Part shown: positions 1-64,000 of the stretch, piece after piece
Position numbering within the stretch: the stretch's first letter is position 1
How the letters are laid out: the number at the start of each line of letters is the position of its first letter
Source of the DNA: Candidatus Omnitrophota bacterium
Lineage (GTDB): Bacteria > Omnitrophota > Gorgyraeia > Zapsychrales > Zapsychraceae
Reading direction: 5' to 3'
NCBI GenBank assembly: GCA_021108075.1
Contig: JAIORP010000029.1
Location: forward strand, 10,311 to 74,310
DNA: 64,000 nucleotides
The notes under the pieces: generated by a model
What the model saw: only the letters and a program-made list of their open reading frames with translations
The model's database searches: none
Told to the model about the DNA's origin: nothing
Made by a program: the position numbers and the translations under genes

Positions 1-776
1 TCACTCCCGCAGAAGAGATTGAACTCGCCAAGAAAGTCCAGAAAGGCGATAAAAAGGCGCGTGATCGAATGATTCGGTCAAATTTGCGTTTGGTTATCAG
101 CATTGCCAAACGTTATGTCAATTTAGGTGTTCCCTTGAGTGATTTGATCGAAGAGGGGAATATCGGGTTGATGAAAAGTGTTGAAAAGTTTGATCCCGAT
201 AGAGGTTTCCGCTTCTCAACTTATGCTGCCTGGTGGATTAAGCAGGGCATTTCTCGGGCGATCATTGATCAGGGTAAAATGATCCGCGTCCCGGTCTACA
301 TGAATGAAGAAATCTTGAAATACAAGAAAGTTGTGGAGAAGTTAACTCATAAGCTTAACCGTAGACCACGGTTGGGTGAAGTGGCCAAGAAAATGAAAGT
401 GCCCGTTAATAAAATCCGTGAATTGGAAAATGCTATCGCGCGTATGTCTAGTCTCGATGCCCCGATCGGTGAAGATGGGGATGGCCAGGTTAAAGATATT
501 ATTGAAGATGAAAATATTATTGCCCCGGATGAAGAGTTAGAAGCCTTCTTTACCAAAGAAAGAGCGATGGGTTTTCTTGATATGCTCAATGAAAGGGAGC
601 GCAAAATTTTGGATATGCGTTATGGCTTATCCGACGGCGACTCACACACCTTGTCTGAGATCGCTAAAGTCCTGGGAATTTCCCGTGAGCGTGTCCGCCA
701 GATTGAAGCGGCCACAATTAAAAAGATTCGGCGCATTATTGAAGACCAAAAGAAAAATGAGCACGAAGACCTCTGA
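1..776 (+). CDS. RNA polymerase sigma-70 family factor, 5' partial (continues off the window start)
   Basis: In-frame translation from nt 3 gives TPAEEIELAKKVQKGDKKARDRMIRSNLRLVISIAKRYVNLGVPLSDLIEEGNIGLMKSVEKFD, the sigma-70 region 2 signature. The C-terminal HTH motif LSEIAKVLGISRERVRQIE matches region 4.2. Confidence 0.85.
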   Translation, partial: TPAEEIELAKKVQKGDKKARDRMIRSNLRLVISIAKRYVNLGVPLSDLIEEGNIGLMKSVEKFDPDRGFRFSTYAAWWIKQGISRAIIDQGKMIRVPVYMNEEILKYKKVVEKLTHKLNRRPRLGEVAKKMKVPVNKIRELENAIARMSSLDAPIGEDGDGQVKDIIEDENIIAPDEELEAFFTKERAMGFLDMLNERERKILDMRYGLSDGDSHTLSEIAKVLGISRERVRQIEAATIKKIRRIIEDQKKNEHEDL

Positions 777-847
777 TCTCTCAAAAGCCTTACTATATTA
801 TTTTTATCGCGACACTTTCTTTAAATATTAATCACTCTTAATTTAGG

Positions 848-1390
848 ATGTTTCTAATGGTCGAAACGATTAAAAAAAGTGAATTGAAAAATTATATTCG
901 GGATATTCGTGACTTTCCAAAAGAAGGAATTCTTTTTAAAGATATCACAACCCTGTTGAAAGATAAGGACGCTTTTAAAAAGGCTGTCGACCTGATGGCC
1001 AAGAAATATAAAAAAGCAGGCGTCGATTATGTCGTTGGGGTTGAAGCCCGTGGTTTCATTTTTGGCGCTGCGGTTGCCTATAAACTCGGCGTGGGATTTG
1101 TGCCTGTCCGCAAGAAAGGCAAATTGCCGGCCAGAATAAGCGCGATCACGTATGATTTAGAATATGGCACAGACACTCTGGAAATTCATGAAGATGCCAT
1201 CCCGGCTAAGTCCAAGGTTCTTATTGTGGACGACCTTTTAGCAACTGGCGGCACGATTCGGGCTGTAGCCGATTTATTGAAAAATTTAAAAGCGGATACC
1301 ATTGGGGCAGCGTTTTTAATTGAATTGCGTTTTCTGAAAGGAAAAAAGAAACTGCAAGACTTAAATCTTTTTTCGTTATTGAAATACTGA
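848..1390 (+). CDS. apt: adenine phosphoribosyltransferase
   Basis: Contains the PRTase motif VLIVDDLLATGGT and GVEARGFIFGAAVAYKLGVGFVPVRKKGKLP. Length 180 aa is typical of Apt. Confidence 0.9.
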   Translation: MFLMVETIKKSELKNYIRDIRDFPKEGILFKDITTLLKDKDAFKKAVDLMAKKYKKAGVDYVVGVEARGFIFGAAVAYKLGVGFVPVRKKGKLPARISAITYDLEYGTDTLEIHEDAIPAKSKVLIVDDLLATGGTIRAVADLLKNLKADTIGAAFLIELRFLKGKKKLQDLNLFSLLKY

Positions 1391-1476
1391 TACCAAAACC
1401 GATTTTATTTTTTTGACGCTAATGTAAAAATATCAGAATTGAGATAGAACAATTCATTAATGGATCTGGTATGATG
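1386..1476 (+). repeat. Copy A of a conserved intergenic element with terminal inverted repeats (MITE-like / promoter cassette)
   Basis: taccaaaaccgatttt...aatatcagaattgagatagaacaattcattaatggatctggtatgat; near-identical copies at 18784, 32810, 44257 and 57296 (reverse). Confidence 0.6.
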
Positions 1477-1648
1477 TGATCTCAGTGTCAAATGGATGCC
1501 GTTTATTGACGGAATAAATTCTCAATCACATTTTTTTTTGTCTGAGATCGGGTGTGAGTTGTAAAGATTGTTTTTTTATTGTTTTATGTTTGCCAGAAAT
1601 TCCTTCCATCCGTCGGCTGTTAAACAACCAAAAAGTATTTGATACAAA

Positions 1649-4063
1649 ATGCGTTTAAGACAAAATCACATTATTTGTTTTTTTATATTGATCATTACTT
1701 TTTTCGCTTTTCTGCCCGCCTTGAGCGGTGAATTCCTGCTTTGGGATGATGATACCCATGTTTTGAATAATCGTTACGTGTCCTCTTTGTCGTTTGACAG
1801 TGTGAAGGGGATGTTCACAAGCCGCGTGAATGATATTTATATCCCATTAACGACGTTTGTTTTCGCGCTGGAATATCATTTCGCTCAATTTAATCCCATC
1901 GTTTTTCATTGTGTGAATCTTTTTCTGCATCTAGGTGTTTGTGTTCTTGTTTTCTGGTTGGCTTTGCGATTAAGGCTTTCTACCGTCGGGGCCTGTGTCG
2001 CCACTCTGATTTTTGCCGTGCATCCGATGCGGGTTGAATCTGTCGTGTGGATCACAGAGCTTAAAGATGTGCTCTACGCGTTTTTTTATTTGGCCGCGGT
2101 CCATGCGTATCTCAATTATTTGCGATATCCTTTTCAGGATAAAAAACTGAAGCCCAAACCGGCAATGGGTTGGTTGGTCTGGACGATTGTGTTTGGGAGT
2201 TTGAGTGTTTTGGCCAAGCCAATGGCTTTAAGCTTACCCTTAATTTTGTTGTTGCTGGATTGGTTTTTAGAGCGGGATCTCAGCCGCCGTTATTTTTTCG
2301 AGAAGATATGGGTGGCCATACCTGTCTGGGGGATCACATTGTGCACGTATTTAGCGCATGCCCGGTTGCCGTCTGAAACCAGTTTTCCCGGGGGCCTGAT
2401 CTGGATCTGGTCCTTTGTTTTTTACTGGACGCAGTTTTTTATCCCGGTCTACAACGTGCCGATTTATGAACTGCCCCAACCGATCGACCTTGGTGTTTAT
2501 GAGTACTACATTTCCGTGATGGCTTTTATACTTATTTTGTATTCTTTCTGGCGTTTCCGTCGGAACAAATGGTATATCTTTGCGGTCGGGTATTTCTTTT
2601 TCTCGATTTTCTTTTTGCTGCGATGGGACGCGGGCTACGACACCAATATGATCGCTGACCGTTTTATGTATTTGCCGGGTCTGGGATTTTGTCTCTTGCT
2701 TGGCAAATGGCTGGACGAGTTCTGGTATGAACGAAGACGAAGAAAGACTGCTTTGGTTCTGAGCGTTTGCGTTGTCGGCTTTTTATTTGCGCGCACCAAT
2801 CAACTCAGCCGGGTTTGGCGGACCAGTGAGTCCCTGTGGGACCATGAGTTAAAATATTATCCGACCCAACACGTCGCATTGACCAATAAGGCTAATGTTT
2901 TGTTAGAGCAGGAAGCGTATCAAGGCGCCTTGCGCGAGTCGCGTGATATCTTCGCCCGGCAGGCCCGGGGCGAGTTGAAGGATCTTGATCCTGAGCAGCG
3001 TCAGGTGCTTGGGAAAGTTTATTATCTGCGCCATCTTTATCGCTCCGCCATTAAAAGCAATCCGGAGTCTTATGACGCGAAATACAATCTGGCCCATTTG
3101 TACCGGGAGATGGGAAAGAACAGCAAGGCCATTGATCTTTACCGAAACATTATCGAAAAAAGTCCCGCCTATGAAGACGCTTATTTTGCTCTGGGGGATA
3201 TGTACCTGGTTGCGAATCGTGTGGAAGAGGCGTTAGGTATTTATCAACGGATTCTGTCACTTTGGAAGAAAGAGGAACGGTTTTATGTCGCTGTGGTCCT
3301 GGCCTTGAGTGAGCAGAGACATTTAGAAAATAAAGACAAACATCTGGTGCAGGCCATGCGCCTTGAGGTGCTTGAAAATTATATCGCCTTGATCAATGCC
3401 AAGCCGATCCAGACCGAATCGTATAAAAAATTAGGACTGATTTACCTCAGTGTAGGGGAAGACAACAGAGCGGTTTCAGCCCTGCAGGCTGTGCTGGATG
3501 AAAGACCGCGGGATATCGATGCGTTAATGTATCTCGGGCAGGTTTTTCGTAATCAGGGCCGGTTCAGGGATGCCTTGGGAACTTTTAAAAAGGTTTATGC
3601 CCTTGATCCTCAGCACATCGACGCCTTGTTCCAGCAGGGTGTCACTTATTTCCGCATGAATGATTTTGACCAGGCCCAGAAAATTTTTTTGGAGGTGACA
3701 GGCCTTCAGCCGGACCATGGCCGGGCCTATTATAATTTGGGGTATATTGCTGAAAAGACCAGCGCGCTCAAGGATGCCATGCAGTGGTATCAGAAGGCTG
3801 TCGAGCATGATCCGCGCAATCCAGAGGCCTATTACAATTTAGGGAATGTTTACGCTGTCCTGGAAATGCATTCTAAATCCAGGTTCTATTACCGACAGGC
3901 ACTGGATATGAATCCCGGGTATACGGACGCTGCGGTAAATTTATCCACGATTTATTATCTGGACGGTGATTTTACCCGGGCCTTGCAATATTTGGATGAG
4001 GCCGTTAAACTAGGGTATCAGCCCCCGGCTGAATACTTACAAATTTTAACCCCCTATCGGTAG
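1649..4063 (+). CDS. Membrane protein with N-terminal multi-pass GT39/PMT-like domain and C-terminal TPR repeats
   Basis: About 10 predicted TM helices in the first 400 aa, followed by repeated TPR-like A..Y..G/A...Y motifs (AYFALGDMY, AYYNLGYI, AYYNLGNVY). Confidence 0.7.
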   Translation: MRLRQNHIICFFILIITFFAFLPALSGEFLLWDDDTHVLNNRYVSSLSFDSVKGMFTSRVNDIYIPLTTFVFALEYHFAQFNPIVFHCVNLFLHLGVCVLVFWLALRLRLSTVGACVATLIFAVHPMRVESVVWITELKDVLYAFFYLAAVHAYLNYLRYPFQDKKLKPKPAMGWLVWTIVFGSLSVLAKPMALSLPLILLLLDWFLERDLSRRYFFEKIWVAIPVWGITLCTYLAHARLPSETSFPGGLIWIWSFVFYWTQFFIPVYNVPIYELPQPIDLGVYEYYISVMAFILILYSFWRFRRNKWYIFAVGYFFFSIFFLLRWDAGYDTNMIADRFMYLPGLGFCLLLGKWLDEFWYERRRRKTALVLSVCVVGFLFARTNQLSRVWRTSESLWDHELKYYPTQHVALTNKANVLLEQEAYQGALRESRDIFARQARGELKDLDPEQRQVLGKVYYLRHLYRSAIKSNPESYDAKYNLAHLYREMGKNSKAIDLYRNIIEKSPAYEDAYFALGDMYLVANRVEEALGIYQRILSLWKKEERFYVAVVLALSEQRHLENKDKHLVQAMRLEVLENYIALINAKPIQTESYKKLGLIYLSVGEDNRAVSALQAVLDERPRDIDALMYLGQVFRNQGRFRDALGTFKKVYALDPQHIDALFQQGVTYFRMNDFDQAQKIFLEVTGLQPDHGRAYYNLGYIAEKTSALKDAMQWYQKAVEHDPRNPEAYYNLGNVYAVLEMHSKSRFYYRQALDMNPGYTDAAVNLSTIYYLDGDFTRALQYLDEAVKLGYQPPAEYLQILTPYR

Positions 4064-4083
4064 ATGTTGTTTTTCCACTTAAT

Positions 4084-4157
4084 GCGCCTATAGCTCAGAT
4101 GGATAGAGCGCGGCCCTCCTAAGGCCGGCGTGGGAGGTTCGAGTCCTCCTAGGCGCA
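4084..4157 (+). tRNA. tRNA-Arg (anticodon CCT)
   Basis: Cloverleaf readable: acceptor GCGCCTA/TAGGCGC, D-arm GCTCAGATGGATAGAGC, anticodon stem CGGCC/GGCCG with loop CTCCTAA, T-arm GGAGGTTCGAGTCCTCC. Confidence 0.85.
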
Positions 4158-4780
4158 TTCTTTTTTCATGAAGGTTCCGCGGCTTTAGCGAAGCAGTACA
4201 AAGCTTTGTTCATATCGCCTACGCGAAGCGGAATTTGTTCCCGCGTCGCTTCAGGCATTAACCCGGAAGCGACACAAAATTATTACCCGCTGTATTCCTG
4301 ACATATCAGGCTGAATGAGAACAGAATTTGTCAGAGGTGATCTTCATGCCAATTTCAGTCCTGGATTGAAGATTTCCTGTCGGCCTGTTGGACTTGAATT
4401 TTGAATTCGCGTAGAGCACGAAAAAGAGAATTCTCTGGCACCTGTATTCGGCATGGATCCCGATTGTATTCAGTCGTTTAATGGAGTGAATTCCTCTGAG
4501 CTCTGCTCCGAGGAGATTCACTTTTGATGAATTTGAGTGAAATTATCGACTGGAAACCGGAAAAACGCGAAAAATTGTCGATTTTGGTCTGTGAGCTTAT
4601 ACAAAGAGGATACGGGATCTTAACTGGACATTAATTACGATAATCGTATATACTTCAAGTATTTATAGGAATTCAGTTATATTGTTTTTTTCAGGAAAAC
4701 CCTTTCCCGACGAGGTAAAATTTAGAAAAATGCCTGTTGTTAGGCTGATTAGTCCATTATAAAAATAATCTTAATAATTG

Positions 4781-4809
4781 TTGACACTGGAAGGCTCATG
4801 TGTAAAAAT
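4781..4809 (+). promoter_or_regulatory. Candidate sigma-70 promoter upstream of the first porin-like gene
   Basis: TTGACA, 17-nt spacer, then TGtAAAAAT (extended -10-like). It would give a ~180-nt leader. Confidence 0.3.
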
Positions 4810-4990
4810 GTGTCGTATTTTTACATAATCCAGAGATGATTCTAATTAGACTCAGAAAGGGGGGAGGAAAATTTAAGGTCGGGGTCATCAAGAAACTGGC
4901 ATAGTTTCGAAAGTAACCGGGATAGTTGAGTTGTTTTATCTTGGCCTATATAGATTTATAAAGCAAAATTTTTACTTTAAGGAGAATCAA

Positions 4991-6406
4991 ATGAGAAAAA
5001 GTATACTTTTGGCAATGATCATGGTCGCCTTTGTGGCCATGCCGGCATTTGCTAGTGTACAAAACATTAAAATCAGTGGTGGGGTTGATTCCTACTGGGC
5101 ATACCGTGAAGACTTCGATTTCGGTTATGAAGCAACCACAATCGGTGGGGACAAAATTCAAAACATATTCTTCACCATCACGAGCTTACAAGTCGATGCG
5201 GACTTAACCGACAACGTGACAGCAACAATCGCGTTAGTTAATGAAAGGGCCTGGGGTAATGATACTGATGCTACTCGAGGGCTTTCAAATTCAGGGGCTC
5301 AAACTGACGTTGAAATTGACCTCGCGTTTGTCACACTAAGAGAAATGCTTTATTCACCATTAACACTGGTTATCGGTCGTCAAAGATTACCAAAGTACGG
5401 TAATGGTTTAATCGTATCCAAGGGTACAGGCGTCGGCAATTCAAATTTAACCGATGTCGTCCAGGACTACCGTGGGATCAAGGCTATGGACGCCATCCGC
5501 GCTATTCTGGATTATGATCCGTTAACCGTTGAAATCATCTATGGTAAATTCGATTCTAACACAGTCGCGGGTGCTTCTGAGGAAGACGATGATGTCGATC
5601 TTTACGGCATCCAGACCGCTTATGAATTAGGCGATGACATGAACACATTGGTCGAAGCTTATTTCTGGGCAAAAATCAACAAAGAAACAACACAAGCAGC
5701 TGCAAATTGTGATCTTAAACCTGACACAGTTTATACACCTGGTTTACGCGCCAGCACAACCCCGATCGAAGGTTTAACCGTGTCCGGGGAAATCGCGATG
5801 CAATCAGGAACCAAAGTTATCAGTACCGCAAGAGATGCAGAAAATCAAAAACGAAAAGCCATGGCCGCTGAATTCATGGCCACGTATCAAGTTCCTGTGG
5901 CTGAAGATTATAATCCGGTTGTTTCTTATGATTATATTTATGCTTCAGGGGATAGCAACCCAGCAGATGAAACATCATCAGGTGAAGTTTCCAGAAATAA
6001 ATGGACGGCCTGGGATCCAATGCTTGAAGGCACATTAGGCGGAAGCAAGATTTTCAACGCCTTGTTCAGCTTAACAAACGTGCATGTTCATTCTTTTTCA
6101 TTGCAAGCCAATCCGATGGAAGACGTGACTTCTAAGGTCGTTTTTTCAAAATATTGGTTAGATAAAGAAACAGACGGAACAGCATGGACATTAAACCGAA
6201 CAGATACTTCAGGTGCAGAAGTTGTCGGCGCGCAAGACGATGAAACAGACCTGGGTTATGCTGTTGATCTCTACACAACTTATGACTACACAGAAGATGT
6301 TTCTATCGGAGCATTAATGTCATGGTTCGTGCCAGGCGATGTCTTTAGTAAAGACAATCAAGACGCAGCTTCACAAGTTATGGTTGATGTTAATGTTGAT
6401 TTTTAA
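4991..6406 (+). CDS. Porin-like outer-membrane beta-barrel protein, paralog 1 (ORF track start 4931; ATG 4991 with RBS AAGGAG preferred)
   Basis: Signal peptide MRKSILLAMIMVAFVAMPAFA; alternating amphipathic beta-strand pattern; C-terminal ...VNVDF ending in an aromatic residue, as in OM beta-barrels. It is a clear paralog of 6813-8210. Confidence 0.6.
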   Translation: MRKSILLAMIMVAFVAMPAFASVQNIKISGGVDSYWAYREDFDFGYEATTIGGDKIQNIFFTITSLQVDADLTDNVTATIALVNERAWGNDTDATRGLSNSGAQTDVEIDLAFVTLREMLYSPLTLVIGRQRLPKYGNGLIVSKGTGVGNSNLTDVVQDYRGIKAMDAIRAILDYDPLTVEIIYGKFDSNTVAGASEEDDDVDLYGIQTAYELGDDMNTLVEAYFWAKINKETTQAAANCDLKPDTVYTPGLRASTTPIEGLTVSGEIAMQSGTKVISTARDAENQKRKAMAAEFMATYQVPVAEDYNPVVSYDYIYASGDSNPADETSSGEVSRNKWTAWDPMLEGTLGGSKIFNALFSLTNVHVHSFSLQANPMEDVTSKVVFSKYWLDKETDGTAWTLNRTDTSGAEVVGAQDDETDLGYAVDLYTTYDYTEDVSIGALMSWFVPGDVFSKDNQDAASQVMVDVNVDF

Positions 6407-6438
6407 TTAACGTTCATCCGTATTTGTTTATGTTTAAT

Positions 6439-6472
6439 CCCCTGTTGCCTTTGGGCAGCAGGGGATTTTTTT
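6439..6472 (+). terminator. Rho-independent terminator after porin paralog 1
   Basis: CCCCTGTTGCC-tttg-GGCAGCAGGGG hairpin followed by ATTTTTTTG. Confidence 0.7.
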
Positions 6473-6812
6473 GTCCTCCTTCAGGCTCGTTCAGATTTTT
6501 CTGAACAACAAGTCTTTACTTTTCAACATGCCCATAGTTTGCGTATGTAATAAACGGTATAAGGTTGTAGGACTCTCTTAAGTGAGATAAGTATAAATGT
6601 ATTTAAACATTTGCGTTGTTTCCGTCGAGTCATGTATTAACGAAAAATAAATTGAAAAAATTCACAAAATTTATTGACCGCTTTTTATATGTATGCAAGA
6701 ATTCATGAAGTAATCAATTTATTTAAAGAAGCGTATTATTTTGATACAGATGTTGCTTGTCTTTCATATATATGTCAATAATTCAAATTGTATCTTCGGA
6801 GGAAAAACACAG

Positions 6813-8210
6813 ATGAAAAAAATTGGTTTAACAATTCTTATGTTGGCCGTAGCATCTACCTCAGCCTTTGCCGCTGTGCAAAATTTGAAAGTCAGTGGAA
6901 GTGTCCGCTCAACCTTTATTCATCGGGAAAATTTTGATCTGGGGAAAGCCCCGACAGGTGATGAAATCCAGGACATCTTCATTACCAATACCCATTTGCG
7001 GCTCGACGCCGACTTGACCGACAAAGTCTCGGCGACGATCGATTTGTTAAATGAACGGGCATGGGGTAATGACACGGCAAGCGCGGGGCTGGAGACCGGC
7101 GTGAAGATCAATCTGGCCTATGTGACCTTGCGTGAGATGCTTTATTCGCCATTGACGATTGTCGTCGGACGGCAGTTGCTCAGGTATGGTAACCAATTTG
7201 TTTTAGGGGAAAGCAAAGAACCTGTTTTTCCGCCGGGATCAAGCAATCTCAGTTTTGTGGCCTTTGATCAAAGTGACGTGGAATCCTTTGACGCGGTGAA
7301 GTTTATATTAGACTATCAACCTTTAACGATTGATATCTTCTATGCCAAGATAGATTCCAATACGGTCGCCGGGGCCTCTGAAGACGATGATGATATCGAC
7401 TTTTATGGGATCTATTCCGTGTATGATTTTGAGAATGTGGCCAAGACCAAGATTGACGCCTATTTTCTGGCTAAGATTGATAAGTATGTCGCGAATAACG
7501 CATCTCCAGCGCCGGCAACAGGTATTAAACCGGATACAATTTACATGCCGGGTTTTCGGGTCAGCAGCGGTTTAGCCGAAGGCTTGTGGACCTCGCTTGA
7601 GGTTGTCTGGGAAAGGGGGAATAAAGTTTTGAACAGTGCTACTCCGGCGGAGAACCAAAGGCGCGAGGCCTTTGCGACACAGTTATTGACTTTTTACCAG
7701 CTGCCGGTCCTGAAAGACTATAAACCCGCCCTTATCCATGAATTTACATATACAACCGGGGATAGTAATAAAACGGATACCGCTTATTCCGGAGAAGTTT
7801 CAAGAAATGTCTTCACCGCCTGGGACCGTCTGTACGAAGATCAGGATAATGGTTCGATCTTGAACACGATTGTTTCTTTATCGAACGCAGTGGCGCACAC
7901 CGTTGCCTTTCAGTTTTATCCTGTGGAAGAGTTAAAGACGGTTATCGCCTGGACCGGTCTATGGACGAACACGCCGATTTATTCCGCTTCAGAAATCATT
8001 GCCCAGCCTGACGGCTTTAACGTCGTGACGTTGACCCCGGGTCAACGTGAGATCGGTTATGAAATCGATTTGTTCATGTATTATCAATACACCGAAGATG
8101 TGGAATTTAATCTTTCGCTTGGTTGGGTCATCCTTGGTGATGCTGTCAATGATACGGCTAATCCGAACGGGCCGTTCCAGGTCCTGGCCGGGACGAAAGT
8201 TAATTTTTAG
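6813..8210 (+). CDS. Porin-like outer-membrane beta-barrel protein, paralog 2 (ORF track start 6741; ATG 6813 with RBS GGAGGA preferred)
   Basis: Signal peptide MKKIGLTILMLAVASTSAFA. Shares long blocks with paralog 1 (LTD.V.ATI.L.NERAWGNDT, LAYVTLREMLYSPLT.V.GRQ, NTVAGASE.DDD.D.YGI). C-terminal ...KVNF. Confidence 0.6.
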   Translation: MKKIGLTILMLAVASTSAFAAVQNLKVSGSVRSTFIHRENFDLGKAPTGDEIQDIFITNTHLRLDADLTDKVSATIDLLNERAWGNDTASAGLETGVKINLAYVTLREMLYSPLTIVVGRQLLRYGNQFVLGESKEPVFPPGSSNLSFVAFDQSDVESFDAVKFILDYQPLTIDIFYAKIDSNTVAGASEDDDDIDFYGIYSVYDFENVAKTKIDAYFLAKIDKYVANNASPAPATGIKPDTIYMPGFRVSSGLAEGLWTSLEVVWERGNKVLNSATPAENQRREAFATQLLTFYQLPVLKDYKPALIHEFTYTTGDSNKTDTAYSGEVSRNVFTAWDRLYEDQDNGSILNTIVSLSNAVAHTVAFQFYPVEELKTVIAWTGLWTNTPIYSASEIIAQPDGFNVVTLTPGQREIGYEIDLFMYYQYTEDVEFNLSLGWVILGDAVNDTANPNGPFQVLAGTKVNF

Positions 8211-8264
8211 TAAAATTTTAACTTGTTGATATTTAAAGGTTTAAACCTTTAATAAAATAGCACA

Positions 8265-8299
8265 AAAGCATAAACGATTTAGCGTTTATGCTTTTGTTG
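8265..8299 (+). terminator. Rho-independent terminator after porin paralog 2
   Basis: AAAAGCATAAACG-atttag-CGTTTATGCTTTT, then a GTTGT T-rich tail. Confidence 0.7.
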
Positions 8300-8536
8300 T
8301 GTCTGGCCCTGCTGTCCGGGAAGTGTCCTGAAGTTTTTCATATTTTCGCAATTAACCTTTCTGGTCGGGATATTAAATTTTATTTTTTGTTTCTCGTCGA
8401 CAAAGTCATTTTTTTATGGCTAAAAAAATATGAAAATATGTTTTATTATGTATTTTAATTTGTTAAGATACACATAATAAGGATTAAAATAACATAAATA
8501 GCGAAACTAAGCATAAAAACGAGAGAGTTAGAACCC

Positions 8537-9124
8537 GTGTCCGATAAAATGAATAGAGATGAAATTTATGATCATTTAGCCCAGGTATATTTGGGTAAAA
8601 GAAAAGACGCGGATGTTAAGAGTAAAAAACAATATGATGTTTGGCTTCTGATTAACATTTTTATTATGGTCATTATTTTTGCCAGCGCAACGTATGGGTT
8701 GACAGCCTTTTTAACCCAAAAGAGGCCTGAGTTGCGCAGCAAAGTTATTTATACCCTCTATCAGGGGCCAATCCAAATTATGTACAACTTTAGGAATAGT
8801 GAGAACCCAACTAAAGAATTTACATTATCTGTTAAAAATATCGATGCGACGAAATACAAGAAATTAGTTTTTCACGCCCGCGCAAGAGAAGAAGGATCCC
8901 CGGGCATTGTCAAGGTTGTCTTAAGCAATCGAAGGAATGAAACCGCGCATTTTTATATCAGAGGTGTCGACCTGAAGTGGAAAAGTTATACGATCCCGTT
9001 TGAGGACTTTAAAGAAATTACGGATTGGAAAGGGTTGCAGAATATTTCCTTTGTGCTTGAAAGCTGGAATGTTGAGAAAGACAAAGGTGTCGTTCTCATT
9101 GAAGACATCGAATTTTCAGGGTGA
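8537..9124 (+). CDS. Hypothetical membrane-anchored protein with a CBM11/CIA30-like beta-sandwich domain
   Basis: Single TM helix (WLLINIFIMVIIFASATYGLTAFL). The C-terminal 130 aa follow a pattern typical of CBM/CIA30-like domains (KWKSYTIPFEDF...ISFVLES...GVVLIEDIEFSG). Confidence 0.45.
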   Translation: MSDKMNRDEIYDHLAQVYLGKRKDADVKSKKQYDVWLLINIFIMVIIFASATYGLTAFLTQKRPELRSKVIYTLYQGPIQIMYNFRNSENPTKEFTLSVKNIDATKYKKLVFHARAREEGSPGIVKVVLSNRRNETAHFYIRGVDLKWKSYTIPFEDFKEITDWKGLQNISFVLESWNVEKDKGVVLIEDIEFSG

Positions 9125-9226
9125 TAAATATTAATACGAAATTTCGTGTTAAATAGAATATTTATGATAGACAATTTAATAAAACGTGCGTGATTAACGT
9201 GCGCTGAAAAAAGGGGGCTCAGAAAG

Positions 9227-10360
9227 ATGAAGATTATATCAGTTGCTAATCAAAAAGGGGGTTGTGGGAAAACAACATCAGCCATTAATTTAGCATCTGC
9301 GTTAGGTCAAAACGGAAAACGCGTTTTATTGGTCGATTTGGATCCGCAAGCCCACGCTTCTTTAGGACTCAACATTGAAAGTCAAGACAGCATGTATAAT
9401 GTTATATCAAAATTAACCCCTAGAAAACTGAAGATAACAGATATTATTCATCGCGTTGAGGATTGTTTTGACATTGTGCCCTCCAATATCCTGGTCGGAA
9501 CTTTGGAGCAGGAACTCGCTGATGAAATTGGCCGTGAGTTGAAATTAACCGAAATCATGAAGCCCATGCGGGAACTTTATGATTATATCCTTATTGACTG
9601 TCCTCCGAGTTTAGGCATTTTGACGGTCAATTCGATCCGCGTCAGCGATGAGATCATTATTCCTGTTGAAACATCCCGTTTCTCCATGCAGGGAGTTGAT
9701 CACATTATGGATATCGTGAAGTTAGTCCGTGACCGTTTGAACCATGCCGTTAAATGCCGTATTTTGATTACCATGTTTGATTCCCGTCTGCGTCATTCGT
9801 TTTCCATGCTGGATACCTTCAGGCAGAAGTTTAAAGATTTATTGTTCGACACGATCGTTCATACCAATGTTAAGTTGAAAGAATCCGCTGTGATGGGGCA
9901 AACTGTTTCTTGTTTTGACAAGTACTGCCGGGGCTCTAAAGACTATTACACATTGTCTAAAGAAATTATCAGCTTAGAGCGCCAGGAAAAAGAACAAGAA
10001 GCCCGTACGGTTTTCCGTTCATTGTCCTCTCGGATGCAAAAGATGATCGAGAAAGAAACACGACAGGTCATCAGAGACACAAAGTTTGCCATCAAAGCGC
10101 CCGGGGCAAAAGCCGTTTATGTGACCGGATCATTCAATGACTGGTCTTTGGATGATTCCTGCCGCCTGCGTGAAGCTTCAATGGGGCAATGGGAAATCGA
10201 TATTCCATTAAAAGCTGGCCAATACGAATATCAGTTTATCGTTGACGGAGTATGGAAAGAAGATCCCAGCAATCCGGCGCAGGAACGCAATGTGTATGGT
10301 GACAATAATTCTGTGATGGATGTTAAATCTGAAGCGCAGCCTGTCTTTGAGAGGTTATAA
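9227..10360 (+). CDS. ParA/MinD-family ATPase fused to a C-terminal AMPK-beta-type glycogen-binding domain (CBM48)
   Basis: Deviant Walker A KGGCGKTT and ParA core (LLVDLDPQAHAS, DCPPSLGILTVNS). The C-terminal AKAVYVTGSFNDWS...GQYEYQFIVDGVWKEDPSNP...GDNNSVMDV aligns closely with the AMPK beta GBD (VYLSGSFNNWS...EHQYKFFVDGQWTHDPSEP...GTVNNIIQV). Confidence 0.8.
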   Translation: MKIISVANQKGGCGKTTSAINLASALGQNGKRVLLVDLDPQAHASLGLNIESQDSMYNVISKLTPRKLKITDIIHRVEDCFDIVPSNILVGTLEQELADEIGRELKLTEIMKPMRELYDYILIDCPPSLGILTVNSIRVSDEIIIPVETSRFSMQGVDHIMDIVKLVRDRLNHAVKCRILITMFDSRLRHSFSMLDTFRQKFKDLLFDTIVHTNVKLKESAVMGQTVSCFDKYCRGSKDYYTLSKEIISLERQEKEQEARTVFRSLSSRMQKMIEKETRQVIRDTKFAIKAPGAKAVYVTGSFNDWSLDDSCRLREASMGQWEIDIPLKAGQYEYQFIVDGVWKEDPSNPAQERNVYGDNNSVMDVKSEAQPVFERL

Positions 10361-10567
10361 TCACTGATTTCATTGATTCAAATGGGGGATTTTATTTTTA
10401 TTGAGACGTGTTTTATTTTTCCCTTGTGCCCTGTCGAGTTCGTTGTCCTGTCATGCTTTCATGTCTAAATGCCGGGCCGTAGATTTCTTTGGGGATAAGT
10501 TTTCGCGATAGTAAGGCGTGAAATGAAATTATCTCAGTGAGATACAAAAATAATTTATTCAGTTATA

Positions 10568-11326
10568 ATGTCATTATTTGAAAAAATATTAAGCGGGCTG
10601 AAAAGCCTGGTTGATTTATTTCCTCGTAGAAAAAAGAAATACAATCGTAATATTCCAAAAGTCCGGCGCACACCGCCTGCCGATAGAAAGAAACCGCAAT
10701 CACGCTCGACAAGGGCTTTCGGCGCGAGACCAAAAAAGAAGCAGACCTCAGCACGATCAACAAAACGCAGACAAACGGGCTCTTCTGCGAAGGCCTCCGC
10801 AAGCAAGATTTCTCCCTCAAAAAAACAGACCGGAAAAAAAACGGAGCCTCGTTATGGAAAAGAGACAATTGTAAAGAAGGCATCCGGGACACCAAAGAAG
10901 GCGCTTGCGGAAACACCGAAAGCCACCCGCCGCAAAGATTCGAAATCTTCAGCGAAGACGCCAGGGAAACAGCGGCCGGGCTCCCGGCGCAAGGCCAGGC
11001 TGATGGAGCGATCGCCTTCAAAAAGGCGAACTCAGCCCAGAGGAAAAATTCAATCAGGAAAACTGAATTCGTTGGATGAGGAAAAATACATTGGAGCCAT
11101 CACCCATTATTTCTCCCGGATAAATGTCGTGGTCTTAAAAATGGAGAATGGCCCATTGCGTCTGGGAGATGATATACATATCAGGGGCAGGAAAACGAAC
11201 TTTAAGCAACCCGTCGAATCTTTACAAGTCGAAAGTTTTGATGTTAAAAAAGCCGAGAAAAATCAATTGGTTGGACTGAAAGTCCTCAAGCCGGTGACGG
11301 TCGGTGATCAGGTCTTTAAAATTTAA
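10568..11326 (+). CDS. Highly basic low-complexity protein (K/R/S/T-rich N-terminal 170 aa) with a C-terminal EF-Tu-domain-2-like beta-barrel
   Basis: The N-terminus is about 35% Lys+Arg (RRKKKYNRNIPKVRRTPPADRKKPQSRSTRAFGARPKKKQ...). The C-terminus GAITHYFSRINVVVLKMENGPLRLGDDIHIRG...LVGLKVLKPVTVGDQVFKI resembles a translation-protein beta-barrel. The overlapping ORFs 10555-11021(-) and 10611-10874(+) are composition artefacts. Confidence 0.55.
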   Translation: MSLFEKILSGLKSLVDLFPRRKKKYNRNIPKVRRTPPADRKKPQSRSTRAFGARPKKKQTSARSTKRRQTGSSAKASASKISPSKKQTGKKTEPRYGKETIVKKASGTPKKALAETPKATRRKDSKSSAKTPGKQRPGSRRKARLMERSPSKRRTQPRGKIQSGKLNSLDEEKYIGAITHYFSRINVVVLKMENGPLRLGDDIHIRGRKTNFKQPVESLQVESFDVKKAEKNQLVGLKVLKPVTVGDQVFKI

Positions 11327-11643
11327 TGGAGTGAATTCCTCGTAGCTCTGCTGCGAGGAGAAGCACTCCCGGCGGGAATTTTCCACCTTTATTTAAGGCG
11401 GGGATAAGAGTCCGCTCCAGCGGCTTTATCGCTGGACAACGTCTTGCGCCGGGAGCGCTTGAAGCAGAATGCCCCACGGGTGTGAACCCGCGGGATCTAT
11501 TGGATATGGGTGGAATGAATGATCGTGAGAAATTTTATGCCGACATTGTCATCGGCGCACTGGCCTGCTTTTTTAATTAAGGCCTGGCAAAAATATCAGG
11601 ACAGTTTAAACCATTAACGCAAAAATTAGGGAAAGAGGAGTAT

Positions 11644-12078
11644 ATGCCGAAAAAAAAGGAAGTAGGGGCAAAAGAAAAGAATCTCATGCGCCGGTATCTC
11701 ATCTGGTGCTACAAAACCACAAAAGAAGATCTCGACCGCATTGAACGCTATTTTACACAACGTGTTGTCGATGAACAGTTGTTAAAATGTTTACAAAAGG
11801 ATCCTGCGATCAAGAAAGGAGCAGATAAAGACCTCGTTAAGGCGGTTGATGATTTTCAACAGTACATGAATATTAAACTTGAAAAGGCGGTCAGGCAAAA
11901 GTTTGCAGACCAGGATCAGGCGGTTTTTCATCCAGAGTATCATTATTTGAAACTGCGGTTTGAGGCCATCGAGAAGACCGTTGTGCATTTTTTTGGTAAG
12001 GTCGAGTTGAGCCATATTGAGGCTTTATATGAAACGGAGATGACGCGCCGGATATTAGAGGCGCGGGAGCACACATAA
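11644..12078 (+). CDS. hypothetical protein
   Basis: 144-aa ORF preceded by the RBS AAAGAGGAG. No recognisable motif. Confidence 0.45.
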   Translation: MPKKKEVGAKEKNLMRRYLIWCYKTTKEDLDRIERYFTQRVVDEQLLKCLQKDPAIKKGADKDLVKAVDDFQQYMNIKLEKAVRQKFADQDQAVFHPEYHYLKLRFEAIEKTVVHFFGKVELSHIEALYETEMTRRILEAREHT

Positions 12079-12205
12079 TGAACTGTGCGCGTCGCCGTTC
12101 TCATTATTCTATGACCAACAGGCATGCTAAACGTTTATTTCTTATTGATAGGAACATTGTGTGGGCGGGGTTTGGATTGCTGTGGTTGCCTCAGGGAGAC
12201 AAATA

Positions 12206-12490
12206 TTATTTGCGACGCATATAACGGTAGTCTTTCATGCGTTGTTTTTGACGCTCCATATAATCTTTATATTGTTCACGGACTTCACGCATGCGGTCCT
12301 CTTGTGTTTTTTGGGTGAGGGCTTGCTTTTCTTCGTTATCTTTGACGGCTTTTTCCTTAGGGGGTTCTTCGATCGAAGTCTCAGGTTTAAGGAGCCCAAA
12401 GCTCAAACCAATGGAATGCATCGCGCCTAAAAACATGACGCCACTATAAAGGACAGCCGCTATTATAATTGCTCCAAACCAGCTTTTCAT
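12206..12490 (-). CDS. Small secreted or membrane-anchored charged protein (hypothetical)
   Basis: N-terminal hydrophobic segment MKSWFGAIIIAAVLYSGVMFLGA, followed by a K/E/R-rich tail. Confidence 0.4.
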   Translation of the reverse strand: MKSWFGAIIIAAVLYSGVMFLGAMHSIGLSFGLLKPETSIEEPPKEKAVKDNEEKQALTQKTQEDRMREVREQYKDYMERQKQRMKDYRYMRRK

Positions 12491-12777
12491 ACTATAATTA
12501 TATAATATTTTAAAATATCAATCAATGTTTGTAAGGGTTTAATCTGGCAACTTAAATACCATTTAATGGATTTTCATTTTATGGTGCATGCGTCCTATTA
12601 AAAGACAAAAGATATCGGCAACACATTAAGCCTTTTCCATACAGAGGAACATTATTTTAAGACAATTACAGTGAATATGCAATATCAGATGTAAATTTTC
12701 GTAAAATATTGATGTTTTGGTCAAATGATTGATATAATAACAAACAATTTAGGGGTTCATGAAAAAGGGGAGAAGCA

Positions 12778-13218
12778 ATGGAAAAAAAATCAAAAAAGAA
12801 AACAGAGCAAGAACCAAAACAATTTGATTTAAGCAAAGAGTGGGAGATGACAAAGAAACACTTGCGTGTTTTTAGCAAGGAAGCGGTTGAACTTGCCAAG
12901 AAAGGAGAAAAAGAGCTGATTAAATTTTCCAAGATTGGAAAATTGCATGTTGATAATACAGCGGTATCCATTAAGAAAGAAAAATTGTATTATCAGATCG
13001 GTAAAGAATACGTGAAGTCTAAAGGAGAACCGCAGAAGAACGAAGAGTTAAAGAAACTTGTCGACGCCTTAAAGAATTTAGATAAAGAGCAAACCGTCAT
13101 CAAATCCAGAATTAAAAAGGGTCAACCAGAAAGTCCCGCTCCGGACAAAAAAACGTCCACCAAGAAAAAGACAATCAAAAAGAAAACGGTCAAGAAAAAA
13201 GTGGTTGATAGTGAATAA
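12778..13218 (+). CDS. Lysine-rich coiled-coil protein with histone-H1-like C-terminal tail (phasin/PhaF-like architecture)
   Basis: RBS AAAGGGGAG; K/E-rich helical N-terminal region; C-terminal KKTSTKKKTIKKKTVKKKVV tail. Confidence 0.5.
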   Translation: MEKKSKKKTEQEPKQFDLSKEWEMTKKHLRVFSKEAVELAKKGEKELIKFSKIGKLHVDNTAVSIKKEKLYYQIGKEYVKSKGEPQKNEELKKLVDALKNLDKEQTVIKSRIKKGQPESPAPDKKTSTKKKTIKKKTVKKKVVDSE

Positions 13219-13249
13219 TTGGGTGGCTATTTTTAGATATGAATATGAT

Positions 13250-13291
13250 ACAGGTGTTAGCAGCGTATGTTTGTCTAACACCTGTTTTTTT
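13250..13291 (+). terminator. rho-independent terminator
   Basis: ACAGGTGTTAG-cagcgtatgtttgt-CTAACACCTGT followed by TTTTTTT. Confidence 0.7.
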
Positions 13292-13355
13292 GTCCGTCAG
13301 ATATCTCTTTGTCAGATGCTGTCAGGTTGAAAGCGGATGTATTCGGTAGAAAAAA

Positions 13356-14108
13356 ATGGATAATTATTTTATTAACAATCCGATATTTTTAAAATATAAG
13401 AAGACCTTTAACTTTTCGAAATTCCGCAGGGAAAAATGTTTGAAGTCGGTTTTCGTTAATGAAAGGATCGTTGAACTGCCATTTGTGTTGCAGGCGCTGA
13501 GCGCTTTGCCGCAAAGGAGTTGTGTCCTTGATGTCGGCTGCAACGAGAGTCCGCTGGCTTTACAATTGGCCTGTTTGGGGTATCGGGTGACAGGATATGA
13601 TTTCCGCGGCTACCCGTATAAACACCCTAACTTGGATGCTTTGAAGGGTGATATATTGAACATGCCGTTTCAAGATGATTATTATGATGCGGTAACCGCC
13701 GTTTCCACGGTCGAACATCTTGGTCTGGGTTTTTATGATGACCCCCTGATGGCTGAAGAGTCTGACCGACGGGCCATTCAGGAAATAAAACGGGTCCTAA
13801 AGAAAGATGGCTTATTGCTTCTCACTGTTCCTTATGGCCGGAAGTCGATCAGTGAACAGCAACGCATCTACAACCAGGGCAGTTTGCGATGCTTATTGCA
13901 AGATTTTGAAGTTGAGGTTATATCTTTTTTTAAGAATGTCTTTGTCGATCCTGAAAAGTTGAACACCTGGGTGCAAACGTCCCAGTCGGATATCAGTCAA
14001 GTCGCTTCTGCTCAGACGACCAATGGTGTTTGCCTGGTTAAGGCGAGAAATAAAAAGAAAAAAGGCAAAATGGAAGCAGGGAATAAGTTTGGACGAGGAC
14101 ATGATTAA
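13356..14108 (+). CDS. class I SAM-dependent methyltransferase
   Basis: Motif I VLDVGCNESPLALQLACLGYRVTGYD, with an acidic loop after it. Confidence 0.7.
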   Translation: MDNYFINNPIFLKYKKTFNFSKFRREKCLKSVFVNERIVELPFVLQALSALPQRSCVLDVGCNESPLALQLACLGYRVTGYDFRGYPYKHPNLDALKGDILNMPFQDDYYDAVTAVSTVEHLGLGFYDDPLMAEESDRRAIQEIKRVLKKDGLLLLTVPYGRKSISEQQRIYNQGSLRCLLQDFEVEVISFFKNVFVDPEKLNTWVQTSQSDISQVASAQTTNGVCLVKARNKKKKGKMEAGNKFGRGHD

Positions 14109-14303
14109 GAATCGCGGATCAACACACCTGCTGACTCAGCCAGGGATATAGACTTGATGTGCACGGATGCGTTGGTAAGAAAAGGAAAAGAGTTGTTGAT
14201 CGATAGCGGAGTTAACACATAAAACCGAGGGATCAAAGATTGGTCGAGAGGGTGTGTATCGCGATAATTTGTACTCTTTGATGAAGAAAAAGTCGAAAGG
14301 AAT

Positions 14304-16040
14304 ATGCGGATATCCATGAAGAAAGACGGACTCACACGCTGGCTTGATTTCATTCTGCTCAGCTGTGTGATTGTATTTATAACCTGGCAGCCGTTTTATT
14401 TGCACGGTACGCTTAATACGTTTGAGCATGGACTGTATTTGCCAGGGATTCAGGGGATCCTTGATGGGAAAATGCCTTATCGGGATTTTATGTATTTGCG
14501 TGGACCATTTGAATTGTATGTGCCCGCATTCATGATGATGGTTGCCGGTCGAAATGTTGCCGTCCTAGCGACTTATTTTTATGCCGGTACCGTCTTAACA
14601 TTATTAATGTGCCTTTTGATTGCCAGAGAGGTTCTCGATAGGCGCTGGTTGTTGGCGCTCTTTGTTTTTGTCCTCACCGCGCGCACTTTTCCGCGCGTGG
14701 TTTTTACGTATTGGGGTGGGTTGCGCTACGTCTGGGGGCTGTTATCCGTCTGGTTCTTGATAAAATTTTTTAAAAGTTATAAGAAATCATGGTTGTTTTT
14801 CTGTGGGATAACGACGGCGATTGCGTTCTGGACAAGTATCGAAATGGGCTTTTGCTCAGGCATGATGGCGGGGCTGAGCTTGGTGATCATCGCCGGTCTA
14901 TCCAGGTTAAAGGAATCGGATCATAAACCGAAGATACCGCTGATCTCTGGGTTCGTTGTTTTTGGAGGAGCCGTTTTGGTGCTCAGTGTGCCCTACGCGA
15001 TATATTTAATGGCCAACGGGGCTTTGATACCTTTTATCGATAATGTGCTGACCATTGTCACACGCCTAAACCAAACCTTTCCACAAACGGATCTTGTTCC
15101 ATTGAACCTCGGTGATGTGCTGCTTGGGATGCTAAGCCCTGCCAGTAAGAATTTTCGTCATTTAACGCCTATCTACACCTATCTGATCATGGCGGGTTAT
15201 CTGTACATCCGGGCGCGTTTGCGGCGTTGGCAAACACAGGATTCCTGCGTGCTGGTAATTTGGATCTATGGGGCCTTGCTCTATGCGACGTCTTTTCGTA
15301 ATCTTTGGGCTTCCCAGTTTGAGATGGCCTTGCAACCAGAGAAAATTTTGTTGTTCTGTTTGATTCACCTTTTAATTGACTTTTTGTTGCGCTGTCGCGA
15401 CGATTTGAGAACGAATTTGCAACCGGAACAGGTCAGCCGGCTTAATTGGTGGAAAAAGCGTTTGGGCCTAGGGCTGATTTATTTTTACCTTGTCAGTGTC
15501 ATTATGTCTTCAATCATTTACCCTTTTGTGCGTTTTTCCAGGCGATTTACCAGCATTAAATATGTTTTTTGCCTGCTGAAGGGGGAAGATCCCGCGCAAT
15601 TGTCTCCGCTCAGGGATCAACAGCAGAAGAAATTAGCCATTCCCCCTCTAAAGGGGCTGACTGTTCCTGCCTGGCAGGCGGATGATTTTTATGAAATCTA
15701 TGACTTTGTCCAAAAAAATGTGCCGGTTGATGAGCCCGTATTGTTTTATCCGGAGATGGCCGCTTACTATTTTATTGTTGACCGACCTTATTTAAGCCGT
15801 TTTCCCATGGGGACTTTTCCCTGGTTTAATGAGCGTTGGTACGGGGACTTTAAATGCGCCCTCATTGGGCAAAAACCACGTTACGCTATCTTCCCCAAGG
15901 AGTTACCGGATTATTTTGACAAGCAACATTTTACTGTCGAAGCCAATCGGGTCAAATATAGCGAAACGATGGATTTTATCAGGACAAATTATAAACCGAT
16001 TAAGAAGACACATTCATTTGTTATTTGGGAGAATATATAG
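14304..16040 (+). CDS. Large polytopic membrane protein (putative membrane glycosyltransferase-like; hypothetical)
   Basis: More than 10 predicted TM segments across 578 aa. No soluble catalytic motif was recognised. Confidence 0.45.
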   Translation: MRISMKKDGLTRWLDFILLSCVIVFITWQPFYLHGTLNTFEHGLYLPGIQGILDGKMPYRDFMYLRGPFELYVPAFMMMVAGRNVAVLATYFYAGTVLTLLMCLLIAREVLDRRWLLALFVFVLTARTFPRVVFTYWGGLRYVWGLLSVWFLIKFFKSYKKSWLFFCGITTAIAFWTSIEMGFCSGMMAGLSLVIIAGLSRLKESDHKPKIPLISGFVVFGGAVLVLSVPYAIYLMANGALIPFIDNVLTIVTRLNQTFPQTDLVPLNLGDVLLGMLSPASKNFRHLTPIYTYLIMAGYLYIRARLRRWQTQDSCVLVIWIYGALLYATSFRNLWASQFEMALQPEKILLFCLIHLLIDFLLRCRDDLRTNLQPEQVSRLNWWKKRLGLGLIYFYLVSVIMSSIIYPFVRFSRRFTSIKYVFCLLKGEDPAQLSPLRDQQQKKLAIPPLKGLTVPAWQADDFYEIYDFVQKNVPVDEPVLFYPEMAAYYFIVDRPYLSRFPMGTFPWFNERWYGDFKCALIGQKPRYAIFPKELPDYFDKQHFTVEANRVKYSETMDFIRTNYKPIKKTHSFVIWENI

Positions 16041-16145
16041 TATTATTGTATTTCATTTGTCAATGAATGATGTCCGTTTACATCTGTGAGTCATAAAATA
16101 GTAGTATACTTATAAATTATAATAACCTCGACTGCGATTTAACCC

Positions 16146-16174
16146 TTGACTATCAGATAGGGCGATAGTATAAT
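16146..16174 (+). promoter_or_regulatory. sigma-70 promoter for rpsO-pnp
   Basis: TTGACT (16146-16151), exactly 17-nt spacer, TATAAT (16169-16174). Confidence 0.55.
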
Positions 16175-16267
16175 ACCGCACTTGTGTATTTATTGTTTTT
16201 TAAATTCGAAAAAAGTTCGAGAAATTTTTTAATATTTGATTTTTAACATGTTTAAGGAGGTAGGAAA

Positions 16268-16537
16268 TTGGTTTTACTGAAGAATGAAAAAACAGCTATC
16301 ATTGATGATTTTAAGGTTCATGCTAAGGATACGGGGTCCCCTGAAGTACAGGCTGCATTGTTGACGAAAAAGATTGAGTATTTAGCCGGACACTTAAAAG
16401 CCCACAAAAAAGACTTCCATTCACGTCGGGGTCTCTTGAAAATGATTGGGAAAAGACGTCGCCTTCTCGATTATTTGAAGAAAAAGGATGCGCAAAAATA
16501 TCAAGATACGATTGCACGGTTGAAGTTACGCAAATAA
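16268..16537 (+). CDS. rpsO: 30S ribosomal protein S15 (TTG start)
   Basis: [53 protein letters not shown] is the canonical S15 sequence. AAGGAGG RBS lies 7 nt upstream of TTG. Confidence 0.9.
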
Positions 16538-16616
16538 TTTAAAAGAATTAAGAAACCGCAAAAGCCTGTCGTCAATCAGATGGTGAGAGTGCATAGTGTA
16601 GGTTTAAGGAGGTAGT

Positions 16617-18767
16617 ATGAATATCGGAAAAATGAGTATTCCCTATGGGGATCAAACATTAACGATTGAGACAGGAAAATTAGCCAAGCAGGCCAATGCG
16701 GCCGTTACAGTTTCGCTTGGGGGTACAGTTGTTCTCGTGACAGCTTGTATGGCTAAGAAACCGCGAGAAAATATAGATTTTTTCCCTTTAATGGTTGAAT
16801 ATCAAGAGAAAACGTATTCATCCGGGCGAATCCCCGGAGGGTTTTTTAAACGTGAAGGACGCCCAACTCAAAAAGAAATTTTAACATCCCGTCTGATCGA
16901 CCGTCCCATCCGCCCACTTTTTCCTGAGGGATGCTTTAACGACGTCCAGGTTGTCGCGACGGTCTTAAGTAGTGACGGTGAATATGACTCAGATATCCTT
17001 GCCATTATTGGCGCGTCATGCGCTTTGACGATTTCGAATATTCCTTTTGATGGTCCGATCGGAGCTGTTCGTTTGGGTCTGATCGGTGAGGAATTTGTTT
17101 TAAACCCTACTTTTGAGCAACGCGCTGAAAGTTCTATGGAGCTTATCGTCGTTGGTCACTCTGATGGGATTGTCATGATTGAAGGCGAGGCAGATCAGGT
17201 TCCGGAAGCCAAGGTCGCTGAGGCCCTGCAACAAAGTTTTGAACAACTACAATCGATTCGTGAAGCACAATCTAAATTCCGCCAGGAAGTGGGGCAAGAG
17301 AAATCGGACGTTGAGTTGTTTAATCCTCATCCGGATTTAAAAGGAAAAGTTGCTGAAATGTGCCAAGGCCGTTTGGCAGAAATATATCAGATTGCAGATA
17401 AAGGTCAACGGGAAGAAGGTTTATCTCTGTTGTTATCTGAAATCGTTTCAGATATGAGTGTTTTTGAAGCCTATACCGTGAAAGAGCGGGAAGTGAGCGC
17501 CGGTACGATTAAAAAGCTGTTTGACCAGATTGAATATGAAGAAGTCCGTCGTTTGATTTTTGAAGACGGCAAGCGGGCTGACGGGCGAGGTCTGGATGTT
17601 GTCCGTGATATATCTTGCGACGTCGAGGTCTTACCACGCACACACGGCTCAGCATTATTTACGCGGGGTCAAACACAAAGTTTAGCTGTCGTTACGTTAG
17701 GCACTAAGAAAGACGAGCAGCTTATAGAGGCGTTGGATGGGGTGACTTACAATAATTTTATGCTGCATTATAATTTCCCTTCTTTTAGTGTTGGTGAAAC
17801 CCGTCCGATGCGCGGACCAGGCCGTCGTGAAATAGGCCACGGCGCGTTAGCGGCCAAGGCTTTAAAGGCGATCCTCCCCGGGCGCGAAAAATTTCCTTAT
17901 ACGATTCGTATCGTTTCAGAAATTTTAGAATCCAATGGATCATCAAGTATGGCCAGCGTCTGTGCCGGTTGTTTGAGCTTGATGGACGCCGGGGTTCCCA
18001 TTTCAGCTCCTGTTGCCGGTATCTCTGTCGGAATTGTTACCAAAGAAGATGATTACCGTCTCCTTACAGATATTATGGGGCTAGAAGATCATTTCGGGGA
18101 TATGGACTTTAAAGTGGCGGGCACGCGTCAAGGCGTGACAGCCATCCAGCTAGATCTTAAAGTCAAAGGACTTTCTGTTGAGATCCTTATGAAAGGCATG
18201 GAGCAATCCAAGATTGCCCGAGATTTGATCCTCGATAAAATGCAAGCAACCATTGCTGTTCCAAAGGATGATATTTCTTTGTACGCTCCGCGTATTATCA
18301 CCACGCAAGTTCCAGTTGAGAAAATCGGTGAAGTGATAGGTCCGGGTGGCAAGGTCATCAAGAAAATTATTGAAGAGACCGGGGTGGAATCCATCGACAT
18401 TGAAGATGATGGCCGTGTCTTAATCGCGTCCTTAAATAAGGAATCTGCGATGAAGGCCCTGGCATACGTCAATGGGTTGGTGGAACTGCCGGTCGTTGGG
18501 AAGATTTACGATGCCGAGGTTGCCAAAGTTGCTAATTTCGGGGCATTCTGCGAATTTTTACCAGGAAGGCAGGGACTTGTACATGTTTCTGAATTTTCAT
18601 CCACCTTTATTAAAGATTTATCAAAGGTTGTGAAAGTGGGAGATAAATTTAAAGTCAAATTGGTTGAAATTGATGCCCAAAAACGGATGAACTTGAGCAA
18701 GAAACAAGCGGAAGCTAAGCCCGAAGGGGAGCAAGACACGCAAAAAGATCAAGAAGACGTTAAATAA
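16617..18767 (+). CDS. pnp: polyribonucleotide nucleotidyltransferase (PNPase)
   Basis: Two RNase PH domains, then KH and S1 domains (GPGGKVIKKIIEETG; VGKIYDAEVAKVANFGAFCEF), in 716 aa. Confidence 0.95.
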   Translation: MNIGKMSIPYGDQTLTIETGKLAKQANAAVTVSLGGTVVLVTACMAKKPRENIDFFPLMVEYQEKTYSSGRIPGGFFKREGRPTQKEILTSRLIDRPIRPLFPEGCFNDVQVVATVLSSDGEYDSDILAIIGASCALTISNIPFDGPIGAVRLGLIGEEFVLNPTFEQRAESSMELIVVGHSDGIVMIEGEADQVPEAKVAEALQQSFEQLQSIREAQSKFRQEVGQEKSDVELFNPHPDLKGKVAEMCQGRLAEIYQIADKGQREEGLSLLLSEIVSDMSVFEAYTVKEREVSAGTIKKLFDQIEYEEVRRLIFEDGKRADGRGLDVVRDISCDVEVLPRTHGSALFTRGQTQSLAVVTLGTKKDEQLIEALDGVTYNNFMLHYNFPSFSVGETRPMRGPGRREIGHGALAAKALKAILPGREKFPYTIRIVSEILESNGSSSMASVCAGCLSLMDAGVPISAPVAGISVGIVTKEDDYRLLTDIMGLEDHFGDMDFKVAGTRQGVTAIQLDLKVKGLSVEILMKGMEQSKIARDLILDKMQATIAVPKDDISLYAPRIITTQVPVEKIGEVIGPGGKVIKKIIEETGVESIDIEDDGRVLIASLNKESAMKALAYVNGLVELPVVGKIYDAEVAKVANFGAFCEFLPGRQGLVHVSEFSSTFIKDLSKVVKVGDKFKVKLVEIDAQKRMNLSKKQAEAKPEGEQDTQKDQEDVK

Positions 18768-18783
18768 TACCAATTTTATAAAA

Positions 18784-18874
18784 TAATTACCAAAACCGAT
18801 TTTGTTTTTTTCGACTCTTTAGTCGAGAATATCAGAATTGAAATAGAACAATTCATTAATGGATTTGGTATAAG
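18784..18874 (+). repeat. Copy B of the conserved intergenic element
   Basis: ttaccaaaaccgattttgtttttttcgactctttagtcgagaatatcagaattgaaatagaacaattcattaatggatttggtataag. Confidence 0.6.
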
Positions 18875-19015
18875 ATATAATTTTTTTTGCGGTTCTTTGG
18901 CTCGACGTAAATTTTCTTTTCCAGCCGGATTTTCATCGAGTTGTGTTACAATAAGTAGCCATTAACAACAAACATCGACTATAAACAAATAGAGAACCTC
19001 TATATAGATTATTAT

Positions 19016-21304
19016 ATGAAGGAAGAGCATGTTAGTGAAATAAAGGCCATCGTTATCTTAGCGCTTGGCCTGATTTTGTTTGCTAGTCTGATTTCATTTG
19101 TACCTGAAGACCTGTCATGGTACACCTCATCGCCAAACGTCCCTGCCAGAAATCTAATACGTATTACCGGTGCTTACATTGCCGGGGTGACGTTATTTGT
19201 CTTTGGATACAGTTCCCATTTTCTTGTCATTTTTCTGTTGTTTTGGAGCTGGAACAAATTTGCCCTTCGTGAGATCGAATTTTCCATTTCAAAATTAATC
19301 AGTTCACTTGTTTTATTTGCCGTGGTCAGTTCATTTTTTAGCATAACGGGATCGCAGGATATTGTCGCGCGTTTTGGCCGATCCGGAATTGTAGGTCTAT
19401 TGTTTTCTGATTTTCTTTTGACGTATTTAGGCCGTATGGGCACGTATATCGTTTTGATAACGTTAGGAGTATTATCGCTGATTCTAACTGGTGAATTCCT
19501 TGTGGCACCGTTGTTTTTAGGTTTAGTTGAACGGGCGTCTGAATGGTTGGAATATTACAGAGAACAGCACGCTGAAGCGGAAAAGGAAATAAGAAAGAAG
19601 GCCAAATTAAAGCCGGTTCCAAAACCGCGCATCAATATCGCTGGCGCGCAGAAGAAAAAGAAAGGGAAAGCGACCGTCGAGCCCGAGGAAGAGGATGAGG
19701 AGGAAGAATACGAGTATGTTTATGAAGAGGAGGAAGACCCCGTTGTAGGACGCGGGAAAAAACCACAGATTAAAATTGCCCCGACCGGTGCAAAGAAGGA
19801 AAAACCGAAACAAGAGGACCAGATTGTCGGTGAATACACAATGCCTTCTTTGGATTTATTAGAAGATCCCCCGGAAATTCCGACAAGTAAAATTGAAAGT
19901 GGTCTGATGACGGGCGCTAAGATGTTAGAAGAAACTTTAGCCCAATTCGGTGTTATTGCTAAAGTCAAAGACATTGAACGTGGACCGGCCATCACCCGTT
20001 ATGAACTTGAGCCGGCTCCGGGGATGAAAGTGCAGCGATTTGTAACATTATCTGATGATATTGCTTTAGCCATGAAAGCTTCGGTTGTCCGGGTTGTGGC
20101 GCCGATTCCAGGTAAGAAAAGAGTGGGTGTTGAGGTCCCGAACGCAACCTCGGCGACAGTTTTCTTGAAAGATGTTTTATCGACGGAGGAATTTCAGAAT
20201 AAGTCCTCTAAACTGACACTGTCTTTAGGCAAGGATATTTCCGGTATGCCAATGGTTGCTGACTTAGCCGTTATGCCGCATATGTTAATTGCCGGAACGA
20301 CGGGTGCGGGTAAGACGGTCTGTGTGAATGGTATTATTATGTCCATGCTTTTGAATGCAGGCCCGGATGAAGTAAAATTTGTCATGATAGACCCAAAGAT
20401 GGTAGAATTAGCACAATATAATGATATCCCGCACTTGCTTTGCCCGACTGTGACAGATCCCAAAAAGGCTGCGGCTGTTCTGCATTGGGTTGTCGGGGAG
20501 ATGGAATCGCGCTACAGAAAGCTCTCCAAAGAGGGAGTCCGCAATATCAAGGGGTATAATCAAAAAGGGCATTACATGCCTTACATTGTTGTGATCGTTG
20601 ATGAGTTGGCGGATTTGATGCAGGTGTCGGCCAAAGCGGTGGAGAGTTCAATTACGCGTTTAGCACAATTGTCACGCGCTGTTGGTATTCATTTGATTCT
20701 AGCGACACAACGGCCGTCTGTTGATGTTATTACCGGGGTCATAAAAGCGAATTTCCCCGCAAGGGTGTCATTCAAAGTCGCGTCTAAGGTTGATTCCCGT
20801 ACGGTGCTGGACATGAACGGAGCTGAAGCGTTGCTGGGTAAAGGGGATATGTTGTTCATTCAACCGGGTGATGCCAAGCCGACACGCGGTCAATGTAGTT
20901 TTGTCAGAGATGATGAGATTGCCCGGGTGATTTCATTTATCAAAGATCAGCAAGGACCGGTTTATAACGAAGGCATTTTAAAACAACAAAAAACAGGTGT
21001 CATGTCAGGTAGCGGTAAGAAGGATGAGTATTACGATGAAGCTGTTCAGCTTGTTGTCGAAACAGGTCAGGCGTCTGTGTCTATCCTGCAGCGCCGTATG
21101 CGATTGGGTTACACCCGCGCAGCACGTTTAATTGATATGATGGAACAAGAGGGTATCGTTGGGCCATATTGTGGAAGCAAAGCGCGAGATATTCTTGTTG
21201 ATCGGGAACAATGGTTGCTTGAGAACATGAATGAGAATGAGGACGAAGGCGGTAAAGAATACGAGGAGGAGTATGAATATGAAGAAGAGGAAGAAGAGGT
21301 ATAG
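19016..21304 (+). CDS. ftsK: DNA translocase FtsK/SpoIIIE
   Basis: N-terminal TM helices; Walker A GTTGAGKT; FtsK alpha/beta motor; gamma-like C-terminus. Unusual poly-Glu/Tyr acidic tracts at the linker and the C-terminus. Confidence 0.9.
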   Translation: MKEEHVSEIKAIVILALGLILFASLISFVPEDLSWYTSSPNVPARNLIRITGAYIAGVTLFVFGYSSHFLVIFLLFWSWNKFALREIEFSISKLISSLVLFAVVSSFFSITGSQDIVARFGRSGIVGLLFSDFLLTYLGRMGTYIVLITLGVLSLILTGEFLVAPLFLGLVERASEWLEYYREQHAEAEKEIRKKAKLKPVPKPRINIAGAQKKKKGKATVEPEEEDEEEEYEYVYEEEEDPVVGRGKKPQIKIAPTGAKKEKPKQEDQIVGEYTMPSLDLLEDPPEIPTSKIESGLMTGAKMLEETLAQFGVIAKVKDIERGPAITRYELEPAPGMKVQRFVTLSDDIALAMKASVVRVVAPIPGKKRVGVEVPNATSATVFLKDVLSTEEFQNKSSKLTLSLGKDISGMPMVADLAVMPHMLIAGTTGAGKTVCVNGIIMSMLLNAGPDEVKFVMIDPKMVELAQYNDIPHLLCPTVTDPKKAAAVLHWVVGEMESRYRKLSKEGVRNIKGYNQKGHYMPYIVVIVDELADLMQVSAKAVESSITRLAQLSRAVGIHLILATQRPSVDVITGVIKANFPARVSFKVASKVDSRTVLDMNGAEALLGKGDMLFIQPGDAKPTRGQCSFVRDDEIARVISFIKDQQGPVYNEGILKQQKTGVMSGSGKKDEYYDEAVQLVVETGQASVSILQRRMRLGYTRAARLIDMMEQEGIVGPYCGSKARDILVDREQWLLENMNENEDEGGKEYEEEYEYEEEEEEV

Positions 21305-21391
21305 AAAGACATTTAGTTTTTTTGCAAAGGGATTTTATTTCAGTGATCATGCGAGATGATGGAGAATCGTTAGCTATTTGGCGTTGATTAA

Positions 21392-22426
21392 TTGATTATG
21401 AGTGAAAAAGATAACAAAAAGAAAAAAGAAATAAAAAGTCAGAAGAAAACGGAGAAAACCCATCCGTCTTTCAGCCCGGCTCCTGAAGAGGAATCTGTCA
21501 AAAAAAGGGAACAAAAGATCAGGCGGACAAAGAAAGCGCGTCCAACAGACCAGGGTGACCATGGTTACAACGGGCGTTTGCTGCAGCAAAAACGCATGGA
21601 CCGGGGGTTGTCTTTAGAAGCTGTTCATGAATCGACCAAGATTCCATTAGACGTTCTGAACGCCATTGAAGAAGGCTACAATATCCGCACGCTGGCTCCT
21701 TTTTATTTAAAGGCTTTTGTGAAGAAATACGCCGCTTACCTTGAAGTTGATGTGAAAGAAATTGTCACGGACTATCATAAGGAAAGTTTGCCAAAATATA
21801 TTCGTCAGGATGTTAATGCCGTTGTTGCACACCCCAAATTGATGAACATTCTATCCCACCGTCAAAAACAGCTTTTGATTCTTTTTCTAGCGGGGGTCGT
21901 CGCTTTGTTTCTATTTTTTAAATTTATTGGCTGGGTGGCGAATTTATCAATATTTAAACCCCGCCCAAACACAAAACAAACACAACAAAAGAAAAAGGAA
22001 AAGGTCAAGAAAACTGAGAAGAAAGAAAATATTTCAGATAAAAAAGATCCGGTTAAAGCCTCTGTCCAGAAAGCCCAACCTAATAAAAGTTCTCAAACAA
22101 CTGCAAGAGCTAATGCCGTGTCGACCGCGAAACCAACGCCTGTTTCAGTCATAAGCAATATTAAAAGAAATATTGTTCTAACCGTCAGGGCTAAAAAAAG
22201 CAGTTGGCTGCGAGTCGAAACGGACGGGAATGTTGTCTTTCAATCAACATTGAGACGTGGGTCGGTCGAGACATGGCTGGCCGATGATAAAATTATTATT
22301 TCCGGGAAAAATATCAATCAATTGGAATTTGAACTAAACGGAAAGATGATCGGCGCCTTAGGCCGGGAAGATAGCCGCGCGAAGAAAGTGATTATTACAA
22401 AAGATGGCTTGTCCGTCACGAAATGA
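21392..22426 (+). CDS. rodZ: RodZ-like cytoskeleton protein (HTH, TM helix, C-terminal DUF4115-like)
   Basis: XRE-type HTH GRLLQQKRMDRGLSLEAVHESTKIPLDVLNAIEEG, a single TM helix, and a K-rich linker. The true start is possibly the ATG at 21398. Confidence 0.55.
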   Translation: MIMSEKDNKKKKEIKSQKKTEKTHPSFSPAPEEESVKKREQKIRRTKKARPTDQGDHGYNGRLLQQKRMDRGLSLEAVHESTKIPLDVLNAIEEGYNIRTLAPFYLKAFVKKYAAYLEVDVKEIVTDYHKESLPKYIRQDVNAVVAHPKLMNILSHRQKQLLILFLAGVVALFLFFKFIGWVANLSIFKPRPNTKQTQQKKKEKVKKTEKKENISDKKDPVKASVQKAQPNKSSQTTARANAVSTAKPTPVSVISNIKRNIVLTVRAKKSSWLRVETDGNVVFQSTLRRGSVETWLADDKIIISGKNINQLEFELNGKMIGALGREDSRAKKVIITKDGLSVTK

Positions 22427-22504
22427 TGGAGATGACCGAACCCCAATTTTTCCTCCATTCTTAATATTTTCGTTGAAAAGATTTTTAGGGGAATATGCTG
22501 ACTC

Positions 22505-23758
22505 ATGAAATTTCATGTCATCAATTTAGGTTGTGTCCGTAATTTAGTCGACGCCCAGAATTTGATCACCTGTTTGAAAGAAAAGAAAAATAAATTGGTC
22601 GATCTTGAGCAGGCCCAAGCGGTGATTATCAATACGTGCGGATTTATCGAAGACGCGAAAAAAGAGTCTATTGACACCATTCTCGACGTTATTGACCTGA
22701 AGAAGCAGGGGAAAGTTGACAAAGTCATTATCGCTGGCTGTTTGGCTCAGCGTTATCATGAAGAACTGTCCGAGGAATTCCATTCTGAGATTGATGCTAT
22801 TATGGGCGTGCCAGAATTCGAGCAGTGGTCAACCGGGAAGACACATGCCTTAAGTCCCAAACATTACCGGTATGTTAAAATTTGTGAAGGGTGTTATCAC
22901 TGCTGCAGCTTTTGTGCGATCCCGCGGATTAAGGGTTCTCTGCGGTCCCGTCCGATGGATTCCATCCTTAATGAGATCCGTTCGTTAGATGGGCAGGGCG
23001 TTAAAGAAGTTATTTTGATTGGACAAGATATCACGGCTTATGGCTTAGATTTGTACAAGCAGAAAAGATTAGCTTTTCTGTTGCGTCAGATCATTAAGGA
23101 AATAAGAAATATCAGATGGGTGCGGCTGCTGTATACGTTCCCTTCGCATATTACGGATGATTTGCTTGATTTGATCGCCGAGGATAATCTTATTTGCCGC
23201 TATCTGGATGTCCCCCTGCAGCATATCAATTCGCATGTATTAAAACGGATGAATCGTCCGCTCACGAAACGTTCAACAGTGGCATTGATCAAAAAAATCC
23301 GGAAAAAAATACCTCGGGTTGCTGTGCGGACAAGTTTTATCGTCGGGTTTCCCGGAGAGACAGCCGCTATCTTTGAGGAGCTTGTTTCTTATGTTCAAGA
23401 CACGCGTTTCGATAAGGTGGGTGTCTTTACCTACTCAAAAGAAGAAAATACCCCGGCGTTTAAATACCGTTCCAACATAACCAAGCCGGTTATGACAAGG
23501 CGCTACAATAAGTTGATGCGTGTTCAGCAGAAGATATCTCGAGAGAAACTGCGGGAATTCGTCGGGAAAAAAGTTGATGTTATTATTGATGAAAAGGACA
23601 AAGAAGCGGAGAATATGTATGTTGGGCGCACAGAATATGATGCCCCGGAGGTTGATGGATTGGTCTATGTCCATTCCCGGAGGAAATTGCCGGCAGGAAA
23701 AATTGTGCCGGTCTTGATCACTGATACCCTGGAATACGATTTGATGGGAGAATATTGA
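22505..23758 (+). CDS. rimO: Radical-SAM methylthiotransferase, RimO/MiaB family
   Basis: MTTase N-domain cysteines; radical SAM CxxxCxxC (CYHCCSFCAIP); C-terminal TRAM-like domain. Confidence 0.8.
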   Translation: MKFHVINLGCVRNLVDAQNLITCLKEKKNKLVDLEQAQAVIINTCGFIEDAKKESIDTILDVIDLKKQGKVDKVIIAGCLAQRYHEELSEEFHSEIDAIMGVPEFEQWSTGKTHALSPKHYRYVKICEGCYHCCSFCAIPRIKGSLRSRPMDSILNEIRSLDGQGVKEVILIGQDITAYGLDLYKQKRLAFLLRQIIKEIRNIRWVRLLYTFPSHITDDLLDLIAEDNLICRYLDVPLQHINSHVLKRMNRPLTKRSTVALIKKIRKKIPRVAVRTSFIVGFPGETAAIFEELVSYVQDTRFDKVGVFTYSKEENTPAFKYRSNITKPVMTRRYNKLMRVQQKISREKLREFVGKKVDVIIDEKDKEAENMYVGRTEYDAPEVDGLVYVHSRRKLPAGKIVPVLITDTLEYDLMGEY

Positions 23759-24387
23759 GGATGTGGCAGAAACAAGTTCCTAATGTGTTGACGGTTTCGC
23801 GCATTATTTTTTCATTTCTATTTGTGGTTTTTTTTCTGCAGCAGGATGTTACCGCTAAGGTTATCGCGGCGGTCTTCTTTCTGTTCGCGTCGATTACGGA
23901 TTTCTTTGATGGTTATTACGCTAGAAAATATCAATTGATTTCGAACTTTGGAAAAATTATGGACCCGATAGCGGATAAATGCCTGATGCTGTCTGCTTTT
24001 TGGGTTTTTTGTTTGAATCAACTTGTGCAGCCATGGATGTTTGTTGTTATCTTTATCCGGGAGGTGAGCGTTACCCTTTTTCGTCTGGTCGCCATCAAAA
24101 AAGGCGTTTACCAGGCGGCGGAAAAGTCCGGAAAAGTAAAAACCGTGGCCCAGATCGTGGTCGTTTACGTGATGCTCTTTTTTGTCCTGTATCATGTTTT
24201 TAGTGGCCATTACCGTCCAGGTTGGCAGCCGGAAGGTCGAGGGTTACAGTTCATTCATCTGTTGATGTATGTCGCCGTTGGATTAACCGTTTATTCCGGC
24301 GGGGAGTATGTCTGGCTGAATATTATTAAGCCGATTCAATCGGGTGGATGGATAGAATCATTGTTTTGTGTTTCTAAAAAAAAGTAG
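23755..24387 (+). CDS. pgsA: CDP-diacylglycerol--glycerol-3-phosphate 3-phosphatidyltransferase
   Basis: CDP-alcohol phosphatidyltransferase motif DGYYARKYQLISNFGKIMDPIADK. Confidence 0.8.
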   Translation: MRMWQKQVPNVLTVSRIIFSFLFVVFFLQQDVTAKVIAAVFFLFASITDFFDGYYARKYQLISNFGKIMDPIADKCLMLSAFWVFCLNQLVQPWMFVVIFIREVSVTLFRLVAIKKGVYQAAEKSGKVKTVAQIVVVYVMLFFVLYHVFSGHYRPGWQPEGRGLQFIHLLMYVAVGLTVYSGGEYVWLNIIKPIQSGGWIESLFCVSKKK

Positions 24388-24489
24388 TCCCTCTGGACTG
24401 TTACTTTCGTTTGGGAGATAATTTGTTGTTCGCGATACTAGTAAAATTATTTCTTCATAATTTGAAAGATTTATATATAATATTATTCT

Positions 24490-24945
24490 ATGCAAGATAA
24501 ACAGATAAGATTATTTTCAACATTTTTTTATATTGGTTTTTTTCCTTACGGCCCCGGAACAATGGCTAGCCTGGCTGGGGCCATCCTTGCCTTGCTTCTG
24601 GTCAAACTGCCCTTGCTGTATATTATACTGACTTTAGTTATCACGCGTTTGGGATTTGTGGTGAGTGGGGAAATGGAAAAAATAATGGACCAGAAAGACC
24701 CGGGTTGTGTTGTTATTGATGAAGTTGCCGGCATTCTGGTCGCTTTCTTTTTGTTGCCGATGACGCCTGCCGTTTTTTTCACAGCATTTTTTTTATTCAG
24801 AGCATTCGATATGTTTAAGATTTATCCGGAGAATGTCCTGGAAGATAAAGGTGGTTCAACCGGGATTATGATGGATGATATTATGGCAGGGGTGTATACC
24901 AATATTACGATGCAGGTCGCAATCCGTTTAGCGCATATTGTTTAG
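24490..24945 (+). CDS. pgpA: phosphatidylglycerophosphatase A
   Basis: PgpA-like GFFPYGPGTMASLAG and DQKDPGCVVIDEVAG motifs. Confidence 0.8.
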   Translation: MQDKQIRLFSTFFYIGFFPYGPGTMASLAGAILALLLVKLPLLYIILTLVITRLGFVVSGEMEKIMDQKDPGCVVIDEVAGILVAFFLLPMTPAVFFTAFFLFRAFDMFKIYPENVLEDKGGSTGIMMDDIMAGVYTNITMQVAIRLAHIV

Positions 24946-25100
24946 ATAAATTTATGTTTCTTTAGGGAAGCGCACATGGTCTGCCCAAATATATGGAATG
25001 GTATTGCTCGTTCGGCTTAATGGTAACTCTTGTGTGGTTATATATCGAGATGTTGAAGTTATGGGCCAGACTTAGAGACAGACGTTAATATGGAGGAAAC

Positions 25101-26531
25101 GTGAACACAGAAGATCAATTATACATTGAAAGTAAAAAAGAATATTTTGATTCTGTCGCAGAAAAAAGAGGATATTGGCGCAAGAAAAATCACTATTACC
25201 ATGATGAGTTAATGCGGTATTTACGGTTTTTAATCCCTGAGAACTCTTCTGTGTTAGAGATTGGTTGCTATGCCGGGGAGAAACTCGCCGCCCTTAACCC
25301 CAAAAAGGGTGTCGGCGTTTGTTTTAGCAAGAAGATGATTGATGTTGCTAAAGAAAAGCATCCCCATCTGGATTTTCATTTTTGTGATATTGACCATAAG
25401 TTGAATATTGAAGAGAAATTTGACTATATTATCGTCAGCAATACCGTTGGTTACGCCTATGACCTGCAAAGCACATTTCATGAACTAAAGAAGGTCTGCC
25501 ATCCCGGCACAAAAATTATTTTATTTTATCATAGTCATTTTTGGAAATATTTATTGAAGCTCGCAGAAGTTTTGCGTATGCGTATGGTCTGGCCGAATCA
25601 GCACTGGCTCACGAAAGAAGATTTGGTGAACTTGTTTTATTTAAATGATTTCAGCCTGATCCGTTCAAGTGAGCAGATGATCATTCCTTTTTATATCCCT
25701 TTGATTTCCGCGATATTCAATCGTTTTATCGCTCATCTGCCTGTTATCAGGGGATTCGCGTTAAATAATATTATGATTTTTCAACCCCTTGGTCAACGCA
25801 AAGATCCAAAGGAGGTAACCTGCTCGGTCATCATTCCTTGCCGGAACGAAAAGGGTAATATTGAACCCGCGATACAAAGAACGCCAATGTTAGGGGCGCA
25901 TACCGAATTTATTTTTGTTGAGGGGCACTCTCAGGATGGGACATTAGAAGAATGCCAGCGGGTGAAAGAGAAGTATCCCCAGCATGATATCAAGGTGTTT
26001 TCCCAAACGGGCAAAGGCAAAGGGAATGCCGTCCGGGAAGGCTTTGCGGCTGCTACCGGTGATGTCTTGATGATTCTCGACGCAGACTTAACCACTCCTC
26101 CTGAGGATATGCCGAAGTTTTTTGAAGCGATTGCAACAGGTAAGGGTGAGTTTATTAACGGGACAAGGTTGGTTTACCAAATGGAAAAGAATGCGATGCG
26201 TTTTTTGAATATGTTGGCGAATAAATTTTTCAGTGTCGCATTAACCTATTTACTCGGGCAGTATTTAAAAGACACATTATGTGGAACGAAAGTGCTGTGG
26301 CGTGAGGACTATTTTAAAATTGAGCAAGGGCGCAGTTACTTTGGGGACTTCGATCCTTTTGGCGATTTTGATTTGTTGTTTGGGGCCGCTAAATTGAATT
26401 TGAAAATTATTGAAATTCCGGTCCAATACAAAGCCCGCACTTATGGTGAGACGCAAATCAGCCGGTTCAAGCATGGCTGGTTGTTAATAAAAATGACAGT
26501 TTTCGCGATGAGGAAAATTAAGTTTATCTAA
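25101..26531 (+). CDS. Fusion protein: N-terminal class I SAM methyltransferase plus C-terminal GT2 glycosyltransferase (dolichyl-phosphate sugar transferase-like); GTG start
   Basis: Methyltransferase motif I VLEIGCYAGEKL. The GT2 half has CSVIIPCRNEKGNI and LDADLTTPPEDM (DxD-like). Confidence 0.65.
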   Translation: MNTEDQLYIESKKEYFDSVAEKRGYWRKKNHYYHDELMRYLRFLIPENSSVLEIGCYAGEKLAALNPKKGVGVCFSKKMIDVAKEKHPHLDFHFCDIDHKLNIEEKFDYIIVSNTVGYAYDLQSTFHELKKVCHPGTKIILFYHSHFWKYLLKLAEVLRMRMVWPNQHWLTKEDLVNLFYLNDFSLIRSSEQMIIPFYIPLISAIFNRFIAHLPVIRGFALNNIMIFQPLGQRKDPKEVTCSVIIPCRNEKGNIEPAIQRTPMLGAHTEFIFVEGHSQDGTLEECQRVKEKYPQHDIKVFSQTGKGKGNAVREGFAAATGDVLMILDADLTTPPEDMPKFFEAIATGKGEFINGTRLVYQMEKNAMRFLNMLANKFFSVALTYLLGQYLKDTLCGTKVLWREDYFKIEQGRSYFGDFDPFGDFDLLFGAAKLNLKIIEIPVQYKARTYGETQISRFKHGWLLIKMTVFAMRKIKFI

Positions 26532-26556
26532 CCGTTTAGAATTCTCGGGATACGCT

Positions 26557-27336
26557 ATGGGAAAACTTATGGATGCGTTAAGGTTGCCGGAATTAGAAGG
26601 TGTCGATGACCTGGATGATGCTTCGACGACGGAATTACATCGAGAAATTATTCTTAAGAAAGGTTTTTTAAAGAAGATTTATGTCGATCTTTATCAGCAA
26701 TATAATGATGTTATCCGGGAGTATGATGAGCATGGTTTGTTTGTTGAATTAGGCAGCGGTGGGGGGTTTGTTAAATCCAAATTGCCCGGAGTCATCACGT
26801 CTGATATTTTATCTTTATCCCATATTGATATCTGTTTTAACGCAGAGGCCATCCCCTTCAGGGACCATTCCGTTGACGCTTTTTTTATGATTGATGTCCT
26901 TCATCACATTAAGAATCCGGCTAAAATTATCCAGGAAATGAATCGTTGTTTAAAAAAAGGGGGTCGGGTGTTAATGACCGAGCCGGCCAATACAGCCTGG
27001 AGTCGATTTATTTATCAAAATTTTCACCATGAAAATTTTGACCCGACGAGCGGCTGGCTTATCGAGGGTACAGGCCCCATGTCTTCCGCAAATGGGGCAT
27101 TGCTTTGGATTATATTTTTTAGAGACGTTGAAAAGTTTAACAATGATTTTCCCTCGTTAAACATTACAAAGAAGATGAATCATACGCCGTTTAGATATTT
27201 GGTGAGTGGAGGGGTTTCGATGAAACAGTTGCTGCCAACATGGACGTATGGTTTCTTTAAAGGTTTTGAATGGATCTTAACACCGTTCAGTAATCTGCTG
27301 GGGATGTTTTGTACCGTTGAACTGAAAAAGAAATAA
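26557..27336 (+). CDS. SAM-dependent methyltransferase
   Basis: Motif I FVELGSGGG; the post-I HIKNP-type region fits a methyltransferase type 11/12 fold. Confidence 0.6.
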   Translation: MGKLMDALRLPELEGVDDLDDASTTELHREIILKKGFLKKIYVDLYQQYNDVIREYDEHGLFVELGSGGGFVKSKLPGVITSDILSLSHIDICFNAEAIPFRDHSVDAFFMIDVLHHIKNPAKIIQEMNRCLKKGGRVLMTEPANTAWSRFIYQNFHHENFDPTSGWLIEGTGPMSSANGALLWIIFFRDVEKFNNDFPSLNITKKMNHTPFRYLVSGGVSMKQLLPTWTYGFFKGFEWILTPFSNLLGMFCTVELKKK

Positions 27337-27365
27337 ATTTTTAAAGAAAGACTTTTTTATATTTT

Positions 27366-28103
27366 ATGAAAACAGACGCAAGAGTAGAACGTGAGATTGA
27401 ACATAGCAAGAAATTAAAGGATAGCTGGGAAGGGGCCTATTATTATTGGGAAACGCCGGCAGGTAAGAAACGCTATGAGCGGCGGTTGGCGATGATTTCC
27501 TCTCATATTACCCCGGAAATGTCTGTGCTGGAAATTGGCTGTGGTACGGGATGTTTTACCCTTCAGTTCGCGGAAACCAAAGCCCATATAACGGCGATTG
27601 ATGTTTCACCTGATTTTTTAGATATCGCCAGGAAAAAAGTAATCGCAAGCAATGTTTCATTTAAGATTGATAATGCTTATGCTTTGAGCTTTGAAGACAG
27701 TTCTTTTGATACGATTGTTGGTAGCTCCGTCCTTCACCACTTAGATATTGATCAGGCCTTGAAGGAGTTTCTTCGGGTTTTAAAGCCCGGGGGGACGATA
27801 TTTTTCGCTGAGCCGAATATGCTGAACCCGCAAATATTTATTGAGAGGAACGTTGGATTCGTTAAGTCTTATTTGCACGTTAGTCCGGATGAAACCGCTT
27901 TTGTCCGCGGCCCCTTAAGAAAGAAAATTTTTCAATATGGATTTGAAGACGTGACAGTTGCGCCCTTTGATTTTCTTCATCCGCTCATTTTCCCCCCATT
28001 AGTTCCATTTTTTCAGTGTTTTTCTTTGTGTATTGAAAAGGTCCCTTTGCTGAAAGAGATCGCCGGATCTCTTTTTATTCAGGCGAAAAAACCGTCCCAA
28101 TAA
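27366..28103 (+). CDS. class I SAM-dependent methyltransferase
   Basis: VLEIGCGTGCFTLQFAE, DTIVGSSVLHHL, LKPGGTIFFAEPN. Confidence 0.7.
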   Translation: MKTDARVEREIEHSKKLKDSWEGAYYYWETPAGKKRYERRLAMISSHITPEMSVLEIGCGTGCFTLQFAETKAHITAIDVSPDFLDIARKKVIASNVSFKIDNAYALSFEDSSFDTIVGSSVLHHLDIDQALKEFLRVLKPGGTIFFAEPNMLNPQIFIERNVGFVKSYLHVSPDETAFVRGPLRKKIFQYGFEDVTVAPFDFLHPLIFPPLVPFFQCFSLCIEKVPLLKEIAGSLFIQAKKPSQ

Positions 28104-28127
28104 TTTTTTATAAAGACTTCGTAGAAA

Positions 28128-29555
28128 TTATTTTTCACAGGACGCATTTTTGTTTTTGTTTGAAAAATTCAACAAAATAATAACAGCCGTGATGATGGGG
28201 AAGAAATGCAGGATGCCTCTTGAGAGGGATGTCTCAGTCTGACTGATCCAGAAGAAGTGCTGCGTGAAAGAATATCCACAGATATAAACGCCAAAATACA
28301 TCAGCAGCGCAAGCAATAACAATTTTGTCTCGGTCTGTATTTTTTTGTTTATCAGGTGAATGAATGATATGAAGAATATCAACCATGTCAGGTTCCAATT
28401 GTTGGAATAGAACATGTTTGTGAGGATGCGTGTGATAACGATCCAGATTTTCTGAAATGTTTCCATTGATAAATGAAGTTTAAGGTTGTATAGGTCAAAA
28501 TGTTTTGATTCTGTGGATGTTTCGAGGCGTAAGGTTTGTCGTATTCGATAGAATTTGAAGAAATGAAACGGTAAACAGATGAGCAGACCGGGGATTGTAA
28601 AAGTAAAGAACAGTCCAATTCTCTTTTTGAGGGAATCATTTTTCCGCAGGAACAGCATATAGGCAAATATCATTATGTGGATGAACAAATACCCTGTGCC
28701 TTCCAATTTAACAAATGATGTTAATCCAGAAAAGATGGCTGCAACGATCAAGAAATCCGTTCGATGATTCTTAAACCATAGAATGAGCAATAGGAGTGCC
28801 GTGTAATTGTAATACATTATTGTGAAATCTCTGTAAGCAATCGATGAGTGATAGAGAAAGAAGTTTGAGGAAAGCAGGAAGACGCTTCCTAAAAGCGCCC
28901 AGCATTTGTTGGTAAAATTTTTTAGAAAATGGTGCTGAATAATGATGATCGACAGGGCGTAGATAGGAAAAAAAATTTTGATGACTTGATCATCCCATTC
29001 TCCCAGGGTGATGTTTAACCACGCTTCGATAAAAGGAACGTGTAGCGGATAAGTGTTATGAGGCAATGTGTCATAATAGATGAATGATTTTTCAAAATAA
29101 AAAACTTTTGCGTTAAATGAATGCGTTGATAATGTGTCCCAACTATAGACGGGTATACTTAAAGCGATTGAAAAGGTAGCGAGCAGGTTTATTCCGATAA
29201 AGTATAAAAAAAGAATTGTGAGATATTTTTCCAGTGTTGATAAAGGTTCTGTCTGGCAGGTGACTTCTTTATAGAGCGCCACGTTTCCCTTATTATTTTT
29301 TTTTGATCGGGAGTTGAGCATGAACAGCACAAAGGCGGTGAATAACAGCGGAAGATTGATCGCCGGGCTTGTCATGGGAACATTGAAGATCCCGAGAAAC
29401 AACATATGCAAAGAAATCATTCCCAGCCCAAGGCCATAGGCAAGCGCAGCCTTAAATGTCACGGAATAATTTTTTCCTCTTGATATAAAGTTGATCAATT
29501 GAAAACCTGAAAAGACGGGAATAAACAGAATGGATAATGATTTTAAAATGAGCAT
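28128..29555 (-). CDS. Polytopic membrane protein, very AT-rich (putative surface-glycan polymerase/transferase-like; hypothetical)
   Basis: 475 aa with about 12 hydrophobic segments and a strongly F/I/L/N/Y-biased composition. Confidence 0.45.
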   Translation of the reverse strand: MLILKSLSILFIPVFSGFQLINFISRGKNYSVTFKAALAYGLGLGMISLHMLFLGIFNVPMTSPAINLPLLFTAFVLFMLNSRSKKNNKGNVALYKEVTCQTEPLSTLEKYLTILFLYFIGINLLATFSIALSIPVYSWDTLSTHSFNAKVFYFEKSFIYYDTLPHNTYPLHVPFIEAWLNITLGEWDDQVIKIFFPIYALSIIIIQHHFLKNFTNKCWALLGSVFLLSSNFFLYHSSIAYRDFTIMYYNYTALLLLILWFKNHRTDFLIVAAIFSGLTSFVKLEGTGYLFIHIMIFAYMLFLRKNDSLKKRIGLFFTFTIPGLLICLPFHFFKFYRIRQTLRLETSTESKHFDLYNLKLHLSMETFQKIWIVITRILTNMFYSNNWNLTWLIFFISFIHLINKKIQTETKLLLLALLMYFGVYICGYSFTQHFFWISQTETSLSRGILHFFPIITAVIILLNFSNKNKNASCEK

Positions 29556-30301
29556 TATTCTCCTCGTACCGCTATTATATGTGATTTGCCATGAACATAT
29601 AGGGGAACATACCCTTCAGGGATATGATCAATAGCATTGTTTTTGTGAAATAAAATATAGCAATTTGCTTCTTTTCCTTTTATGTGCCGCAGGTCGAGGG
29701 GATAGAGGTGGAATGAGATGAACCGATGGATGTACATGCCCGGGTCGACGGAGAGATCATAGTCTGTTAGTAATTCAGGGATATGCGTTTCGGTCAGACG
29801 TTTTTTGCCTTCGAGTAAGAACCGATAATCATCATAAGTTGTTTTAAGAGGGAGATCCTGGTCGTAGGTGCTGTCGATTAAAATTTGGGCGTTTTTGAAT
29901 TCCGCTGACTGGCCGAAATATTGAAATAATTTGTTTAAATGAAATACATGCAGGCTTAAAAGCTGAAAACAACAAAAAGATGCGAACAGGATCATGAGTG
30001 GATTTACAAAAAGGAAAGCCAGGTTCCTGTGGTGAACCTTGAATGCCCCCAGGAATCTGGATATGAATAAAATGAGTAAAGTTGACAAATATGTAAAGTA
30101 AAAGTATTTGTAGAATTCGTGGCCGTTAATAACAGGCGCCAAGATGATATTATTACCGGGGACATATAAATTGAACAATAATAAATCAGGCAGAGACACT
30201 TTTGTCCGAAGAAAATACAGGGTGATGACGGTAAATATAAAGACGATAGAGAAGATGGTCAGTATGCCTATTCTTCGATTGTTTGACCTGGGGTCAGGCA
30301 T
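29555..30301 (-). CDS. hypothetical membrane-anchored protein
   Basis: N-terminal TM helix (ILTIFSIVFIFTVITLYFL) and further hydrophobic segments. The start overlaps the stop of the downstream gene by 1 nt (operon). Confidence 0.4.
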   Translation of the reverse strand: MPDPRSNNRRIGILTIFSIVFIFTVITLYFLRTKVSLPDLLLFNLYVPGNNIILAPVINGHEFYKYFYFTYLSTLLILFISRFLGAFKVHHRNLAFLFVNPLMILFASFCCFQLLSLHVFHLNKLFQYFGQSAEFKNAQILIDSTYDQDLPLKTTYDDYRFLLEGKKRLTETHIPELLTDYDLSVDPGMYIHRFISFHLYPLDLRHIKGKEANCYILFHKNNAIDHIPEGYVPLYVHGKSHIIAVRGE

Positions 30302-30875
30302 TGTTTGGTCCTAAACTGATCTGTGCTAACTTTTCATAAATAGGACCGGTAGGGGTTAATGTGCTTTTGAAAAGGATCAATTCGTTGATTTTGAGGATTA
30401 AGTCGGAAGGAATCTGCGTCGATTGAATTTTTTGTGATAATTGAAAAATGCTTTTTTGCGACTTGACTCTTCCGATCGTCACATGTGGTTGAAAGGGACG
30501 TTCATTCGTCGGATACCCAATCATATTCAGTAAAAAATCAACTGTATCCGCTAAATCTTTAAGGGCGTGATCGATGTCTTTCATTCCCAGCCATATGATC
30601 CGGGGTTGCTTGAAACTAGGGAATACCCCCGTCTTGTCCAGGTGAAACGTGTTTTTTTCAAATTTGAAGTAAAGGGATTTGAGTTGCCGGATAACGGATT
30701 CTGTTTGTTCTTCGGTTATATTCCCAATAAATTTAATTGTCAGATGTGCGTCAGAGGGGGTAACCCATTTGACGTCACAATCAATTTTTTTCAGTTCAGA
30801 TTGAACCTGATGGATGAAATCACGGATTTCTTTATTAAGATCAATGGCGATAAAAGTACGGACGGTTGATGACAT
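30294..30875 (-). CDS. thpR: RNA 2',3'-cyclic phosphodiesterase (2H / LigT family)
   Basis: Two H-x-T-x motifs (HLTIKFIG and HVTIGR), characteristic of the 2H phosphoesterase family. Confidence 0.75.
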   Translation of the reverse strand: MSSTVRTFIAIDLNKEIRDFIHQVQSELKKIDCDVKWVTPSDAHLTIKFIGNITEEQTESVIRQLKSLYFKFEKNTFHLDKTGVFPSFKQPRIIWLGMKDIDHALKDLADTVDFLLNMIGYPTNERPFQPHVTIGRVKSQKSIFQLSQKIQSTQIPSDLILKINELILFKSTLTPTGPIYEKLAQISLGPNNA

Positions 30876-30886
30876 AATTGTAATTT

Positions 30887-31354
30887 TTAGTCTAAAAATT
30901 CTTTTATTAATTTTAAAGCCTGTTGTGTCGCGAAGCGTTTAACTTCAGCACGTGTTCCCGTAAAGATACATTCCAGACATAATGATTCTTCGCCTATGGA
31001 TACGGCAATAAATGTTAAGCCTATCGGTTTTTTTTTTGTTCCACCGCTTGGGCCGGCAATGCCTGTGATTCCGACACCAAAATCTGTTTTAAATAATTTA
31101 AGGCATCCTTTGGCCATGGCAATAGCTGTATCAGCGCTGACGGCACCCTTACGTTTCAATGTTTCCTCAGAAACACCGAGTAATCCGGATTTAATATCAT
31201 TGCTGTAGGCAACAATGCTGCCAATAAATGTTTGGGAACTGCCTGGAACATTGGTTAAACGATGACTCAGCAGGCCCCCTGTACATGATTCAGCGATAGA
31301 AATACGGTATTTTTTAGCGATAAGATCTGTTATTATTTTTTTTTCTATAAGCAT
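30887..31354 (-). CDS. pncC: CinA C-terminal domain protein / nicotinamide-nucleotide amidohydrolase
   Basis: IAESCTGGLLSHRLTNVPGSS and SGGTKKKPIGLTFIA match the CinA_C domain. Confidence 0.8.
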   Translation of the reverse strand: MLIEKKIITDLIAKKYRISIAESCTGGLLSHRLTNVPGSSQTFIGSIVAYSNDIKSGLLGVSEETLKRKGAVSADTAIAMAKGCLKLFKTDFGVGITGIAGPSGGTKKKPIGLTFIAVSIGEESLCLECIFTGTRAEVKRFATQQALKLIKEFLD

Positions 31355-31403
31355 GATATTATGTATAATAATACGATTGAGTATTATAACATCTATAAAT
31401 ATC

Positions 31404-31432
31404 TTGACAATGATTTATATTTAGAATATATT
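31404..31432 (+). promoter_or_regulatory. Candidate sigma-70 promoter for the riboflavin operon
   Basis: TTGACA, 17 nt, TATATT. The AT-rich leader shows no FMN riboswitch signature. Confidence 0.35.
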
Positions 31433-31523
31433 ACAACAATCTAAATTGACATATAATGTTGATATCTATCATCTTTCAGCTATATACACATTATTAATTT
31501 ATAAATGAGGAGTGAGGGCCGAT

Positions 31524-32723
31524 ATGTTTAACACAATTAAGGAAATTTTGAAAGATTTGCAAAACGGAAAGTTGGTCGTTGTCATGGATGATGAAGGCCG
31601 GGAAAATGAAGGGGATTTATTGTGTGCGGCAGAGTTTATAACCCCTGACATTGTTAATTTTATGGCCAAAGAAGCTCGCGGTCTCATTTGTGTTCCTATG
31701 GAAGCCAAACGCTTAGATGCATTGGATTTGCACCCGATGAAGGTTCATGTGAGCCATAAACATCAGGAATGTGACACTGCTTGGTCTATTTCCGTGGACG
31801 CTGCTCAGGGTATCACCACCGGCATTTCAGCGTATGATCGATCTTATACTGTAAAGGTATTGATTAATGACGAATCGAAACCATCTGATTTTATTACCCC
31901 GGGACATTTATTCCCTTTAAGGGCTGTTCCTGGCGGCGTTCTTGTACGTGCAGGTCATACAGAGGCATCCGTGGATTTAACTCGTTTGGCTGGACTATTC
32001 CCTGCCGGGGTCATATGTGAGATTATGAATGACGATGGAACGATGGCACGGACAGACCAATTAAAGAATTTTGCTAGTAAGCATGGTTTGAAAATTTGTA
32101 CGATTGACAGTTTAATTGAATATTTGAGACGGTCTGAGAAATTGATATTCAAAGAAGTTGAAGTGAACTTGCCTACAATTTATGGTGATTTTCGAATGCG
32201 CGCTTACCGATCGGCGATTGACGGACAAGAGCATTTAGCGATATATATGGGCGATTTCATAGATAAAAAAGACGTTCTGGTTCGCGTACAGTCCGAATGT
32301 TTAACCGGTGATGTTTTTAGCTCGATGCGATGTGATTGCCGCCAGCAATTAGAATCGTCTATGAAGGCCATCGCCAAAGAAGGCTGCGGTGTCATCCTCT
32401 ACATGCGACAGGAAGGTCGCGGAATTGGGCTCATTAATAAGCTTAAGGCCTATCAATTGCAGGATGAGGGCATGGACACGGTTGAAGCGAATGAGGCCCT
32501 GGGTTTTAAGCCTGATTTGCGTCACTATGGTTTGGGGGCTCAAATTCTAGTTGATTTAGGGGTCAAAAATTTGCGTATTTTAACCAATAACCCACGAAAA
32601 TTGGTCGGGTTAGATGGTTATGGTCTGAAAGTGGTCGAGCGAGTCCCACTTAAAATTCCTCACAACCCAAAGAACGAGAAATACTTACAAACGAAAAAGG
32701 ATAAGTTGGGTCATTTGCTTTAA
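31524..32723 (+). CDS. ribBA: Bifunctional 3,4-dihydroxy-2-butanone-4-phosphate synthase / GTP cyclohydrolase II
   Basis: DHBP synthase block [16 protein letters not shown] cyclohydrolase II block with the zinc-binding cysteines [14 protein letters not shown] and [11 protein letters not shown]. Start preferred at ATG 31524, after the RBS GAGGAG (ORF track 31512). Confidence 0.9.
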
Positions 32724-32809
32724 TCCTGCTTGTAGGGATAGACCGAATATTTTTTTGTGTTGAGGAACGTCTTCGCCCGATGAAGTTTTATAAATAAAAT
32801 TATGCATTA

Positions 32810-32894
32810 ATACCAATTCCATTAAATAATGACTAAAACTAATTCTGCTTTTCAGAATTAAGATAGAACAATTTGTTAATGGATTTGGTATAAT
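32810..32894 (+). repeat. Copy C of the conserved intergenic element
   Basis: ataccaattccattaaataatgactaaaactaattctgcttttcagaattaagatagaacaatttgttaatggatttggtataat; the two ends form inverted repeats (ataccaattccattaa / ttaatggatttggtat). Confidence 0.6.
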
Positions 32895-32919
32895 TTGTCT
32901 TTTTAGTGAAAAATATGTT

Positions 32920-33384
32920 ATGGTTAAGATTATAGAAGCAAAAGTTAAAGGACGGGGCGTAAGGGTTGCTATTGTCGTGTCCCGTTTCAACAAGTTCATA
33001 ACAGAGAAGTTATTAAACGGTTGTGTGAATGAACTTGTCCGCTGTGGCGTCCGTAAAGGTGATATTGTCGTTGCCTGGACACCGGGTGCTTTTGAGGTCC
33101 CTTTAGTGGCCAAGAGATTTGCTCGAAAGAAAACAGTTGACGTTGTCATCGCTCTTGGAGCTGTGATACGGGGTGAAACTTATCATTTTGAAATGGTCGC
33201 GCAGGGAGCAACGCAAGGTATCATGCAGGTTAGTCTGGATACGATGAAACCGGTTATTTTTGGTGTCTTGACAACTGAAACCCTTGATCAGGCGTATAAA
33301 CGGTCAGAAGAAGATGGTGATAATAAAGGTAAGGATGCGGCTCAAGCAGCTATTGAAATGGCCTGTTTATTGGAAAAGATATAA
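32920..33384 (+). CDS. ribH: 6,7-dimethyl-8-ribityllumazine synthase
   Basis: RVAIVVSRFN, GAFEVP and ALGAVIRGET are typical RibH blocks. Confidence 0.9.
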   Translation: MVKIIEAKVKGRGVRVAIVVSRFNKFITEKLLNGCVNELVRCGVRKGDIVVAWTPGAFEVPLVAKRFARKKTVDVVIALGAVIRGETYHFEMVAQGATQGIMQVSLDTMKPVIFGVLTTETLDQAYKRSEEDGDNKGKDAAQAAIEMACLLEKI

Positions 33385-33471
33385 CGCCGATTTATTTAAA
33401 AGCCATATACTGACAAACCGGCAGAGCGAAACACGCATTTGACATACTGATCTTTACAGAAAGTTGTTATC

Positions 33472-33894
33472 ATGAGAAAGCGAACAAGAGGTCGAGAGCT
33501 AGCATTAAAAATATTATATCAGGCTGAAATTATTAGACGTGAGATCGGCTTGATGACAGACACCTTTTGGTCGGAATTAACCCGGGTTGATCCAACCGTT
33601 AAGGATTTTGCCACAAAGCTCACCTTGGGGGTTAAAAACAACCTCACTCTGATTGATGAAAAGATTTCATTTTATGCGACGAACTGGCAGTTAAAAAGAA
33701 TGGCTATCATTGACCGCAATATTTTACGACTGGGAACATTTGAGTTGATTTTTCTCCCGGAGATTCCTCCTAAAGTTTCCATTAATGAGTATGTTGAGTT
33801 AGCCAAGAAGTTCGGTGATATTGACTCGAGTAAATTTGTTAATGGTATTCTTGATAAGATCCACAAGATTGAAATAGTTTCAAAGAACGATTAA
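33472..33894 (+). CDS. nusB: transcription antitermination factor NusB
   Basis: RTRGRELALKILYQAE N-terminus, and a DRNILRLG..E-type block. Confidence 0.85.
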   Translation: MRKRTRGRELALKILYQAEIIRREIGLMTDTFWSELTRVDPTVKDFATKLTLGVKNNLTLIDEKISFYATNWQLKRMAIIDRNILRLGTFELIFLPEIPPKVSINEYVELAKKFGDIDSSKFVNGILDKIHKIEIVSKND

Positions 33895-33910
33895 CCTGAA
33901 AGGCTTCATT

Positions 33911-34747
33911 TTGTCTCCAAGTCGTCTTAATGCGGATCTTCATATCCATACGCATTTTTCAGATAGCTCATTATCTCCTCAAGATGTTGTCACTCAAGCT
34001 TATCAAAATGATATCCATTGTTTAGCGATCACTGATCATGACACGGTTGCGGGCATAGCCCCGACGATGGAGTTAGCAAAAGAATATGATATTGAAGTGA
34101 TCCCTGCCATTGAACTTTCTTCATGCTATCATAATAAAGATATTCATATCCTCGGGTATGGTTTTGATTATGAAAATATTGATATTATTGAACAATTCAA
34201 TGTTATGCAAAGAGAGCGTGTGACCCGAATGGCGTTGATGATTGAAAAGTTAAAAGCCGTTGGCATTGACAATATCACGCTTGATGAAGTTCGCTCATTG
34301 GCTTGTTCCGATTCTGTTGGCCGGCCGCATCTAGCACGCATTTTGAAGCGGAAAAAATGGGTGAAGAGTTTAAAAGAAGCCTTCATACGATTTCTAGACG
34401 AACAAGGCATTGCGTATGTGCCGAAATATAAACTTTCGCCAAAGGAGGCCATCGATTTAATTCGCAAAGCGAATGGGGTCGCTGTCTTAGCGCATCCCAT
34501 GATCACCAGAGTGGACGAACTGATCCCGCGATTCGTTGAAGATGGCTTGGACGGATTGGAAGTTTACTATCCGAATATTTCAAATACAATTATTAGACAT
34601 TACACGAAAATTACGCAGAAATATGGTATGATTTTAACCGGTGGTTCAGATGCCCACGGAGAGGGCAAGGACACAACTTTTATAGGTAAGATTAAGCTTC
34701 CATATGAAAATGTGGTACAATTAAAAAACAGAATAAGTCAGCGTTAA
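33911..34747 (+). CDS. PHP-domain phosphoesterase
   Basis: DLHIHTHFSD, AITDHDT and GGSDAHG are the PHP metal-binding motifs. Confidence 0.7.
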   Translation: MSPSRLNADLHIHTHFSDSSLSPQDVVTQAYQNDIHCLAITDHDTVAGIAPTMELAKEYDIEVIPAIELSSCYHNKDIHILGYGFDYENIDIIEQFNVMQRERVTRMALMIEKLKAVGIDNITLDEVRSLACSDSVGRPHLARILKRKKWVKSLKEAFIRFLDEQGIAYVPKYKLSPKEAIDLIRKANGVAVLAHPMITRVDELIPRFVEDGLDGLEVYYPNISNTIIRHYTKITQKYGMILTGGSDAHGEGKDTTFIGKIKLPYENVVQLKNRISQR

Positions 34748-34771
34748 GTTAACCTTTTATTTATATTCATT

Positions 34772-35902
34772 ATGCGAATAGACATTCAGTCGGGAAAAGA
34801 CGAACATAATATGTGGCAGGCCTTGCGGCTCGCTTATTTAGGGAAAGGTACTACCGCCCCAAATCCCATGGTTGGGGCAGTGATAATCAAAAATAAAAAA
34901 GTTGTCGGTACGGGTTATCATCGCAGGTGTGGCGGTGACCATGCTGAAATAATCGCCCTTAAGAAGGCTGGTGATCTTGCCAGAGGCGCGACCCTTTATA
35001 TCAATCTTGAACCTTGTCATCATGTCGGACATACACCACCATGTGTTGATCAAGTGATCCAGGCGGGAATAAAAGAAGTTTTCATCGCGATGAAAGATCC
35101 CAACCCGTTAACGAACGGCAAATCGATTCGAAGAATGCGTAAAGCCGGCATAGCGGTGCATGTCGGATTACTGCAAAAGCAGGCACTGAAATTCAATGAA
35201 ATTTTTGTGACGTATACGACAAAGAACCGGCCATTTATTACCGCCAAGATCGCACAGACATTGGATGGTAAGATTGCCGGGCGGACCGGTCAGTCCAAAT
35301 GGATTACGTCTGAGATGTCGCGGCGGTTTGCGCGACAATATCGGGACTCTTTTGATGCTATCATGGTCGGAGGCAATACTGTGAAGAGTGATAATCCCGG
35401 ATTGAATGGCAATAAAAAAAAATTGATTAAGATTGTCCTGGACTCTCATCTGGCGATTTCTAATCGTGCTAAGTTATTTGAACAGACGGAGCCTTCAAAT
35501 TGTATTCTTGCGACAACACAATTTGCCCCTGAGAAAAAAAAGAAGATGTTTCAAAACAAAGGTGTCCATGTTCTTATCCCGCCCACTCGAACTCGGTATG
35601 TTCCTTTACCCTGGTTGTTTCAGGAATTAGCAAAGAGAGAGATAACAAACGTTTTATTAGAGGGCGGGGCGCATGTTATCGGGTCTGCGTTAAAAGAACG
35701 TCTGGTCGATAAAATGATGATTTATATCGCTCCCAAATTCTTGGGTGATCAAAATGCCCTGTCTTCCATTGTCGGCTTGAACATCGAGAATGTTCAGGAT
35801 GCTTTTTATTTAGAGGATATTTTTTTTCATTATGCTTCAAGAGACGAAGACATTATCCTGGAAGGGTATCCGCGTTATTTAGATGACGACGAAAAAAAGT
35901 AA
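34772..35902 (+). CDS. ribD: Bifunctional diaminohydroxyphosphoribosylaminopyrimidine deaminase / 5-amino-6-(5-phosphoribosylamino)uracil reductase
   Basis: CMP/dCMP deaminase zinc motif HAEIIAL...PCHHVGHTPPC, plus a C-terminal RibD reductase domain. Confidence 0.85.
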   Translation: MRIDIQSGKDEHNMWQALRLAYLGKGTTAPNPMVGAVIIKNKKVVGTGYHRRCGGDHAEIIALKKAGDLARGATLYINLEPCHHVGHTPPCVDQVIQAGIKEVFIAMKDPNPLTNGKSIRRMRKAGIAVHVGLLQKQALKFNEIFVTYTTKNRPFITAKIAQTLDGKIAGRTGQSKWITSEMSRRFARQYRDSFDAIMVGGNTVKSDNPGLNGNKKKLIKIVLDSHLAISNRAKLFEQTEPSNCILATTQFAPEKKKKMFQNKGVHVLIPPTRTRYVPLPWLFQELAKREITNVLLEGGAHVIGSALKERLVDKMMIYIAPKFLGDQNALSSIVGLNIENVQDAFYLEDIFFHYASRDEDIILEGYPRYLDDDEKK

Positions 35903-35934
35903 CCTGAAGCAATTATTTTAAAAAAGGACTAAGC

Positions 35935-36552
35935 ATGTTTTCTGGTATTGTTGAAGAAACAGGTTCCATCGTTGGAATAACGCATAAAAAAAATTTATGT
36001 GTTTTAGATATCCAGGCCCAGAACGCGGGTAAGGGCACAAAGCAGGGTGACAGCGTTTCTGTCAACGGAGTCTGCCTGACCGTGACGAAAGTTCTAAAAA
36101 AAGTTTTGTCTTTTGATTTGATGCTGGAAACCCTTGAGAAAACGTCCTTGGGGCAATTATCTAAGGGTGATAAAGTTAATCTTGAGCGCGCCTTAAAAAT
36201 GAGCGACAGGATTAGTGGGCATTTCGTCACAGGTCATGTTGATGATATGGGCACAGTAAAGAAGATAATAACCGATACAAATTATACAGAGATCCAGATA
36301 TCCTTAAAAGTGAACTTGATGAAGTATATTGTGGCAAAAGGTTCGGTTAGTTTAGATGGTGTGAGCCTCACGATAGGTGACGTTAGAAAAAGAGATTTTT
36401 CTGTTTATTTAATTCCGTTTACCCTTGAAGTCACGAACTTGGGATTGAAGCAAAAAGGCGATAAAGTGAATGTCGAAACAGATATTTTAGCTAAATATAT
36501 ATTAAGCAAGGGAATCTATTCGGAATCCCCGTATGCATACAAGAAAGAATAA
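35935..36552 (+). CDS. ribE: riboflavin synthase alpha chain
   Basis: MFSGIVEETG start, and the duplicated lumazine-binding repeat (VNGVCLTV ... LDGVSLTI). Confidence 0.85.
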   Translation: MFSGIVEETGSIVGITHKKNLCVLDIQAQNAGKGTKQGDSVSVNGVCLTVTKVLKKVLSFDLMLETLEKTSLGQLSKGDKVNLERALKMSDRISGHFVTGHVDDMGTVKKIITDTNYTEIQISLKVNLMKYIVAKGSVSLDGVSLTIGDVRKRDFSVYLIPFTLEVTNLGLKQKGDKVNVETDILAKYILSKGIYSESPYAYKKE

Positions 36553-36560
36553 TCGTCCTT

Positions 36561-37799
36561 GTGAAAAAGAGAGTTGTCATAACAGGATTGGGCGTTCTCG
36601 CCAGTAATGGTGAGGGGAAAGACGCTTATTGGGAGTCCTTAGAAAAAGGCCAAGTCGGATATAAGCCGATCACCCTGTTCGATGCAGAGCCGTACCTCGT
36701 TAAGCAAGCCGGGGAGATTCGTGATTTTGACCCAAAGCAATACGTCGGGAAGAAAGGTTTGCGTTCATTAGATCGCAGCACAAAACTTTTAATATCCGTC
36801 GCGCGTTTAGCGATTGATGATAGCCATTTGGTCATTACGGACAACAATACCGATGAGGTTGGTGTGGCTGTCGGATCGACATTGGGCAGTTTGAAAAGCA
36901 TTAGTGATTTTGATGTCGTTACTTTGAAAGAAGGTCCACGATATACCAATCCTGCGCATTTTCCGAACACGGTCATCAATTCTCCCGCCAGCCAGGTCTC
37001 CATTTGGAATAATATTCAAGGGTTTAATACAACGATTTCAACAGGATTCACGGCGAGCCTCGACGCATTGACTTACGCGTATGATTTTATTCAGATGGAC
37101 CGGGCCAAGGTCGTTTTGGCTGGAGGGGTTGAAGAATTGTGTCGTGAGACGTTTCATGGGTTTTACCAGTTGAATTTCTTGTCAGGATCGATTCAGGACC
37201 AAGAGTTTATTAATTGTCCGTTTGACGCTCGTCGGAACGGGATCACCTTTGGGGAGGGTGCTTGCTTGATGCTCTTAGAAGATTATTCCCATGCTGTTGA
37301 TCGACGGGCCGCGGTTCTTGCGGAGGTCGCTGGTTTCGGTTATTATTTTGACCCCTACCGAATCAATAAATATAATCCTAAAGGTACAGGGATGATTCAA
37401 TCCATGAAGCGGGCTTTATTCTCCGCTCAAATGATCCCGGAAGATATCGATTGTATTTTTGCGAATGCCAACTCAACACAAGCGGCAGACTTAGTCGAAA
37501 CAGAAGCCATTAAAGATGTTTTTTCTAAATGGGCTTATAACGTGCCGGTCACGTCAATTAAGTCGATGGTCGGAGAGTGTTTTAGTGTTTCCGGGGCTTT
37601 ATCTGTTGCTGCAAGTCTGGGTAGCATTCAACGAAATTTTATCCCTGCCACGGTCGGCTATGAGACAGCTGATCCAGATTGCGATCTTGATTATACGCCT
37701 TGTCTCTCAACAACCGTAAAGCTCAACAATATCATGATTACGAATTTTAGCCCTTCAGGTAGTCATACTTGTTTGATCTTGAAACGTTTTCAAGCTTAA
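36561..37799 (+). CDS. Beta-ketoacyl-ACP synthase (KAS I/II, FabF-like) homologue lacking the Cys-His-His catalytic triad (predicted non-catalytic)
   Basis: 412 aa, collinear with FabF. The active-site Cys position reads STGFTAS (Cys to Phe). The first His block reads FANANSTQAAD (His to Asn). The second reads KSMVGECFSVSGA (His to Glu, Lys retained). Confidence 0.75.
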   Translation: MKKRVVITGLGVLASNGEGKDAYWESLEKGQVGYKPITLFDAEPYLVKQAGEIRDFDPKQYVGKKGLRSLDRSTKLLISVARLAIDDSHLVITDNNTDEVGVAVGSTLGSLKSISDFDVVTLKEGPRYTNPAHFPNTVINSPASQVSIWNNIQGFNTTISTGFTASLDALTYAYDFIQMDRAKVVLAGGVEELCRETFHGFYQLNFLSGSIQDQEFINCPFDARRNGITFGEGACLMLLEDYSHAVDRRAAVLAEVAGFGYYFDPYRINKYNPKGTGMIQSMKRALFSAQMIPEDIDCIFANANSTQAADLVETEAIKDVFSKWAYNVPVTSIKSMVGECFSVSGALSVAASLGSIQRNFIPATVGYETADPDCDLDYTPCLSTTVKLNNIMITNFSPSGSHTCLILKRFQA

Positions 37800-37826
37800 T
37801 CCTATTGATCTAGTAAGGAGACCGTC

Positions 37827-38579
37827 ATGAGCAATTCAAATGCTAAAGTTGCGATCATTACCGGTGGCGCGCGCGGAATCGGTCGTGCGATCGTTTTGGA
37901 ATTAGCGTCTCAGGGTTACAGTGTCGCTTTTAATTTTAAATCAAGCCATAAGGTCGCCGCTGAATTAGAGCAAGAGGTTCAAGCGCTGAACGCCACGGCA
38001 AAAGGATATGCCGTTGATATAGGAGATGGTGAGGCCGTTAAACAATGGATCGAGCGAGTCAAACAGGATTTTCGACGCATTGATGTGCTCGTGAATAATG
38101 CCGGGATTATTAGGGATAAAGCGCTGATGATGATGACGTTTGAGGACTGGCAAAGTGTTTTAGACACGAATTTGAATGGGATGTTTTATGCTGCACGAGC
38201 TTGTATTGTGAGTTTTCTGAAGCAGAAATCAGGTAAGATTTTAAATATTTCATCTGTTAGTGGCGTTTCTGGAATGGCACGCCAAACGAATTATTCTGCG
38301 TCAAAAGGGGGCATGAATGCTTTCACCAGGTCTTTAGCAAAAGAGGTTGCGGCCTACGGGATAACTGTGAATGCTCTTTGTCCGGGATTCATTGAAACGG
38401 ACATGTTGAGGGGTTTAAACGAAAAGCAAAGACAGGAATTTCAAGCAAGGATTCCTTTGGCTCGTTTTGGGAATGTCGATGATGTCGCGAAAACAGCAGC
38501 ATTTTTATTGTCGGAAGAAGCCGCATATATTACGGGCCAAATCATTCAGGTCGATGGTGGCTTGAATATGCGGTTTTAG
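37827..38579 (+). CDS. fabG: 3-oxoacyl-ACP reductase (SDR family)
   Basis: TGGARGIGRAI cofactor motif, NNAG, and the catalytic YSASKGG block. Confidence 0.8.
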   Translation: MSNSNAKVAIITGGARGIGRAIVLELASQGYSVAFNFKSSHKVAAELEQEVQALNATAKGYAVDIGDGEAVKQWIERVKQDFRRIDVLVNNAGIIRDKALMMMTFEDWQSVLDTNLNGMFYAARACIVSFLKQKSGKILNISSVSGVSGMARQTNYSASKGGMNAFTRSLAKEVAAYGITVNALCPGFIETDMLRGLNEKQRQEFQARIPLARFGNVDDVAKTAAFLLSEEAAYITGQIIQVDGGLNMRF

Positions 38580-38629
38580 TATTAAATATCTTTATCTGTA
38601 AAGAACTTTGATTAAAGAAAGGATATAAT

Positions 38630-39073
38630 ATGATTATAGACATAGCACAAATACAGAAGATCATTCCTCATCGATTCCCTTTTTTATTGATTGACCGCGT
38701 TATTGAATGTGAACCGAACGAAAAACTGGTTGCCATTAAGAATGTCTCGGTTAATGAGCCTTTTTTTGTCGGGCATTTCCCCGAGGAAAAAGTTATGCCA
38801 GGGGTTCTTATCGTTGAGGCCATGGCACAGGCCGGGTGCATTTATTATTATTATAGTAAAAATTTGCAGACAACCCATAATGACCTGGTCTTCTACTTGG
38901 CGAAGATAACAGCTAAGTTTAAAGCCCCGGTTATTCCAGGGGACCAGCTGCGCATAGAAGTCCGCTCGGTTAAACTATTATCAAAGGTTGGGTTTTTTAA
39001 AGCAGTTGGCTATGTCGGCGATAGGATAGTGGCGGAAGCTGAGATCGGTTTTAGTGTTAATACCCGGAAATAA
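38630..39073 (+). CDS. fabZ: 3-hydroxyacyl-ACP dehydratase
   Basis: HRFPFLLIDRV...HFP..PVMPGVLIVEAMAQ is the FabZ hotdog signature. Confidence 0.85.
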   Translation: MIIDIAQIQKIIPHRFPFLLIDRVIECEPNEKLVAIKNVSVNEPFFVGHFPEEKVMPGVLIVEAMAQAGCIYYYYSKNLQTTHNDLVFYLAKITAKFKAPVIPGDQLRIEVRSVKLLSKVGFFKAVGYVGDRIVAEAEIGFSVNTRK

Positions 39074-39129
39074 AAATGGCCGGCCCATCAACCTGATTCG
39101 TTTGGAGTGGCTTTTGAGTTAACATAAAA

Positions 39130-39597
39130 TTGAACGTTAGTTTTATCAGCCATGAAGGATATATGAAAGAAGATGAGATATTAAAAGGTTTGATTCCTTG
39201 GACGATTGATGAATTTAAGGACGTTAATGCTCATTTGTATCACCTGCTTCAGAGACCTAAGGACGATTGGGATTTTGCGGATATCAATCTGCCCATTGAT
39301 GTGTATGAACCGATCGGGCAAATCGCGCAATATATGAAAAAGAAATATGACGATGACAGCTTTTTTAAGGCTCATTTTATACGTTACAATAATATCTTGC
39401 GGTTTTTGAGGGAGTATAAAGGAAAATTAATCCATTCAGGTTTTTTAGAAGACGGGGCGATTCCCTTGATTAAAGATCAATTGTTAAAGTGCCTTTGCGT
39501 GATGCCATTTAGCGAACTGAGATTAACGGATGAAGGATTTATGGATTATTGTTTTGATTTGAACGAGGTGATTCTCAAGACCAAAGAAATGATGTGA
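39130..39597 (+). CDS. hypothetical protein
   Basis: 155-aa ORF co-directional with the fab-like trio. No motif recognised. Confidence 0.4.
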   Translation: MNVSFISHEGYMKEDEILKGLIPWTIDEFKDVNAHLYHLLQRPKDDWDFADINLPIDVYEPIGQIAQYMKKKYDDDSFFKAHFIRYNNILRFLREYKGKLIHSGFLEDGAIPLIKDQLLKCLCVMPFSELRLTDEGFMDYCFDLNEVILKTKEMM

Positions 39598-39758
39598 TCT
39601 GTTGGGATTCATGACTTGAATGGTGTTCTTTGTCGTGTTCTATGGTTGTGGCTTTAGGATGTCGTTTGTTGTCATTGATGGCTGTCCGTCCCATATTGAC
39701 GAACAAAGTCTGAAATGATAGACTATTTTTTTGTTATTGTTGACTACGGAAATGTAAC

Positions 39759-39832
39759 CGGGGCGTAGCGCAGCCGGCTAGCGCGCAACGTTCGGGACGT
39801 TGAGGTCGACGGTTCGAATCCGTCCGCCCCGA
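39759..39832 (+). tRNA. tRNA-Pro (anticodon CGG)
   Basis: Acceptor CGGGGCG/CGCCCCG, anticodon stem CAACG/CGTTG with loop TTCGGGA, T-arm GACGGTTCGAATCCGTC. TTGACT lies about 25 nt upstream. Confidence 0.85.
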
Positions 39833-39864
39833 TTATTTTAGACATCAACCTATCTTATCAAGAG

Positions 39865-40350
39865 GTGACCATGCGAAGCAGAGTCGCTCCGATCATTTTT
39901 TTTGTTATTTTTGCTATTGCTGGTGGAATTGTCACTAAAATAGGTTTTGGGATTTATCAAAATGCTAAAAAAAGCATGGAATGGCCAACCGTGAATGGTG
40001 CTGTCACATCATCAGAGATAGAACGCAACCATAGTTCTGGATCAGGTTCATCTTCGACAACATATGGGGCAGACATCGCCTATGACTATCAAATCAAGGG
40101 GGAAACATATTCTGCGAACAAAGTGTCGTTTGGGGAATACAGTTCAAGTGATATCGGTCATGCCCGAAAAATTGTTAATAAATATCCCGTTGGCAAAGTC
40201 GTGAACGTTTATTATAATCCGGATGATCTTTATATTGCTGTGTTGGAACCGGGAATTTTTTGGAGTAGCTATATAGTCTTCGTTCTAGGCCTTATTTTTT
40301 TTTCAGTCGGTTTTTTTGGCGCGATAGGCACATTGCTTTTTGGCCATTAA
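39865..40350 (+). CDS. hypothetical membrane protein
   Basis: N-terminal and C-terminal TM helices flank a Ser/Gly-rich soluble domain. Confidence 0.45.
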   Translation: MTMRSRVAPIIFFVIFAIAGGIVTKIGFGIYQNAKKSMEWPTVNGAVTSSEIERNHSSGSGSSSTTYGADIAYDYQIKGETYSANKVSFGEYSSSDIGHARKIVNKYPVGKVVNVYYNPDDLYIAVLEPGIFWSSYIVFVLGLIFFSVGFFGAIGTLLFGH

Positions 40351-40363
40351 ATTATTTTAAACC

Positions 40364-41143
40364 ATGGAGGGCACAATGGCGGATGTAATCGATTTTAAAA
40401 TATTTGGGGATGATATGCAGATGGTTGAAATTGAGTTAGATCCCGCTGAAGGGATTCGTGCCGAAGCTGGGGCGATGATGTACATGGAAGATGGGATTGA
40501 AATGCAAACGTCAACGGGTGGCGGTCTTTTTAAAGGTTTTAAACGTATGATTACCGGGGAGAGTTTTTTTATTACGACATATTTGAATAGTGGTCAGGGA
40601 AAAGGACACGTTGCCTTTGGCGCGCCTTATCCAGGAAAGATTATACCGTTAGATTTGAGTCAAGTTGGGGGGACGTTTATTTGTCAAAAAGATGCTTTTC
40701 TGTGCGCGGCAAACGGAACGGACATTGATATCGCATTTACGAAGCGTTTTGGTGCTGGTTTATTCGGGGGTGAAGGTTTTATTTTGCAGAAATTGACGGG
40801 AGACGGCTATGCGTTTATTCATGCCGGTGGGGCTGTTATAAAAAAGGAATTGTCTGTGGGGGAGCGTTTGCGCATCGATACCGGCTGCCTGGTTGGGCTT
40901 GCGCCGACGGTTGATTATGATATCAAATTCATCGGAGGGTTTAAAAATGCTTTGTTCGGCGGAGAAGGGCTTTTCTTGGCGACCTTAACCGGACCGGGTT
41001 TAGTGTATTTACAGAGTTTGCCGTTTTCCCGACTGGCTGACAGGATACTCGCCGCTGCAAGTTTCCGTCGAACTGGCGAGAAAAAGGGGCTGGGGGGAGT
41101 CGGCGGTTCGGTCTTGGGAAATTTATTACAGGGTGATGGATAA
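40364..41143 (+). CDS. AIM24/TIGR00266-family protein (DUF124)
   Basis: Repeated G-rich beta-strand motifs ([20 protein letters not shown]...[17 protein letters not shown]), typical of this family. Confidence 0.55.
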
Positions 41144-41154
41144 ATTCGTCATAG

Positions 41155-41421
41155 ATGAAAGCGCATATTTTATATTCAGGGTTAGTGCAGGGTGTTGGAT
41201 TTCGTTACATGACTCAACGATACGCGAGTCAACGGGGCTTGACCGGGTGGGTTAAAAATTTAGTCGATGGCTCAGTTGAAGTTTTGGCCGAGGGGCCAAA
41301 GGCAGATATCTTGGGACTGTGTCAGGATGTTGAGGGGCATTTTGGAAATTATGTCAAAGATAAAAAAGTAGCATGGGAAGACACCTCCCATCAATTCGCT
41401 GATTTTAAGATTACTTATTGA
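41155..41421 (+). CDS. acyP: acylphosphatase
   Basis: [34 protein letters not shown] is the acylphosphatase signature. Confidence 0.8.
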
Positions 41422-41476
41422 CGATGAGTGGGCGATTTTTTTCGTCCCGTTCAGCAAAATCTTTGGGCTTAGTGCC

Positions 41477-42232
41477 TTGATTGTTCCACAAAATTTTTTT
41501 CATACCATGAAATACGCCATAATTTCAGATATCCATAATAATTTTGAAGCCTTGACCAATGTTCTTAGCGCCTGTCGGCTACACAGGGTAGAACAAATTT
41601 ATTGCGCTGGGGATATTGTGGGTTACGCGGCAAATCCAATCGAATGCCTGCAGCTTGTCCGGGAAACAAATATAATGTGTGTCGCCGGGAACCATGATTG
41701 GGCCGTTTGCGGTCGGTTGGACGCGATGTATTTTAACGAGTGGGGAAAAGTCGGCATTGAATATACTCGGAACAATCTGTCATTATCTGATTTTGAGTTT
41801 TTGGCCAATCTGGAATTGTCCTATGCCAATCCGGATTTAGTGATTGTGCACGGGACCCTCAATCAGCCGGAAGCTTTTCAATATCTAGATGATATTACAA
41901 AAGTTCCTGACACCTGTTCTTTGATGAAAGCCCCTGTTTGTTTTGTCGGGCATACGCATGAACCTAAAATATATATCAAAAAAGGTAACAATATCTATTA
42001 TTCTGATGTCCTCGATGTCGAGATGAAAGACGATGCGCAATATATTATTAATGTTGGTAGCGTTGGACAGCCTCGGGATGGAAATCCATTGGCAAGTTTT
42101 TGTGTATATGATTCTGTTGATAGGTCGGTAACGATTCACCGAATTCCTTATGATATTCAAGCTGCGCAAGAGAAGATTATCGCAGCCGGTTTACCGGAAT
42201 ATGTCGCCCACCGTTTATCCCTTGGGCAATGA
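41477..42232 (+). CDS. metallophosphoesterase (calcineurin-like)
   Basis: ISDIHNN, GDIVGYAANP, GNHD and GHTHEP metal-binding blocks. Confidence 0.7.
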   Translation: MIVPQNFFHTMKYAIISDIHNNFEALTNVLSACRLHRVEQIYCAGDIVGYAANPIECLQLVRETNIMCVAGNHDWAVCGRLDAMYFNEWGKVGIEYTRNNLSLSDFEFLANLELSYANPDLVIVHGTLNQPEAFQYLDDITKVPDTCSLMKAPVCFVGHTHEPKIYIKKGNNIYYSDVLDVEMKDDAQYIINVGSVGQPRDGNPLASFCVYDSVDRSVTIHRIPYDIQAAQEKIIAAGLPEYVAHRLSLGQ

Positions 42233-42235
42233 TGA

Positions 42236-44254
<2,019 letters not shown>

Positions 44255-44256
44255 TT

Positions 44257-44365
44257 ATACTAATCCCATTAAATAATCGCCAAAACCGGTTTTGTTTTTC
44301 TTGACGTTAAGGCAAGAATATCAAAATTGAAATAGAACAATTAATTAATGGATTTAGTATTATTG
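44257..44365 (+). repeat. Copy D of the conserved intergenic element
   Basis: atactaatcccattaaataatcgccaaaaccggttttgtttttcttgacgttaaggcaagaatatcaaaattgaaatagaacaattaattaatggatttagtattatt; terminal inverted repeats atactaatcccattaa / ttaatggatttagtat; internal hairpin TTCTTG-N9-CAAGAA. Confidence 0.6.
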
Positions 44366-44369
44366 AATT

Positions 44370-44933
44370 TTGTTATTAAAAGGAGTCTATATGGTTTTGA
44401 GATCTGTGGAAAAACATAAATTCTGGGTTTTAGGGATATGCTTTTTCCTTGTTGCAATGAGTTTGAGTGGATGTTCTTCTTTGAGAAAGAAATTTGTGCG
44501 ACAAAAAAAGAAAGGCAAGCAAGTTGAGAAAGAATTTATCCCGGTGCTTGATCCCAGGGATTATGAGCCGATTGTTTTTATGGCGGAAGAAAAGTATCGG
44601 CATCATTACAACCTTTGGAAAGTGTGGGAGAAATCTTTGAATCAAGCGGTTATGGAGAATGAAGGGGAGAAAAGACTATTATATTCTATTAACCAGTTGT
44701 TGGTGCATGTGTGTGAAATGCGAAAAAGGATTGTCGGCGAAAAACATCACATGTTTGATGATATTATCGAAGGTTATGAAAAAATTCAGAAAGGTTTTCA
44801 AAACCCTGATCCGATTGGTTTGTCAAGCCGGGTTGAACGTCAGTTACGGAGGCTGGAGAAAAAAACGCGCAATGGACTGCATCCCGATAAGGTCAAAGAA
44901 TATTACGTCATGCAACAGGAAATCATATATTAA
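44370..44933 (+). CDS. Putative lipoprotein (hypothetical)
   Basis: Signal peptide with lipobox LSGC. The true start is probably the internal Met at 44391. Confidence 0.5.
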   Translation: MLLKGVYMVLRSVEKHKFWVLGICFFLVAMSLSGCSSLRKKFVRQKKKGKQVEKEFIPVLDPRDYEPIVFMAEEKYRHHYNLWKVWEKSLNQAVMENEGEKRLLYSINQLLVHVCEMRKRIVGEKHHMFDDIIEGYEKIQKGFQNPDPIGLSSRVERQLRRLEKKTRNGLHPDKVKEYYVMQQEIIY

Positions 44934-44942
44934 GGATGAACT

Positions 44943-45839
44943 ATGACCGACCATGAAGCAACGATTGAACAATTTATGGATTACCTGGTCATTGAGCGGG
45001 GCCTGGCTGAAAATACGATTTTGGCCTATCGACGGGATTTGATTAAATATTTGCACTTCATGATAATAAAATTGGGTCGTTCATTGACAAGTATTCAAAG
45101 AGATGATATTACCCGTTTTATGTTGGATGAAAAGGATAAGGGCTTATCGGCGAATTCCATCAGCCGGGCGTTGGCGGCGATTAAAATGTTTCATCGTTTT
45201 CTTGTCCGCGAAAGAATCAGCAAACAGGATCCCTCCACACTGGTTGAAACCCCGAAGTTATGGAAAAAAGTTCCAGATGTTTTGAGTGTGGAAGAAATCG
45301 AAAAGATGATCCATGCTTCAAAGGGTAAACACTGGCAAGCCATCCGTGATAATGCCATATTGGAATTATTTTATGCCAGCGGAGTCCGTGTATCGGAGTT
45401 GACACATCTAAAACTAGAAAATATTAACTTGGAAATAGGGTATATTCGCTGTATCGGCAAGGGGCGCAAGGAAAGGCTGATCCCCATCGGAAAGAGAGCC
45501 AGAGTTGCCTTGCAGAAGTATTGTGATTTAGTCCGTCGGGGATTACTGAAAGATCAGACGATACAGACTGTTTTTTTGAGTCGGTTGGGAAAGAAAATAA
45601 GTCGGCAAAGCATTTGGAAGCTTATTAAGCAATACGCCCAGAAAGCGGGCATAAAGAAAACTATCAAACCGCATACCTTGCGGCATAGTTTTGCCACGCA
45701 TTTATTGGAACATGGCGCAGATTTAAGGGCTGTTCAGGAGATGTTAGGGCACTCCGACATATCTACTACACAGATATACACACATGTTGACAAAGAACGG
45801 TTAAGATCAATTCATAAACAGTATCATCCAAGGGGATGA
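44943..45839 (+). CDS. xerD: Tyrosine site-specific recombinase XerD/XerC
   Basis: N-terminal LAENTILAYRRDL, and catalytic R...HxxR...Y residues (LRHSFATHLLEHGADLRAVQEMLGHSDISTTQIYTHV). Confidence 0.8.
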   Translation: MTDHEATIEQFMDYLVIERGLAENTILAYRRDLIKYLHFMIIKLGRSLTSIQRDDITRFMLDEKDKGLSANSISRALAAIKMFHRFLVRERISKQDPSTLVETPKLWKKVPDVLSVEEIEKMIHASKGKHWQAIRDNAILELFYASGVRVSELTHLKLENINLEIGYIRCIGKGRKERLIPIGKRARVALQKYCDLVRRGLLKDQTIQTVFLSRLGKKISRQSIWKLIKQYAQKAGIKKTIKPHTLRHSFATHLLEHGADLRAVQEMLGHSDISTTQIYTHVDKERLRSIHKQYHPRG

Positions 45840-45866
45840 TGTTAGAAAAATGATGGAATGTAAGGC

Positions 45867-47138
45867 GTGAACGATTATTTAAAACAACTACCGGGACCTT
45901 TATTAAAAATTATACGGGAAATTGGCCAGGTTTCTGACGATTTGAATCTTGTTGCGTTTTTGGTCGGTGGTATTGTCAGAGATTGTATCCTCGAACGCAG
46001 TAATTTTGATGTTGACATTGTTGTGGAGGGGAAGGCCCGTGTTCTGGCAAAAGCATTAGCTGGACGATGGAATTGCCGGATTGTTTTGCACAAACAGTTT
46101 CAGACGGCAACATTGTTTTATAAGAATTTTTTGATAGACATTTCATCCGCCAGAAATGAAACGTATGATAAGCCCGGGGCATTGCCGATTGTTCAACCAG
46201 GTACAGTAGCAGAGGACCTGTTCCGGCGGGACTTTACGATCAACGCGTTAGCTGTATGTCTGAATAAACGGCACAATGGGCAATTGCTTGATCCCCTGGG
46301 AGGGTTCAGTGATTTGATCAAAGGCAAAATTAGAATCATGCATGATCACAGTTTTTTAGATGATCCAACCCGTATATTACGCGCCGTTCGGTTTCAGAAA
46401 AGGTATAAATTTTCTCTATCAGACCGGACGCGACAATGTCTTAAGTTGGCCATACGGTCAAATTGTGAACGGACGGTGACTTCGCAACGACTTTTTGTGG
46501 AGTTCAAGAAGATTATGAAAGAGGCCGACCCGTTGCCGGCCTTAAAAATGTTGAATCGGACCAGGTTTTTGCGATTTATTAAACCTCAGGCGACATTTAA
46601 TTATCATCTTGTCCGCAGTGTTCAGCATTTTTATGATTCAAATCCTCGTTTATCCGTGCTATTTGAGGATGAGGACTTCCGCTGGTTAAGTTATTTCTTA
46701 GCTTTCATCTCCTTTTTTGACGCGGATGCCCGCAATGCATTGGTGAGAAGATTTCATTTCACAAAACATGAAAAAAAAAGTATCATAGATGCTCTGTATA
46801 AAGAGCGTTCGGGGAAAATCCTTTCATCCAGGAATATAAAAAAGAGCAGAATATTTAAAGAGCTAAAGAAGTTTAATGTTCCGACCCTGATTTTCTTTCG
46901 ATGCGCCATGCCGTCTCAAGATCGAAAAGAGGGTATCCAGTGGTATTTGGATAAGGGGCGTTATTTTCAATTATCCCTGACAGGTGAAGATTTGAAGGAA
47001 ATGGGTGTTTCTCCGGGGCATCGGATGGGAGAAATTTTAAGTAATGTTTTGGACCACAAAATCGACTACAATTTGAAGTCCAGAAAGGCGGAATTGCTCG
47101 TGGCAAAAAAGTTTATTGGATCAATTGAGTCGCCCTAA
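45867..47138 (+). CDS. cca: tRNA nucleotidyltransferase (CCA-adding) / poly(A) polymerase family protein
   Basis: Pol-beta head GGIVRDCIL..DVDIVV and the RRDFTINA motif. Confidence 0.7.
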   Translation: MNDYLKQLPGPLLKIIREIGQVSDDLNLVAFLVGGIVRDCILERSNFDVDIVVEGKARVLAKALAGRWNCRIVLHKQFQTATLFYKNFLIDISSARNETYDKPGALPIVQPGTVAEDLFRRDFTINALAVCLNKRHNGQLLDPLGGFSDLIKGKIRIMHDHSFLDDPTRILRAVRFQKRYKFSLSDRTRQCLKLAIRSNCERTVTSQRLFVEFKKIMKEADPLPALKMLNRTRFLRFIKPQATFNYHLVRSVQHFYDSNPRLSVLFEDEDFRWLSYFLAFISFFDADARNALVRRFHFTKHEKKSIIDALYKERSGKILSSRNIKKSRIFKELKKFNVPTLIFFRCAMPSQDRKEGIQWYLDKGRYFQLSLTGEDLKEMGVSPGHRMGEILSNVLDHKIDYNLKSRKAELLVAKKFIGSIESP

Positions 47139-47164
47139 ATCATTAAAAGGCTTGGAGTTCATCA

Positions 47165-47515
47165 ATGGGACGAATAGAGAAAGTCAATCAGCAATTAAAA
47201 AAAGACATCAGCCGAATTATTCGCAAGGAACTGAGTGATCCCCGGTTTACTTTTATTACGATTACGCATGTTGAAACAAGCAAGGACTTAAGGCAGGCCA
47301 AAGTCTTTTTTTCTTTGTTAGGGGAAACAGACCAGATAGAGGGCATATTGTCGAGCCTGGATCGCGTTAGAGGCATCATCCGAAAATATGTTGGCAAATG
47401 TATCACGATGCGTTATACTCCAGAGTTGCATTTTTTTTATGATAGTTCCATCAAAGAAAGCGCGCGTCTAGAGGAGACATTTAAGGAGATTCACAATGAG
47501 TTGGGAGAAAGTTAA
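47165..47515 (+). CDS. rbfA: ribosome-binding factor A
   Basis: RIEKVNQQLKKDISRII...DPRF.FITITHVE..DLR.AKVFFS are the RbfA KH-like blocks. Confidence 0.85.
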   Translation: MGRIEKVNQQLKKDISRIIRKELSDPRFTFITITHVETSKDLRQAKVFFSLLGETDQIEGILSSLDRVRGIIRKYVGKCITMRYTPELHFFYDSSIKESARLEETFKEIHNELGES

Positions 47516-48464
47516 ATCTCTGATAAAGAGCAAGAATGATTTTGTTATTACGACCCATTTAAATCCTGATCCGGACGCTTTGTGTTCTGAGTTGGCGTTG
47601 CACACCGGGCTTAAGAAGCTCGGTAAAAAAGTTCAGATTATCAATGACGAACCACTTCCGGATAGATTCTCTTTTTTGCCCTCTGCGAACAAAATCAAAG
47701 GTTTCCAACCTTATATGAAACTCGCTGATCGTGTTTTGATCGTGCTGGATTGTGGAGAGTTAAATCGTATTGGAAAAGTTGAACAATTGGTTACCGATGA
47801 TGCCATGATCATTAATATTGATCATCATGTGACCAATGATGATTTCGGAAGCGTTAATGTTGTCGATCATCTCGCCTCATCAACGGCACAAATGATTTAT
47901 GAGATGCACCAGGTTTTAAAGGTTTCTTTAACGCGGGATAGCGCATTATGCCTCTACACAGGAATTATGGCTGACACAGGTTCTTTTGTTTATGACAATA
48001 CGACAGCGCAAACCCACGCGATTGTCGCTCATCTGATGGGATTTGATTTTTCCGCCTATGACGTATATCGCCAATTGTATGAACAAGTTCCCCTCGAGGA
48101 TTTGAAATCGTTGAACAAGATCGTCAGCCGGTTTGATGCCTTGTATGATGATAAGGTGATCGTTGTTGATTTAAAGAAAAGGATATTCAAAAAGTTTTCT
48201 GAGAATTTTGATTTACGGGATAAAATTTTTAAAACTTTGCGTACAATACGCGGGTCGGAAATTTATGTGATTTTTTCTGAAGAGAAAAGGAATAAGACCC
48301 AAGTCAATTTTAGGTCGTCGGGTAAAGTCGATGTTGCCAGTCTCGCGAGATGTTACGGGGGGGGCGGTCATAAAAAAGCAAGTGGATGCACGTTGGATCA
48401 AGATTTTAAAACAACAAAGGCTATTGTTCTAAAGCAAGTCCAGAAACTGGTAAGTGAATTATGA
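47496..48464 (+). CDS. nrnA: DHH-family phosphoesterase (NrnA-like oligoribonuclease/pAp phosphatase)
   Basis: DHH motifs (HLNPDPDALCS; IDHH) and a DHHA1 GGGH block (GGGGHKKASG). Confidence 0.7.
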   Translation: MSWEKVKSLIKSKNDFVITTHLNPDPDALCSELALHTGLKKLGKKVQIINDEPLPDRFSFLPSANKIKGFQPYMKLADRVLIVLDCGELNRIGKVEQLVTDDAMIINIDHHVTNDDFGSVNVVDHLASSTAQMIYEMHQVLKVSLTRDSALCLYTGIMADTGSFVYDNTTAQTHAIVAHLMGFDFSAYDVYRQLYEQVPLEDLKSLNKIVSRFDALYDDKVIVVDLKKRIFKKFSENFDLRDKIFKTLRTIRGSEIYVIFSEEKRNKTQVNFRSSGKVDVASLARCYGGGGHKKASGCTLDQDFKTTKAIVLKQVQKLVSEL

Positions 48465-49159
48465 TGAATTCGGAAGCGACGAAGAAAGAAACATCCATGC
48501 AAGGGATCATCGTTGTAAATAAATCCCAAGGGATGACGTCTCATGATGTTGTTATGAAGATGCGCAGAAAATTTAAGATTCAGAGAGTTGGGCACGCCGG
48601 AACATTAGACCCCTTAGCGACTGGTGTTTTAGTCGTTTTATTTGGAAAGGCGACAAAATTGTTTTCAAAGTTTGTCTCTTTTGATAAGGCTTACCGGGCG
48701 ACGTTGAAACTCGGGACCACAACAGATTCGGCTGATACAGAAGGAAAGATTTTAAAAGAGTCGAGTTATGATCACATCACGCTGGAAGATCTTGAAGCGG
48801 CGATGAAGAAGTTTTCTGGTCCGATTAAACAGATCCCGCCGATGGTTTCGGCTATTAAACATAAAGGGAAAAAATTATATCAGCTGGCCCGCAAAGGCAT
48901 CTCCGTTGAGCGAAAACCGAGAGATGTTGTCATTTATGATCTGCATATCGTAGATTTTTCACCTCCCCATGTTAAGTTTTACTTAGAATGTTCCAAGGGA
49001 ACATATGTGCGGCAAATCGCGGATGATATCGGCACAGAGTTGGGTTGTGGTGCCTGTATCACGCAGATTGAACGGATTAAAGTCGGTCCCTTTCAGATAG
49101 AAGATGCGCATCAAATAGAGGGTATAAATGAAAGTTATTTACGGAATTGGGAAGGTTAA
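48461..49159 (+). CDS. truB: tRNA pseudouridine(55) synthase
   Basis: GIIVVNKSQGMTSHDVV and HAGTLDPLATGVL, with the catalytic Asp. Confidence 0.9.
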   Translation: MMNSEATKKETSMQGIIVVNKSQGMTSHDVVMKMRRKFKIQRVGHAGTLDPLATGVLVVLFGKATKLFSKFVSFDKAYRATLKLGTTTDSADTEGKILKESSYDHITLEDLEAAMKKFSGPIKQIPPMVSAIKHKGKKLYQLARKGISVERKPRDVVIYDLHIVDFSPPHVKFYLECSKGTYVRQIADDIGTELGCGACITQIERIKVGPFQIEDAHQIEGINESYLRNWEG

Positions 49160-50132
49160 GGAAAAGTTTCGAAATCCAATTCTAACAGTCGGTGTTTTTG
49201 ATGGTGTTCATCGGGGGCATCAAAAATTGATTAAGCATGCTGTCCGGCGGGCAAAAAAAATTAACGGCACGCCGATGTTGATGACATTTTATCCTCATCC
49301 CGTCAAAGTTATGCGTCCAGAAAAATATCTTCCGTACATTATTTCCTTGCCATACCGATTAACATTAATTGAGTCCCTGGGAATAAGGGTCTGTATCGTT
49401 TTGAAATTTACGAAGAAGATGGCAGCCATTGCTCCAACCAGATTTATCCAGCATTATTTAGAACGCCTGATCGCTCCAAAGGAAATCATCGTCGGTGAAG
49501 ATTTTTCTTTTGGCTTTAATCGACGGGGGACTGTTGATTTTTTGAAAAGTCAATCAAAGGAATATGCGTTTTCTGTCAAATCATTGAAACCTGTTTTAGT
49601 AAAGAGTCCATCCAGATATTCTGGCGGCCTTGCTAAGATCGGCAGCACGCTTATCCGTTATTTGATTGCTGAAGGACGATTGAAAGAAGCCAGGGCTTAC
49701 CTGGGCCGAAACGTTTCTGTGTTGGGGAAGGTCATGAAAGGCGACGCCCGTGGCAGGATTTTGGGTTTTCCGACGATCAATATTTATCCTGCAGAAGAAG
49801 TCGTCCCGCCAAAAGGGGTTTATGCGATCTTGATCACAATTGGTTCTCGGAAGTATGAAGGAATGGCGAATATCGGCGTCAAGCCTACCTTTAAACCGTT
49901 CAATCGTCAAATTAATATTGAAGCGCATATTTTCAGTTGGCACAAAAATATTTATGGTGAGCATGTCATTCTGGAATTTATTAAAAAAATGAGAGAAGAG
50001 GAGATCTTCGCTTCCCGCAAACACTTGATCCGGCAGCTGCAAAAAGATAAATCAAAAGCGACCGGTATTTTGTCCTCTTCAACATCGTCTTCGTTTTCAT
50101 CCCTGTCTGTTTCAGCCTTCAGGGCGCTGTGA
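49128..50132 (+). CDS. ribF: Bifunctional riboflavin kinase / FAD synthetase
   Basis: FAD synthetase GVFDGVHRGHQ, and riboflavin kinase GFPTINI...GVY...NIGVKPTF. Unusual Ser-rich C-terminal tail. Confidence 0.9.
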   Translation: MKVIYGIGKVKEKFRNPILTVGVFDGVHRGHQKLIKHAVRRAKKINGTPMLMTFYPHPVKVMRPEKYLPYIISLPYRLTLIESLGIRVCIVLKFTKKMAAIAPTRFIQHYLERLIAPKEIIVGEDFSFGFNRRGTVDFLKSQSKEYAFSVKSLKPVLVKSPSRYSGGLAKIGSTLIRYLIAEGRLKEARAYLGRNVSVLGKVMKGDARGRILGFPTINIYPAEEVVPPKGVYAILITIGSRKYEGMANIGVKPTFKPFNRQINIEAHIFSWHKNIYGEHVILEFIKKMREEEIFASRKHLIRQLQKDKSKATGILSSSTSSSFSSLSVSAFRAL

Positions 50133-50407
50133 TATTTCTTCTTATGATTTTTATACTCCAGCCATGATCATCCCCTCTTTTTTTGTTTTCTATCCAAAAA
50201 TATCTGCGGTAATCATCAAACCTGCCATCTCTAACTGTTTGTAACAGGGAGAGAAAAGACAGTTATTCCCCTAAATGTGCATAAATAATGAAATTTTTCT
50301 GGTTTTTTGTGTAAATAGATTGTCTACCATATATGGTGTGTTATTGAGCGATATAGTACAAGATATTGTATGGCAACAAGATGCAATAAGTGGACGCTAT
50401 TTAATGG

Positions 50408-50436
50408 TTGACAAAATCGTAAAATTTCTGTATATT
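50408..50436 (+). promoter_or_regulatory. Pmra-like sigma-70 promoter of the dcw cluster
   Basis: TTGACA (50408-50413), 17-nt spacer, TATATT (50431-50436). Confidence 0.55.
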
Positions 50437-50446
50437 AGACGCAAAG

Positions 50447-50472
50447 GTGGGGCGAAGTGGAGAGAAGTGGTA
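50447..50472 (+). promoter_or_regulatory. Putative MraZ operator: three GTGG(G/A/T) direct repeats at 10-bp spacing
   Basis: GTGGGgcgaaGTGGAgagaaGTGGTa, immediately downstream of the -10 box. Confidence 0.5.
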
Positions 50473-50517
50473 AATTCGCCAAACACACCATTTATTTTTC
50501 CATCCTAAGGGACAAAC

Positions 50518-50955
50518 ATGTTTTATGGTGAATTTAAACACAGCATTGATGTTAAAGGAAGACTCATCTTACCGTCTAAATTCCGTGAAGTTAGTAAAGA
50601 ATATGGTATAGAGCGTTTTTTTCTTACCCGTGGGCTCGACAAATGTATTTTCATGTTCTCTGAAAATGAATGGCGTATTCAGGAACAAAAATTCAAAAAT
50701 ATGCCTTTTACTAAACAGCAAGCCCGACATTTTAATCGATTGTTTTTCTCTGGAGCTATTGATGTTATCCCGGATAAGCAGGGTCGTTTTATTATCCCAC
50801 CCTATTTAAAGGATTATGCGCACATCAATAAAGATACGGTTGTTATTGGCATTTCTAATCGTATTGAGATTTGGGACTCTAAAGGTTGGGCTAATTTTTA
50901 TGATAACTCAAACTCATCATTTGAAAAAATAGCTGAGGATGTTTTAGATCTTTGA
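50518..50955 (+). CDS. mraZ: transcriptional regulator MraZ
   Basis: MFYGEFKHSIDVKGRLILP, and a second DUF-MraZ repeat RFIIPPYLK. Confidence 0.9.
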   Translation: MFYGEFKHSIDVKGRLILPSKFREVSKEYGIERFFLTRGLDKCIFMFSENEWRIQEQKFKNMPFTKQQARHFNRLFFSGAIDVIPDKQGRFIIPPYLKDYAHINKDTVVIGISNRIEIWDSKGWANFYDNSNSSFEKIAEDVLDL

Positions 50956-51026
50956 TAAAGATAGACACATTTTCATAATAGCCCCTATAGATTGATTCGA
51001 ATCATATAAATAATGGAAATTATAAA

Positions 51027-51947
51027 ATGAATATTGAGCCTCATGAGGCAAGGGATAATGGTCCGTCACATGCCCCGGTCATGTTGCAAGAGGCCTTAAC
51101 CTATTTGAATCCCCAACCAGAAGGTATTTTCGTTGATGGGACATTAGGTTTAGGGGGTCATTCAAGAGCCATTTTACAACAGATTGGTCCTAAAGGGCGG
51201 TTGATCGGGCTGGATTGCGATGCTTCGGCGATAGAGATTGCAAAGAAGAATTTAATAGATTTTAATAATCAGTGTTTATTTATTCATAGCAATTACCGTG
51301 ATTTGTGCAAACAATTGCAGGCCCGTCAAATTAAACAAATTGATGGTCTTTTAGTTGATTTAGGTTTATCAAGTTTTCAGATAGACGACCCGGAGCGCGG
51401 TTTTAGCTTAAGGTCCATGGGGCCGTTAGATATGCGGATGGATCAATCAGAACAGTTTTCAGCTTTTGATCTTATCCATTCATTATCTGAAAAGGAATTG
51501 GACTCGATCTTAGATAATTTTGGACAAGAACGCTGGCATCATCGAATCGCACGTTTACTTGTTGCTCAGAGATCGAAACAGCCTATTGAGACGACACAGG
51601 ATTTGACACGGATTGTATTAAGCGCGCTACCCGCTAAGCGAAACCGTCAGAAAATACATCCGGCTACGCGAACATTTCAGGCTATTCGCATAGCTGTGAA
51701 CAGAGAATTAGAGTCGTTAGAAGCATTATTGAAGGAATCAGAATTTTTATTGAAAAAAGGTGGCCGTATCGCGGTTATTTCTTTTCATTCATTAGAAGAT
51801 CGAATTGTCAAGAATGTATTTAGAGATTGGGGAAAAGAAGGAAAATATCAAGTGCTTTTAAAGAAACCCCTCCGTCCGACAGAAGAGGAAGTCAAACAGA
51901 ACCCTCGGGCGAGAAGCGCCAGATTAAGAGCAGTCGAAAGGATATAA
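51027..51947 (+). CDS. rsmH: 16S rRNA (cytosine1402-N4)-methyltransferase
   Basis: HAPVMLQEALTYL, FVDGTLGLGGHS, DLGLSSFQID. Confidence 0.9.
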   Translation: MNIEPHEARDNGPSHAPVMLQEALTYLNPQPEGIFVDGTLGLGGHSRAILQQIGPKGRLIGLDCDASAIEIAKKNLIDFNNQCLFIHSNYRDLCKQLQARQIKQIDGLLVDLGLSSFQIDDPERGFSLRSMGPLDMRMDQSEQFSAFDLIHSLSEKELDSILDNFGQERWHHRIARLLVAQRSKQPIETTQDLTRIVLSALPAKRNRQKIHPATRTFQAIRIAVNRELESLEALLKESEFLLKKGGRIAVISFHSLEDRIVKNVFRDWGKEGKYQVLLKKPLRPTEEEVKQNPRARSARLRAVERI

Positions 51948-51950
51948 AAT

Positions 51951-52319
51951 ATGCTCATTAAGTTTACGAAAATAATTTTCATCTTTACAACTCTGGCTGT
52001 TGTCTATATCAATATGCAGATGAAAATTATCAATCTGGCCTATGAAGGAAAAGATAAAGAGAATGTCATCCGTCAGCTCATTGAAGACAATGGTAATATT
52101 ACTTTTGATATTTTAACCCTTAAATCCGCTAATCATATTGGGATTAAAATGCTTAGGGAAGATTCTGAGATGAAGTTTGTTGATCCGGAAAATATTGTAC
52201 GAATATCGACAGAGGAAGAAACCGCTCCTGTTGGAATGATGGAGACTTCAGACTCTAAGAACAACCCTTTATTAAGCCTATTGTCTTTCGGCACTCAGGC
52301 TGAAGCACGGCAACCATGA
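51951..52319 (+). CDS. ftsL: Cell-division protein FtsL-like (small bitopic membrane protein)
   Basis: 122 aa with a single N-terminal TM helix. Assigned by position between rsmH and ftsI. Confidence 0.5.
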   Translation: MLIKFTKIIFIFTTLAVVYINMQMKIINLAYEGKDKENVIRQLIEDNGNITFDILTLKSANHIGIKMLREDSEMKFVDPENIVRISTEEETAPVGMMETSDSKNNPLLSLLSFGTQAEARQP

Positions 52320-52686
52320 ACGTGTCGCATACTTTGCTGACTACATCAACTTGATAGCAATTAATTCTTTAGCAAAAACAACAGGACGGTCGCTATAGAG
52401 TTTAAGCCTGCTGGCCAATGGTATGCGATACGCTCATTTGATTTTTTTTATTTCATACAGTCGTTTTGTGTTGTTCCAACGAGCATATCGCAGTCCGGTT
52501 ATTTTTATTTTGAAGAGAGTTTTCCTTCTGCATCTTCAGGACGTATCGTAACTCCTCATCCCGTAGAGCAACATATTCATAACTTAATTGAAGATTGAGC
52601 TTTTAAAAGCATATAATATTTATTAACAGCAGGGGTGGGTGCTTTTGCTGATTACCAACCGATTTTAACCAATACATTGAAAAAAA

Positions 52687-54363
52687 GTGTTAATTCGTAA
52701 GCACGTATTAAGGTTTATTTTTATATACGTTGGCTTGATCGCTTTCTTGATTTTTTTTGGGATTAAGCTGGCCTTAATACAGGTGTTTCATGCCGAACAT
52801 CTAGCAATTATAGCAAAGAAACAACACAATCATTTTATCGAAATCGAACCGATCCGAGGAAGCATCCTCGACAGGAACTCCCGTTTATTAGCGTTTAATG
52901 TCTCCGTCTATTCCCTGTTTGCTAACCCGAGAATGATGAGTGCGCAAGATAAGCAGAAAATGCTTGAAGTTCTTCCGGGGACATTGAATATCAGTCCCCG
53001 GCATATTCAACAGCGATTAAATAAAGATAAATTGTTTGTTTGGATCAAAAGAAAGTTGAGTGTGGACATTGTTGACCGAATTAAGTCTTTTAATATTAAG
53101 AAATTGGGTTTTAGAAAGGAAAGCAAGCGCTTCTATCCTAATGGGCAATTAGCCGCTCACATTATAGGTTTTGCGGGTATTGACAATCAAGGGTTAGAAG
53201 GTTTGGAACTGAGTTACAATAGCCAGCTTGAGGGAGAATCTGGTTGGGTTAATTTTTTGCGTGATGCCCATCAAAAAGAGTTATTGCTGGATAATAACTT
53301 TTTACCTCCCCGGCATGGATTTCATCTTGTGTTGACTATTGATGAAACCATTCAATATTTAGCTGAGAAATCTTTAAAAGCAGTTTTTGAGAAATACAAG
53401 GCGATTGCAGCGAGCATTGTCGTGATTGACGTAAAGACCGGCGAGATTTTAGCCCTAGCCAACGAACCAACATATGACTTGCAGAATGTTAGAACGAGTG
53501 AATTGGCGCATCGGACGAACCGGGCGGTTAGTTTTGTATATGAACCGGGTTCTGTTTTCAAGTTTGTGGCCGCCGCTGCTGCTTTAGAAGAGAGGATTTT
53601 TTCCGAAACAGATAAAATATATTGTGAAAATGGGAAATACCGCGTTGGTAATCATATTTTACATGATCATCGGCCGCATGCTACGCTAACGTTTCGGGAA
53701 GTGATCGAAGTCTCAAGTAATATCGGCGTCACGAAAATAGCAGAAAAGATCGGTCCGAATATCTTTTATAAATACGCGAAACGTTTTCGGTTTGGCCAAA
53801 AAACAAATATCGACTTGCTCGGGGAAGTGGGCGGAAATTTAAAACCTCCGGCTCGTTGGTCAAAAACATCCATCGGCGCAATCCCCATCGGGCACGAAGT
53901 GACTGTGACGCCATTGCAATTGGCCTGCGCGTTGGGCGCGGTCGCAAATGACGGCTTGCTCATGAAACCCTATATTGTAAAATATATTAAAGACAATCAA
54001 GACCAAATTATCAAAGGGAATAAACCTCAAGTTGTCGGCCGTGTCATTAGTTCAGATACAGCCCGCCGTTTAAGGGCTATTTTAACTGGTGTTGTGGACG
54101 AGGGGACAGGGAAAAATGCCCGGATCGATGGCGTTAAAGTTGCGGGGAAGACCGGAACAGCCCAGAAGGTCATTGATAAGAAATATTCTCATAGTAAATT
54201 TGTAGCGTCCTTCATTGGATTTGCTCCGTCGGACAATCCACGTATTGCCGCTGTTGTTATGGTTGATGAACCACGTCCCCAATATTACGGAGGAACCGTG
54301 GCTGCCCCGGTTTTTAAAGAAGTTGTTGAGAACACATTAAAATATTTAGAGTTAAATCGCTGA
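52687..54363 (+). CDS. ftsI: peptidoglycan D,D-transpeptidase FtsI (PBP3), GTG start
   Basis: TM anchor; transpeptidase SxxK (SVFK), SSN and KTGT motifs. Confidence 0.85.
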   Translation: MLIRKHVLRFIFIYVGLIAFLIFFGIKLALIQVFHAEHLAIIAKKQHNHFIEIEPIRGSILDRNSRLLAFNVSVYSLFANPRMMSAQDKQKMLEVLPGTLNISPRHIQQRLNKDKLFVWIKRKLSVDIVDRIKSFNIKKLGFRKESKRFYPNGQLAAHIIGFAGIDNQGLEGLELSYNSQLEGESGWVNFLRDAHQKELLLDNNFLPPRHGFHLVLTIDETIQYLAEKSLKAVFEKYKAIAASIVVIDVKTGEILALANEPTYDLQNVRTSELAHRTNRAVSFVYEPGSVFKFVAAAAALEERIFSETDKIYCENGKYRVGNHILHDHRPHATLTFREVIEVSSNIGVTKIAEKIGPNIFYKYAKRFRFGQKTNIDLLGEVGGNLKPPARWSKTSIGAIPIGHEVTVTPLQLACALGAVANDGLLMKPYIVKYIKDNQDQIIKGNKPQVVGRVISSDTARRLRAILTGVVDEGTGKNARIDGVKVAGKTGTAQKVIDKKYSHSKFVASFIGFAPSDNPRIAAVVMVDEPRPQYYGGTVAAPVFKEVVENTLKYLELNR

Positions 54364-55841
54364 TGAAACTGAATCAAGTCTTGAAGAAAACTCCGTGGGA
54401 ACACATCCCTCATCCATATACGGATTGGGATATTCCCGGCATCAAATGTGACTCCCGCCAGGTTCAGTCCGGGGACCTATTTGTTGCATTGATCGGTCGT
54501 CATCTAGACGGCCACAAGTTTATTCAACAGGCCCTCAGCAAGGGGGCGCGCGTGATTATTTTATCAGACAGGAAGGCGGGGATGTATCAGTCGCAAGGGG
54601 ATGTTTTATTTCTCGGGGCTCCTGATCCTCGTCCATATCTGGGGATGATTGCGAATAATTTTTATCAAACGTCTACCCAAAACATTAAAGTGATCGGTGT
54701 AACGGGAACAAACGGCAAGACAACAATCACATATCTCATTGAATCCATATTAAGAGCGTATGGTCAAGAAGCCGGCCTGATCGGAACGATCAAACATAAG
54801 ATCGGAGCGAATGAGTTTGTCGCCCGCAACACAACCCCGGGGGTGCTGGAAAACCATCATTATTTGAGTTTATTGTCTCAACAAAAAGTGCCGTATTGTT
54901 TAATGGAGGTTTCGTCGCACGCTTTGGATCAGGGCCGTGTTGATCAAATAGATTTTGATACGGCGGTATACACAAATTTAACGAGCGAACACCTGGATTA
55001 TCACGCAGATATGGATGCTTATTTTGAAGCGAAGGCAAAATTGTTTCAGCAATTAAGCCCGGACAGTTTTGCCGTGATCAATAAAGATGATGACTATTCC
55101 GCCCGGATGTTAAAGGAGACACAAGCGCAGGTTTTTACGTATGGGTGTCATCGCCAGGCAGATTTTCAGGCTCAAGACATTGAGTTGGATGTCAGCGGGA
55201 TATCGTTTCAGTTAAAGACCGATAAGGGGTTGGTCTCCTTCCGGTCGTCATTGTTTGGATCTTTCAACGTTTATAATATCCTTGCGGCGATAGCTGTTGG
55301 CCTTATTGAAGGAGTGTCGATGGATTTGATTGTTCAATCGATTCGTCAAGTCGAAGGCATTCCCGGCCGAATGCAGCGCGTGCAACATGACCGGGATTTT
55401 TTTATTTTTATTGATTATGCCCATACACAGGACGCGTTAAGGAATGTGCTAGAGAATATTCGAAGGGTCTGCAAGCGGCGCATTATCCTTGTTTTTGGAT
55501 GTGGCGGTGACCGGGACCGGTCAAAACGCGCTCCCATGGGAACGGTGGCTAGCCGTTTGGCTGATTATGTTTATGTTACGAATGATAATCCGCGCACGGA
55601 AGACCCAGAAAAAATTATCCGGGATATTATTCCAGGGCTTGAAAATGATGACTATGAAATAGTCATTGATCGAAAACAAGCGATTGAAAAGGCTTTGTGC
55701 GAGGCAAAGAAGGATGATGTGCTTCTTATTGCCGGCAAAGGTCATGAAACATATCAAATTGTTCATCAAGAATACCGGGAATTTAATGAATCAAAAATTA
55801 TTCAGGATATATTAGAAAAGACGAATGCCCCAGAAATGTGA
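54363..55841 (+). CDS. murE: UDP-N-acetylmuramoyl-L-alanyl-D-glutamate--2,6-diaminopimelate ligase
   Basis: Mur ligase P-loop GVTGTNGKTT, and DNPR near the C-terminus (the meso-DAP specificity region). Confidence 0.9.
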   Translation: MKLNQVLKKTPWEHIPHPYTDWDIPGIKCDSRQVQSGDLFVALIGRHLDGHKFIQQALSKGARVIILSDRKAGMYQSQGDVLFLGAPDPRPYLGMIANNFYQTSTQNIKVIGVTGTNGKTTITYLIESILRAYGQEAGLIGTIKHKIGANEFVARNTTPGVLENHHYLSLLSQQKVPYCLMEVSSHALDQGRVDQIDFDTAVYTNLTSEHLDYHADMDAYFEAKAKLFQQLSPDSFAVINKDDDYSARMLKETQAQVFTYGCHRQADFQAQDIELDVSGISFQLKTDKGLVSFRSSLFGSFNVYNILAAIAVGLIEGVSMDLIVQSIRQVEGIPGRMQRVQHDRDFFIFIDYAHTQDALRNVLENIRRVCKRRIILVFGCGGDRDRSKRAPMGTVASRLADYVYVTNDNPRTEDPEKIIRDIIPGLENDDYEIVIDRKQAIEKALCEAKKDDVLLIAGKGHETYQIVHQEYREFNESKIIQDILEKTNAPEM

Positions 55842-57237
55842 GGAGTTTGTTGTGTTGACATTGCGTGTTGATACGATAGCTAAAATTGTAAAAGGTCAAT
55901 TGACTGCGGGATCCGGTCCCGAATGCCCCGAAGGCATTTCGATCAACACACGAACAATCAAAAAGGGTGAAATTTTTATTGCTGTTCCAGGTAAACGATA
56001 TGATGGCCATCGATTTATTTATCAGGCGATCGAAAAGGGGGCCAGCGCATTGATTGTTCATAAAAGGATCAAGAAAAAATCCTGCAAGATTCCTGTTGTG
56101 ACAGTTGATAATACTGTTGCGGCTTTAGGGCATTTAGCCGCGTATTACAGACGGCAATTTCAGATCCCTATTATCGCAGTCACAGGCAGCGCAGGTAAAA
56201 CAAGTACAAAGGAGTTGATCGCCAGTGTTTTAAGTCAGAAATTTAATGTTTTAAAGAATGAAAGATCAGAAAATAATCATTTTGGTGTTCCTTTAACATT
56301 ATTAAAATTGACCCACAAACATCACGTGGCCGTGCTCGAAGTCGGTACCAGCCAGAAAGGCGATATCTCTTGCCTGGGTCAAATTATCAAACCGGATATG
56401 CTTGTTTTTACGAATATCGGGGCATCCCATCTGGAAGGATTAGGTTCGATCAGAGGGGTGTTTAATGAGAAGAAAAGTCTAATAAAATTTTTAACCAAAA
56501 AAGGGCAGATGATACTCAATTTAGATGACATGTATCTTAAGAAATTGGTGGGGCAGGCGCCTTCCGTATCGAAAATGACCTATGCTGTTCAACAAAAGGC
56601 CGATTTTCAAGCCAAGAATTTAAATTTTGACAATAACAACCGTATCCAGTTTAAAGTCAATCGAGAGTTGTTTACCTTGCCGACACCGGCCTATCATCAG
56701 GTTTATAACGCATTGGCTGCGATTGCTGTCGGCCGTCATTTTGGTTTGACGTTATCTGATATCAATAAGGGATTGAAGACGTCGCTGCATTGTTCTGGAC
56801 GCCAGAAGATACAATCTATTGGAGGAGTTACGATCATTGATGATACGTATAACTCCAATCCCCTTTCCTTCAGGAGCTCCATCAATTCCTTGAACACGAT
56901 CCATGCAAAGGGCAAGAAAATTTTAGTCGGTGGAGATATGCTGGAGTTAGGAGAATTATCTGAAAAGTGGCATAGGCAGATCGGCAAGGACATTCTCCAC
57001 TCATCGATTGATGTCTTCATCGGTTTTGGGAGAAATGCGCGCTTTATCTATGATGAATGTTGCCGTGACGGAGATAAAGTGCTGGCAAAATCATTTGTTT
57101 ACCTGCATTATTTACATCGTTTTTTAGCTAAAATTATTCAGCCCGGGGACATTGTCCTCATTAAAGGTTCGCGGGGAATGCATTTGGAAAGGACTGTTAA
57201 CTTCTTGGAAGAGAATTTGTCTCAATCACGAAAATGA
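55825..57237 (+). CDS. murF: UDP-N-acetylmuramoyl-tripeptide--D-alanyl-D-alanine ligase
   Basis: GSAGKTSTKE P-loop and Mur ligase middle/C domains. Overlaps murE by 17 nt. Confidence 0.85.
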   Translation: MPQKCEEFVVLTLRVDTIAKIVKGQLTAGSGPECPEGISINTRTIKKGEIFIAVPGKRYDGHRFIYQAIEKGASALIVHKRIKKKSCKIPVVTVDNTVAALGHLAAYYRRQFQIPIIAVTGSAGKTSTKELIASVLSQKFNVLKNERSENNHFGVPLTLLKLTHKHHVAVLEVGTSQKGDISCLGQIIKPDMLVFTNIGASHLEGLGSIRGVFNEKKSLIKFLTKKGQMILNLDDMYLKKLVGQAPSVSKMTYAVQQKADFQAKNLNFDNNNRIQFKVNRELFTLPTPAYHQVYNALAAIAVGRHFGLTLSDINKGLKTSLHCSGRQKIQSIGGVTIIDDTYNSNPLSFRSSINSLNTIHAKGKKILVGGDMLELGELSEKWHRQIGKDILHSSIDVFIGFGRNARFIYDECCRDGDKVLAKSFVYLHYLHRFLAKIIQPGDIVLIKGSRGMHLERTVNFLEENLSQSRK

Positions 57238-57295
57238 TGGGTTTATGATTTTATTTTAGAATATGCGTGAGTTCATATTCGGCTAATTATATAAT

Positions 57296-57364
57296 AAATT
57301 ATACTAAATCCAATAATGAATTGTTCTATTTCAATTCTGAAAAGCAGAATCGGTTTTGGTATGA
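57296..57364 (-). repeat. Copy E (inverted, shorter) of the conserved intergenic element, between murF and mraY
   Basis: Reverse complement reads ataccaaaaccgattctgcttttcagaattgaaatagaacaattcattattggatttagtataat. Confidence 0.6.
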
Positions 57365-57384
57365 CATATACGAAGTGAGGATAA

Positions 57385-58473
57385 ATGTTTTACTATTTAG
57401 CAGAATTTAAAGATTTTTTCTTTGGATTTAATGTTTTTCGATACATTACCTTTCGCGCCGGCATGGCTGCTGTGACAACGTTTCTTTGCTGTGTCATATT
57501 AGGTCCTTTTTTTATAAGAAAATTACGAAAATGGAATATCGGTGAGAACGCAAAACGAGATGATTGTCCGACCCTCAATTCTTTTCATGATACGAAAGAG
57601 GGCACGCCGACCATGGGCGGGATTCTGATCGTCAGTAGCATTTTGTTTTCTGTCCTGCTTTGGGCCCAGTTAAATAATCGATATATCATTCTGACGATGA
57701 TCACATGTTTGTTCCTGGCGATTCTGGGATTTATTGATGATTATGTGAAACTTAATCCGCGGTTTGAGAAAAGGGGGCTCAGCAAAAAAACGAAACTTAT
57801 TTGGCAAGTCTTGATCGGTTGTTTTATTGGTTCCTATGTCTTTTTTAACCCGGATACATCTCCAGAGCTGCGGTTTCCTTTTATGAAAAACTTAGTTGTA
57901 AATTTGTGGATTTTTTATATCCCTTTTGTGGCTGTGATCGTCATCGGCACGTCTAATGCCGTCAATTTGACAGACGGGCTGGACGGCCTGGCCATCGGCT
58001 GTGTGTTGATCGTGAGCCTGACATTAGCCATCATAAGCTACATAACGGGTCATCTGCATTTTAGCCAATATCTTTTTATCCCGTATGTTCCCGGCACAGG
58101 GGAATTATCGATTTTTTGCATGGCGATTGTCGGAGCGAGTCTGGGCTTTCTTTGGTTCAATTGTCACCCGGCTTCTGTTTTTATGGGGGATGTCGGTTCC
58201 TTGTCCTTAGGTGGTACGTTAGGTGTTATTGCCGTCTTTACTAAAAAAGAATTATTGCTGGTTCTTTTAGGCGGCATATTTGTGATTGAAGCATTATCTG
58301 TCATCATGCAGGTCGCTTCTTTTAAACTGAGGGGGAAGCGTATTTTCAAGATGTCTCCATTGCATCATCATCTTCAATTATCCGGATGGAAAGAATCTAA
58401 AATTATTATCCGATTTTGGATTATTGCCATTATATTAGCCCTCCTGACCTTAACAACATTAAAAATTAGGTGA
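57385..58473 (+). CDS. mraY: phospho-N-acetylmuramoyl-pentapeptide transferase
   Basis: GTPTMGG, NAVNLTDGLDGLA, and about 10 TM helices. Confidence 0.95.
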   Translation: MFYYLAEFKDFFFGFNVFRYITFRAGMAAVTTFLCCVILGPFFIRKLRKWNIGENAKRDDCPTLNSFHDTKEGTPTMGGILIVSSILFSVLLWAQLNNRYIILTMITCLFLAILGFIDDYVKLNPRFEKRGLSKKTKLIWQVLIGCFIGSYVFFNPDTSPELRFPFMKNLVVNLWIFYIPFVAVIVIGTSNAVNLTDGLDGLAIGCVLIVSLTLAIISYITGHLHFSQYLFIPYVPGTGELSIFCMAIVGASLGFLWFNCHPASVFMGDVGSLSLGGTLGVIAVFTKKELLLVLLGGIFVIEALSVIMQVASFKLRGKRIFKMSPLHHHLQLSGWKESKIIIRFWIIAIILALLTLTTLKIR

Positions 58474-59819
58474 GACAGTACGTTTTTATATTTTGTAGGA
58501 TGGATATTAAAGGAAAGAAAATTACAATCATTGGTGGGAAGCGAAGCGGTCAAGCTGTGGCCCGTTTGATTATTGCTCAGGAGGGGATTGTTTTTTTGAG
58601 CGACCAACAGGGTATGACGGCCTATACGAAAGATTTCATCACTTGGGCACAATCGCATGATGTGACTTTTGATATGGAGGGTCATGACAAGTCTATGATC
58701 CAGAAAAGTGATGTGGTCGTTTTAAGTCCAGGTGTTCCCGTAAATGCCGTGGTTGTTGATTGGGCCCGGCAGGCGGATATCCCTGTTTTAGGTGAGATAG
58801 AGTTTTCTTATCAATTTTGTCGAGCCCCGGTGATTGCTGTCACGGGGAGCAATGGCAAAACAACTGTGTCGACGTTGACTTATCAAGTCCTTAAGTCTTC
58901 CGGTTATAACGTGCAGCTTTGCGGAAATATTGGCGCGCCGTTCGCTGATTATGTCGGGCAGAGTTCAAAGTTGGACTATGTTGTTTTAGAACTCAGTTCT
59001 TTTCAATTGGAATCTTTATTAAACGCTGATTCTAAGTATTTTTATCCTGCTGGTTATAAGGGGCTTTCATTTAAAGGTTTTTGTCCGCATATTGCCGTTT
59101 TTTTAAATTTTAGCCAAAATCATTTGGACCGCCATAAAGATTTAGCGGAATATTTTGATGCAAAAAGAAAGATATTCAGGAATCAGACAAAGGAGCAATT
59201 TGCTGTGCTCAATGCTCAGGATGGGAGTAGCGGGCGGTTAAGCGGATGTCTTTCCTCAACGATCAGATATTTTAATCATTCTTCATCGAAGAAAGAATCG
59301 GACATGAAGAATCCTAACTTCCGGACTGTCAGAGTGGTTGCGGATATCGTTGGGATCAATCATGAACGGTGCCTGGATGTTTTTAGGCGCTTTAAAGGGG
59401 TCGAGCATCGGATGGAATTTGTTCGGGAAAGAAACGGAGTGAAATACATTAATGATTCTAAGGCGACCACCGTCGCTTCAGGGCGATGGGCTCTTAACAA
59501 TATTCATGCTCCCATCATTATGATTTGTGGGGGTAAAGATAAGAATTTAGATTTTACCGTTATTAAAGTAGATATCGCTCGTCAGGTAAAGAAAATTTAT
59601 GTGATTGGAGAGGCGAAAGACAAAATCAGGCGTGCATATAAAGATATCCTCAATGTTGTTTCGTGCTCTTCTTTGGAAGAAGCCGTTTCTTTGGCCAGCC
59701 AGACCGCAAGGGAAGGGGATTATGTCCTTTTTTGTCCCATGTGTGCGAGCTTTGATATGTTTGATAATTTTGAACACCGTGGAAAAGTTTATAAGAAGAT
59801 TGTGACGCAATTAAAATGA
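58470..59819 (+). CDS. murD: UDP-N-acetylmuramoylalanine--D-glutamate ligase (probable true start ATG 58500, MDIKGKKITIIGG)
   Basis: Rossmann N-domain GGKRSGQA and P-loop GSNGKTT. Confidence 0.9.
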   Translation: MRQYVFIFCRMDIKGKKITIIGGKRSGQAVARLIIAQEGIVFLSDQQGMTAYTKDFITWAQSHDVTFDMEGHDKSMIQKSDVVVLSPGVPVNAVVVDWARQADIPVLGEIEFSYQFCRAPVIAVTGSNGKTTVSTLTYQVLKSSGYNVQLCGNIGAPFADYVGQSSKLDYVVLELSSFQLESLLNADSKYFYPAGYKGLSFKGFCPHIAVFLNFSQNHLDRHKDLAEYFDAKRKIFRNQTKEQFAVLNAQDGSSGRLSGCLSSTIRYFNHSSSKKESDMKNPNFRTVRVVADIVGINHERCLDVFRRFKGVEHRMEFVRERNGVKYINDSKATTVASGRWALNNIHAPIIMICGGKDKNLDFTVIKVDIARQVKKIYVIGEAKDKIRRAYKDILNVVSCSSLEEAVSLASQTAREGDYVLFCPMCASFDMFDNFEHRGKVYKKIVTQLK

Positions 59820-59852
59820 CCGTCGACCCGTAACTAATCTGAAAAAAAATTT

Positions 59853-60941
59853 ATGAAAAATATAAGAATTTCCATTGCTGCTATAACCATGATGCTTATT
59901 AGTTTTGGGATTATTATGGTTTATAGTTCAAGCGGTGTGTATGCCTTAAAATATTTTCAGGATGCGTCGTATTTTTTGAACCGTCATTTGTTTTTTTTAT
60001 TTGTCGGCAGTGTGTTGAGTTTATTTATTCTGGCCGTTGATTATCATCGGTTAAGAAATTTTGCTAAGCCTTTGATGATTTGTACGATTGTTATGCTGGT
60101 GCTTGTCCTGGTTCCTGGTATCGGCCGTGCTAGCTTTGGTGCCCGTCGGTGGTTCAAGTTTGGACCGGTTAATTTCCAGCCGTCAGAGTTTGCGAAGATA
60201 ACACTCACGATTTATTTATCTGACTTTCTTGCGCGCAAGAAGGGGCGGATTATTAGTTTCTGGAATGGTTTTCTACCGGCAATTCTTGTTGTCGGTCTGG
60301 TTTGTCTGTTAGTCGTGAAGCAACCTGATCTGGGGAATTCTTTACTGCTAGGTAGTATTGCCATGATTCTTCTATTTGTTTCCGGGGCACGGATAAGACA
60401 TATATCGACCTTAATTCTGATGGCTCTACCTGTCTTGTATTTTTTGGTTGTCCGGGTTCCCTATCGTATGCGCCGGATTACGGCATTTATTGACCCGTGG
60501 CAAGACAGCCAGGGGGCGGGCTTTCAGCTTTCTCAGTCGCAGATTGCCCTTGGTTCAGGCGGTATTTTTGGTGTGGGATTAGGCAGGAGTGTTCAGAAAA
60601 TGTTTTATTTACCGGCTGCTCATACAGATTTTATCTTATCGATTATTGGAGAAGAACTGGGTTTGGTCGGCACTTTAGTGGTCGTTTTGCTGTTCATTGC
60701 TTTGATTCTTCAGGGGGCAAGAATCATTAAGCGGACGCGGGACCCTTTTGGATATTACCTGGCTTGTGGCATTATAGCGATGATCGGGTTGCAGGCCCTG
60801 GTCAATATCGGTGTCAGCATCGGGGCGTTGCCGACCAAAGGATTGCCATTACCGTTTATCAGTTATGGGGGATCGGCCCTGGTTTTCAATATGATGGCCA
60901 TTGCCCTATTATTAAATATTTCCCGGATGGAAGACACGTGA
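59853..60941 (+). CDS. ftsW: peptidoglycan glycosyltransferase FtsW (SEDS family)
   Basis: 10 TM helices, and SEDS blocks (QPSEFAKI, TDFI). Confidence 0.9.
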   Translation: MKNIRISIAAITMMLISFGIIMVYSSSGVYALKYFQDASYFLNRHLFFLFVGSVLSLFILAVDYHRLRNFAKPLMICTIVMLVLVLVPGIGRASFGARRWFKFGPVNFQPSEFAKITLTIYLSDFLARKKGRIISFWNGFLPAILVVGLVCLLVVKQPDLGNSLLLGSIAMILLFVSGARIRHISTLILMALPVLYFLVVRVPYRMRRITAFIDPWQDSQGAGFQLSQSQIALGSGGIFGVGLGRSVQKMFYLPAAHTDFILSIIGEELGLVGTLVVVLLFIALILQGARIIKRTRDPFGYYLACGIIAMIGLQALVNIGVSIGALPTKGLPLPFISYGGSALVFNMMAIALLLNISRMEDT

Positions 60942-60978
60942 TGATCATTAATAGACAAAGTCAGAAAGACATAAATGC

Positions 60979-62070
60979 ATGAAGATTGTTATCGGCGCCG
61001 GTGGAACAGGCGGACATCTGATCCCCGCAATAGTATTAGCCAAACATTTGAGACGTTTAGGGCATGATATTTCCTTTGTTGGGGCGGCAAAATCAGATGG
61101 ATCCTTAATCACAAAGAGTGGTTTTATTTATTACCGGGTCGCGGGGGAAGGCTTTCAGTCCCGGCGTTGGTTGAATAGAACTTATGTCGTGTTCACTCTT
61201 TTCAAAGGGCTATTGTCCTCTGTATCGATTTTGCGCCATCTTAAGCCGCAGGTTCTGATCGGATTTGGGGGCTATGGTTCCATCCCTGCTGTTTTAGGGG
61301 GGCGGTTGTTAAGAATTCCTTGTATGATCCATGAACAAAATGTGATTCCTGGAAAGGCCAACCGGCTTTTAGTTAAGTTTGTTCAAGGGATCGCAATCAG
61401 CTTTGCGCAAACGGCAGAGCATATTAACGGGGCAAAGGTCATTGTGACGGGTTGTCCGTGCCATGCGGATGAATGCGATGGGGTCTCAGACAAAAAAGGG
61501 TTATATCAATTCTTCAAGTTATCACCGGATAAGCCTACGATTCTGGTCTTTGGGGGTAGTCAAGGCAGTCACTTTATCAACAAAATGTTTTTAGAAACAA
61601 TAGCCGATGTCCACAAAGAAAAAGGTGTTCAAGTCATTCATATTTCTGGAACGGACGACTATCCCTGGTTGAAGAAGGCTTATGATGAAAATGGAATTCC
61701 AGTTGCTTTATTCTCATTCTTCGATAAAATGAATGATGCTTATGGCGTTGCCGATGTCATTGTTGCCAGAGCGGGTGCAGTTACTGTTTCAGAGATCTTA
61801 AGTTTTAATAAATCCGCGCTTCTTATCCCGTATCCTTATGCTGCCGAAGGACATCAGAAAATGAATGGATTAGTCCTGGAACGTAAGGGGCTGGGAAAAG
61901 TTTTAGAAGAAAAAGATATAACGGAAGAATCTTTTAAAGAACATCTCTTCGTTTTGCTAGACAAACACGTTCAAAGGGAAATTTCTGATGTCAATCAAGG
62001 GTTTAACACCCGTCATCCGGTCGAATTATTATCGACAGCATTATTATCACTGGTAAAAAGTAAATCATAA
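60979..62070 (+). CDS. murG: Undecaprenyldiphospho-muramoylpentapeptide beta-N-acetylglucosaminyltransferase
   Basis: GGTGGHLIPA, GGSQGS, and the AGA.TVSEIL C-terminal block. Confidence 0.9.
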   Translation: MKIVIGAGGTGGHLIPAIVLAKHLRRLGHDISFVGAAKSDGSLITKSGFIYYRVAGEGFQSRRWLNRTYVVFTLFKGLLSSVSILRHLKPQVLIGFGGYGSIPAVLGGRLLRIPCMIHEQNVIPGKANRLLVKFVQGIAISFAQTAEHINGAKVIVTGCPCHADECDGVSDKKGLYQFFKLSPDKPTILVFGGSQGSHFINKMFLETIADVHKEKGVQVIHISGTDDYPWLKKAYDENGIPVALFSFFDKMNDAYGVADVIVARAGAVTVSEILSFNKSALLIPYPYAAEGHQKMNGLVLERKGLGKVLEEKDITEESFKEHLFVLLDKHVQREISDVNQGFNTRHPVELLSTALLSLVKSKS

Positions 62071-62865
62071 ATGAAATATAAAAATTTATTACTATTAATA
62101 ATATTTAATTTTTACTTTATTACTGCTTCTAGTATTACATGGAGCCTGGAGGCAAAGAAGTGGACTGAGCACAAGAGCGAGCATTTTATTATTTATTACA
62201 GAACTGCACCAAAAGATTTTGTTAAGACGGTTGAGAAGTCAGCTGAAATATATTACAAAGAGATTACAAGGAATTTGGGTTTTAACCGTTTTCATAGCTG
62301 GACCTGGGACCGTCGCGCTAAGATATATATTTATGACGATAAGGAGGATTATCACCAATCCGGAAAATTTGAATGGTCTCATGGTGTGGCTTTTTCAAGG
62401 GCCAAAGTTATTGAAACGTATCCATCCGCACACGGTTTTTTTGACACCATCCTGCCCCATGAAATCGGGCATATTATTTTTAGGGAGTTTGTTGGTTTTC
62501 GGGCAAGAATTCCAACCTGGTTCGAAGAAGGTGTTGCCATGAATCAAGAAAAAGCCAAAAGATGGGGAGCAGACAAAGTCGTTGCTAAGGCGATTGCTGA
62601 TGAGACGTTTATTCCTTTGACGGACTTGAGTCAAGTCCACCTTAACCGGTTTACGAGTAAAGACACCGTTAAATTGTTTTATGCGGAGTCTGCTTCAATT
62701 GTCAGTTTTATGATCAATAAAGGCGGCAAACATAAATTTGTCCGTTTTTGTCGAAAATTGAAAGATGGTGACCCTTTTGAATGGGTCTTTGAGAAAGTTT
62801 ATTTGCAATATCGTTCAATAGAAAGATTGAATAAATCTTGGGTAAAATATTTACAGGATCAATAA
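62071..62865 (+). CDS. Secreted HExxH (peptidase-MA-like) protein inserted between murG and murC
   Basis: Signal peptide; LPHEIGHIIF zinc-binding motif with a downstream Glu (WFEEGVA). Confidence 0.5.
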   Translation: MKYKNLLLLIIFNFYFITASSITWSLEAKKWTEHKSEHFIIYYRTAPKDFVKTVEKSAEIYYKEITRNLGFNRFHSWTWDRRAKIYIYDDKEDYHQSGKFEWSHGVAFSRAKVIETYPSAHGFFDTILPHEIGHIIFREFVGFRARIPTWFEEGVAMNQEKAKRWGADKVVAKAIADETFIPLTDLSQVHLNRFTSKDTVKLFYAESASIVSFMINKGGKHKFVRFCRKLKDGDPFEWVFEKVYLQYRSIERLNKSWVKYLQDQ

Positions 62866-64000
62866 ATGAAGAAACATTATCATTTTGTCGGTATCGGTGG
62901 TGTCGGTATGGGCGCGATAGCGAAACTGTTGCTTGCAAAAGGTCAGCACGTTAGCGGTTCAGATATCAGATGGAATAAAATTACCAATGAATTAAAAGTC
63001 AAAGGTGCGAAAATATACAGAGGGCATGATTATTTTAACTTGGAAGGAGTAGACTGTGTTGTCGTCTCTACGGCGATTCATCAAGATAACCCGGAATTAT
63101 TAGCCGCGCGCCAAAAAAAAATCCCGATTTATCATCGGGCTGAGTTGCTGGCCGAAATTATGAAGCAATATACATCCATCGCTGTATCCGGAGCGCATGG
63201 TAAAACCACAACATCCGCGATGATTGCGAACGCGCTTTGTGCCGTGGGGTGTGATCCTCAGGTTGTTATTGGCGGGATTGTTGATAACAAAGAATCTTTG
63301 GCCAGGTCAGGTAAAGGCAAATATTTTGTCGCGGAACTCGACGAGAGTGACGGTTCTTTTCTTCAGTTTTATCCAATGTATTCCATTATTACGAACATCG
63401 ACTTGGAACATCTGGATTTTTATAAAGACTGGGATCACGTCATTAAAGTGTACCGGATGTTTGTTCATCAGACGCAACCAGGGGGTTTGGTTATTGCAAA
63501 CGGCGATGACAAAAAATTAAGGCAGATACTGCAAAAGAGTGATGTAACATTTGTCACCTATGGATTTAATCCGTATAATCAAGTGACGGCAAAGAATATC
63601 AAATTTGATAACTTTCAAAGCAGTTTTGACTGTTTTGTCCAGGGCGAGAATAAGGGCCGTGTCGTTCTGAATGTTCCCGGTCAATATAACATTTCAAATG
63701 CCTTGGCTTGTTTAACGTTTACGACATCATTGTCTCTGGATTTCAATAAGGTGAGTGAAAGTTTGGCCAATTATAAGGGCGTTCAACGTCGTTTTCAATT
63801 GATTGGAAAGGTTGAGGATGTTGTGATCGTCGATGACTATGCGCATCATCCGACGGAAATCAGAGCAACCCTCGAAGCAGTTAAACGGTTCCAGCGCAAA
63901 AGAGCGATTATTCTCTTTCAGCCGCATCGTTATTCCCGTTTTCACTTATTATTTAATGATTTTGCAGAAAGTCTCAGCGATTGTGATTATCTCATTGTAA
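62866..64000 (+). CDS. murC: UDP-N-acetylmuramate--L-alanine ligase, 3' partial (runs off the window end)
   Basis: MKKHYHFVGIGGVGMGAIA N-terminus; P-loop GAHGKTTTS; frame 1 stays open to nt 64000. Absent from the ORF track because it has no stop in the window. Confidence 0.9.
   Translation, partial: MKKHYHFVGIGGVGMGAIAKLLLAKGQHVSGSDIRWNKITNELKVKGAKIYRGHDYFNLEGVDCVVVSTAIHQDNPELLAARQKKIPIYHRAELLAEIMKQYTSIAVSGAHGKTTTSAMIANALCAVGCDPQVVIGGIVDNKESLARSGKGKYFVAELDESDGSFLQFYPMYSIITNIDLEHLDFYKDWDHVIKVYRMFVHQTQPGGLVIANGDDKKLRQILQKSDVTFVTYGFNPYNQVTAKNIKFDNFQSSFDCFVQGENKGRVVLNVPGQYNISNALACLTFTTSLSLDFNKVSESLANYKGVQRRFQLIGKVEDVVIVDDYAHHPTEIRATLEAVKRFQRKRAIILFQPHRYSRFHLLFNDFAESLSDCDYLIV

Follow-up and report, generated by a model that had tools for sequence, protein, structure and literature searches.

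Five intergenic gaps in a 64,000-nucleotide stretch of a Candidatus Omnitrophota genome (contig JAIORP010000029.1, positions 10,311 to 74,310; hereafter the window) carry look-alike short sequences, raising the question of whether they are mobile repeats, dispersed promoter/operator cassettes or small structured RNAs, all of which the first-pass annotation had considered. All five sequences were found at their listed places, as copies of one AT-rich element (24–30% GC) of 60–103 bp, one in each gap. The core ATAGAACAATTNNTTANTGGAT occurs exactly five times in the window against 0.10 expected from shuffles, and a longer core with up to three mismatches gave four matches against 0 expected. The terminal repeat TTAATGGATTTGGTAT occurs seven times against 1.6 expected, all seven at element ends. 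A covariance model built from the copies recovered only the same five in the window, at 53–115 bits, and a sixth copy was not found in about 76 kb of the same genome. The element lacks an open frame that is both conserved and provided with a start codon, its translated frames (three, searched as one chimeric protein) had no match among 5.8 billion sequences, and BLAST against plasmids returned only chance matches of 30–40 nt. The non-coding element is an ordinary kind of bacterial repeat; as far as could be found, no such element has been described before in the phylum Omnitrophota.

The exact element bounds were set at TACC..GGTA. Imperfect inverted repeats of the form 5'-TACCAA(A/T)TCCATTAA...TTAATGGATTTGGTA-3' make up the element ends, and the terminal inverted repeats (TACCAAWTCCATTAA / TTAATGGATTTGGTA) hold in every copy, with the stem P1 that they form 89–90% paired. 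The family is modular: to a 60-bp core, an outer 5' arm of about 20 nt, a central hairpin of about 21 nt or both may be added. The variable central mini-hairpin proposed earlier is indeed an optional module, except that the third hairpin listed for it (ATTCTGcttttCAGAAT) is stem P2, a part that every copy has. Copy 1 (1391..1471, plus strand) is an 81-bp short form with the inner 5' arm and the central hairpin module, scoring 75 bits in the model, and lies between TGA at 1388–1390, the stop codon of apt, and TGA at 1472–1474. Copy 2 (18768..18870, plus strand), whose neighbours encode PNPase and FtsK, is a 103-bp full form with outer 5' arm, inner arm and central hairpin TTTTCGACT/AGTCGAGAA (107 bits, fold z −4.3); its start, formerly placed at 18784, moves to 18768 with the outer arm. 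It is flanked by TAA at 18765–18767, the stop codon of pnp, and TAA at 18871–18873, and the sole element-associated call of a sigma-70 scan, a minus-strand site, lies at its 5' end. Copy 3 (32811..32890, plus strand; 80 bp, 89 bits, fold z −6.3) has the outer 5' arm without the central hairpin, is flanked by TAA at 32808–32810 and TAA at 32891–32893, with 26 nt from the end of the downstream TAA to the ribH ATG, and is identical in two further assemblies of the organism. Copy 4 (44258..44359, plus strand; 102 bp, 115 bits, fold z −4.7) is a full form between TTA at 44255–44257, immediately 3' of the ligA TAG stop codon, and TTA at 44360–44362, and its termini carry a matching variant on both sides (TACTAA.../...TTAGTA). 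Copy 5 (57302..57361, minus strand; 60 bp, 53 bits) is the minimal core in the murF|mraY gap, flanked in element orientation by TCA/TAA with one mismatch (on the plus strand, TTA at 57299–57301 and TGA at 57362–57364). As noted in the first pass, four of the five copies are thus co-oriented with the genes, and copy 5 is inverted.

A search for target-site duplications, which had been proposed as a check on mobility, uncovered a 3-bp direct repeat TNA around the copies: TGA/TGA, TAA/TAA, TAA/TAA, TTA/TTA and TCA/TAA for copies 1 to 5. The 3-nt flanks agree at 14 of 15 positions and form perfect pairs in four of the five copies (six of seven with the pairs from the distant relative described below). 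No perfect pair results when the boundaries are shifted symmetrically or another repeat length is chosen, provided that the repeat includes a variable base. At the middle position, which varies, the flanks agree in direct and not in inverted orientation. The TNA direct repeat is a target-site duplication, with one informative base per copy and an estimated chance probability of roughly 0.004–0.03. Since ATA/TAT is also palindromic, a 2-bp TA duplication with element ends CC..GG is possible too; the flanks fit the 3-bp TNA better than TA. The duplication coincides with the stop codon of apt at copy 1 and of pnp at copy 2, and it adjoins the ligA stop codon at copy 4. Because TAA and TGA are themselves TNA trinucleotides, copies often coincide with the stop codon that ends the gene upstream, or directly adjoin it; insertion at TNA duplicates the target, and the duplication restores that stop codon. 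Short and long forms each have flanking duplications of their own, indicating that both have moved.

Comparison with relatives supported the same reading. A search by LigA found a nearest relative at 60% identity, and this distant genome (L024) holds a homologous element at a different site, flanked by TAA/TAA. Beside the full element lies a 30-nt mini version consisting of the inverted repeats alone, sharing one TAA with its neighbour and bordered on its far side by a TAA of its own. Counted from ATACC, copy 3 and the full L024 element are identical over their first 24 nt, and in the latter the inverted repeat extends to about 21 nt. Between L024 and the window copies the termini are conserved and the interior largely is not, as expected if recognition by a transposase is the constraint. 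Orthologous sites are filled in one lineage and empty in the other. The gap between ligA and the next gene holds copy 4 here, and in L024 the two genes overlap by 8 nt; the murF|mraY gap holds copy 5 here, and the genes overlap or stand 1 nt apart in L008, L013 and the P0003 contig; reciprocally, the gap between PolyA_pol and rbfA is filled in L024 and is here a 26-nt gap without an element. Empty sites, which the first-pass annotation had suggested looking for, thus exist between lineages, at the ligA and murF|mraY sites. At strain level, no empty site with alignable flanks was found among the other assemblies of the organism, every one of which is filled where it covers a site, and the murF|mraY gap of the closest relative, L007 (85%), is too diverged for a clean empty-site alignment. 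Independent Logan assemblies break within the conserved core of copies 1, 4 and 5, which points to further copies outside the window, as expected for a k-mer that is repeated elsewhere. A genome collection yielded no locus with a degenerate pattern of the core among the matches listed, and none with a stricter 23-mer; evidently either the representatives do not include this species or they lack the exact word. Viral contigs scanned with the core and both termini gave no match. A metagenome scan with the 23-mer returned four loci, none with the terminal repeat of the element, and these were taken as chance matches.

With its duplicated target, its filled and empty orthologous sites and a distant homologue that keeps the termini, the MITE-like mobile repeat suspected at first is well supported. 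We consider it likely that the copies form a MITE family whose mobilisation occurs in trans and whose target preference is that of the IS1031 group within IS5. The type of duplication points to an enzyme of that group or a PIF/Harbinger-like one, and a DDE transposase would be supplied in trans from outside the window. Members of the IS1031 subgroup of IS5 favour TNA as target and produce 3-bp repeats exclusively (PMC12016507), and PIF/Harbinger elements and their relatives make 3-bp duplications of TWA or TNA (PMC4482050). MITEs of the IS1031 group and the eukaryotic Tourist-like PIF/Harbinger MITEs likewise combine a 3-bp TNA or TWA duplication with an AT-rich target (PMC12016507, PMC4482050). 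This putative derivation draws on the duplication, and the ends were compared with those of one example of the group, ISLrh, which are unlike: they read GAACCTGTCTAGTATCT with the start GAACC, against TACCAAATCCATTAA with the start TACC in the element here (PMC12016507). Neither an autonomous insertion sequence with the same ends nor a transposase was found in the window, where the sole recombinase (44943–45839) is a tyrosine recombinase of the XerC/D type.

The first-pass annotation had read the end of the conserved block as a perfect extended −10 box shared by the copies, which could make the family a dispersed cassette whose role is to set co-regulated genes under an extended −10 promoter with a palindromic operator. 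A TATNAT hexamer is indeed present at the 3' junction in all five copies, matching the −10 at four to six of six positions, with a TG one base upstream in copies 1 to 3; the leaders at copies 3 and 4 would be about 18–22 nt long, ribosome-binding site included, the palindrome GAATTG-N8-CAATTC is found in 5/5 copies (93% paired), and MITEs that carry promoters are known from Neisseria, among other bacteria (PMC10969869). However, the hexamer is not an internal box: it is composed of the element end (TTGGTA), the duplicated TNA and one flanking T, so that joining ...TTGGTA to TNA and the next base gives TGnTA-TNA-T, a −10-like sequence with a TG extension. By symmetry, an outward-facing −10-like hexamer could arise at either element end. 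Only copy 3 has a perfect TGnTATAAT, its junction reading TGGTATAAT; the others read TGGTATGAT, TGGTATAAG, TAGTATTAT and TAGTATAAT. The sigma-70 scan found no −35 box at the proper spacing and no −35/−10 pair at any 3' junction. Nor do the copies in the window mark a single regulon at a fixed distance from the start codons: the genes that follow have unrelated products (a TPR protein, FtsK, RibH, a 180-aa protein that is uncharacterised and matches no Pfam family, and MraY), the start codon lies anywhere from 20 to 174 nt beyond the downstream end of the duplication, and one copy is inverted. The palindrome, in which changes break pairs without compensation, is missing from the copy in L024, and we rejected it as an operator. 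At the L024 copy and at a partial copy before panB, moreover, the ribosome-binding site follows the hexamer by 1–3 nt, and a transcript started there would lack it. The perfect extended −10 is thus confined to one copy and is a product of the junction, and a promoter/operator cassette as the primary identity of the family seems to us very improbable.

A structured RNA family, whether of cis-regulatory elements, of processing or stability hairpins or of small RNAs, would have its fold under selection, with dispersal secondary or otherwise arisen. The copies fold as one long hairpin with compensatory changes, and in the model with stems P1, P2 and P3, 88–92% of the cells are paired and 5–6 pairs show compensatory changes. 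Compensation as strong as that observed was reached by 5 of 500 shuffles for the five copies and by none of 500 for six copies, shifted-register controls giving 0–2, counts that are anecdotal at a sample of 5–6 related sequences. G.U cells outnumber A.C cells on the element strand by 11 to 2, the fold z-scores of the long forms range from −4.3 to −7.6, an 11-nt unpaired block ATAGAACAATT is invariant among the five window copies, and the genes run in the same direction as four of the five copies. An alternative main stem for the long forms, in which the inner arm pairs with the 3' end, was rejected at 76% paired and no compensation. What speaks against selection on an RNA as the origin of the family is that both strands fold about equally well, with no consistent strand preference in energy, that copy 5 is inverted, that entire modules are gained or lost among the copies, and that the ATAGAACAATT block is lost in the L024 homologue while the termini are kept. 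Against Rfam 15, only two tRNAs in the window rose above threshold and no family matched the elements; a permissive search of two copies (E up to 10) reached at best 12–24 bits against gathering thresholds of 37–100, and a terminator scan called none at or near any copy. Moreover, the covariation comes from only 5–6 related sequences, and an RNA family leaves the TNA direct repeats and the reciprocal empty sites unexplained. Of the small structured RNA first suggested, the covarying stems hold up, whereas the strand-indifferent folding and the blank in Rfam do not fit it, and we regard this explanation as improbable.

A long hairpin with maintained pairing, essentially the whole of the element, might also suggest a repeat moved by a single-strand (HUH) transposase, either a REP/BIME serviced by a RAYT or a palindrome-associated derivative of IS200/IS605. 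The orientation bias (4 to 1), on DNA whose GC skew is positive throughout, and a second, GC-rich hairpin repeat of 46 nt nearby would agree with this. HUH-moved families insert beside a fixed tetra- or pentanucleotide on one side, and we know of no REP/BIME or IS200/IS605 derivative with terminal inverted repeats to its very ends or with a target duplication; the element here, in contrast, is bounded by terminal inverted repeats and lies between direct repeats of a variable TNA. It is also AT-rich and 60–103 bp long, unlike the GC-rich REP palindrome of 20–40 nt with its conserved 5' tetranucleotide, and no HUH transposase was found among ten proteins scanned beside the elements. Movement by such an enzyme is therefore highly unlikely, and membership in the RAYT-associated REP/BIME class was rejected on the GC content of 24–30%, the length, the terminal inverted repeats and the flanking direct repeats.

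As a MITE family, the elements invite comparison with other small bacterial repeats. In the Correia elements (CREE/NEMIS) of Neisseria, the −10 box also involves the element terminus beside the duplicated target, and RUP of Streptococcus pneumoniae duplicates TA. The element termini here presumably bear no resemblance to the Correia repeat. Correia elements duplicate TA, whereas the element here duplicates a 3-bp TNA, and they come from another phylum and have no sequence similarity to it. Because the flanks fit TNA better than TA and the termini differ, membership in the Correia family was rejected; the element works like one and is not a member. Like the element here, Correia elements are MITEs found between genes, small (about 100–150 bp), bounded by terminal inverted repeats and variable in length owing to an internal module (PMC10969869), and they have outward sigma-70-like promoters and co-transcribed mRNA hairpins that are cleaved by RNase III (PMC10969869), effects demonstrated there and conjectured here. 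ERIC/IRU of Enterobacteria and Vibrio is also an imperfect palindrome, about 127 bp long, in transcribed intergenic regions and with internal insertion/deletion variants, and it often lies at the 3' ends of genes, altering mRNA stability (PMC10969869); compared with it, the element here is shorter and AT-rich, has a clear TNA flank and shares no sequence similarity. BOX and RUP of S. pneumoniae and QMITE2 of Coxiella are also small hairpins, with a modularity like that of boxA/B/C, and QMITE2 prefers 3' untranslated regions, as the elements here do (PMC10969869); the sequences and hosts of all three are unrelated to ours.

Most copies lie within strings of co-oriented genes, 20–30 nt before the next start codon, and from this position they are probably transcribed through, to fold as a single long hairpin within the mRNA. 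Promoters, RNase III sites and a location in 3' untranslated regions have all been described for MITEs (PMC10969869), and by analogy with Correia and ERIC, some copies may accidentally give outward promoters or affect mRNA stability; promoter, operator and RNA roles of the element are unproven. Six stem pairs show compensatory change, which none of 500 shuffles reaches, and since compensatory pairs are unpredicted by a simple model of two transposase sites, they hint at an added structural constraint. It is conceivable, though unlikely, that Omnitrophota have co-opted the mobile module as an outward extended −10 promoter together with a selected RNA hairpin after the stop codon. If so, transcription and the stability of mRNA 3' ends would be re-wired within long strings of co-oriented genes, and the covariation of the stems, the excess of G.U and the clustering at stop codons would reflect selection at the transcript level. 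To our knowledge, Omnitrophota are uncultured, and their mobile DNA and transcription signals are almost wholly uncharted. A MITE family whose ends are defined and whose target is TNA accounts for the breaks of this organism's contigs at the copies, supplies markers for strain typing and predicts an IS5-like transposase in these genomes. Copies within conserved clusters such as dcw and rib are places to seek new promoters, terminators and RNase sites. They also call for caution, as a "perfect extended −10" such as that at copy 3 may be a by-product of a transposon end joining its duplicated target.

The five near-identical intergenic elements described in the first-pass annotation carry the same recognisable sequence at all five places and can be aligned end to end. 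Four lie on the plus strand, between apt and a TPR gene (c1, 1391–1471), pnp and ftsK (c2, 18768–18870), ribBA and ribH (c3, 32811–32890), and ligA and the next gene (c4, 44258–44359), and one lies on the minus strand between murF and mraY (c5, 57302–57361). The neighbouring genes apt (phosphoribosyltransferase), TPR protein, PNPase, FtsK, RibBA, RibH, LigA, MurF and MraY were all confirmed; the supposed lipoprotein downstream of c4 has no Pfam match. The 22-nt core ATAGAACAATTNNTTANTGGAT occurs in the window at these five places and no others (shuffle expectation 0.10), and there are seven matches to the terminal 16-mer TTAATGGATTTGGTAT where 1.6 would be expected, always at the ends of c1–c5, in agreement with the proposed terminal inverted repeats. 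A covariance model derived from the five copies matched them at 53–115 bits and found no further copy elsewhere in the window, or on the same contig in the 9.1 kb upstream and 3.3 kb downstream of it.

To place the element boundaries, we combined symmetric inward shifts of 0–4 nt with flank lengths of 2–6 nt. With the ends set at TACC...GGTA, the 3-base flanks form direct repeats with 14 of 15 positions matching (TGA/TGA in c1, TAA/TAA in c2 and c3, TTA/TTA in c4, TCA/TAA in c5), while the other registers containing a variable base gave zero perfect pairs. Because the T and A of TNA fit a direct and an inverted repeat equally, the middle base decides between them, and in four of the five copies it agrees with a direct repeat (estimated chance probability ~0.03). 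The target-site duplications that had been suggested as a check are thus present, perfect in four copies, and the family comprises dispersed elements that have inverted repeats and duplicate a 3-bp TNA.

The same sites were then compared across assemblies and relatives. In other assemblies of the host organism, the checked element-bearing gaps were 100% identical, and no strain-level empty site was found there; empty sites, which the first-pass annotation had proposed to look for in related strains, do exist between lineages. The host murF–mraY spacing is 147 nt with c5 inside it, whereas the two genes overlap or lie 1 nt apart in three relatives (L008, L013 and the P0003 contig), and in L007, a relative with 85% identical MraY, the 104-nt gap (8385–8488) holds no element. 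The covariance model found no copy in the sequence searched from L007 (14.5 kb), L008 and L013 (21 kb each). A distant relative, L024 (GCA_029261055.1), keeps the gene order from ligA to mraZ, and its c4 site is empty, since ligA and the gene after it share 8 nt there. Conversely, L024 has a match (50 bits, E 1.6e-8) between a PolyA-polymerase-like gene and rbfA, where the host gap is only 26 nt and the element is absent. This full element reads TAA|TACCAATTCCATTAAATAATGACC...TTTAATGGATTTGCTA|TAA; its first 24 nt from ATACC are identical to those of c3 despite 60% LigA identity, and it retains the central hairpin TTCTCG/CGAGAA but neither ATAGAACAATT, a conserved block of the host copies, nor the GAATTG/CAATTC palindrome. 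Directly after it lies a 30-nt mini element consisting of terminal repeats only, TACTAAATCTATTAAATAATAGAATTAGTA|TAA (L024 14703–14732, minus strand; same sequence at L025 5916–5945), with TAA on both sides, sitting in the duplicated TAA of the adjoining full-length element. Element presence at orthologous sites therefore varies between lineages. A transposon predicts that the termini are conserved while the interior diverges, that TNA flanks recur and that filled and empty sites are reciprocal; neither an RNA gene nor a promoter motif does. These features back the earlier MITE-like reading, that of a small non-coding element which probably moves by transposition.

The copies are modular. The 60-bp c5 is the minimal form; relative to it, c1 has an extra central hairpin of ~21 nt and c3 an extra outer 5' arm with linker of ~20 nt, and both extras occur in c2 and c4. 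Every form folds into a single long imperfect hairpin, in which the outer arm ATACCAATTCCATTAA pairs with TTAATGGATTTGGTAT (P1), CGATTYTG pairs with CARAATTG (P2), and the central hairpin forms an optional P3. Folding of the long forms is much stronger than that of shuffles (z -4.3 to -6.3). When c1–c5 are aligned, pairing holds in 92% of cells, with five pairs changed on both sides, which was reached by 5 of 500 shuffles and by none of the shifted-register controls; with the distant copy added, the six copies have 88% of cells paired and six compensatory pairs, reached by 0 of 500 shuffles. A covariation check had been proposed for the central hairpin, and the stems do covary. Such covariation, together with an 11:2 ratio of G.U to A.C cells, would suit a structured RNA family; against this, plus and minus strands of the long forms fold equally well, c5 is inverted, there is no Rfam match, the "conserved loop" is gone in L024 and TNA duplications flank the copies, so that we regard an RNA family as unlikely. 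GAATTG-N8-CAATTC, earlier taken for an operator-like palindrome, shows no compensatory change and is not retained in the L024 copy; the alternative inner-arm pairing shows no compensatory change either. One reverse frame through c3 is open, in a 154-aa minus-strand ORF (32685–33149) that crosses the element, overlaps ribH and is almost certainly spurious.

The embedded extended -10 box had led the first-pass annotation to consider a dispersed promoter/operator cassette. TGnTATAAT is perfect in c3 but not in the other four copies, and TG is present in three of the five. The motif is made at the junction: TG-G-TA is the element end, TNA is the duplication and the final T is flank, and symmetry allows it to arise at the opposite end on the opposite strand too. 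This origin of the hexamer, the spacing to start codons and the functions of the downstream genes all count against a regulon-type motif, which we consider very improbable. A promoter scan found no -35/-10 pair at the 3' junction of any copy; at the 5' end of c2 it flagged a minus-strand site, TTGGTA-18 nt-TATTAT with TG. A terminator scan called none at the copies. In c3, c4 and c5 the downstream duplication ends 20–29 nt before the next start codon, and promoter activity is possible there, with a leader that would span the ribosome-binding site. It is unlikely for the L024 copy and a partial copy before panB, because the ribosome-binding site starts 1–3 nt past the hexamer. In the L007 murF/mraY gap, a GC-rich hairpin and a T-run are followed by ATTATAATAAA, resembling ATTATATAATAAA just upstream of c5; the two may represent an mraY promoter common to both lineages, in which case c5 would lie between its -10 box and the mraY ribosome-binding site.

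As previously reported, the IS1031 subgroup of IS5 prefers TNA and makes exclusively 3-bp repeats (PMC12016507), and the related PIF/Harbinger superfamily makes 3-bp duplications of TWA or TNA (PMC4482050). The element shares this target signature, and its link to IS5 is through the duplication alone. In the MITE model, a DDE transposase of the IS1031/Harbinger kind, encoded elsewhere in the genome, would mobilise the element in trans; none was found in the sequence examined (~76 kb of the host genome, ~100 kb of relatives). Short and long forms would both be substrates, since each carries its own duplication. Hairpins derived from REP/RAYT or IS200/IS605 systems do not match an element with terminal repeats and a direct repeat on both sides, and such an origin is highly unlikely. 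The element behaves like bacterial MITEs of the Correia, ERIC and RUP type, yet by sequence belongs to none of them. By analogy with Correia and ERIC elements, for which such effects are on record (PMC10969869), one would naturally expect promoter, IHF, RNase III and mRNA-stability effects here. The copies are probably transcribed through, giving a hairpin in the mRNA, because they lie within co-oriented gene strings, c3–c5 shortly before start codons. We treat the family as new by sequence, since a full-text search for Omnitrophica with MITE or repeat terms gave no paper containing "Omnitrophica" among the top results; its kind is already known. What is most useful about it is that it targets stop codons, that a -10 motif is made at its junction and that it offers a practical reason for breaks in assemblies.

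The upstream TNA is the apt stop codon TGA (1388–1390) in c1 and the pnp stop codon TAA (18765–18767) in c2, and in c4 it lies immediately 3' of the ligA TAG. Under uniform insertion over TNA sites in the reconstructed gaps, the probability that three of the five copies fall within 3 nt of a stop codon is ~0.008, and that two fall exactly on one ~0.08; therefore some preference, or selection, favours the extreme 3' end of genes. In L024 the plus-strand PolyA-polymerase-like gene runs 6 nt into the mini element and ends at the TAA in its terminal repeat, so that the insertion supplies its present stop codon.

Logan contigs, assembled independently from sequencing runs, start or end within the conserved core of c5 (L010, start), c4 (L017, L018 and L019, starts in three runs) and c1 (L022 and L023, ends), the three c4 contigs sharing their first base at 44327. 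Such breaks imply that the same 30-mers recur elsewhere, and we infer that the genome holds more than five copies, sharing words of at least 30 nt unseen in the window. Two genome-collection scans (degenerate core; stricter 23-mer) gave no loci among the matches listed, and a metagenome scan yielded only chance hits.

Another repeat in the window, a GC-rich hairpin of 46 nt (TTTAATGGAGTGAATTCCTC..GAGGAGATTCACT, z ~-3.9), lies at 4477–4522 and 11322–11367, both arms differing between the copies; the latter starts at the TAA stop codon of ORF 10568–11326. Both copies begin with TTTAATGGA, identical to the inner portion of the MITE's terminal repeat. A third, partial copy ~5.5 kb upstream of the window (3661–3706 of L020, the upstream host sequence) is joined to a lone MITE 3' end, GAGGAGATTCACT|GGATTTGGTA|TAA, with the panB start codon 12 nt further on, and a Logan contig breaks within this copy. 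Nested insertion, another subfamily or a parent insertion-sequence end are candidate relationships between the two repeats.

The stretch has a GC content of ~42% and positive GC skew throughout, with nearly all long ORFs on the plus strand. Its MraY and LigA have 100% identical counterparts in a "Candidatus Omnitrophica bacterium" MAG, on a 98.8-kb contig whose positions 31,451–95,450 correspond to the window. The nearest MraY from another lineage is 85% identical, the next ones 74–78%, and the nearest LigA only 60%; judged by these identities, the host lineage is isolated. Adjacent paralogous genes of ~490 aa (4931–6406 and 6741–8210; 471 and 465 aa in the L020 gene calls) both encode an Alginate_exp outer-membrane channel domain, and upstream of them is a ~770-nt non-coding stretch preceded by a tRNA gene. 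L008 (MraY 78% identical) has an interrupted cell-wall gene cluster (1–8471, 13564–15238), with a type I restriction-modification system (HsdM, HsdS, HsdR) just upstream of murF, and a 264-aa gene without Pfam match plus an AbiEii-family gene between ftsW and murG. Three host-organism contigs from different samples end 116–144 nt past ftsA (L009 15142–15282, L010 9882–9997, L011 5160–5303) in sequence that differs from the MITE, and another repeat or variable region probably lies just downstream.

Follow-up and report, generated by a model that had tools for sequence, protein, structure and literature searches.

The fusion gene and its domains

The window analysed here, 64,000 nucleotides from a Candidatus Omnitrophota bacterium, belongs to a 98.8-kb contig that represents a housekeeping chromosomal segment. 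Near ftsK, xerC/D and the dcw cluster it carries an ORF of 377 aa (9227-10360, + strand; coordinates identical to those of the initial annotation) in which a ParA-type ATPase is joined to a CBM48 domain. The features of the locus are as follows:

8262-8297, perfect terminator-like hairpin between the porin genes and up195
8549-9124, + strand, up195, single-pass membrane protein with an invariant N-terminal peptide, a TM helix and a CBM11/CIA30-like domain
9227-9976, + strand, ParA/Soj-type deviant Walker A ATPase domain (aa 1-250; AAA_31, PDB and Foldseek matches)
9977-10081, + strand, linker (aa 251-285; alignment A1 and AF2 helices)
10082-10360, + strand, CBM48/AMPK-beta-type glycogen-binding-like domain (aa 286-369; PF16561, PF02922 and 1z0n), short tail and stop
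10568-11326, + strand, dn252, candidate partner protein (pI 11.35; basic tract and C-terminal beta-barrel)
11644-12078, + strand, dn144, conserved syntenic gene
12206-12490, - strand, dn94, conserved syntenic gene
12778-13218, + strand, dn146, conserved syntenic gene with a Lys-rich tail

The N-terminal domain is a Soj-like member of the ParA/MinD deviant Walker A P-loop ATPase superfamily, as had been read from its motif. The Pfam model AAA_31 matches aa 1-176 (E=1.3e-54, 185 bits against a cutoff of 27), and CbiA matches with E=9e-19 and 68 bits. The Walker A sequence KGGCGKT lies within NQKGGCGKTT at aa 8-17; the signature lysine K10 and K15, as well as Walker A' D37/D39 and Walker B D124, which align with the Soj motifs, are unchanged in 52/52 fusions. 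The constant Cys of KGGCGK carries no evidential weight here, the loci having been retrieved in part with the pattern NQKGGCGK. A PDB sequence search returned Myxococcus xanthus ParA first (8ray, E=1.9e-49), followed by Thermus and Helicobacter Soj, and Foldseek likewise placed Soj/ParA at the top with a target-normalised TM score of ~0.8. The best 50 PDB structures in this search belong without exception to the ParA/Soj/MinD type or to related P-loop (SIMIBI) families, the nitrogenase Fe protein among them.

Residue K216 aligns with Mx R238 and Hp K230, the nsDNA-binding position (the Bs R189 site in Soj), and is invariant in the 36-sequence family alignment A1; among distant fusions, the position is occupied by A/S/T in 10 of 36. 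Of the four lysines with which HpSoj contacts DNA, only one is retained in place, with Hp K199, K227 and K247 aligning with F192, T213 and Y233 of the fusion and R187, R189, K232 and R235 nearby. The ensuing linker consists of an extension of the C-terminal ATPase helix, a variable acidic spacer and a conserved helix (PxSxKMxxxVxxE). AF2 places helices at 240-261 and 268-281, and the low-complexity spacer ranges from 0 to ~150 aa among the homologues of alignment A1.

The C-terminal domain had been described as aligning almost residue for residue with the glycogen-binding domain (GBD) of the AMPK beta subunit. The domain call itself is far beyond chance: AMPK1_CBM (PF16561) matches aa 293-369 with E=3.1e-14 and a score of 53.4 bits (gathering cutoff 26.8), while CBM_48 (PF02922) reaches 23.9 bits (cutoff 22.4). 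The closeness of the alignment was nonetheless overstated, as the best PDB match of the C-terminal 123 aa in phmmer, the AMPK beta1 GBD (1z0n), is gapped, spans ~85 residues and reaches E=2.6e-10; the CBM48s of pullulanase, SEX4 and GlgB come next. The predicted structure of the domain has a pLDDT of 88-95 (AF2).

Within the putative sugar site, W306, W343, G358 and N361 correspond to AMPK W100, W133, G147 and N150. A comparison of 52 fusions across phyla (36 non-Omnitrophota and 16 Omnitrophota sequences) found both Trp and the Gly invariant (52/52) and the N150 position occupied by N/D in 51. Conservation of the sugar-contacting Trp and Lys residues, named initially as a point to check, holds for the two Trp but not throughout for the Lys: the AMPK K126 position is Gln (Q336) in 36/36 sequences of the window's own subclade, and K/R in all 36 non-Omnitrophota fusions and 8 of the 16 from Omnitrophota. 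In Gal83 the R214Q substitution may abolish glycogen binding, which is not counted as evidence here. The K126Q change in AMPK beta1 leads to loss of glycogen binding (PMC6274970), so the affinity or ligand may differ in the window's subclade. Since the CBM48 domain is cytoplasmic, intracellular glycogen would be its natural ligand; glycogen binding is plausible but unproven. An NCBIfam T9SS plug model also matches the CBM region (E=4.9e-7): AMPK1_CBM-like folds occur in non-glycogen contexts as well, which counts against a role in glycogen binding.

Partner genes, spread and genomic context

The mechanical ORF of the upstream gene up195 starts at GTG 8537, and homologues begin at ATG 8549. Counted from the latter, a TM helix spans ~aa 33-51; the invariant N-terminal peptide IYDHLAQVYLGK is inferred to be cytoplasmic, and the C-terminus forms a CBM11/CIA30-like beta-sandwich that is probably periplasmic. 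The presence of a membrane-anchored CBM/CIA30-like protein at 8537-9124 had been taken to fit a tethering role for the fusion. The gene is indeed there, directly 5' of the fusion in 44/44 Omnitrophota loci, but its carbohydrate-binding-like domain, if periplasmic, cannot contact a cytoplasmic granule. No up195 homologue turned up in the loci of Myxococcota, Desulfobacterota and Phycisphaerae type that were examined. The perfect hairpin at 8262-8297 makes co-transcription of up195 with the porin genes unlikely.

Directly downstream, dn252 is the extremely basic protein recognised at the outset (69 K+R versus 19 D+E). It begins with an amphipathic peptide, MSLFEKILSGLKSLVDLF, continues with a Lys/Arg-rich tract at aa 21-170 (52 K+R versus 7 D+E) and ends in a small beta-barrel (aa ~172-252) with weak likeness to EF-Tu domain 2 (PF03144, 20.6 bits, below cutoff). 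No sequence relative of dn252 was found in the PDB. The majority of Omnitrophota-type loci, 38 among those listed, encode its C-terminal domain 3' of the fusion. In other phyla, the gene 3' of the fusion encodes a protein with an N-terminal ParB-like LGRGL peptide (8 distant loci, plus degenerate forms); in the loci examined, a gene is always present at this position and is never ParB. The N-terminus of dn252 and the LGRGL peptide are alike only in a loose amphipathic and basic sense; homology was considered and rejected, and the two are treated as analogous. As outlined in PMC10241942, the field consensus is that partners of ParA/MinD ATPases act via a positively charged, disordered N-terminus.

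A comparison of the neighbourhoods of ParA-CBM48 homologues found the genes on both sides conserved in Omnitrophota, where up195, the fusion and dn252 constitute a conserved three-gene module. Homologues of dn144, dn94 and dn146 occur in the same order in loci L004-L006 and in several of L007-L020; they returned no Pfam or NCBIfam match and may or may not be part of the same module. The fusion is further syntenic with a TPR protein and AlgE-family porins. No glycogen-metabolism (glg) gene lies beside it in any locus examined.

The architecture had been called unusual, which is true of the literature but not of nature. Our literature search found no description of a ParA-CBM48 protein or of a ParA-glycogen link, and public annotation reads "AAA family ATPase" or, at JGI, "chromosome partitioning protein". 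The fusion was found in at least 78 species-representative genomes spread over several phyla. In Candidatus Omnitrophota, a phylum without cultured members whose cells are very small, it belongs to the core chromosomal genes; at 33-46% identity it recurs in MAGs that bear the labels Myxococcota, Desulfobacterota, Planctomycetota, Spirochaetota and Auribacterota. The Myxococcota- and Desulfobacterota-type carriers include large MAG genomes, with contigs of up to 6.2 Mb. All carriers found are uncultured, and a Myxococcota-type fusion used as query retrieved MAG proteins only among its best 120 matches. In a neighbor-joining tree of 251 columns, 99/100 bootstraps set the 52 fusions apart from the three Soj/ParA references included (MxParA, TtSoj and HpSoj); fusions from MAGs labelled Myxococcota do not group with M. 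xanthus ParA. The fusion ATPases are a distinct multi-phylum ParA clade. Glycogen synthesis has been inferred for most Omnitrophota MAGs, including the fusion carrier Ca. Zapsychrus exili (P0120), and also for Auribacterota. The Ace Lake genera Kappaea, Aadella and Orphnella, by contrast, are reported to make trehalose but not glycogen (PMC8542988).

Several known systems were examined. A motif scan of the window and of ~1.0 Mb from 90 loci found no ParB motif of the GERRxRA type, and no second ParA in the window or the fetched loci. Two sites in the window match the parS consensus with 3 mismatches, where chance predicts 1.9, and the region 8150-13400 contains only chance-level short repeats where centromere-like iterated repeats were sought. 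Promoter and terminator counts are near shuffle expectation except for the hairpin at 8262-8297, and an Rfam scan returned two tRNAs only. The fusion scores 112.7 bits against a cutoff of 180 in the NCBIfam ParA_partition equivalog (NF041546). A plasmid-partition ParA accompanied by parB/parS, the outcome that would have undermined the initial annotation, was rejected given the chromosomal housekeeping contig and the lack of an adjacent parB; among at least 5,000 plasmid ParA matches, one record covers at least 80% of the fusion query, and the best-listed matches end at about residue 250. MinD was rejected on the CBM at the C-terminus and a TIGR01968 score of 50 against a cutoff of 213, with no minC or minE in the locus tables. 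BcsQ was likewise rejected (TIGR03371, 69 against 157.85), and no BcsA/BcsB genes occur in the neighbourhoods examined. In the search for a separate Soj/ParB in Omnitrophota genomes, the supplements of PMC8542988 listed no partition genes.

A candidate positioning module and competing readings

We read the fusion, with a probability of roughly 0.45, as the ATPase of a chromosomal ParA/MinD-type positioning module apart from ParABS, with the link to cargo or matrix built in as the C-terminal CBM48. A more specific proposal, possible though on balance doubtful, is that ParA-CBM48 and its downstream partner constitute a dedicated ATP-driven partition/positioning system for glycogen granules, with the adaptor covalently included in the ATPase, in at least five or six phyla. 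In the mechanism proposed for the main reading, ATP-bound dimers would present two CBM48 modules and bind a cytoplasmic alpha-glucan (glycogen) particle by avidity, and the ATPase body would contact the nucleoid by way of K216 and the basic residues near it. The N-terminal peptide of the downstream partner would stimulate ATP hydrolysis and release, so that repeated rounds of binding and release could distribute the granule and partition it, or else anchor it at the nucleoid or envelope. The invariant up195 peptide may bring the ATPase to the inner membrane or regulate it there. These dynamics are speculative, because a ParA that remains attached to its cargo throughout does not agree with the classical diffusion-ratchet scheme.

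The main reading is favored by the intact domain architecture and catalytic residues, the conserved sugar site, the glycogen synthesis inferred for most Omnitrophota MAGs and for Auribacterota, the separate clade, the absence of ParB and parS in the material scanned, the best-listed plasmid matches that end at about residue 250, the ParB-like partner peptides and the basic K216. That the CBM stays constant while its neighbours vary between phyla speaks for a ligand shared by all these organisms. Granule tethering, as initially suggested, is thus a plausible inference, but one against which Q336 in the window's subclade and the lack of an adjacent glycogen-metabolism gene have to be set, together with the T9SS plug match, the single retained HpSoj lysine and the non-basic residues at K216 in 10/36 distant fusions.

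The evidence surrounding the CBM also accommodates an account that we consider unlikely, in which the CBM48-like domain is a protein-protein interaction module of an envelope-associated positioning or assembly system. The up195 peptide would recruit the ATPase to the inner membrane, the periplasmic CBM11-like domain would contact an envelope polysaccharide, and the arrangement would bear a loose resemblance to the way BcsQ or FlhG organises envelope machines. Such a role would agree with the invariant Gln at the K126 position in the window's clade, the unbroken linkage to up195 and its peptide, the synteny with the TPR protein and AlgE-family porins, and the T9SS plug match; in AMPK, moreover, the same CBM module doubles as a protein interface with the kinase domain. 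The CBM nevertheless keeps its two Trp, Gly, N/D and K/R in those phyla in which up195 was not detected, the hairpin parts the porin genes from up195, and the Pfam BcsQ match is generic, with the NCBIfam BcsQ score falling well short of its cutoff.

It is more improbable still that the fusion is simply the ParA (Soj) that partitions the Omnitrophota chromosome, extended by an accessory C-terminal domain, ParB and parS being encoded elsewhere in the genome and the CBM perhaps coupling segregation to carbon status. The nearest solved relatives of the ATPase, the JGI label, the housekeeping surroundings, the lack of a second ParA in the window or fetched loci, and the basic residue at the key nsDNA-binding position all point in this direction. 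They are opposed by the absence of an adjacent parB in any of ~90 loci and of a parS in the window, by a different conserved partner gene downstream, by the bootstrap separation from the Soj references, and by the low ParA_partition score. Cultured M. xanthus possesses canonical ParABS (PMC12462528); as this holds for cultured Myxococcota and Desulfobacterota, the same fusion in large MAGs of those types is most likely an extra paralogue. We regard as very improbable a purely regulatory CBM that, as in AMPK, acts as a sensor rather than a tether, such that occupancy by glycogen or oligosaccharide alters ATPase activity or dimerisation and ties another positioning task, performed together with dn252 and up195, to stored carbon. 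A sensor would suit the sequence relationship to the AMPK beta CBM, by way of which glycogen inhibits the kinase (PMC6274970), and the conserved helix between ATPase and CBM, but a linker so variable, acidic and low in complexity fits a flexible tether better than allosteric coupling.

Relation to known systems and significance

ParA/MinD ATPases are general bacterial positioning machinery, with catalogued cargos that include DNA, carboxysomes, chemoreceptor arrays, flagella and the divisome. The closest comparison for the ATPase is with chromosomal ParA/Soj (M. xanthus 8RAY; T. thermophilus 1WCV/2BEK; H. pylori 6IUB), which has the same fold, deviant Walker A and signature Lys and is 33-37% identical over this domain. 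Both also share the basic residue at the Mx R238/Hp K230 site and, in related loci, a partner with the LGRGL peptide, whereas the fusion has the extra linker and CBM48 and lacks ParB/parS nearby. The CBM is most similar in sequence to that of AMPK beta (rat beta1 GBD, 1Z0N), of which the W100, W133, G147 and N150 equivalents are kept; the differences are its attachment to a P-loop ATPase instead of a kinase scaffold subunit and the replacement of K126 by an invariant Gln (window's subclade), L146 by Tyr/Phe and T148 by Asp.

In organisation, the module resembles the carboxysome-positioning pair McdA/McdB and the systems of ParC, PpfA, PomZ, MipZ and FlhG, each a stand-alone ParA-family ATPase with an adjoining, dedicated non-ParB partner gene. 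The fusion's partner likewise has a charged, probably disordered N-terminus, and the presumed cargo is a large non-DNA cytoplasmic object. In McdA/McdB-type systems, however, cargo recognition resides wholly in the partner, whereas the fusion ATPase has a domain of cargo-binding type covalently built into it. McdA matches the fusion ATPase far less well (E=1e-15), and no microcompartment, chemotaxis or flagellar genes lie near the fusion. MinD, another ParA/MinD-family ATPase with a C-terminal appendage, offers a mechanistic analogy for paired CBM48 modules: because the ATPase dimerises with ATP, such an appendage could bind a surface by avidity in the dimer state only. The appendage of MinD is an amphipathic helix, in contrast to the 90-aa beta-sandwich CBM of the fusion, and sequence similarity is low (E ~1e-14). 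BcsQ, from cellulose secretion systems, combines ParA/MinD-family membership with polysaccharide biology, and Pfam CBP_BcsQ scores 46.8 bits on the fusion, near which genes for a TPR protein, for beta-barrel porins and for a membrane protein that bears a CBM-like domain are also found; unlike bcs loci, those of the fusion lack bcsA/bcsB, and a terminator-like hairpin parts the porin genes from the module.

Glycogen and storage granules are unmentioned in a 2024 review of the ParA/MinD family and in a multi-cargo study. If the granule proposal is true, the fusion would represent the first partition/positioning machinery for a polysaccharide storage body, would extend the ParA/MinD cargo list to polysaccharide, and would embody a different coupling logic in which the adaptor is fused to the motor. 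The clade itself, widespread and strongly conserved, with a carbohydrate-binding module as part of the ATPase and a partner gene of its own, is a useful one.

Domain architecture and sugar-site residues

The ATPase and its carbohydrate-binding module share one open reading frame, preceded by an SD-like AAGGGGG ~10 nt ahead of the ATG.

9227-10360, +, ParA-CBM48 fusion (377 aa)

The initial annotation described this gene as a ParA ATPase joined to an AMPK-beta-type CBM48, and Pfam searches of both halves bear it out. The ATPase part matches AAA_31 (aa 1-176, E=1.3e-54) and CbiA (E=9e-19), and the C-terminus matches AMPK1_CBM (PF16561, aa 293-369) at 53.4 bits against a curated cutoff of 26.8 and CBM_48 (PF02922) at 23.9 bits against 22.4. 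Among solved structures, M. xanthus ParA (8ray) is the top match of aa 1-255 (E=1.9e-49), followed by Thermus and Helicobacter Soj (about 1e-36), with McdA (1e-15) and MinD (1e-14) much weaker. The C-terminal 123 aa best match the AMPK beta1 glycogen-binding domain (1z0n, E=2.6e-10) and then CBM48 modules of pullulanase, SEX4, LSF1 and GlgB. An AlphaFold model computed from a 36-sequence alignment has a mean pLDDT of 76.6 (88-95 in the CBM), and Soj/ParA structures head its Foldseek PDB matches. A hydrophobicity check of the sequence found no hydrophobic segment, and the product is therefore predicted to be cytoplasmic. The architecture is visible in databases under generic annotation only, an identical NCBI protein being named 'AAA family ATPase [Candidatus Omnitrophica bacterium]', and a term search of the searchable literature, ParA/MinD papers included, did not find it. 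All evidence on the fusion is computational.

PF13614 and PF16561 co-occur in 120/120 best homologues (55-78% identity, 364-474 aa), 36 of which form alignment A1. In it, a nearly invariant ATPase domain is followed by a variable, largely acidic spacer (0 to about 150 aa), then by a short conserved helix (PxSxKMxxxVxxE) and a well-conserved CBM. CBM residues were numbered after rat AMPK beta1 via the 1z0n alignment, with S108 as anchor. The conservation expected of the sugar-contacting Trp and Lys residues holds in part: W100 and W133 (fusion W306 and W343) are invariant in A1, as are G147 and N150 (G358 and N361), but the K126 equivalent, Q336, is Gln in 36/36. In the isolated AMPK beta1 module, glycogen binding is abolished by K126Q and likewise by W100G (PMC6274970). 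Across 52 full-length fusions, catalytic K10, K15, D37, D39 and D124 and the W100, W133 and G147 equivalents are invariant (52/52), and 51 have N or D at the N150 position. At the family level, selection acts on the sugar-site signature. The K126 position in Omnitrophota holds Q in 8 fusions, R in 7 and K in one; because K or R occupies it in these 8 and in 36/36 distant fusions, Gln is derived and specific to the subclade of the window.

Distribution and chromosomal context

A scan with A1-derived patterns, run on a single genome for each GTDB species, yielded at least 563 relatives, of which the best 80 loci were retrieved. Omnitrophota-type loci account for 44 (54-79% identity across the ATPase part), and 36 are distant (33-46% identical over the full length, CBM included), from MAGs labelled Omnitrophota, Planctomycetia/Phycisphaerae, 'delta proteobacterium', Myxococcota, Desulfobacterales, Spirochaetaceae, Eisenbacteria and Ca. 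Auribacter. The invariant Cys of the fusions is circular evidence, since loci were retrieved by the family pattern NQKGGCGK. A Myxococcota-type fusion as query returned at least 120 more MAG proteins of the same architecture, with no named cultured species among the listed matches; every carrier found is uncultured. The fusions form a separate clade: in an NJ analysis of 251 ATPase columns with three references only, the ParA/Soj proteins of M. xanthus, Thermus and H. pylori (MxParA, TtSoj, HpSoj), the 52 fusions split from these in 99/100 bootstraps, and Myxococcota-labelled fusions do not group with M. xanthus ParA.

A neighbouring parB/parS, named initially as the mark of a partition ParA, was not found. 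Motif scans of the window and of ~1.0 Mb spanning 90 loci turned up neither a ParB-type motif nor another deviant Walker A gene, the parS consensus gave 2 matches at 3 mismatches against 1.9 expected, and no iterated repeats lie beside the fusion gene. On these neighbourhood scans, and with an NCBIfam ParA_partition equivalog score of 112.7 against a cutoff of 180, the fusion is not read as a ParABS ParA. Plasmid ParA identity was rejected because the surroundings are ordinary chromosome (rpsO-pnp-ftsK, a RodZ-like gene, miaB, the riboflavin operon, xerC/D and the mraZ-dcw cluster) and just one of at least 5,000 plasmid ParA matches spans at least 80% of the query, those listed stopping near residue 250. 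Over 1-64000, GC skew is positive in all 2-kb bins and nearly all genes lie on the + strand, which places the window inside one replichore, with no origin or terminus. It also carries two tRNA genes.

4084-4157, tRNA gene
39759-39832, tRNA gene

Nucleoid binding by the fusion ATPase is plausible from residue alignments. The R238E substitution abolishes non-specific DNA (nsDNA) binding by M. xanthus ParA, and R238 and H. pylori K230 both align with fusion K216, which is invariant in A1 and K/R in 26/36 distant fusions (A/S/T in 10/36). HpSoj DNA-contact lysines include K199, K227 and K247 (PMC6393308), which align with F192, T213 and Y233; R187, R189, K232 and R235 are invariant near these non-kept positions.

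Conserved partners of the fusion gene

1649-4063, TPR protein (804 aa), upstream of the fusion module
4931-6406, Alginate_exp (AlgE-family) outer-membrane beta-barrel porin, signal peptide
6741-8210, paralogous porin, signal peptide
8549-9124, +, up195, membrane protein
10568-11326, +, dn252, basic protein
11644-12078, +, dn144
12206-12490, -, dn94
12778-13218, +, dn146
13356-14108, DUF268-like methyltransferase, adjoining the next gene
14304-16040, polytopic membrane protein (578 aa), no Pfam match
25101-28103, cluster of three methyltransferase-domain genes

The membrane-anchored CBM-like protein and the extremely basic protein initially noted on either side of the fusion both proved to be recurrent neighbors. 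The gene up195 directly precedes the fusion in 44/44 Omnitrophota-type loci, including those where identity drops to 24-30%, and divergent versions (F3) lie upstream in 7 of the more distant loci. Its model (pLDDT 84.4) has a long N-terminal helix with a TM segment, then a 9-strand beta-sandwich; from the charges on its flanks, the N-terminus is predicted to lie inside and the C-terminus outside. The peptide at the N-terminus, IYDHLAQVYLGK, does not vary among 30 sequences averaging ~57% identity to the window protein. All 473 homologues are from Omnitrophota and 'hypothetical', with one UniRef name, 'CBM11 domain-containing', among them. The TPR and porin genes are syntenic with the module in most Omnitrophota loci; they probably form a separate transcription unit, because a perfect 15-bp hairpin (8262-8297) sits between the second porin gene and up195.

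Downstream, dn252 has a pI of 11.35, with 52 K+R against 7 D+E in aa 21-170. Its C-terminal barrel gives a weak Pfam match to EF-Tu domain 2 (20.6 bits, below cutoff), and no sequence relative was found in the PDB. Most Omnitrophota-type loci keep the barrel downstream of the fusion; the protein starts with a short amphipathic helix in the window's subclade and elsewhere directly with a poly-Lys tract. At distant loci, the product of the gene next to the fusion on its downstream side starts with K-LGRGLEDISxxFLS (L050, twice, L058, L062, L063, L065, L068, L073 and L077; degenerate in L060, L074, L076, L079 and L085), a close likeness to the N-terminal motif through which ParB binds ParA. Several such partners, found in other phyla (among them L050 7128-8045 and about 9863; L068 4476-5462), are ParA/MinD-like themselves (L068, AAA_31 at 1e-9; L050, degenerate P-loop). 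ParA/MinD partners are held to act via a positively charged, disordered N-terminus (PMC10241942). The Myxococcota-type operon runs MerR-like, ParA-CBM, 255-272-aa partner, NucS-like; a NucS_C-like protein often follows LGRGL-peptide partner genes, and PilZ and bifunctional-nuclease (BFN) genes lie upstream in some such loci.

Between the fusion module and rpsO, the conserved, Omnitrophota-specific dn144, dn94 and dn146 drew no Pfam or NCBIfam assignment; among them are a protein ending in a Lys-rich tail and a small TM protein. All three may function as one unit with the module. Some relatives, not the window, insert a Cys-rich repeat protein between the dn252 and dn144 homologues (L006 12271-15255, 994 aa, ~25 repeats of 'C..G..CG....NCG..V.CP..C'; antisense ORFs also in L004 12957-15263 and L005 14529-15035). 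Some Omnitrophota have a small membrane-protein gene overlapping the fusion 3' end (L004 11244-11567, L005 11232-11444), weakly matching MamF_MmsF and without counterpart in the window. A few related loci (L018, L019) have homologues of the 578-aa membrane protein on the downstream side of the module. The 25101-28103 cluster opens with a 476-aa protein bearing methyltransferase and GT2 glycosyltransferase domains; after the cluster, two unknowns and LigT- and CinA-like genes lie on the minus strand.

Ligand availability and interpretation

Genome-based reconstruction assigns glycogen synthesis to most Ace Lake Omnitrophota MAGs, Ca. Zapsychrus exili included, and trehalose synthesis alone to three genera; Auribacterota are also reported as glycogen synthesisers (PMC8542988, PMC9324843). 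Ca. Zapsychrus exili carries the fusion (P0120). No glg gene adjoins the fusion in any locus examined. The CBM module is generic, with 8,608 representative clusters from many phyla matching at E<=1e-3, and an NCBIfam T9SS plug model also matches the fusion CBM region; the fold is therefore not exclusively a glycogen binder. Many proteins of diverse phyla (P0121-P0270) carry 3-18 tandem copies, a frequent form having 4 copies in about 480 aa; Ca. Epulopiscium viviparus has an 1812-aa protein with 18 CBM48-matching stretches.

We tentatively read the fusion, with a probability of roughly 0.45, as the ATPase of a ParABS-independent ParA/MinD positioning module equipped with its own CBM48. The data establish the domain architecture, the distinct clade, the recurrent partners and a neighbourhood devoid of ParB/parS; glycan and DNA binding, stimulation by the peptide and the cargo are inferred. 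Dimers formed with ATP would offer a pair of CBMs to an alpha-glucan particle while bound to the nucleoid, and the N-terminal peptide of the downstream partner may trigger ATP hydrolysis and release. In Omnitrophota, the invariant N-terminal peptide of up195 might provide a further, membrane-anchored site for binding or regulation. The CBM might instead be a protein-interaction module of an envelope-associated system centred on up195, which we consider unlikely. That the fusion is the chromosomal ParA of Omnitrophota plus an accessory domain is more doubtful still, as the neighbourhood holds no ParB motif or parS and the fusions part from the Soj references, and an AMPK-like regulatory sensor, despite the AMPK-type module, is the least probable of these readings.

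The fusion is a variant of the ParA/MinD positioning ATPases, not a separate category, and the Gln carried by the window's clade is the change that eliminates glycogen binding in the AMPK reference domain.

Follow-up and report, generated by a model that had tools for sequence, protein, structure and literature searches.

We identified a gene of Candidatus Omnitrophota whose three-part product is composed of an N-terminal amphipathic helix, a polycationic tail and a C-terminal beta-barrel, and which almost invariably closes a conserved gene block built around an unusual ParA-type ATPase with a C-terminal glycogen-binding module (ParA-CBM48). Judging from its sequence and genomic neighborhood, the product could be a partner or adaptor of this ATPase, a reading that we consider quite plausible if somewhat short of probable. 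The window, that is, the whole stretch of DNA that was analysed, comprises 64,000 nucleotides of contig JAIORP010000029.1.

A gene for a three-part protein

The gene (barrel gene; 10568..11326, + strand, 252 amino acids plus stop codon, ATG start in the ORF listing) encodes a product identical to MCD4779290.1, a hypothetical protein of a Candidatus Omnitrophica metagenome-assembled genome. It is a real gene: in about 35 orthologous ORFs, the frame stays open from the conserved N-terminal helix, across tails of 40–174 residues, into the conserved barrel, and the preservation of the reading frame and of both structured ends at these loci rules out the alternative that this is not a gene. The ORF listing also contains an antisense ORF of 152 amino acids that overlies the purine-rich tail (10563..11021, − strand) and two further ORFs of the same kind (10555-10806, − strand, and 10611-10874, + strand). 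All three are present as an earlier reading of this DNA made from the letters alone (hereafter, the sequence-only reading) had described them, namely, as artefacts in other frames: similar ORFs lie over the tail at 35 of 37 orthologous tailed loci, and their frame, strand and length are not conserved, which fits a compositional by-product of the tail.

The same reading had divided the protein into a basic tail and a barrel; both of these parts stand, but the N-terminal helix had been overlooked, low complexity having been assumed from residue 1 onward. The first 18 residues (MSLFEKILSGLKSLVDLF; 10568..10621, + strand), which are followed by RRKKK, are not of low complexity and, according to the family consensus and the hydrophobic moment, form an amphipathic helix that is conserved family-wide. 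Among 124 tailed representatives, the consensus reads M-[ASP]-[ILF]-[LFIV]-[KD]-K-[LIF]-[ILF]-x for residues 1-9 and S-[LF]-[KR]-K-[LIF]-[FL]-K-K-K for residues 10-18. The hydrophobic moment of the helix is 0.56, compared with 0.28 in stretches within the tail, and the helix of the protein encoded in the window has a muH of 0.63, a mean hydrophobicity of 0.71 and a hydrophobic face of ~180 degrees. What is conserved is the hydrophobic pattern rather than residue identity, with I, L, F and V swapping freely and the most frequent residue accounting for 40-50% at each position, and the HeliQuest-type D factor has a family median of 2.3 and exceeds 1.34 in 78% of the family. The lysines, in turn, are conserved in position (consensus K at 6, 12, 13 and 16-20, with a basic run at 16-22; K6, K12 and RRKKK at 20-24 in the window protein).

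The moment, hydrophobic face, basic flank and pattern conservation are all those of membrane-targeting helices of the MinD/MinE/FtsA type, and membrane targeting is predicted on these grounds. The protein equally has the positively charged N-terminal peptide of ~20-30 residues with conserved Lys/Arg that is characteristic of ParA/MinD partners, as defined from PMC10241942 and PMC12139897. Because conservation of the pattern only, together with the lipid-binding score, is found in membrane anchors more typically than in specific protein interfaces, the helix may be a membrane anchor instead of a ParA contact.

The tail (residues 19-172; 10622..11083, + strand), delimited by composition and presumably disordered, consists of 19.5% K, 14.9% R, 12.3% S, 9.1% P, 8.4% T and 8.4% A, and carries a net charge of +44 over 154 residues. 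With 174 residues ahead of the barrel, it is the longest in the set of 124 tailed representatives (range 41-174), whose tails have in common their composition (26% K, 14% R, 11% S, 8% P and 8% A) and not their sequence. The earlier description of the N-terminal ~170 residues as almost pure K/R/S/T/P/A captured the basic tail with slight overstatement, these residues making up only 73%; the comparison with the Lys/Ala/Pro-rich composition of histone H1 fits. Three sequences that we considered as independent lineages with a basic tail and without the helix (P0067, P0047 and P0128) were rejected, being truncated calls or contig ends of this same Omnitrophota gene, or lying on contigs that are too short for a verdict.

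The beta-barrel and its relatives

The C-terminal domain (residues 173-252; 11084..11323, + strand) was delimited with an AF2 model, Foldseek and a family HMM. The model (pLDDT 93.2) is all-beta, with six strands, and the motifs G-x-I-T-H-Y-F, GD-x-I-x-I-x-G, S-L-Q-V-E and G-Q-L-V-G-L-K-V contain invariant columns. The top Foldseek matches were the U32 peptidase C-terminal domains 4HE5/4HE6 (E 1.3e-6, TM 0.83-0.89), with an rmsd of 1.1-1.2 Å and 23% identity over 82-83 aligned columns, the full length of the domain, whereas domain II of IF2, EF-Tu, eIF5B and LepA matched with E 2e-4 to 3e-3 and TM 0.65-0.78. In addition, the family HMM matches residues 318-405 of two TrhP-like Peptidase_U32 proteins from Omnitrophota (E 8e-14 and 3.5e-10). 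The Pfam model GTP_EFTU_D2 (PF03144) scored 20.6 bits (E 6e-4) with the whole protein and 23.3 bits (E 8.6e-5) with the barrel alone, both under the gathering threshold of 30.3 bits; matches of this model, likewise weak, were obtained for 14 of 15 members of the barrel family (best E 3.3e-7), and of GTP_EFTU_D4 for 7 of the 15. Apart from PF03144, a weak sequence signal leads to PF14578 and eIF5B domain IV. Peptidase_U32_C (PF16325) matched one of the 15 family members at E 0.056 and did not match the window protein.

The barrel stands alone in this protein: the Pfam scan found neither the Peptidase_U32 catalytic domain (PF01136) nor a translational GTPase G domain, the N-terminal 172 residues being helix and low-complexity tail. 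The NCBIfam scan of the protein produced no match, and phmmer of the barrel against PDB sequences returned only noise (major vault protein and beta-lactamase). We conclude that the barrel and the C-terminal domain of TrhP-like U32 proteins are homologous, and that the fold of the barrel is that of domain II of translation factors. The resemblance of the last ~80 residues to domain 2 of translational GTPases, pointed out in the sequence-only reading, was correct as to the fold, but the nearest kin are the C-termini of U32 (TrhP-like) proteins, not EF-Tu.

The stand-alone barrel family comprises ~3,200 clusters at 50% identity. Tail-less homologues of 84-90 amino acids occur in Aminicenantes, WOR-3, TA06, Paceibacterota, DPANN/Bathyarchaeota and Thermoleophilia, and no ParA was found near them at any of ~50 loci in these other phyla. 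Their automated JGI name, 'putative protease', probably derives from the U32 relationship. The neighbors of the tail-less barrel include aconitase B, SDR and methylmalonyl-CoA mutase in Aminicenantes and RtcB in Paceibacterota. An attempt to derive a function from these neighbors was abandoned; they have no coherent theme, and the Aminicenantes signal reflects shared synteny within one clade.

A conserved gene block around ParA-CBM48

The gene upstream of the barrel gene (9227..10360, + strand) encodes a Soj-like ParA ATPase with a C-terminal glycogen-binding module of the CBM48/AMPK-beta type, as assigned by Pfam (AAA_31, E 1.3e-54; AMPK1_CBM, E 3e-14; CBM_48, E 5e-5), and is 55-75% identical across Omnitrophota. 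Among known structures, the nearest to the ATPase domain are those of the chromosomal ParA/Soj proteins 8ray (2e-49), 1wcv and 6iub, and the domain contains a deviant Walker A motif, KGGCGKT, at residues 10-16. In the alignment, a lysine takes the place of the arginine in NVRLSE, which we take to be the DNA-binding R189 of Bacillus subtilis Soj. Given the deviant Walker A motif, the closeness to Soj/ParA structures and this aligned lysine, the ATPase looks functional. The glycogen-binding module (approximately residues 283-369) aligns to 1z0n (E 2.3e-10) and retains GSFNxW and VDGxW. The protein also matches CBP_BcsQ (E 3.6e-12); in its ATPase domain, the similarity to Soj is much greater than that to BcsQ or MinD.

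Upstream of ParA-CBM48, a tight block opens with p195 (8537..9124, + strand), a membrane-anchored protein with one transmembrane helix and a CBM11-like beta-sandwich. This protein was assigned only by fold, using AF2 (pLDDT 83) and Foldseek (1v0a, a CBM11, E 1.5e-8), with no Pfam match and an empty profile search against PDB sequences. All 473 homologues come from Omnitrophota-type sources, one of them bearing the UniRef name 'CBM11 domain-containing'. Its cytoplasmic N-terminus contains a motif of 11 residues, I6-Y-D-H-L-A-Q-V-Y-x-G-K17, which is invariant in 32 of 32 homologues. Further upstream is an outer-membrane beta-barrel of the Alginate_exp type (6741..8210, + strand; Pfam Alginate_exp, E 9e-11), a conserved member of the module that precedes p195 at all loci with enough flank. 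It is accompanied in the window by a tandem paralogue (4931..6406, + strand; Alginate_exp, E 1.3e-14), a duplication also found at two other loci, L012 and L021.

The barrel gene follows ParA-CBM48 on the same strand after 207 nt (10361..10567) that contain no ORF of ≥50 amino acids, in line with the sequence-only reading, which had placed it immediately 3' of a parA-like gene. At about 29 other loci, the position of this gap is occupied by a gene for a 108-aa protein with three transmembrane segments (TM108), which separates the ParA-CBM48 and barrel genes in most genomes and is absent in the window; tblastn with three TM108 proteins matched 31 loci and not the window. A direct Pfam scan of TM108 at E ≤ 0.001 gave no match. 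A link to magnetosomes was considered and rejected, the MamF_MmsF/DUF4870 match of TM108 in precomputed tables being weak and no other magnetosome genes being present. On the other side, the barrel gene is often followed by p144 (11644..12078, + strand), a conserved helical protein without a match in Pfam or PDB, including a profile search against PDB sequences. This gene is separable from the module: it was detected by phmmer at 23 loci, at distances from 2 nt to 4.4 kb, and was not found in the available flank of 13 others, 7 of which have at least 3 kb downstream. Among the 38 ORFs scanned between positions 69 and 42232, neither glycogen-metabolism genes nor parB were detected, all matches being housekeeping genes.

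The conserved order is thus AlgE-like outer-membrane barrel, CBM11-like membrane protein, ParA-CBM48, optional TM108 and barrel gene, the last of these almost invariably closing the block. The comparison covered ParA-CBM48 loci of species-level Omnitrophota genomes and of metagenome contigs, 34 distinct ones in all; genomes were scanned with a back-translated conserved stretch from 6 closer sequences, the broad 15-sequence alignment containing none suitable. A tailed barrel gene lies just downstream of ParA-CBM48, on the same strand, at 33 of the 34 loci, so that the pair, whose absence from related genomes would have spoken against the sequence-only reading, is conserved. The spacing is operon-like, the genes overlapping or lying close together, for example with ParA and TM108 overlapping and 3-60 nt between TM108 and the barrel gene. 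Synteny breaks directly 3' of the barrel gene at 12 or more loci and essentially never between ParA and barrel, and the pair is intact where p144 has moved 1-4.4 kb away (5 loci) or is missing from a downstream flank of 3-10 kb (7 loci). The helix-plus-tail form is nearly confined to Omnitrophota, and the tail occurs almost only where ParA-CBM48 is present. There is one exception in each direction: L087 is a ParA-CBM48 locus without a barrel gene at the expected position, and L069 has a tailed homologue with a similar helix and no ParA-CBM48 in the 2.3 kb upstream. All ParA-CBM48 loci come from one phylum, in which a wider region (sigma factor to PNPase, FtsK and RodZ) is syntenic too, and therefore the adjacency may be partly inherited rather than selected.

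Possible roles of the barrel protein

Known partners of ParA/MinD ATPases combine a positively charged N-terminus with a remainder that binds cargo (PMC10241942, PMC11407121). Binding of McdB to McdA requires the first 20 residues of McdB and three lysines, and these also suffice for it (PMC12139897); an invariant C-terminal tryptophan of McdB mediates cargo binding (PMC11321042). The basic, lysine-bearing N-terminus encoded beside parA, on which the sequence-only reading had built its proposal, fits this published pattern (PMC10241942, PMC12139897). The case for a partner of ParA-CBM48 is made by this pattern together with the adjacency at 33 of 34 loci, the tight spacing, the module boundary behind the barrel gene, the co-occurrence of the tail with ParA, the N-terminal features and an ATPase that looks functional. 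The protein would be a cytoplasmic, fixed component of an Omnitrophota-wide module around ParA-CBM48, in which its first ~20 residues (Lys 6, 12 and 13 plus the K/R run) might serve as a 'luggage tag' that contacts the ATP-bound ParA dimer and, by analogy with ParB, McdB and MinE, stimulates ATP hydrolysis; as in MinE, the helix may bind the inner membrane as well. Through its long polycationic tail, the protein would be retained on a polyanion, for which nucleoid DNA or RNA are the most plausible candidates, and the barrel would bind the organised object or a ligand. RNA is a plausible ligand because the nearest relatives of the barrel sit on tRNA-modifying enzymes. The CBM48 on the ATPase and, upstream, the CBM11-like protein and the outer-membrane barrel make it probable that the module serves to position or assemble something related to glucans, either storage-glucan granules or an envelope polysaccharide apparatus. 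Against a role as partner weigh the lipid-type helix, the two exceptional loci L069 and L087, the restriction of the synteny to one phylum and the invariant N-terminal peptide of p195, which has an equal or better claim to being the ParA contact. Furthermore, the kin of the barrel point to RNA, which is used by no known ParA cargo system.

Several of these objections come together in a possible, though on balance unlikely, alternative, in which the protein is a peripheral-membrane nucleic-acid-binding component of the same envelope module and not an ATPase activator. In that case, the helix would do no more than anchor the protein in lipid, the tail and the U32-C-like barrel would tether RNA or DNA to the membrane near a complex of TM108, p195 and the outer-membrane barrel, and the ParA contact would be the invariant p195 N-terminus, with ParA localising or assembling the complex in the manner of BcsQ or TadZ. 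This would agree with a helix that is conserved in pattern only and has D-factor values typical of lipid-binding helices, but the lysines within it are position-conserved, as in McdB. Two membrane proteins, TM108 and p195, are encoded in the block, and the CBM11-like and CBM48 modules along with the Alginate_exp barrels point to a polysaccharide apparatus, yet no polysaccharide synthase or transporter gene is conserved there; the match of ParA to CBP_BcsQ is similarly offset by the far greater closeness of its ATPase domain to Soj. As for nucleic acid, the barrel shares ancestry with the C-termini of TrhP-like tRNA hydroxylases, and the NCBIfam models of the quinone-acting U32 proteins UbiU (331 positions) and UbiV (292) are shorter than that of TrhP (449), which we infer to be consistent with the extra C-terminal barrel of TrhP serving RNA recognition. 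However, barrels of the U32-C type are not known to bind RNA, and PMC5727448 contains no statement of such binding.

Functional independence of ParA-CBM48, with the protein acting as a general nucleoid-associated protein like histone H1 or as an RNA chaperone and the adjacency being inherited within one phylum, is in our view improbable. The composition of the tail, with its high positive charge, resembles that of H1-like bacterial proteins, the wider region is syntenic across loci, a tailed barrel without ParA is known from L069, the downstream neighborhood includes rpsO (S15) and pnp at a distance of a few genes, and the tail-less barrel of Paceibacterota adjoins RtcB, an RNA ligase. Nevertheless, simple inheritance accords poorly with the breakage of synteny at no fewer than a dozen loci right after the barrel gene and practically nowhere between ParA and barrel, with the operon-like spacing, and with a tail found almost only alongside ParA-CBM48. 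A dedicated N-terminal amphipathic helix is also at odds with the known H1-like nucleoid proteins, none of which, to our knowledge, has one. A translation or ribosome-associated factor, in the form of a free domain-II/IV-like module that binds the acceptor end of tRNA or the ribosome, is very unlikely. The weak GTP_EFTU_D2 and GTP_EFTU_D4 matches across the family, the marginal match of the family profile to eIF5B domain IV (E 0.02) and the weaker one to SelB (E 0.11-0.17), the appearance of 'translation initiation factor IF-2' among the automated JGI names and the presence of tail-less forms in reduced CPR and DPANN genomes could all be taken in this sense, but there is no G domain, every Pfam match is below its gathering threshold, the closest kin are U32 C-terminal domains rather than translation factors, and there is no conserved linkage with ribosomal or translation genes.

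Returning to the partner reading, ParA/MinD ATPases are the main known means by which bacteria position large objects, and each new type of cargo or adaptor is instructive about the shared mechanism. A 2024 review of the family (PMC11407121) mentions neither glycogen nor any polysaccharide-linked cargo; our full-text literature search turned up no description of a glycogen-binding domain in a ParA-like protein, and Omnitrophota papers searched for ParA, ParB and glycogen contained nothing relevant. Taken jointly, the components could form an undescribed, phylum-wide ParA-type system that, in ultra-small cells, arranges glucan-related cargo with respect to nucleoid and membrane, whether this cargo is storage granules or a machine for envelope polysaccharide, an overall picture that we offer as speculative and regard as rather doubtful. 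It would comprise a Soj-like ATPase with a CBM48, a membrane-anchored CBM11-like protein, an outer-membrane barrel and a partner protein of a new kind, which joins a barrel of the U32-C/EF-Tu-D2 type to an N-terminal helix like that of MinE and a polycation like histone H1. If true, this would add a new cargo class and a new adaptor architecture to the ParA/MinD family and place the large family of stand-alone U32-C barrels in a functional context for the first time. Should the partner reading be wrong, the combination of a lipid-type helix, a +44 polycation and an RNA-enzyme-type barrel would still be an unusual design, one that would suggest membrane tethering of nucleic acid. The analysis defines a compact module of 4-5 genes that is conserved across an uncultured phylum of ultra-small bacteria, gives the unusual ATPase a concrete candidate partner and supplies the first genomic context for a family of ~3,200 clusters of small barrels, kin to the C-termini of tRNA/rRNA-hydroxylating U32 enzymes.

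Comparison with known systems

The C-terminal domain of U32 proteins, represented by 4HE5/4HE6 of Geobacillus thermoleovorans and by TrhP-like tRNA U34 hydroxylases, has the same beta-barrel fold as the window protein, which differs in that the U32 catalytic domain is missing and a helix and a 150-aa polycationic tail precede the barrel. Domains II/IV of translational GTPases (EF-Tu D2, IF2/eIF5B, SelB and LepA) share this 'translation protein' barrel fold too, but the window protein has no GTPase domain, its structural match to them is poorer than that to the U32 C-terminal domain, and its genomic context is unrelated to translation.

Histone-H1-like bacterial polycations, such as AlgP of Pseudomonas and Hc1 of Chlamydia, are rich in K/R/A/P/S and very highly positively charged. 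The tail has in common with them the low complexity of this composition and the high positive net charge; inspected by eye, it has no KPAA-type periodicity and no repeat unit. Unlike AlgP and Hc1, the window protein has a folded C-terminal barrel, an N-terminal amphipathic helix and a tight linkage to parA.

In cellulose secretion, BcsQ-BcsR pairs a ParA/MinD-family ATPase with a small partner. There, too, such an ATPase is encoded with small partners, a TPR protein and a polysaccharide outer-membrane barrel, but the block described here has no conserved BcsA-like GT2 synthase, its ATPase is far closer to Soj, and the partner architecture is different.

Compared with the partners of ParA/MinD ATPases (ParB, McdB, MinE, PomX and ParG), the protein has no ParB (N-terminal CTPase/HTH), ribbon-helix-helix or MinE fold according to Pfam and NCBIfam, in which only the weak D2 match was seen, and we know of no report of a U32-C-type barrel as the cargo-binding domain of such a partner. 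The invariant C-terminal tryptophan of McdB is missing, the protein ending in ...VTVGDQVFKI and having no tryptophan anywhere; the long, presumably disordered region and the position-conserved lysines in the helix are features that it has in common with McdB. MinE carries an amphipathic helix followed by a basic patch at its extreme N-terminus, and the same arrangement is found here. Like these partners, the barrel protein is encoded beside the gene of an ATPase and is conserved together with this putative cognate.

Gene neighbourhood of the tailed barrel

The barrel gene (10568-11326, + strand) has an ATG initiation codon in the ORF listing and encodes 252 aa, 100% the same as GenBank MCD4779290.1, annotated as "hypothetical protein" in a Candidatus Omnitrophica MAG. 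As the sequence-only reading had it, the gene lies 3' of ParA-CBM48 (9227-10360, +), and three ORFs in other frames cover its basic tail. The two genes share a strand and are 207 nt apart. The three ORFs are indeed compositional by-products, since in 35 of 37 orthologous loci the tail is overlapped by comparable ORFs that differ in frame and length. Gene calls for several orthologues in public records are N-terminally truncated or ended by a contig edge, and thereby lack the helix together with a large part of the tail (L002 7647-8339; L003 7602-8342; L051; L089; L090), and the representatives P0005 and P0006 are annotated at 112-113 aa versus 230-246 aa for the underlying ORFs.

One genome per GTDB species was scanned, and 356 barrel loci were confirmed; in the best 80, ORFs were called and then searched with the window's proteins. 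A conserved one-strand block runs from an Alginate_exp-type outer-membrane barrel through the membrane-anchored protein p195, ParA-CBM48 and an optional 108-aa three-TM protein to the tailed barrel, and among these best 80 of 356 loci it holds every tailed barrel with enough upstream sequence, except L069. The barrel gene is the last member of this conserved module. ParA-CBM48 is 55-75% identical across the phylum, and the suspected gene pair is kept together in relatives, the tailed barrel gene being present in 33 of 34 distinct ParA-CBM48 loci. At the sole exception, L087, that position is taken by a Cys-rich protein of 171 aa whose N-terminus includes a hydrophobic segment (4637-5152). A search begun from ParA-CBM48 found the barrel gene in two of three additional loci. 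By comparison, no ParA was found near the tail-less barrels in ~50 loci (Aminicenantes, WOR-3, TA06, Paceibacterota, DPANN/Bathyarchaeota and Thermoleophilia), where the neighbours are unrelated (aconitase B, methylmalonyl-CoA mutase, RtcB); the basic tail is almost confined to loci with ParA-CBM48.

L069, from a marine uncultured bacterium, encodes a tailed barrel (2344-2853) with a similar N-terminal helix (MNFLDFWKKLFKEEKKK...); it has no ParA-CBM48 upstream and is flanked by a GIY-YIG-like gene and radical-SAM genes.

The ParA-type ATPase domain of ParA-CBM48 (AAA_31, E 1.3e-54) carries a deviant Walker A motif, KGGCGKT, and its nearest structures are chromosomal ParA/Soj 8RAY (2e-49), 1WCV and 6IUB. 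A lysine replaces the arginine of their "NVRLSE" motif, which we take to be the DNA-binding residue R189 of Soj. The C-terminal AMPK1_CBM/CBM_48 module aligns with the glycogen-binding module of AMPK beta-1 (1Z0N, E 2.3e-10) and retains both Trp-containing motifs, GSFNxW and VDGxW, whose tryptophans are presumably the sugar-stacking ones. Upstream, p195 (8537-9124, +; start codon probably at 8549) has no Pfam match; its AlphaFold2 model (pLDDT 83) places a long TM helix at the N-terminus, ahead of a beta-sandwich whose nearest fold is CBM11 (1V0A, E 1.5e-8), and its homologues, where the source is named, are Omnitrophota-type sequences only. The cytoplasmic N-terminal peptide of p195, I-Y-D-H-L-A-Q-V-Y-x-G-K, is invariant in 32/32 homologues; such conservation makes it a strong candidate for contacting another protein, which may be ParA-CBM48. 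The highly conserved 108-aa gene separates ParA-CBM48 from the barrel gene in ~29 loci (for example, L001 7656-7985 and L087 4208-4534), often overlaps the parA stop, and its product weakly resembles MamF_MmsF/DUF4870; it is missing from the window (gap 10361-10567), L012, L019 and L029. Further upstream, an 804-aa TPR protein (1649-4063, +) precedes a tandem pair of Alginate_exp-type barrels (4931-6406 and 6741-8210, +), an organisation reminiscent of polysaccharide export systems (AlgK/AlgE or BcsC), although here no conserved synthase gene is nearby.

Downstream, the 317-nt intergenic stretch (11327-11643, +) folds far more stably than its shuffled versions (MFE -116.3 kcal/mol, z -3.95; 0/100 shuffles as good). 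Relaxing the Rfam cut-off to E<=1 brought no match; candidate identities are a structured leader, a terminator region and an unknown RNA. The corresponding interval holds a ~64-aa ORF in some other loci. Three small conserved Omnitrophota proteins lacking Pfam matches follow: p144 (11644-12078, +), helical, with invariant R-Y-L-x-W-C and Y-E-x-E-M-T motifs and no PDB match to its family profile; a 94-aa protein (12206-12490, -) with a TM segment and basic tail; and the Lys-rich, coiled-coil-like p146 (12778-13218, +). The next conserved gene, p144, adjoins the barrel gene in 18 loci, lies 1.0-4.4 kb away in five, and is absent from 3-10 kb of downstream flank in seven others. Pfam, at the thresholds used, gave no match for ORFs 14304-16040 (+, 578 aa), 28128-29555 (-, 475 aa) and 29555-30301 (-, 248 aa). 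The matches for the 38 ORFs scanned across 69-42232 are all housekeeping (sigma factor, PNPase, FtsK, RodZ, MiaB, riboflavin and fatty-acid synthesis), with no glycogen or parB genes among these ORFs.

Domain architecture

The low-complexity cationic N-terminus described from sequence holds for residues 19-172 (73% K/R/S/P/T/A; net charge +44), but not for residues 1-18, MSLFEKILSGLKSLVDLF, an amphipathic helix outside the low-complexity region. Across 124 tailed representatives, the N-terminal consensus is M-[ASP]-[ILF]-[LFIV]-[KD]-K-[LIF]-[ILF]-x-S-[LF]-[KR]-K-[LIF]-[FL]-K-K-K, with a hydrophobic moment of 0.56 over the first 16 residues versus 0.28 in windows inside the tail. Their tails span 41-174 residues, the window protein having the maximum, and are alike in composition (26% K, 14% R, 11% S, 8% P, 8% A) without sequence conservation. 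The lipid-binding discriminant (HeliQuest-type parameters) is exceeded by 78% of tailed-family helices. Kept as a pattern and not as a sequence, the helix looks like a membrane anchor.

The proposed likeness of the C-terminal domain to EF-Tu domain 2 stands for the fold, but the domain is most closely related to the C-terminal domains of the U32 family. The Pfam GTP_EFTU_D2 match is sub-threshold (20.6-23.3 bits vs a cut-off of 30.3). An AlphaFold2 model from an alignment of 11 homologues is, with high confidence (pLDDT 93.2, pTM 0.81), an all-beta barrel, and its top Foldseek match in the PDB is, over the full length, the C-terminal domain of the Geobacillus U32 "peptidase" 4HE5/4HE6 (E 1.3e-6, TM 0.83-0.89, rmsd 1.1 A), followed by domain II of IF2, EF-Tu, eIF5B and LepA (E 2e-4 to 3e-3). 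Among PDB sequences, the family profile reaches eIF5B domain IV marginally (E 0.02) and SelB more weakly (E 0.11-0.17); of 15 family members, 14 give weak matches to GTP_EFTU_D2 and seven reach GTP_EFTU_D4. The family HMM also matches the C-terminal ~85 residues of two Omnitrophota Peptidase_U32 proteins (E 8e-14 and 3.5e-10), which are encoded in two of the Omnitrophota loci analysed (L028 12583-13848; L068 16745-17962). Their nearest NCBIfam model is the tRNA U34 hydroxylase TrhP, and the Pfam U32_C model does not match these C-termini at E<=0.01. U32 enzymes hydroxylate tRNA and rRNA (PMC6599085, PMC5727448). The NCBIfam models of the quinone-acting UbiU and UbiV are shorter than the TrhP model, and in part for this reason we infer putative RNA binding by the U32-type C-terminal barrel.

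At E <= 1e-3, an exhaustive search of 1.84 billion representatives with the barrel profile recovered 3,197 clusters, of which 2,086 pass E <= 1e-10. Helix, basic tail and barrel is the predominant architecture among the top family matches; the family also includes tail-less 78-91-aa barrels, tandem double or triple barrels, and TIR or zinc-ribbon domains with two barrels. The TIR, zinc-ribbon and triple-barrel proteins (P0012, P0015, P0017, P0018 and P0035) suggest a barrel that can be reused as a module for binding ligands or partners, possibly in defence-type proteins too.

Possible functions

ParA/MinD partners touch the ATPase via a positively charged N-terminus, the remainder binding cargo (PMC10241942; PMC11407121), and in McdB this contact requires the first 20 residues and three lysines, which also suffice for it (PMC12139897). 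The resemblance to ParA-partner organisation proposed earlier is borne out in position, N-terminal charge and conserved lysines. Because of this match, and of the near restriction of the tail to ParA-CBM48 loci, we rank first, tentatively, a role as cognate partner or adaptor of ParA-CBM48. Caution is advised by the anchor-like, pattern-conserved helix, the more strictly conserved N-terminal peptide of p195, a ParA/barrel linkage that is not absolute (L069, L087), and evidence drawn entirely from one phylum in which gene order is broadly conserved. The main alternative, somewhat unlikely, is that the protein belongs to the same envelope module as a component that binds RNA or DNA and is tethered to the membrane, but does not itself activate the ATPase. 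Less likely than either is a ParA-independent, H1-like or RNA-chaperone role, which the tail's composition might recall and which we consider improbable given its neighbourhood. Least probable by our estimate is a translation-factor role: the fold is shared with such factors, but the protein falls outside PF03144, with a score below threshold and no G domain.

Comparison with known systems

Unlike the U32 C-terminal domains to which it is homologous, the window barrel stands alone. The protein differs from McdB in having no Trp anywhere, and is none of ParB, MinE or ParG. A 2024 review of the ParA/MinD family does not mention glycogen (PMC11407121), and full-text literature searches returned nothing on the pairing of such a partner with a carbohydrate-binding-module ParA. 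On a speculative reading that we hold doubtful, the genes could form a new kind of ParA cargo system, linked to glucan and served by a new type of adaptor. Should the window protein be a ParA partner, it would represent a new architecture in that class, paired with a ParA that bears a carbohydrate-binding module.
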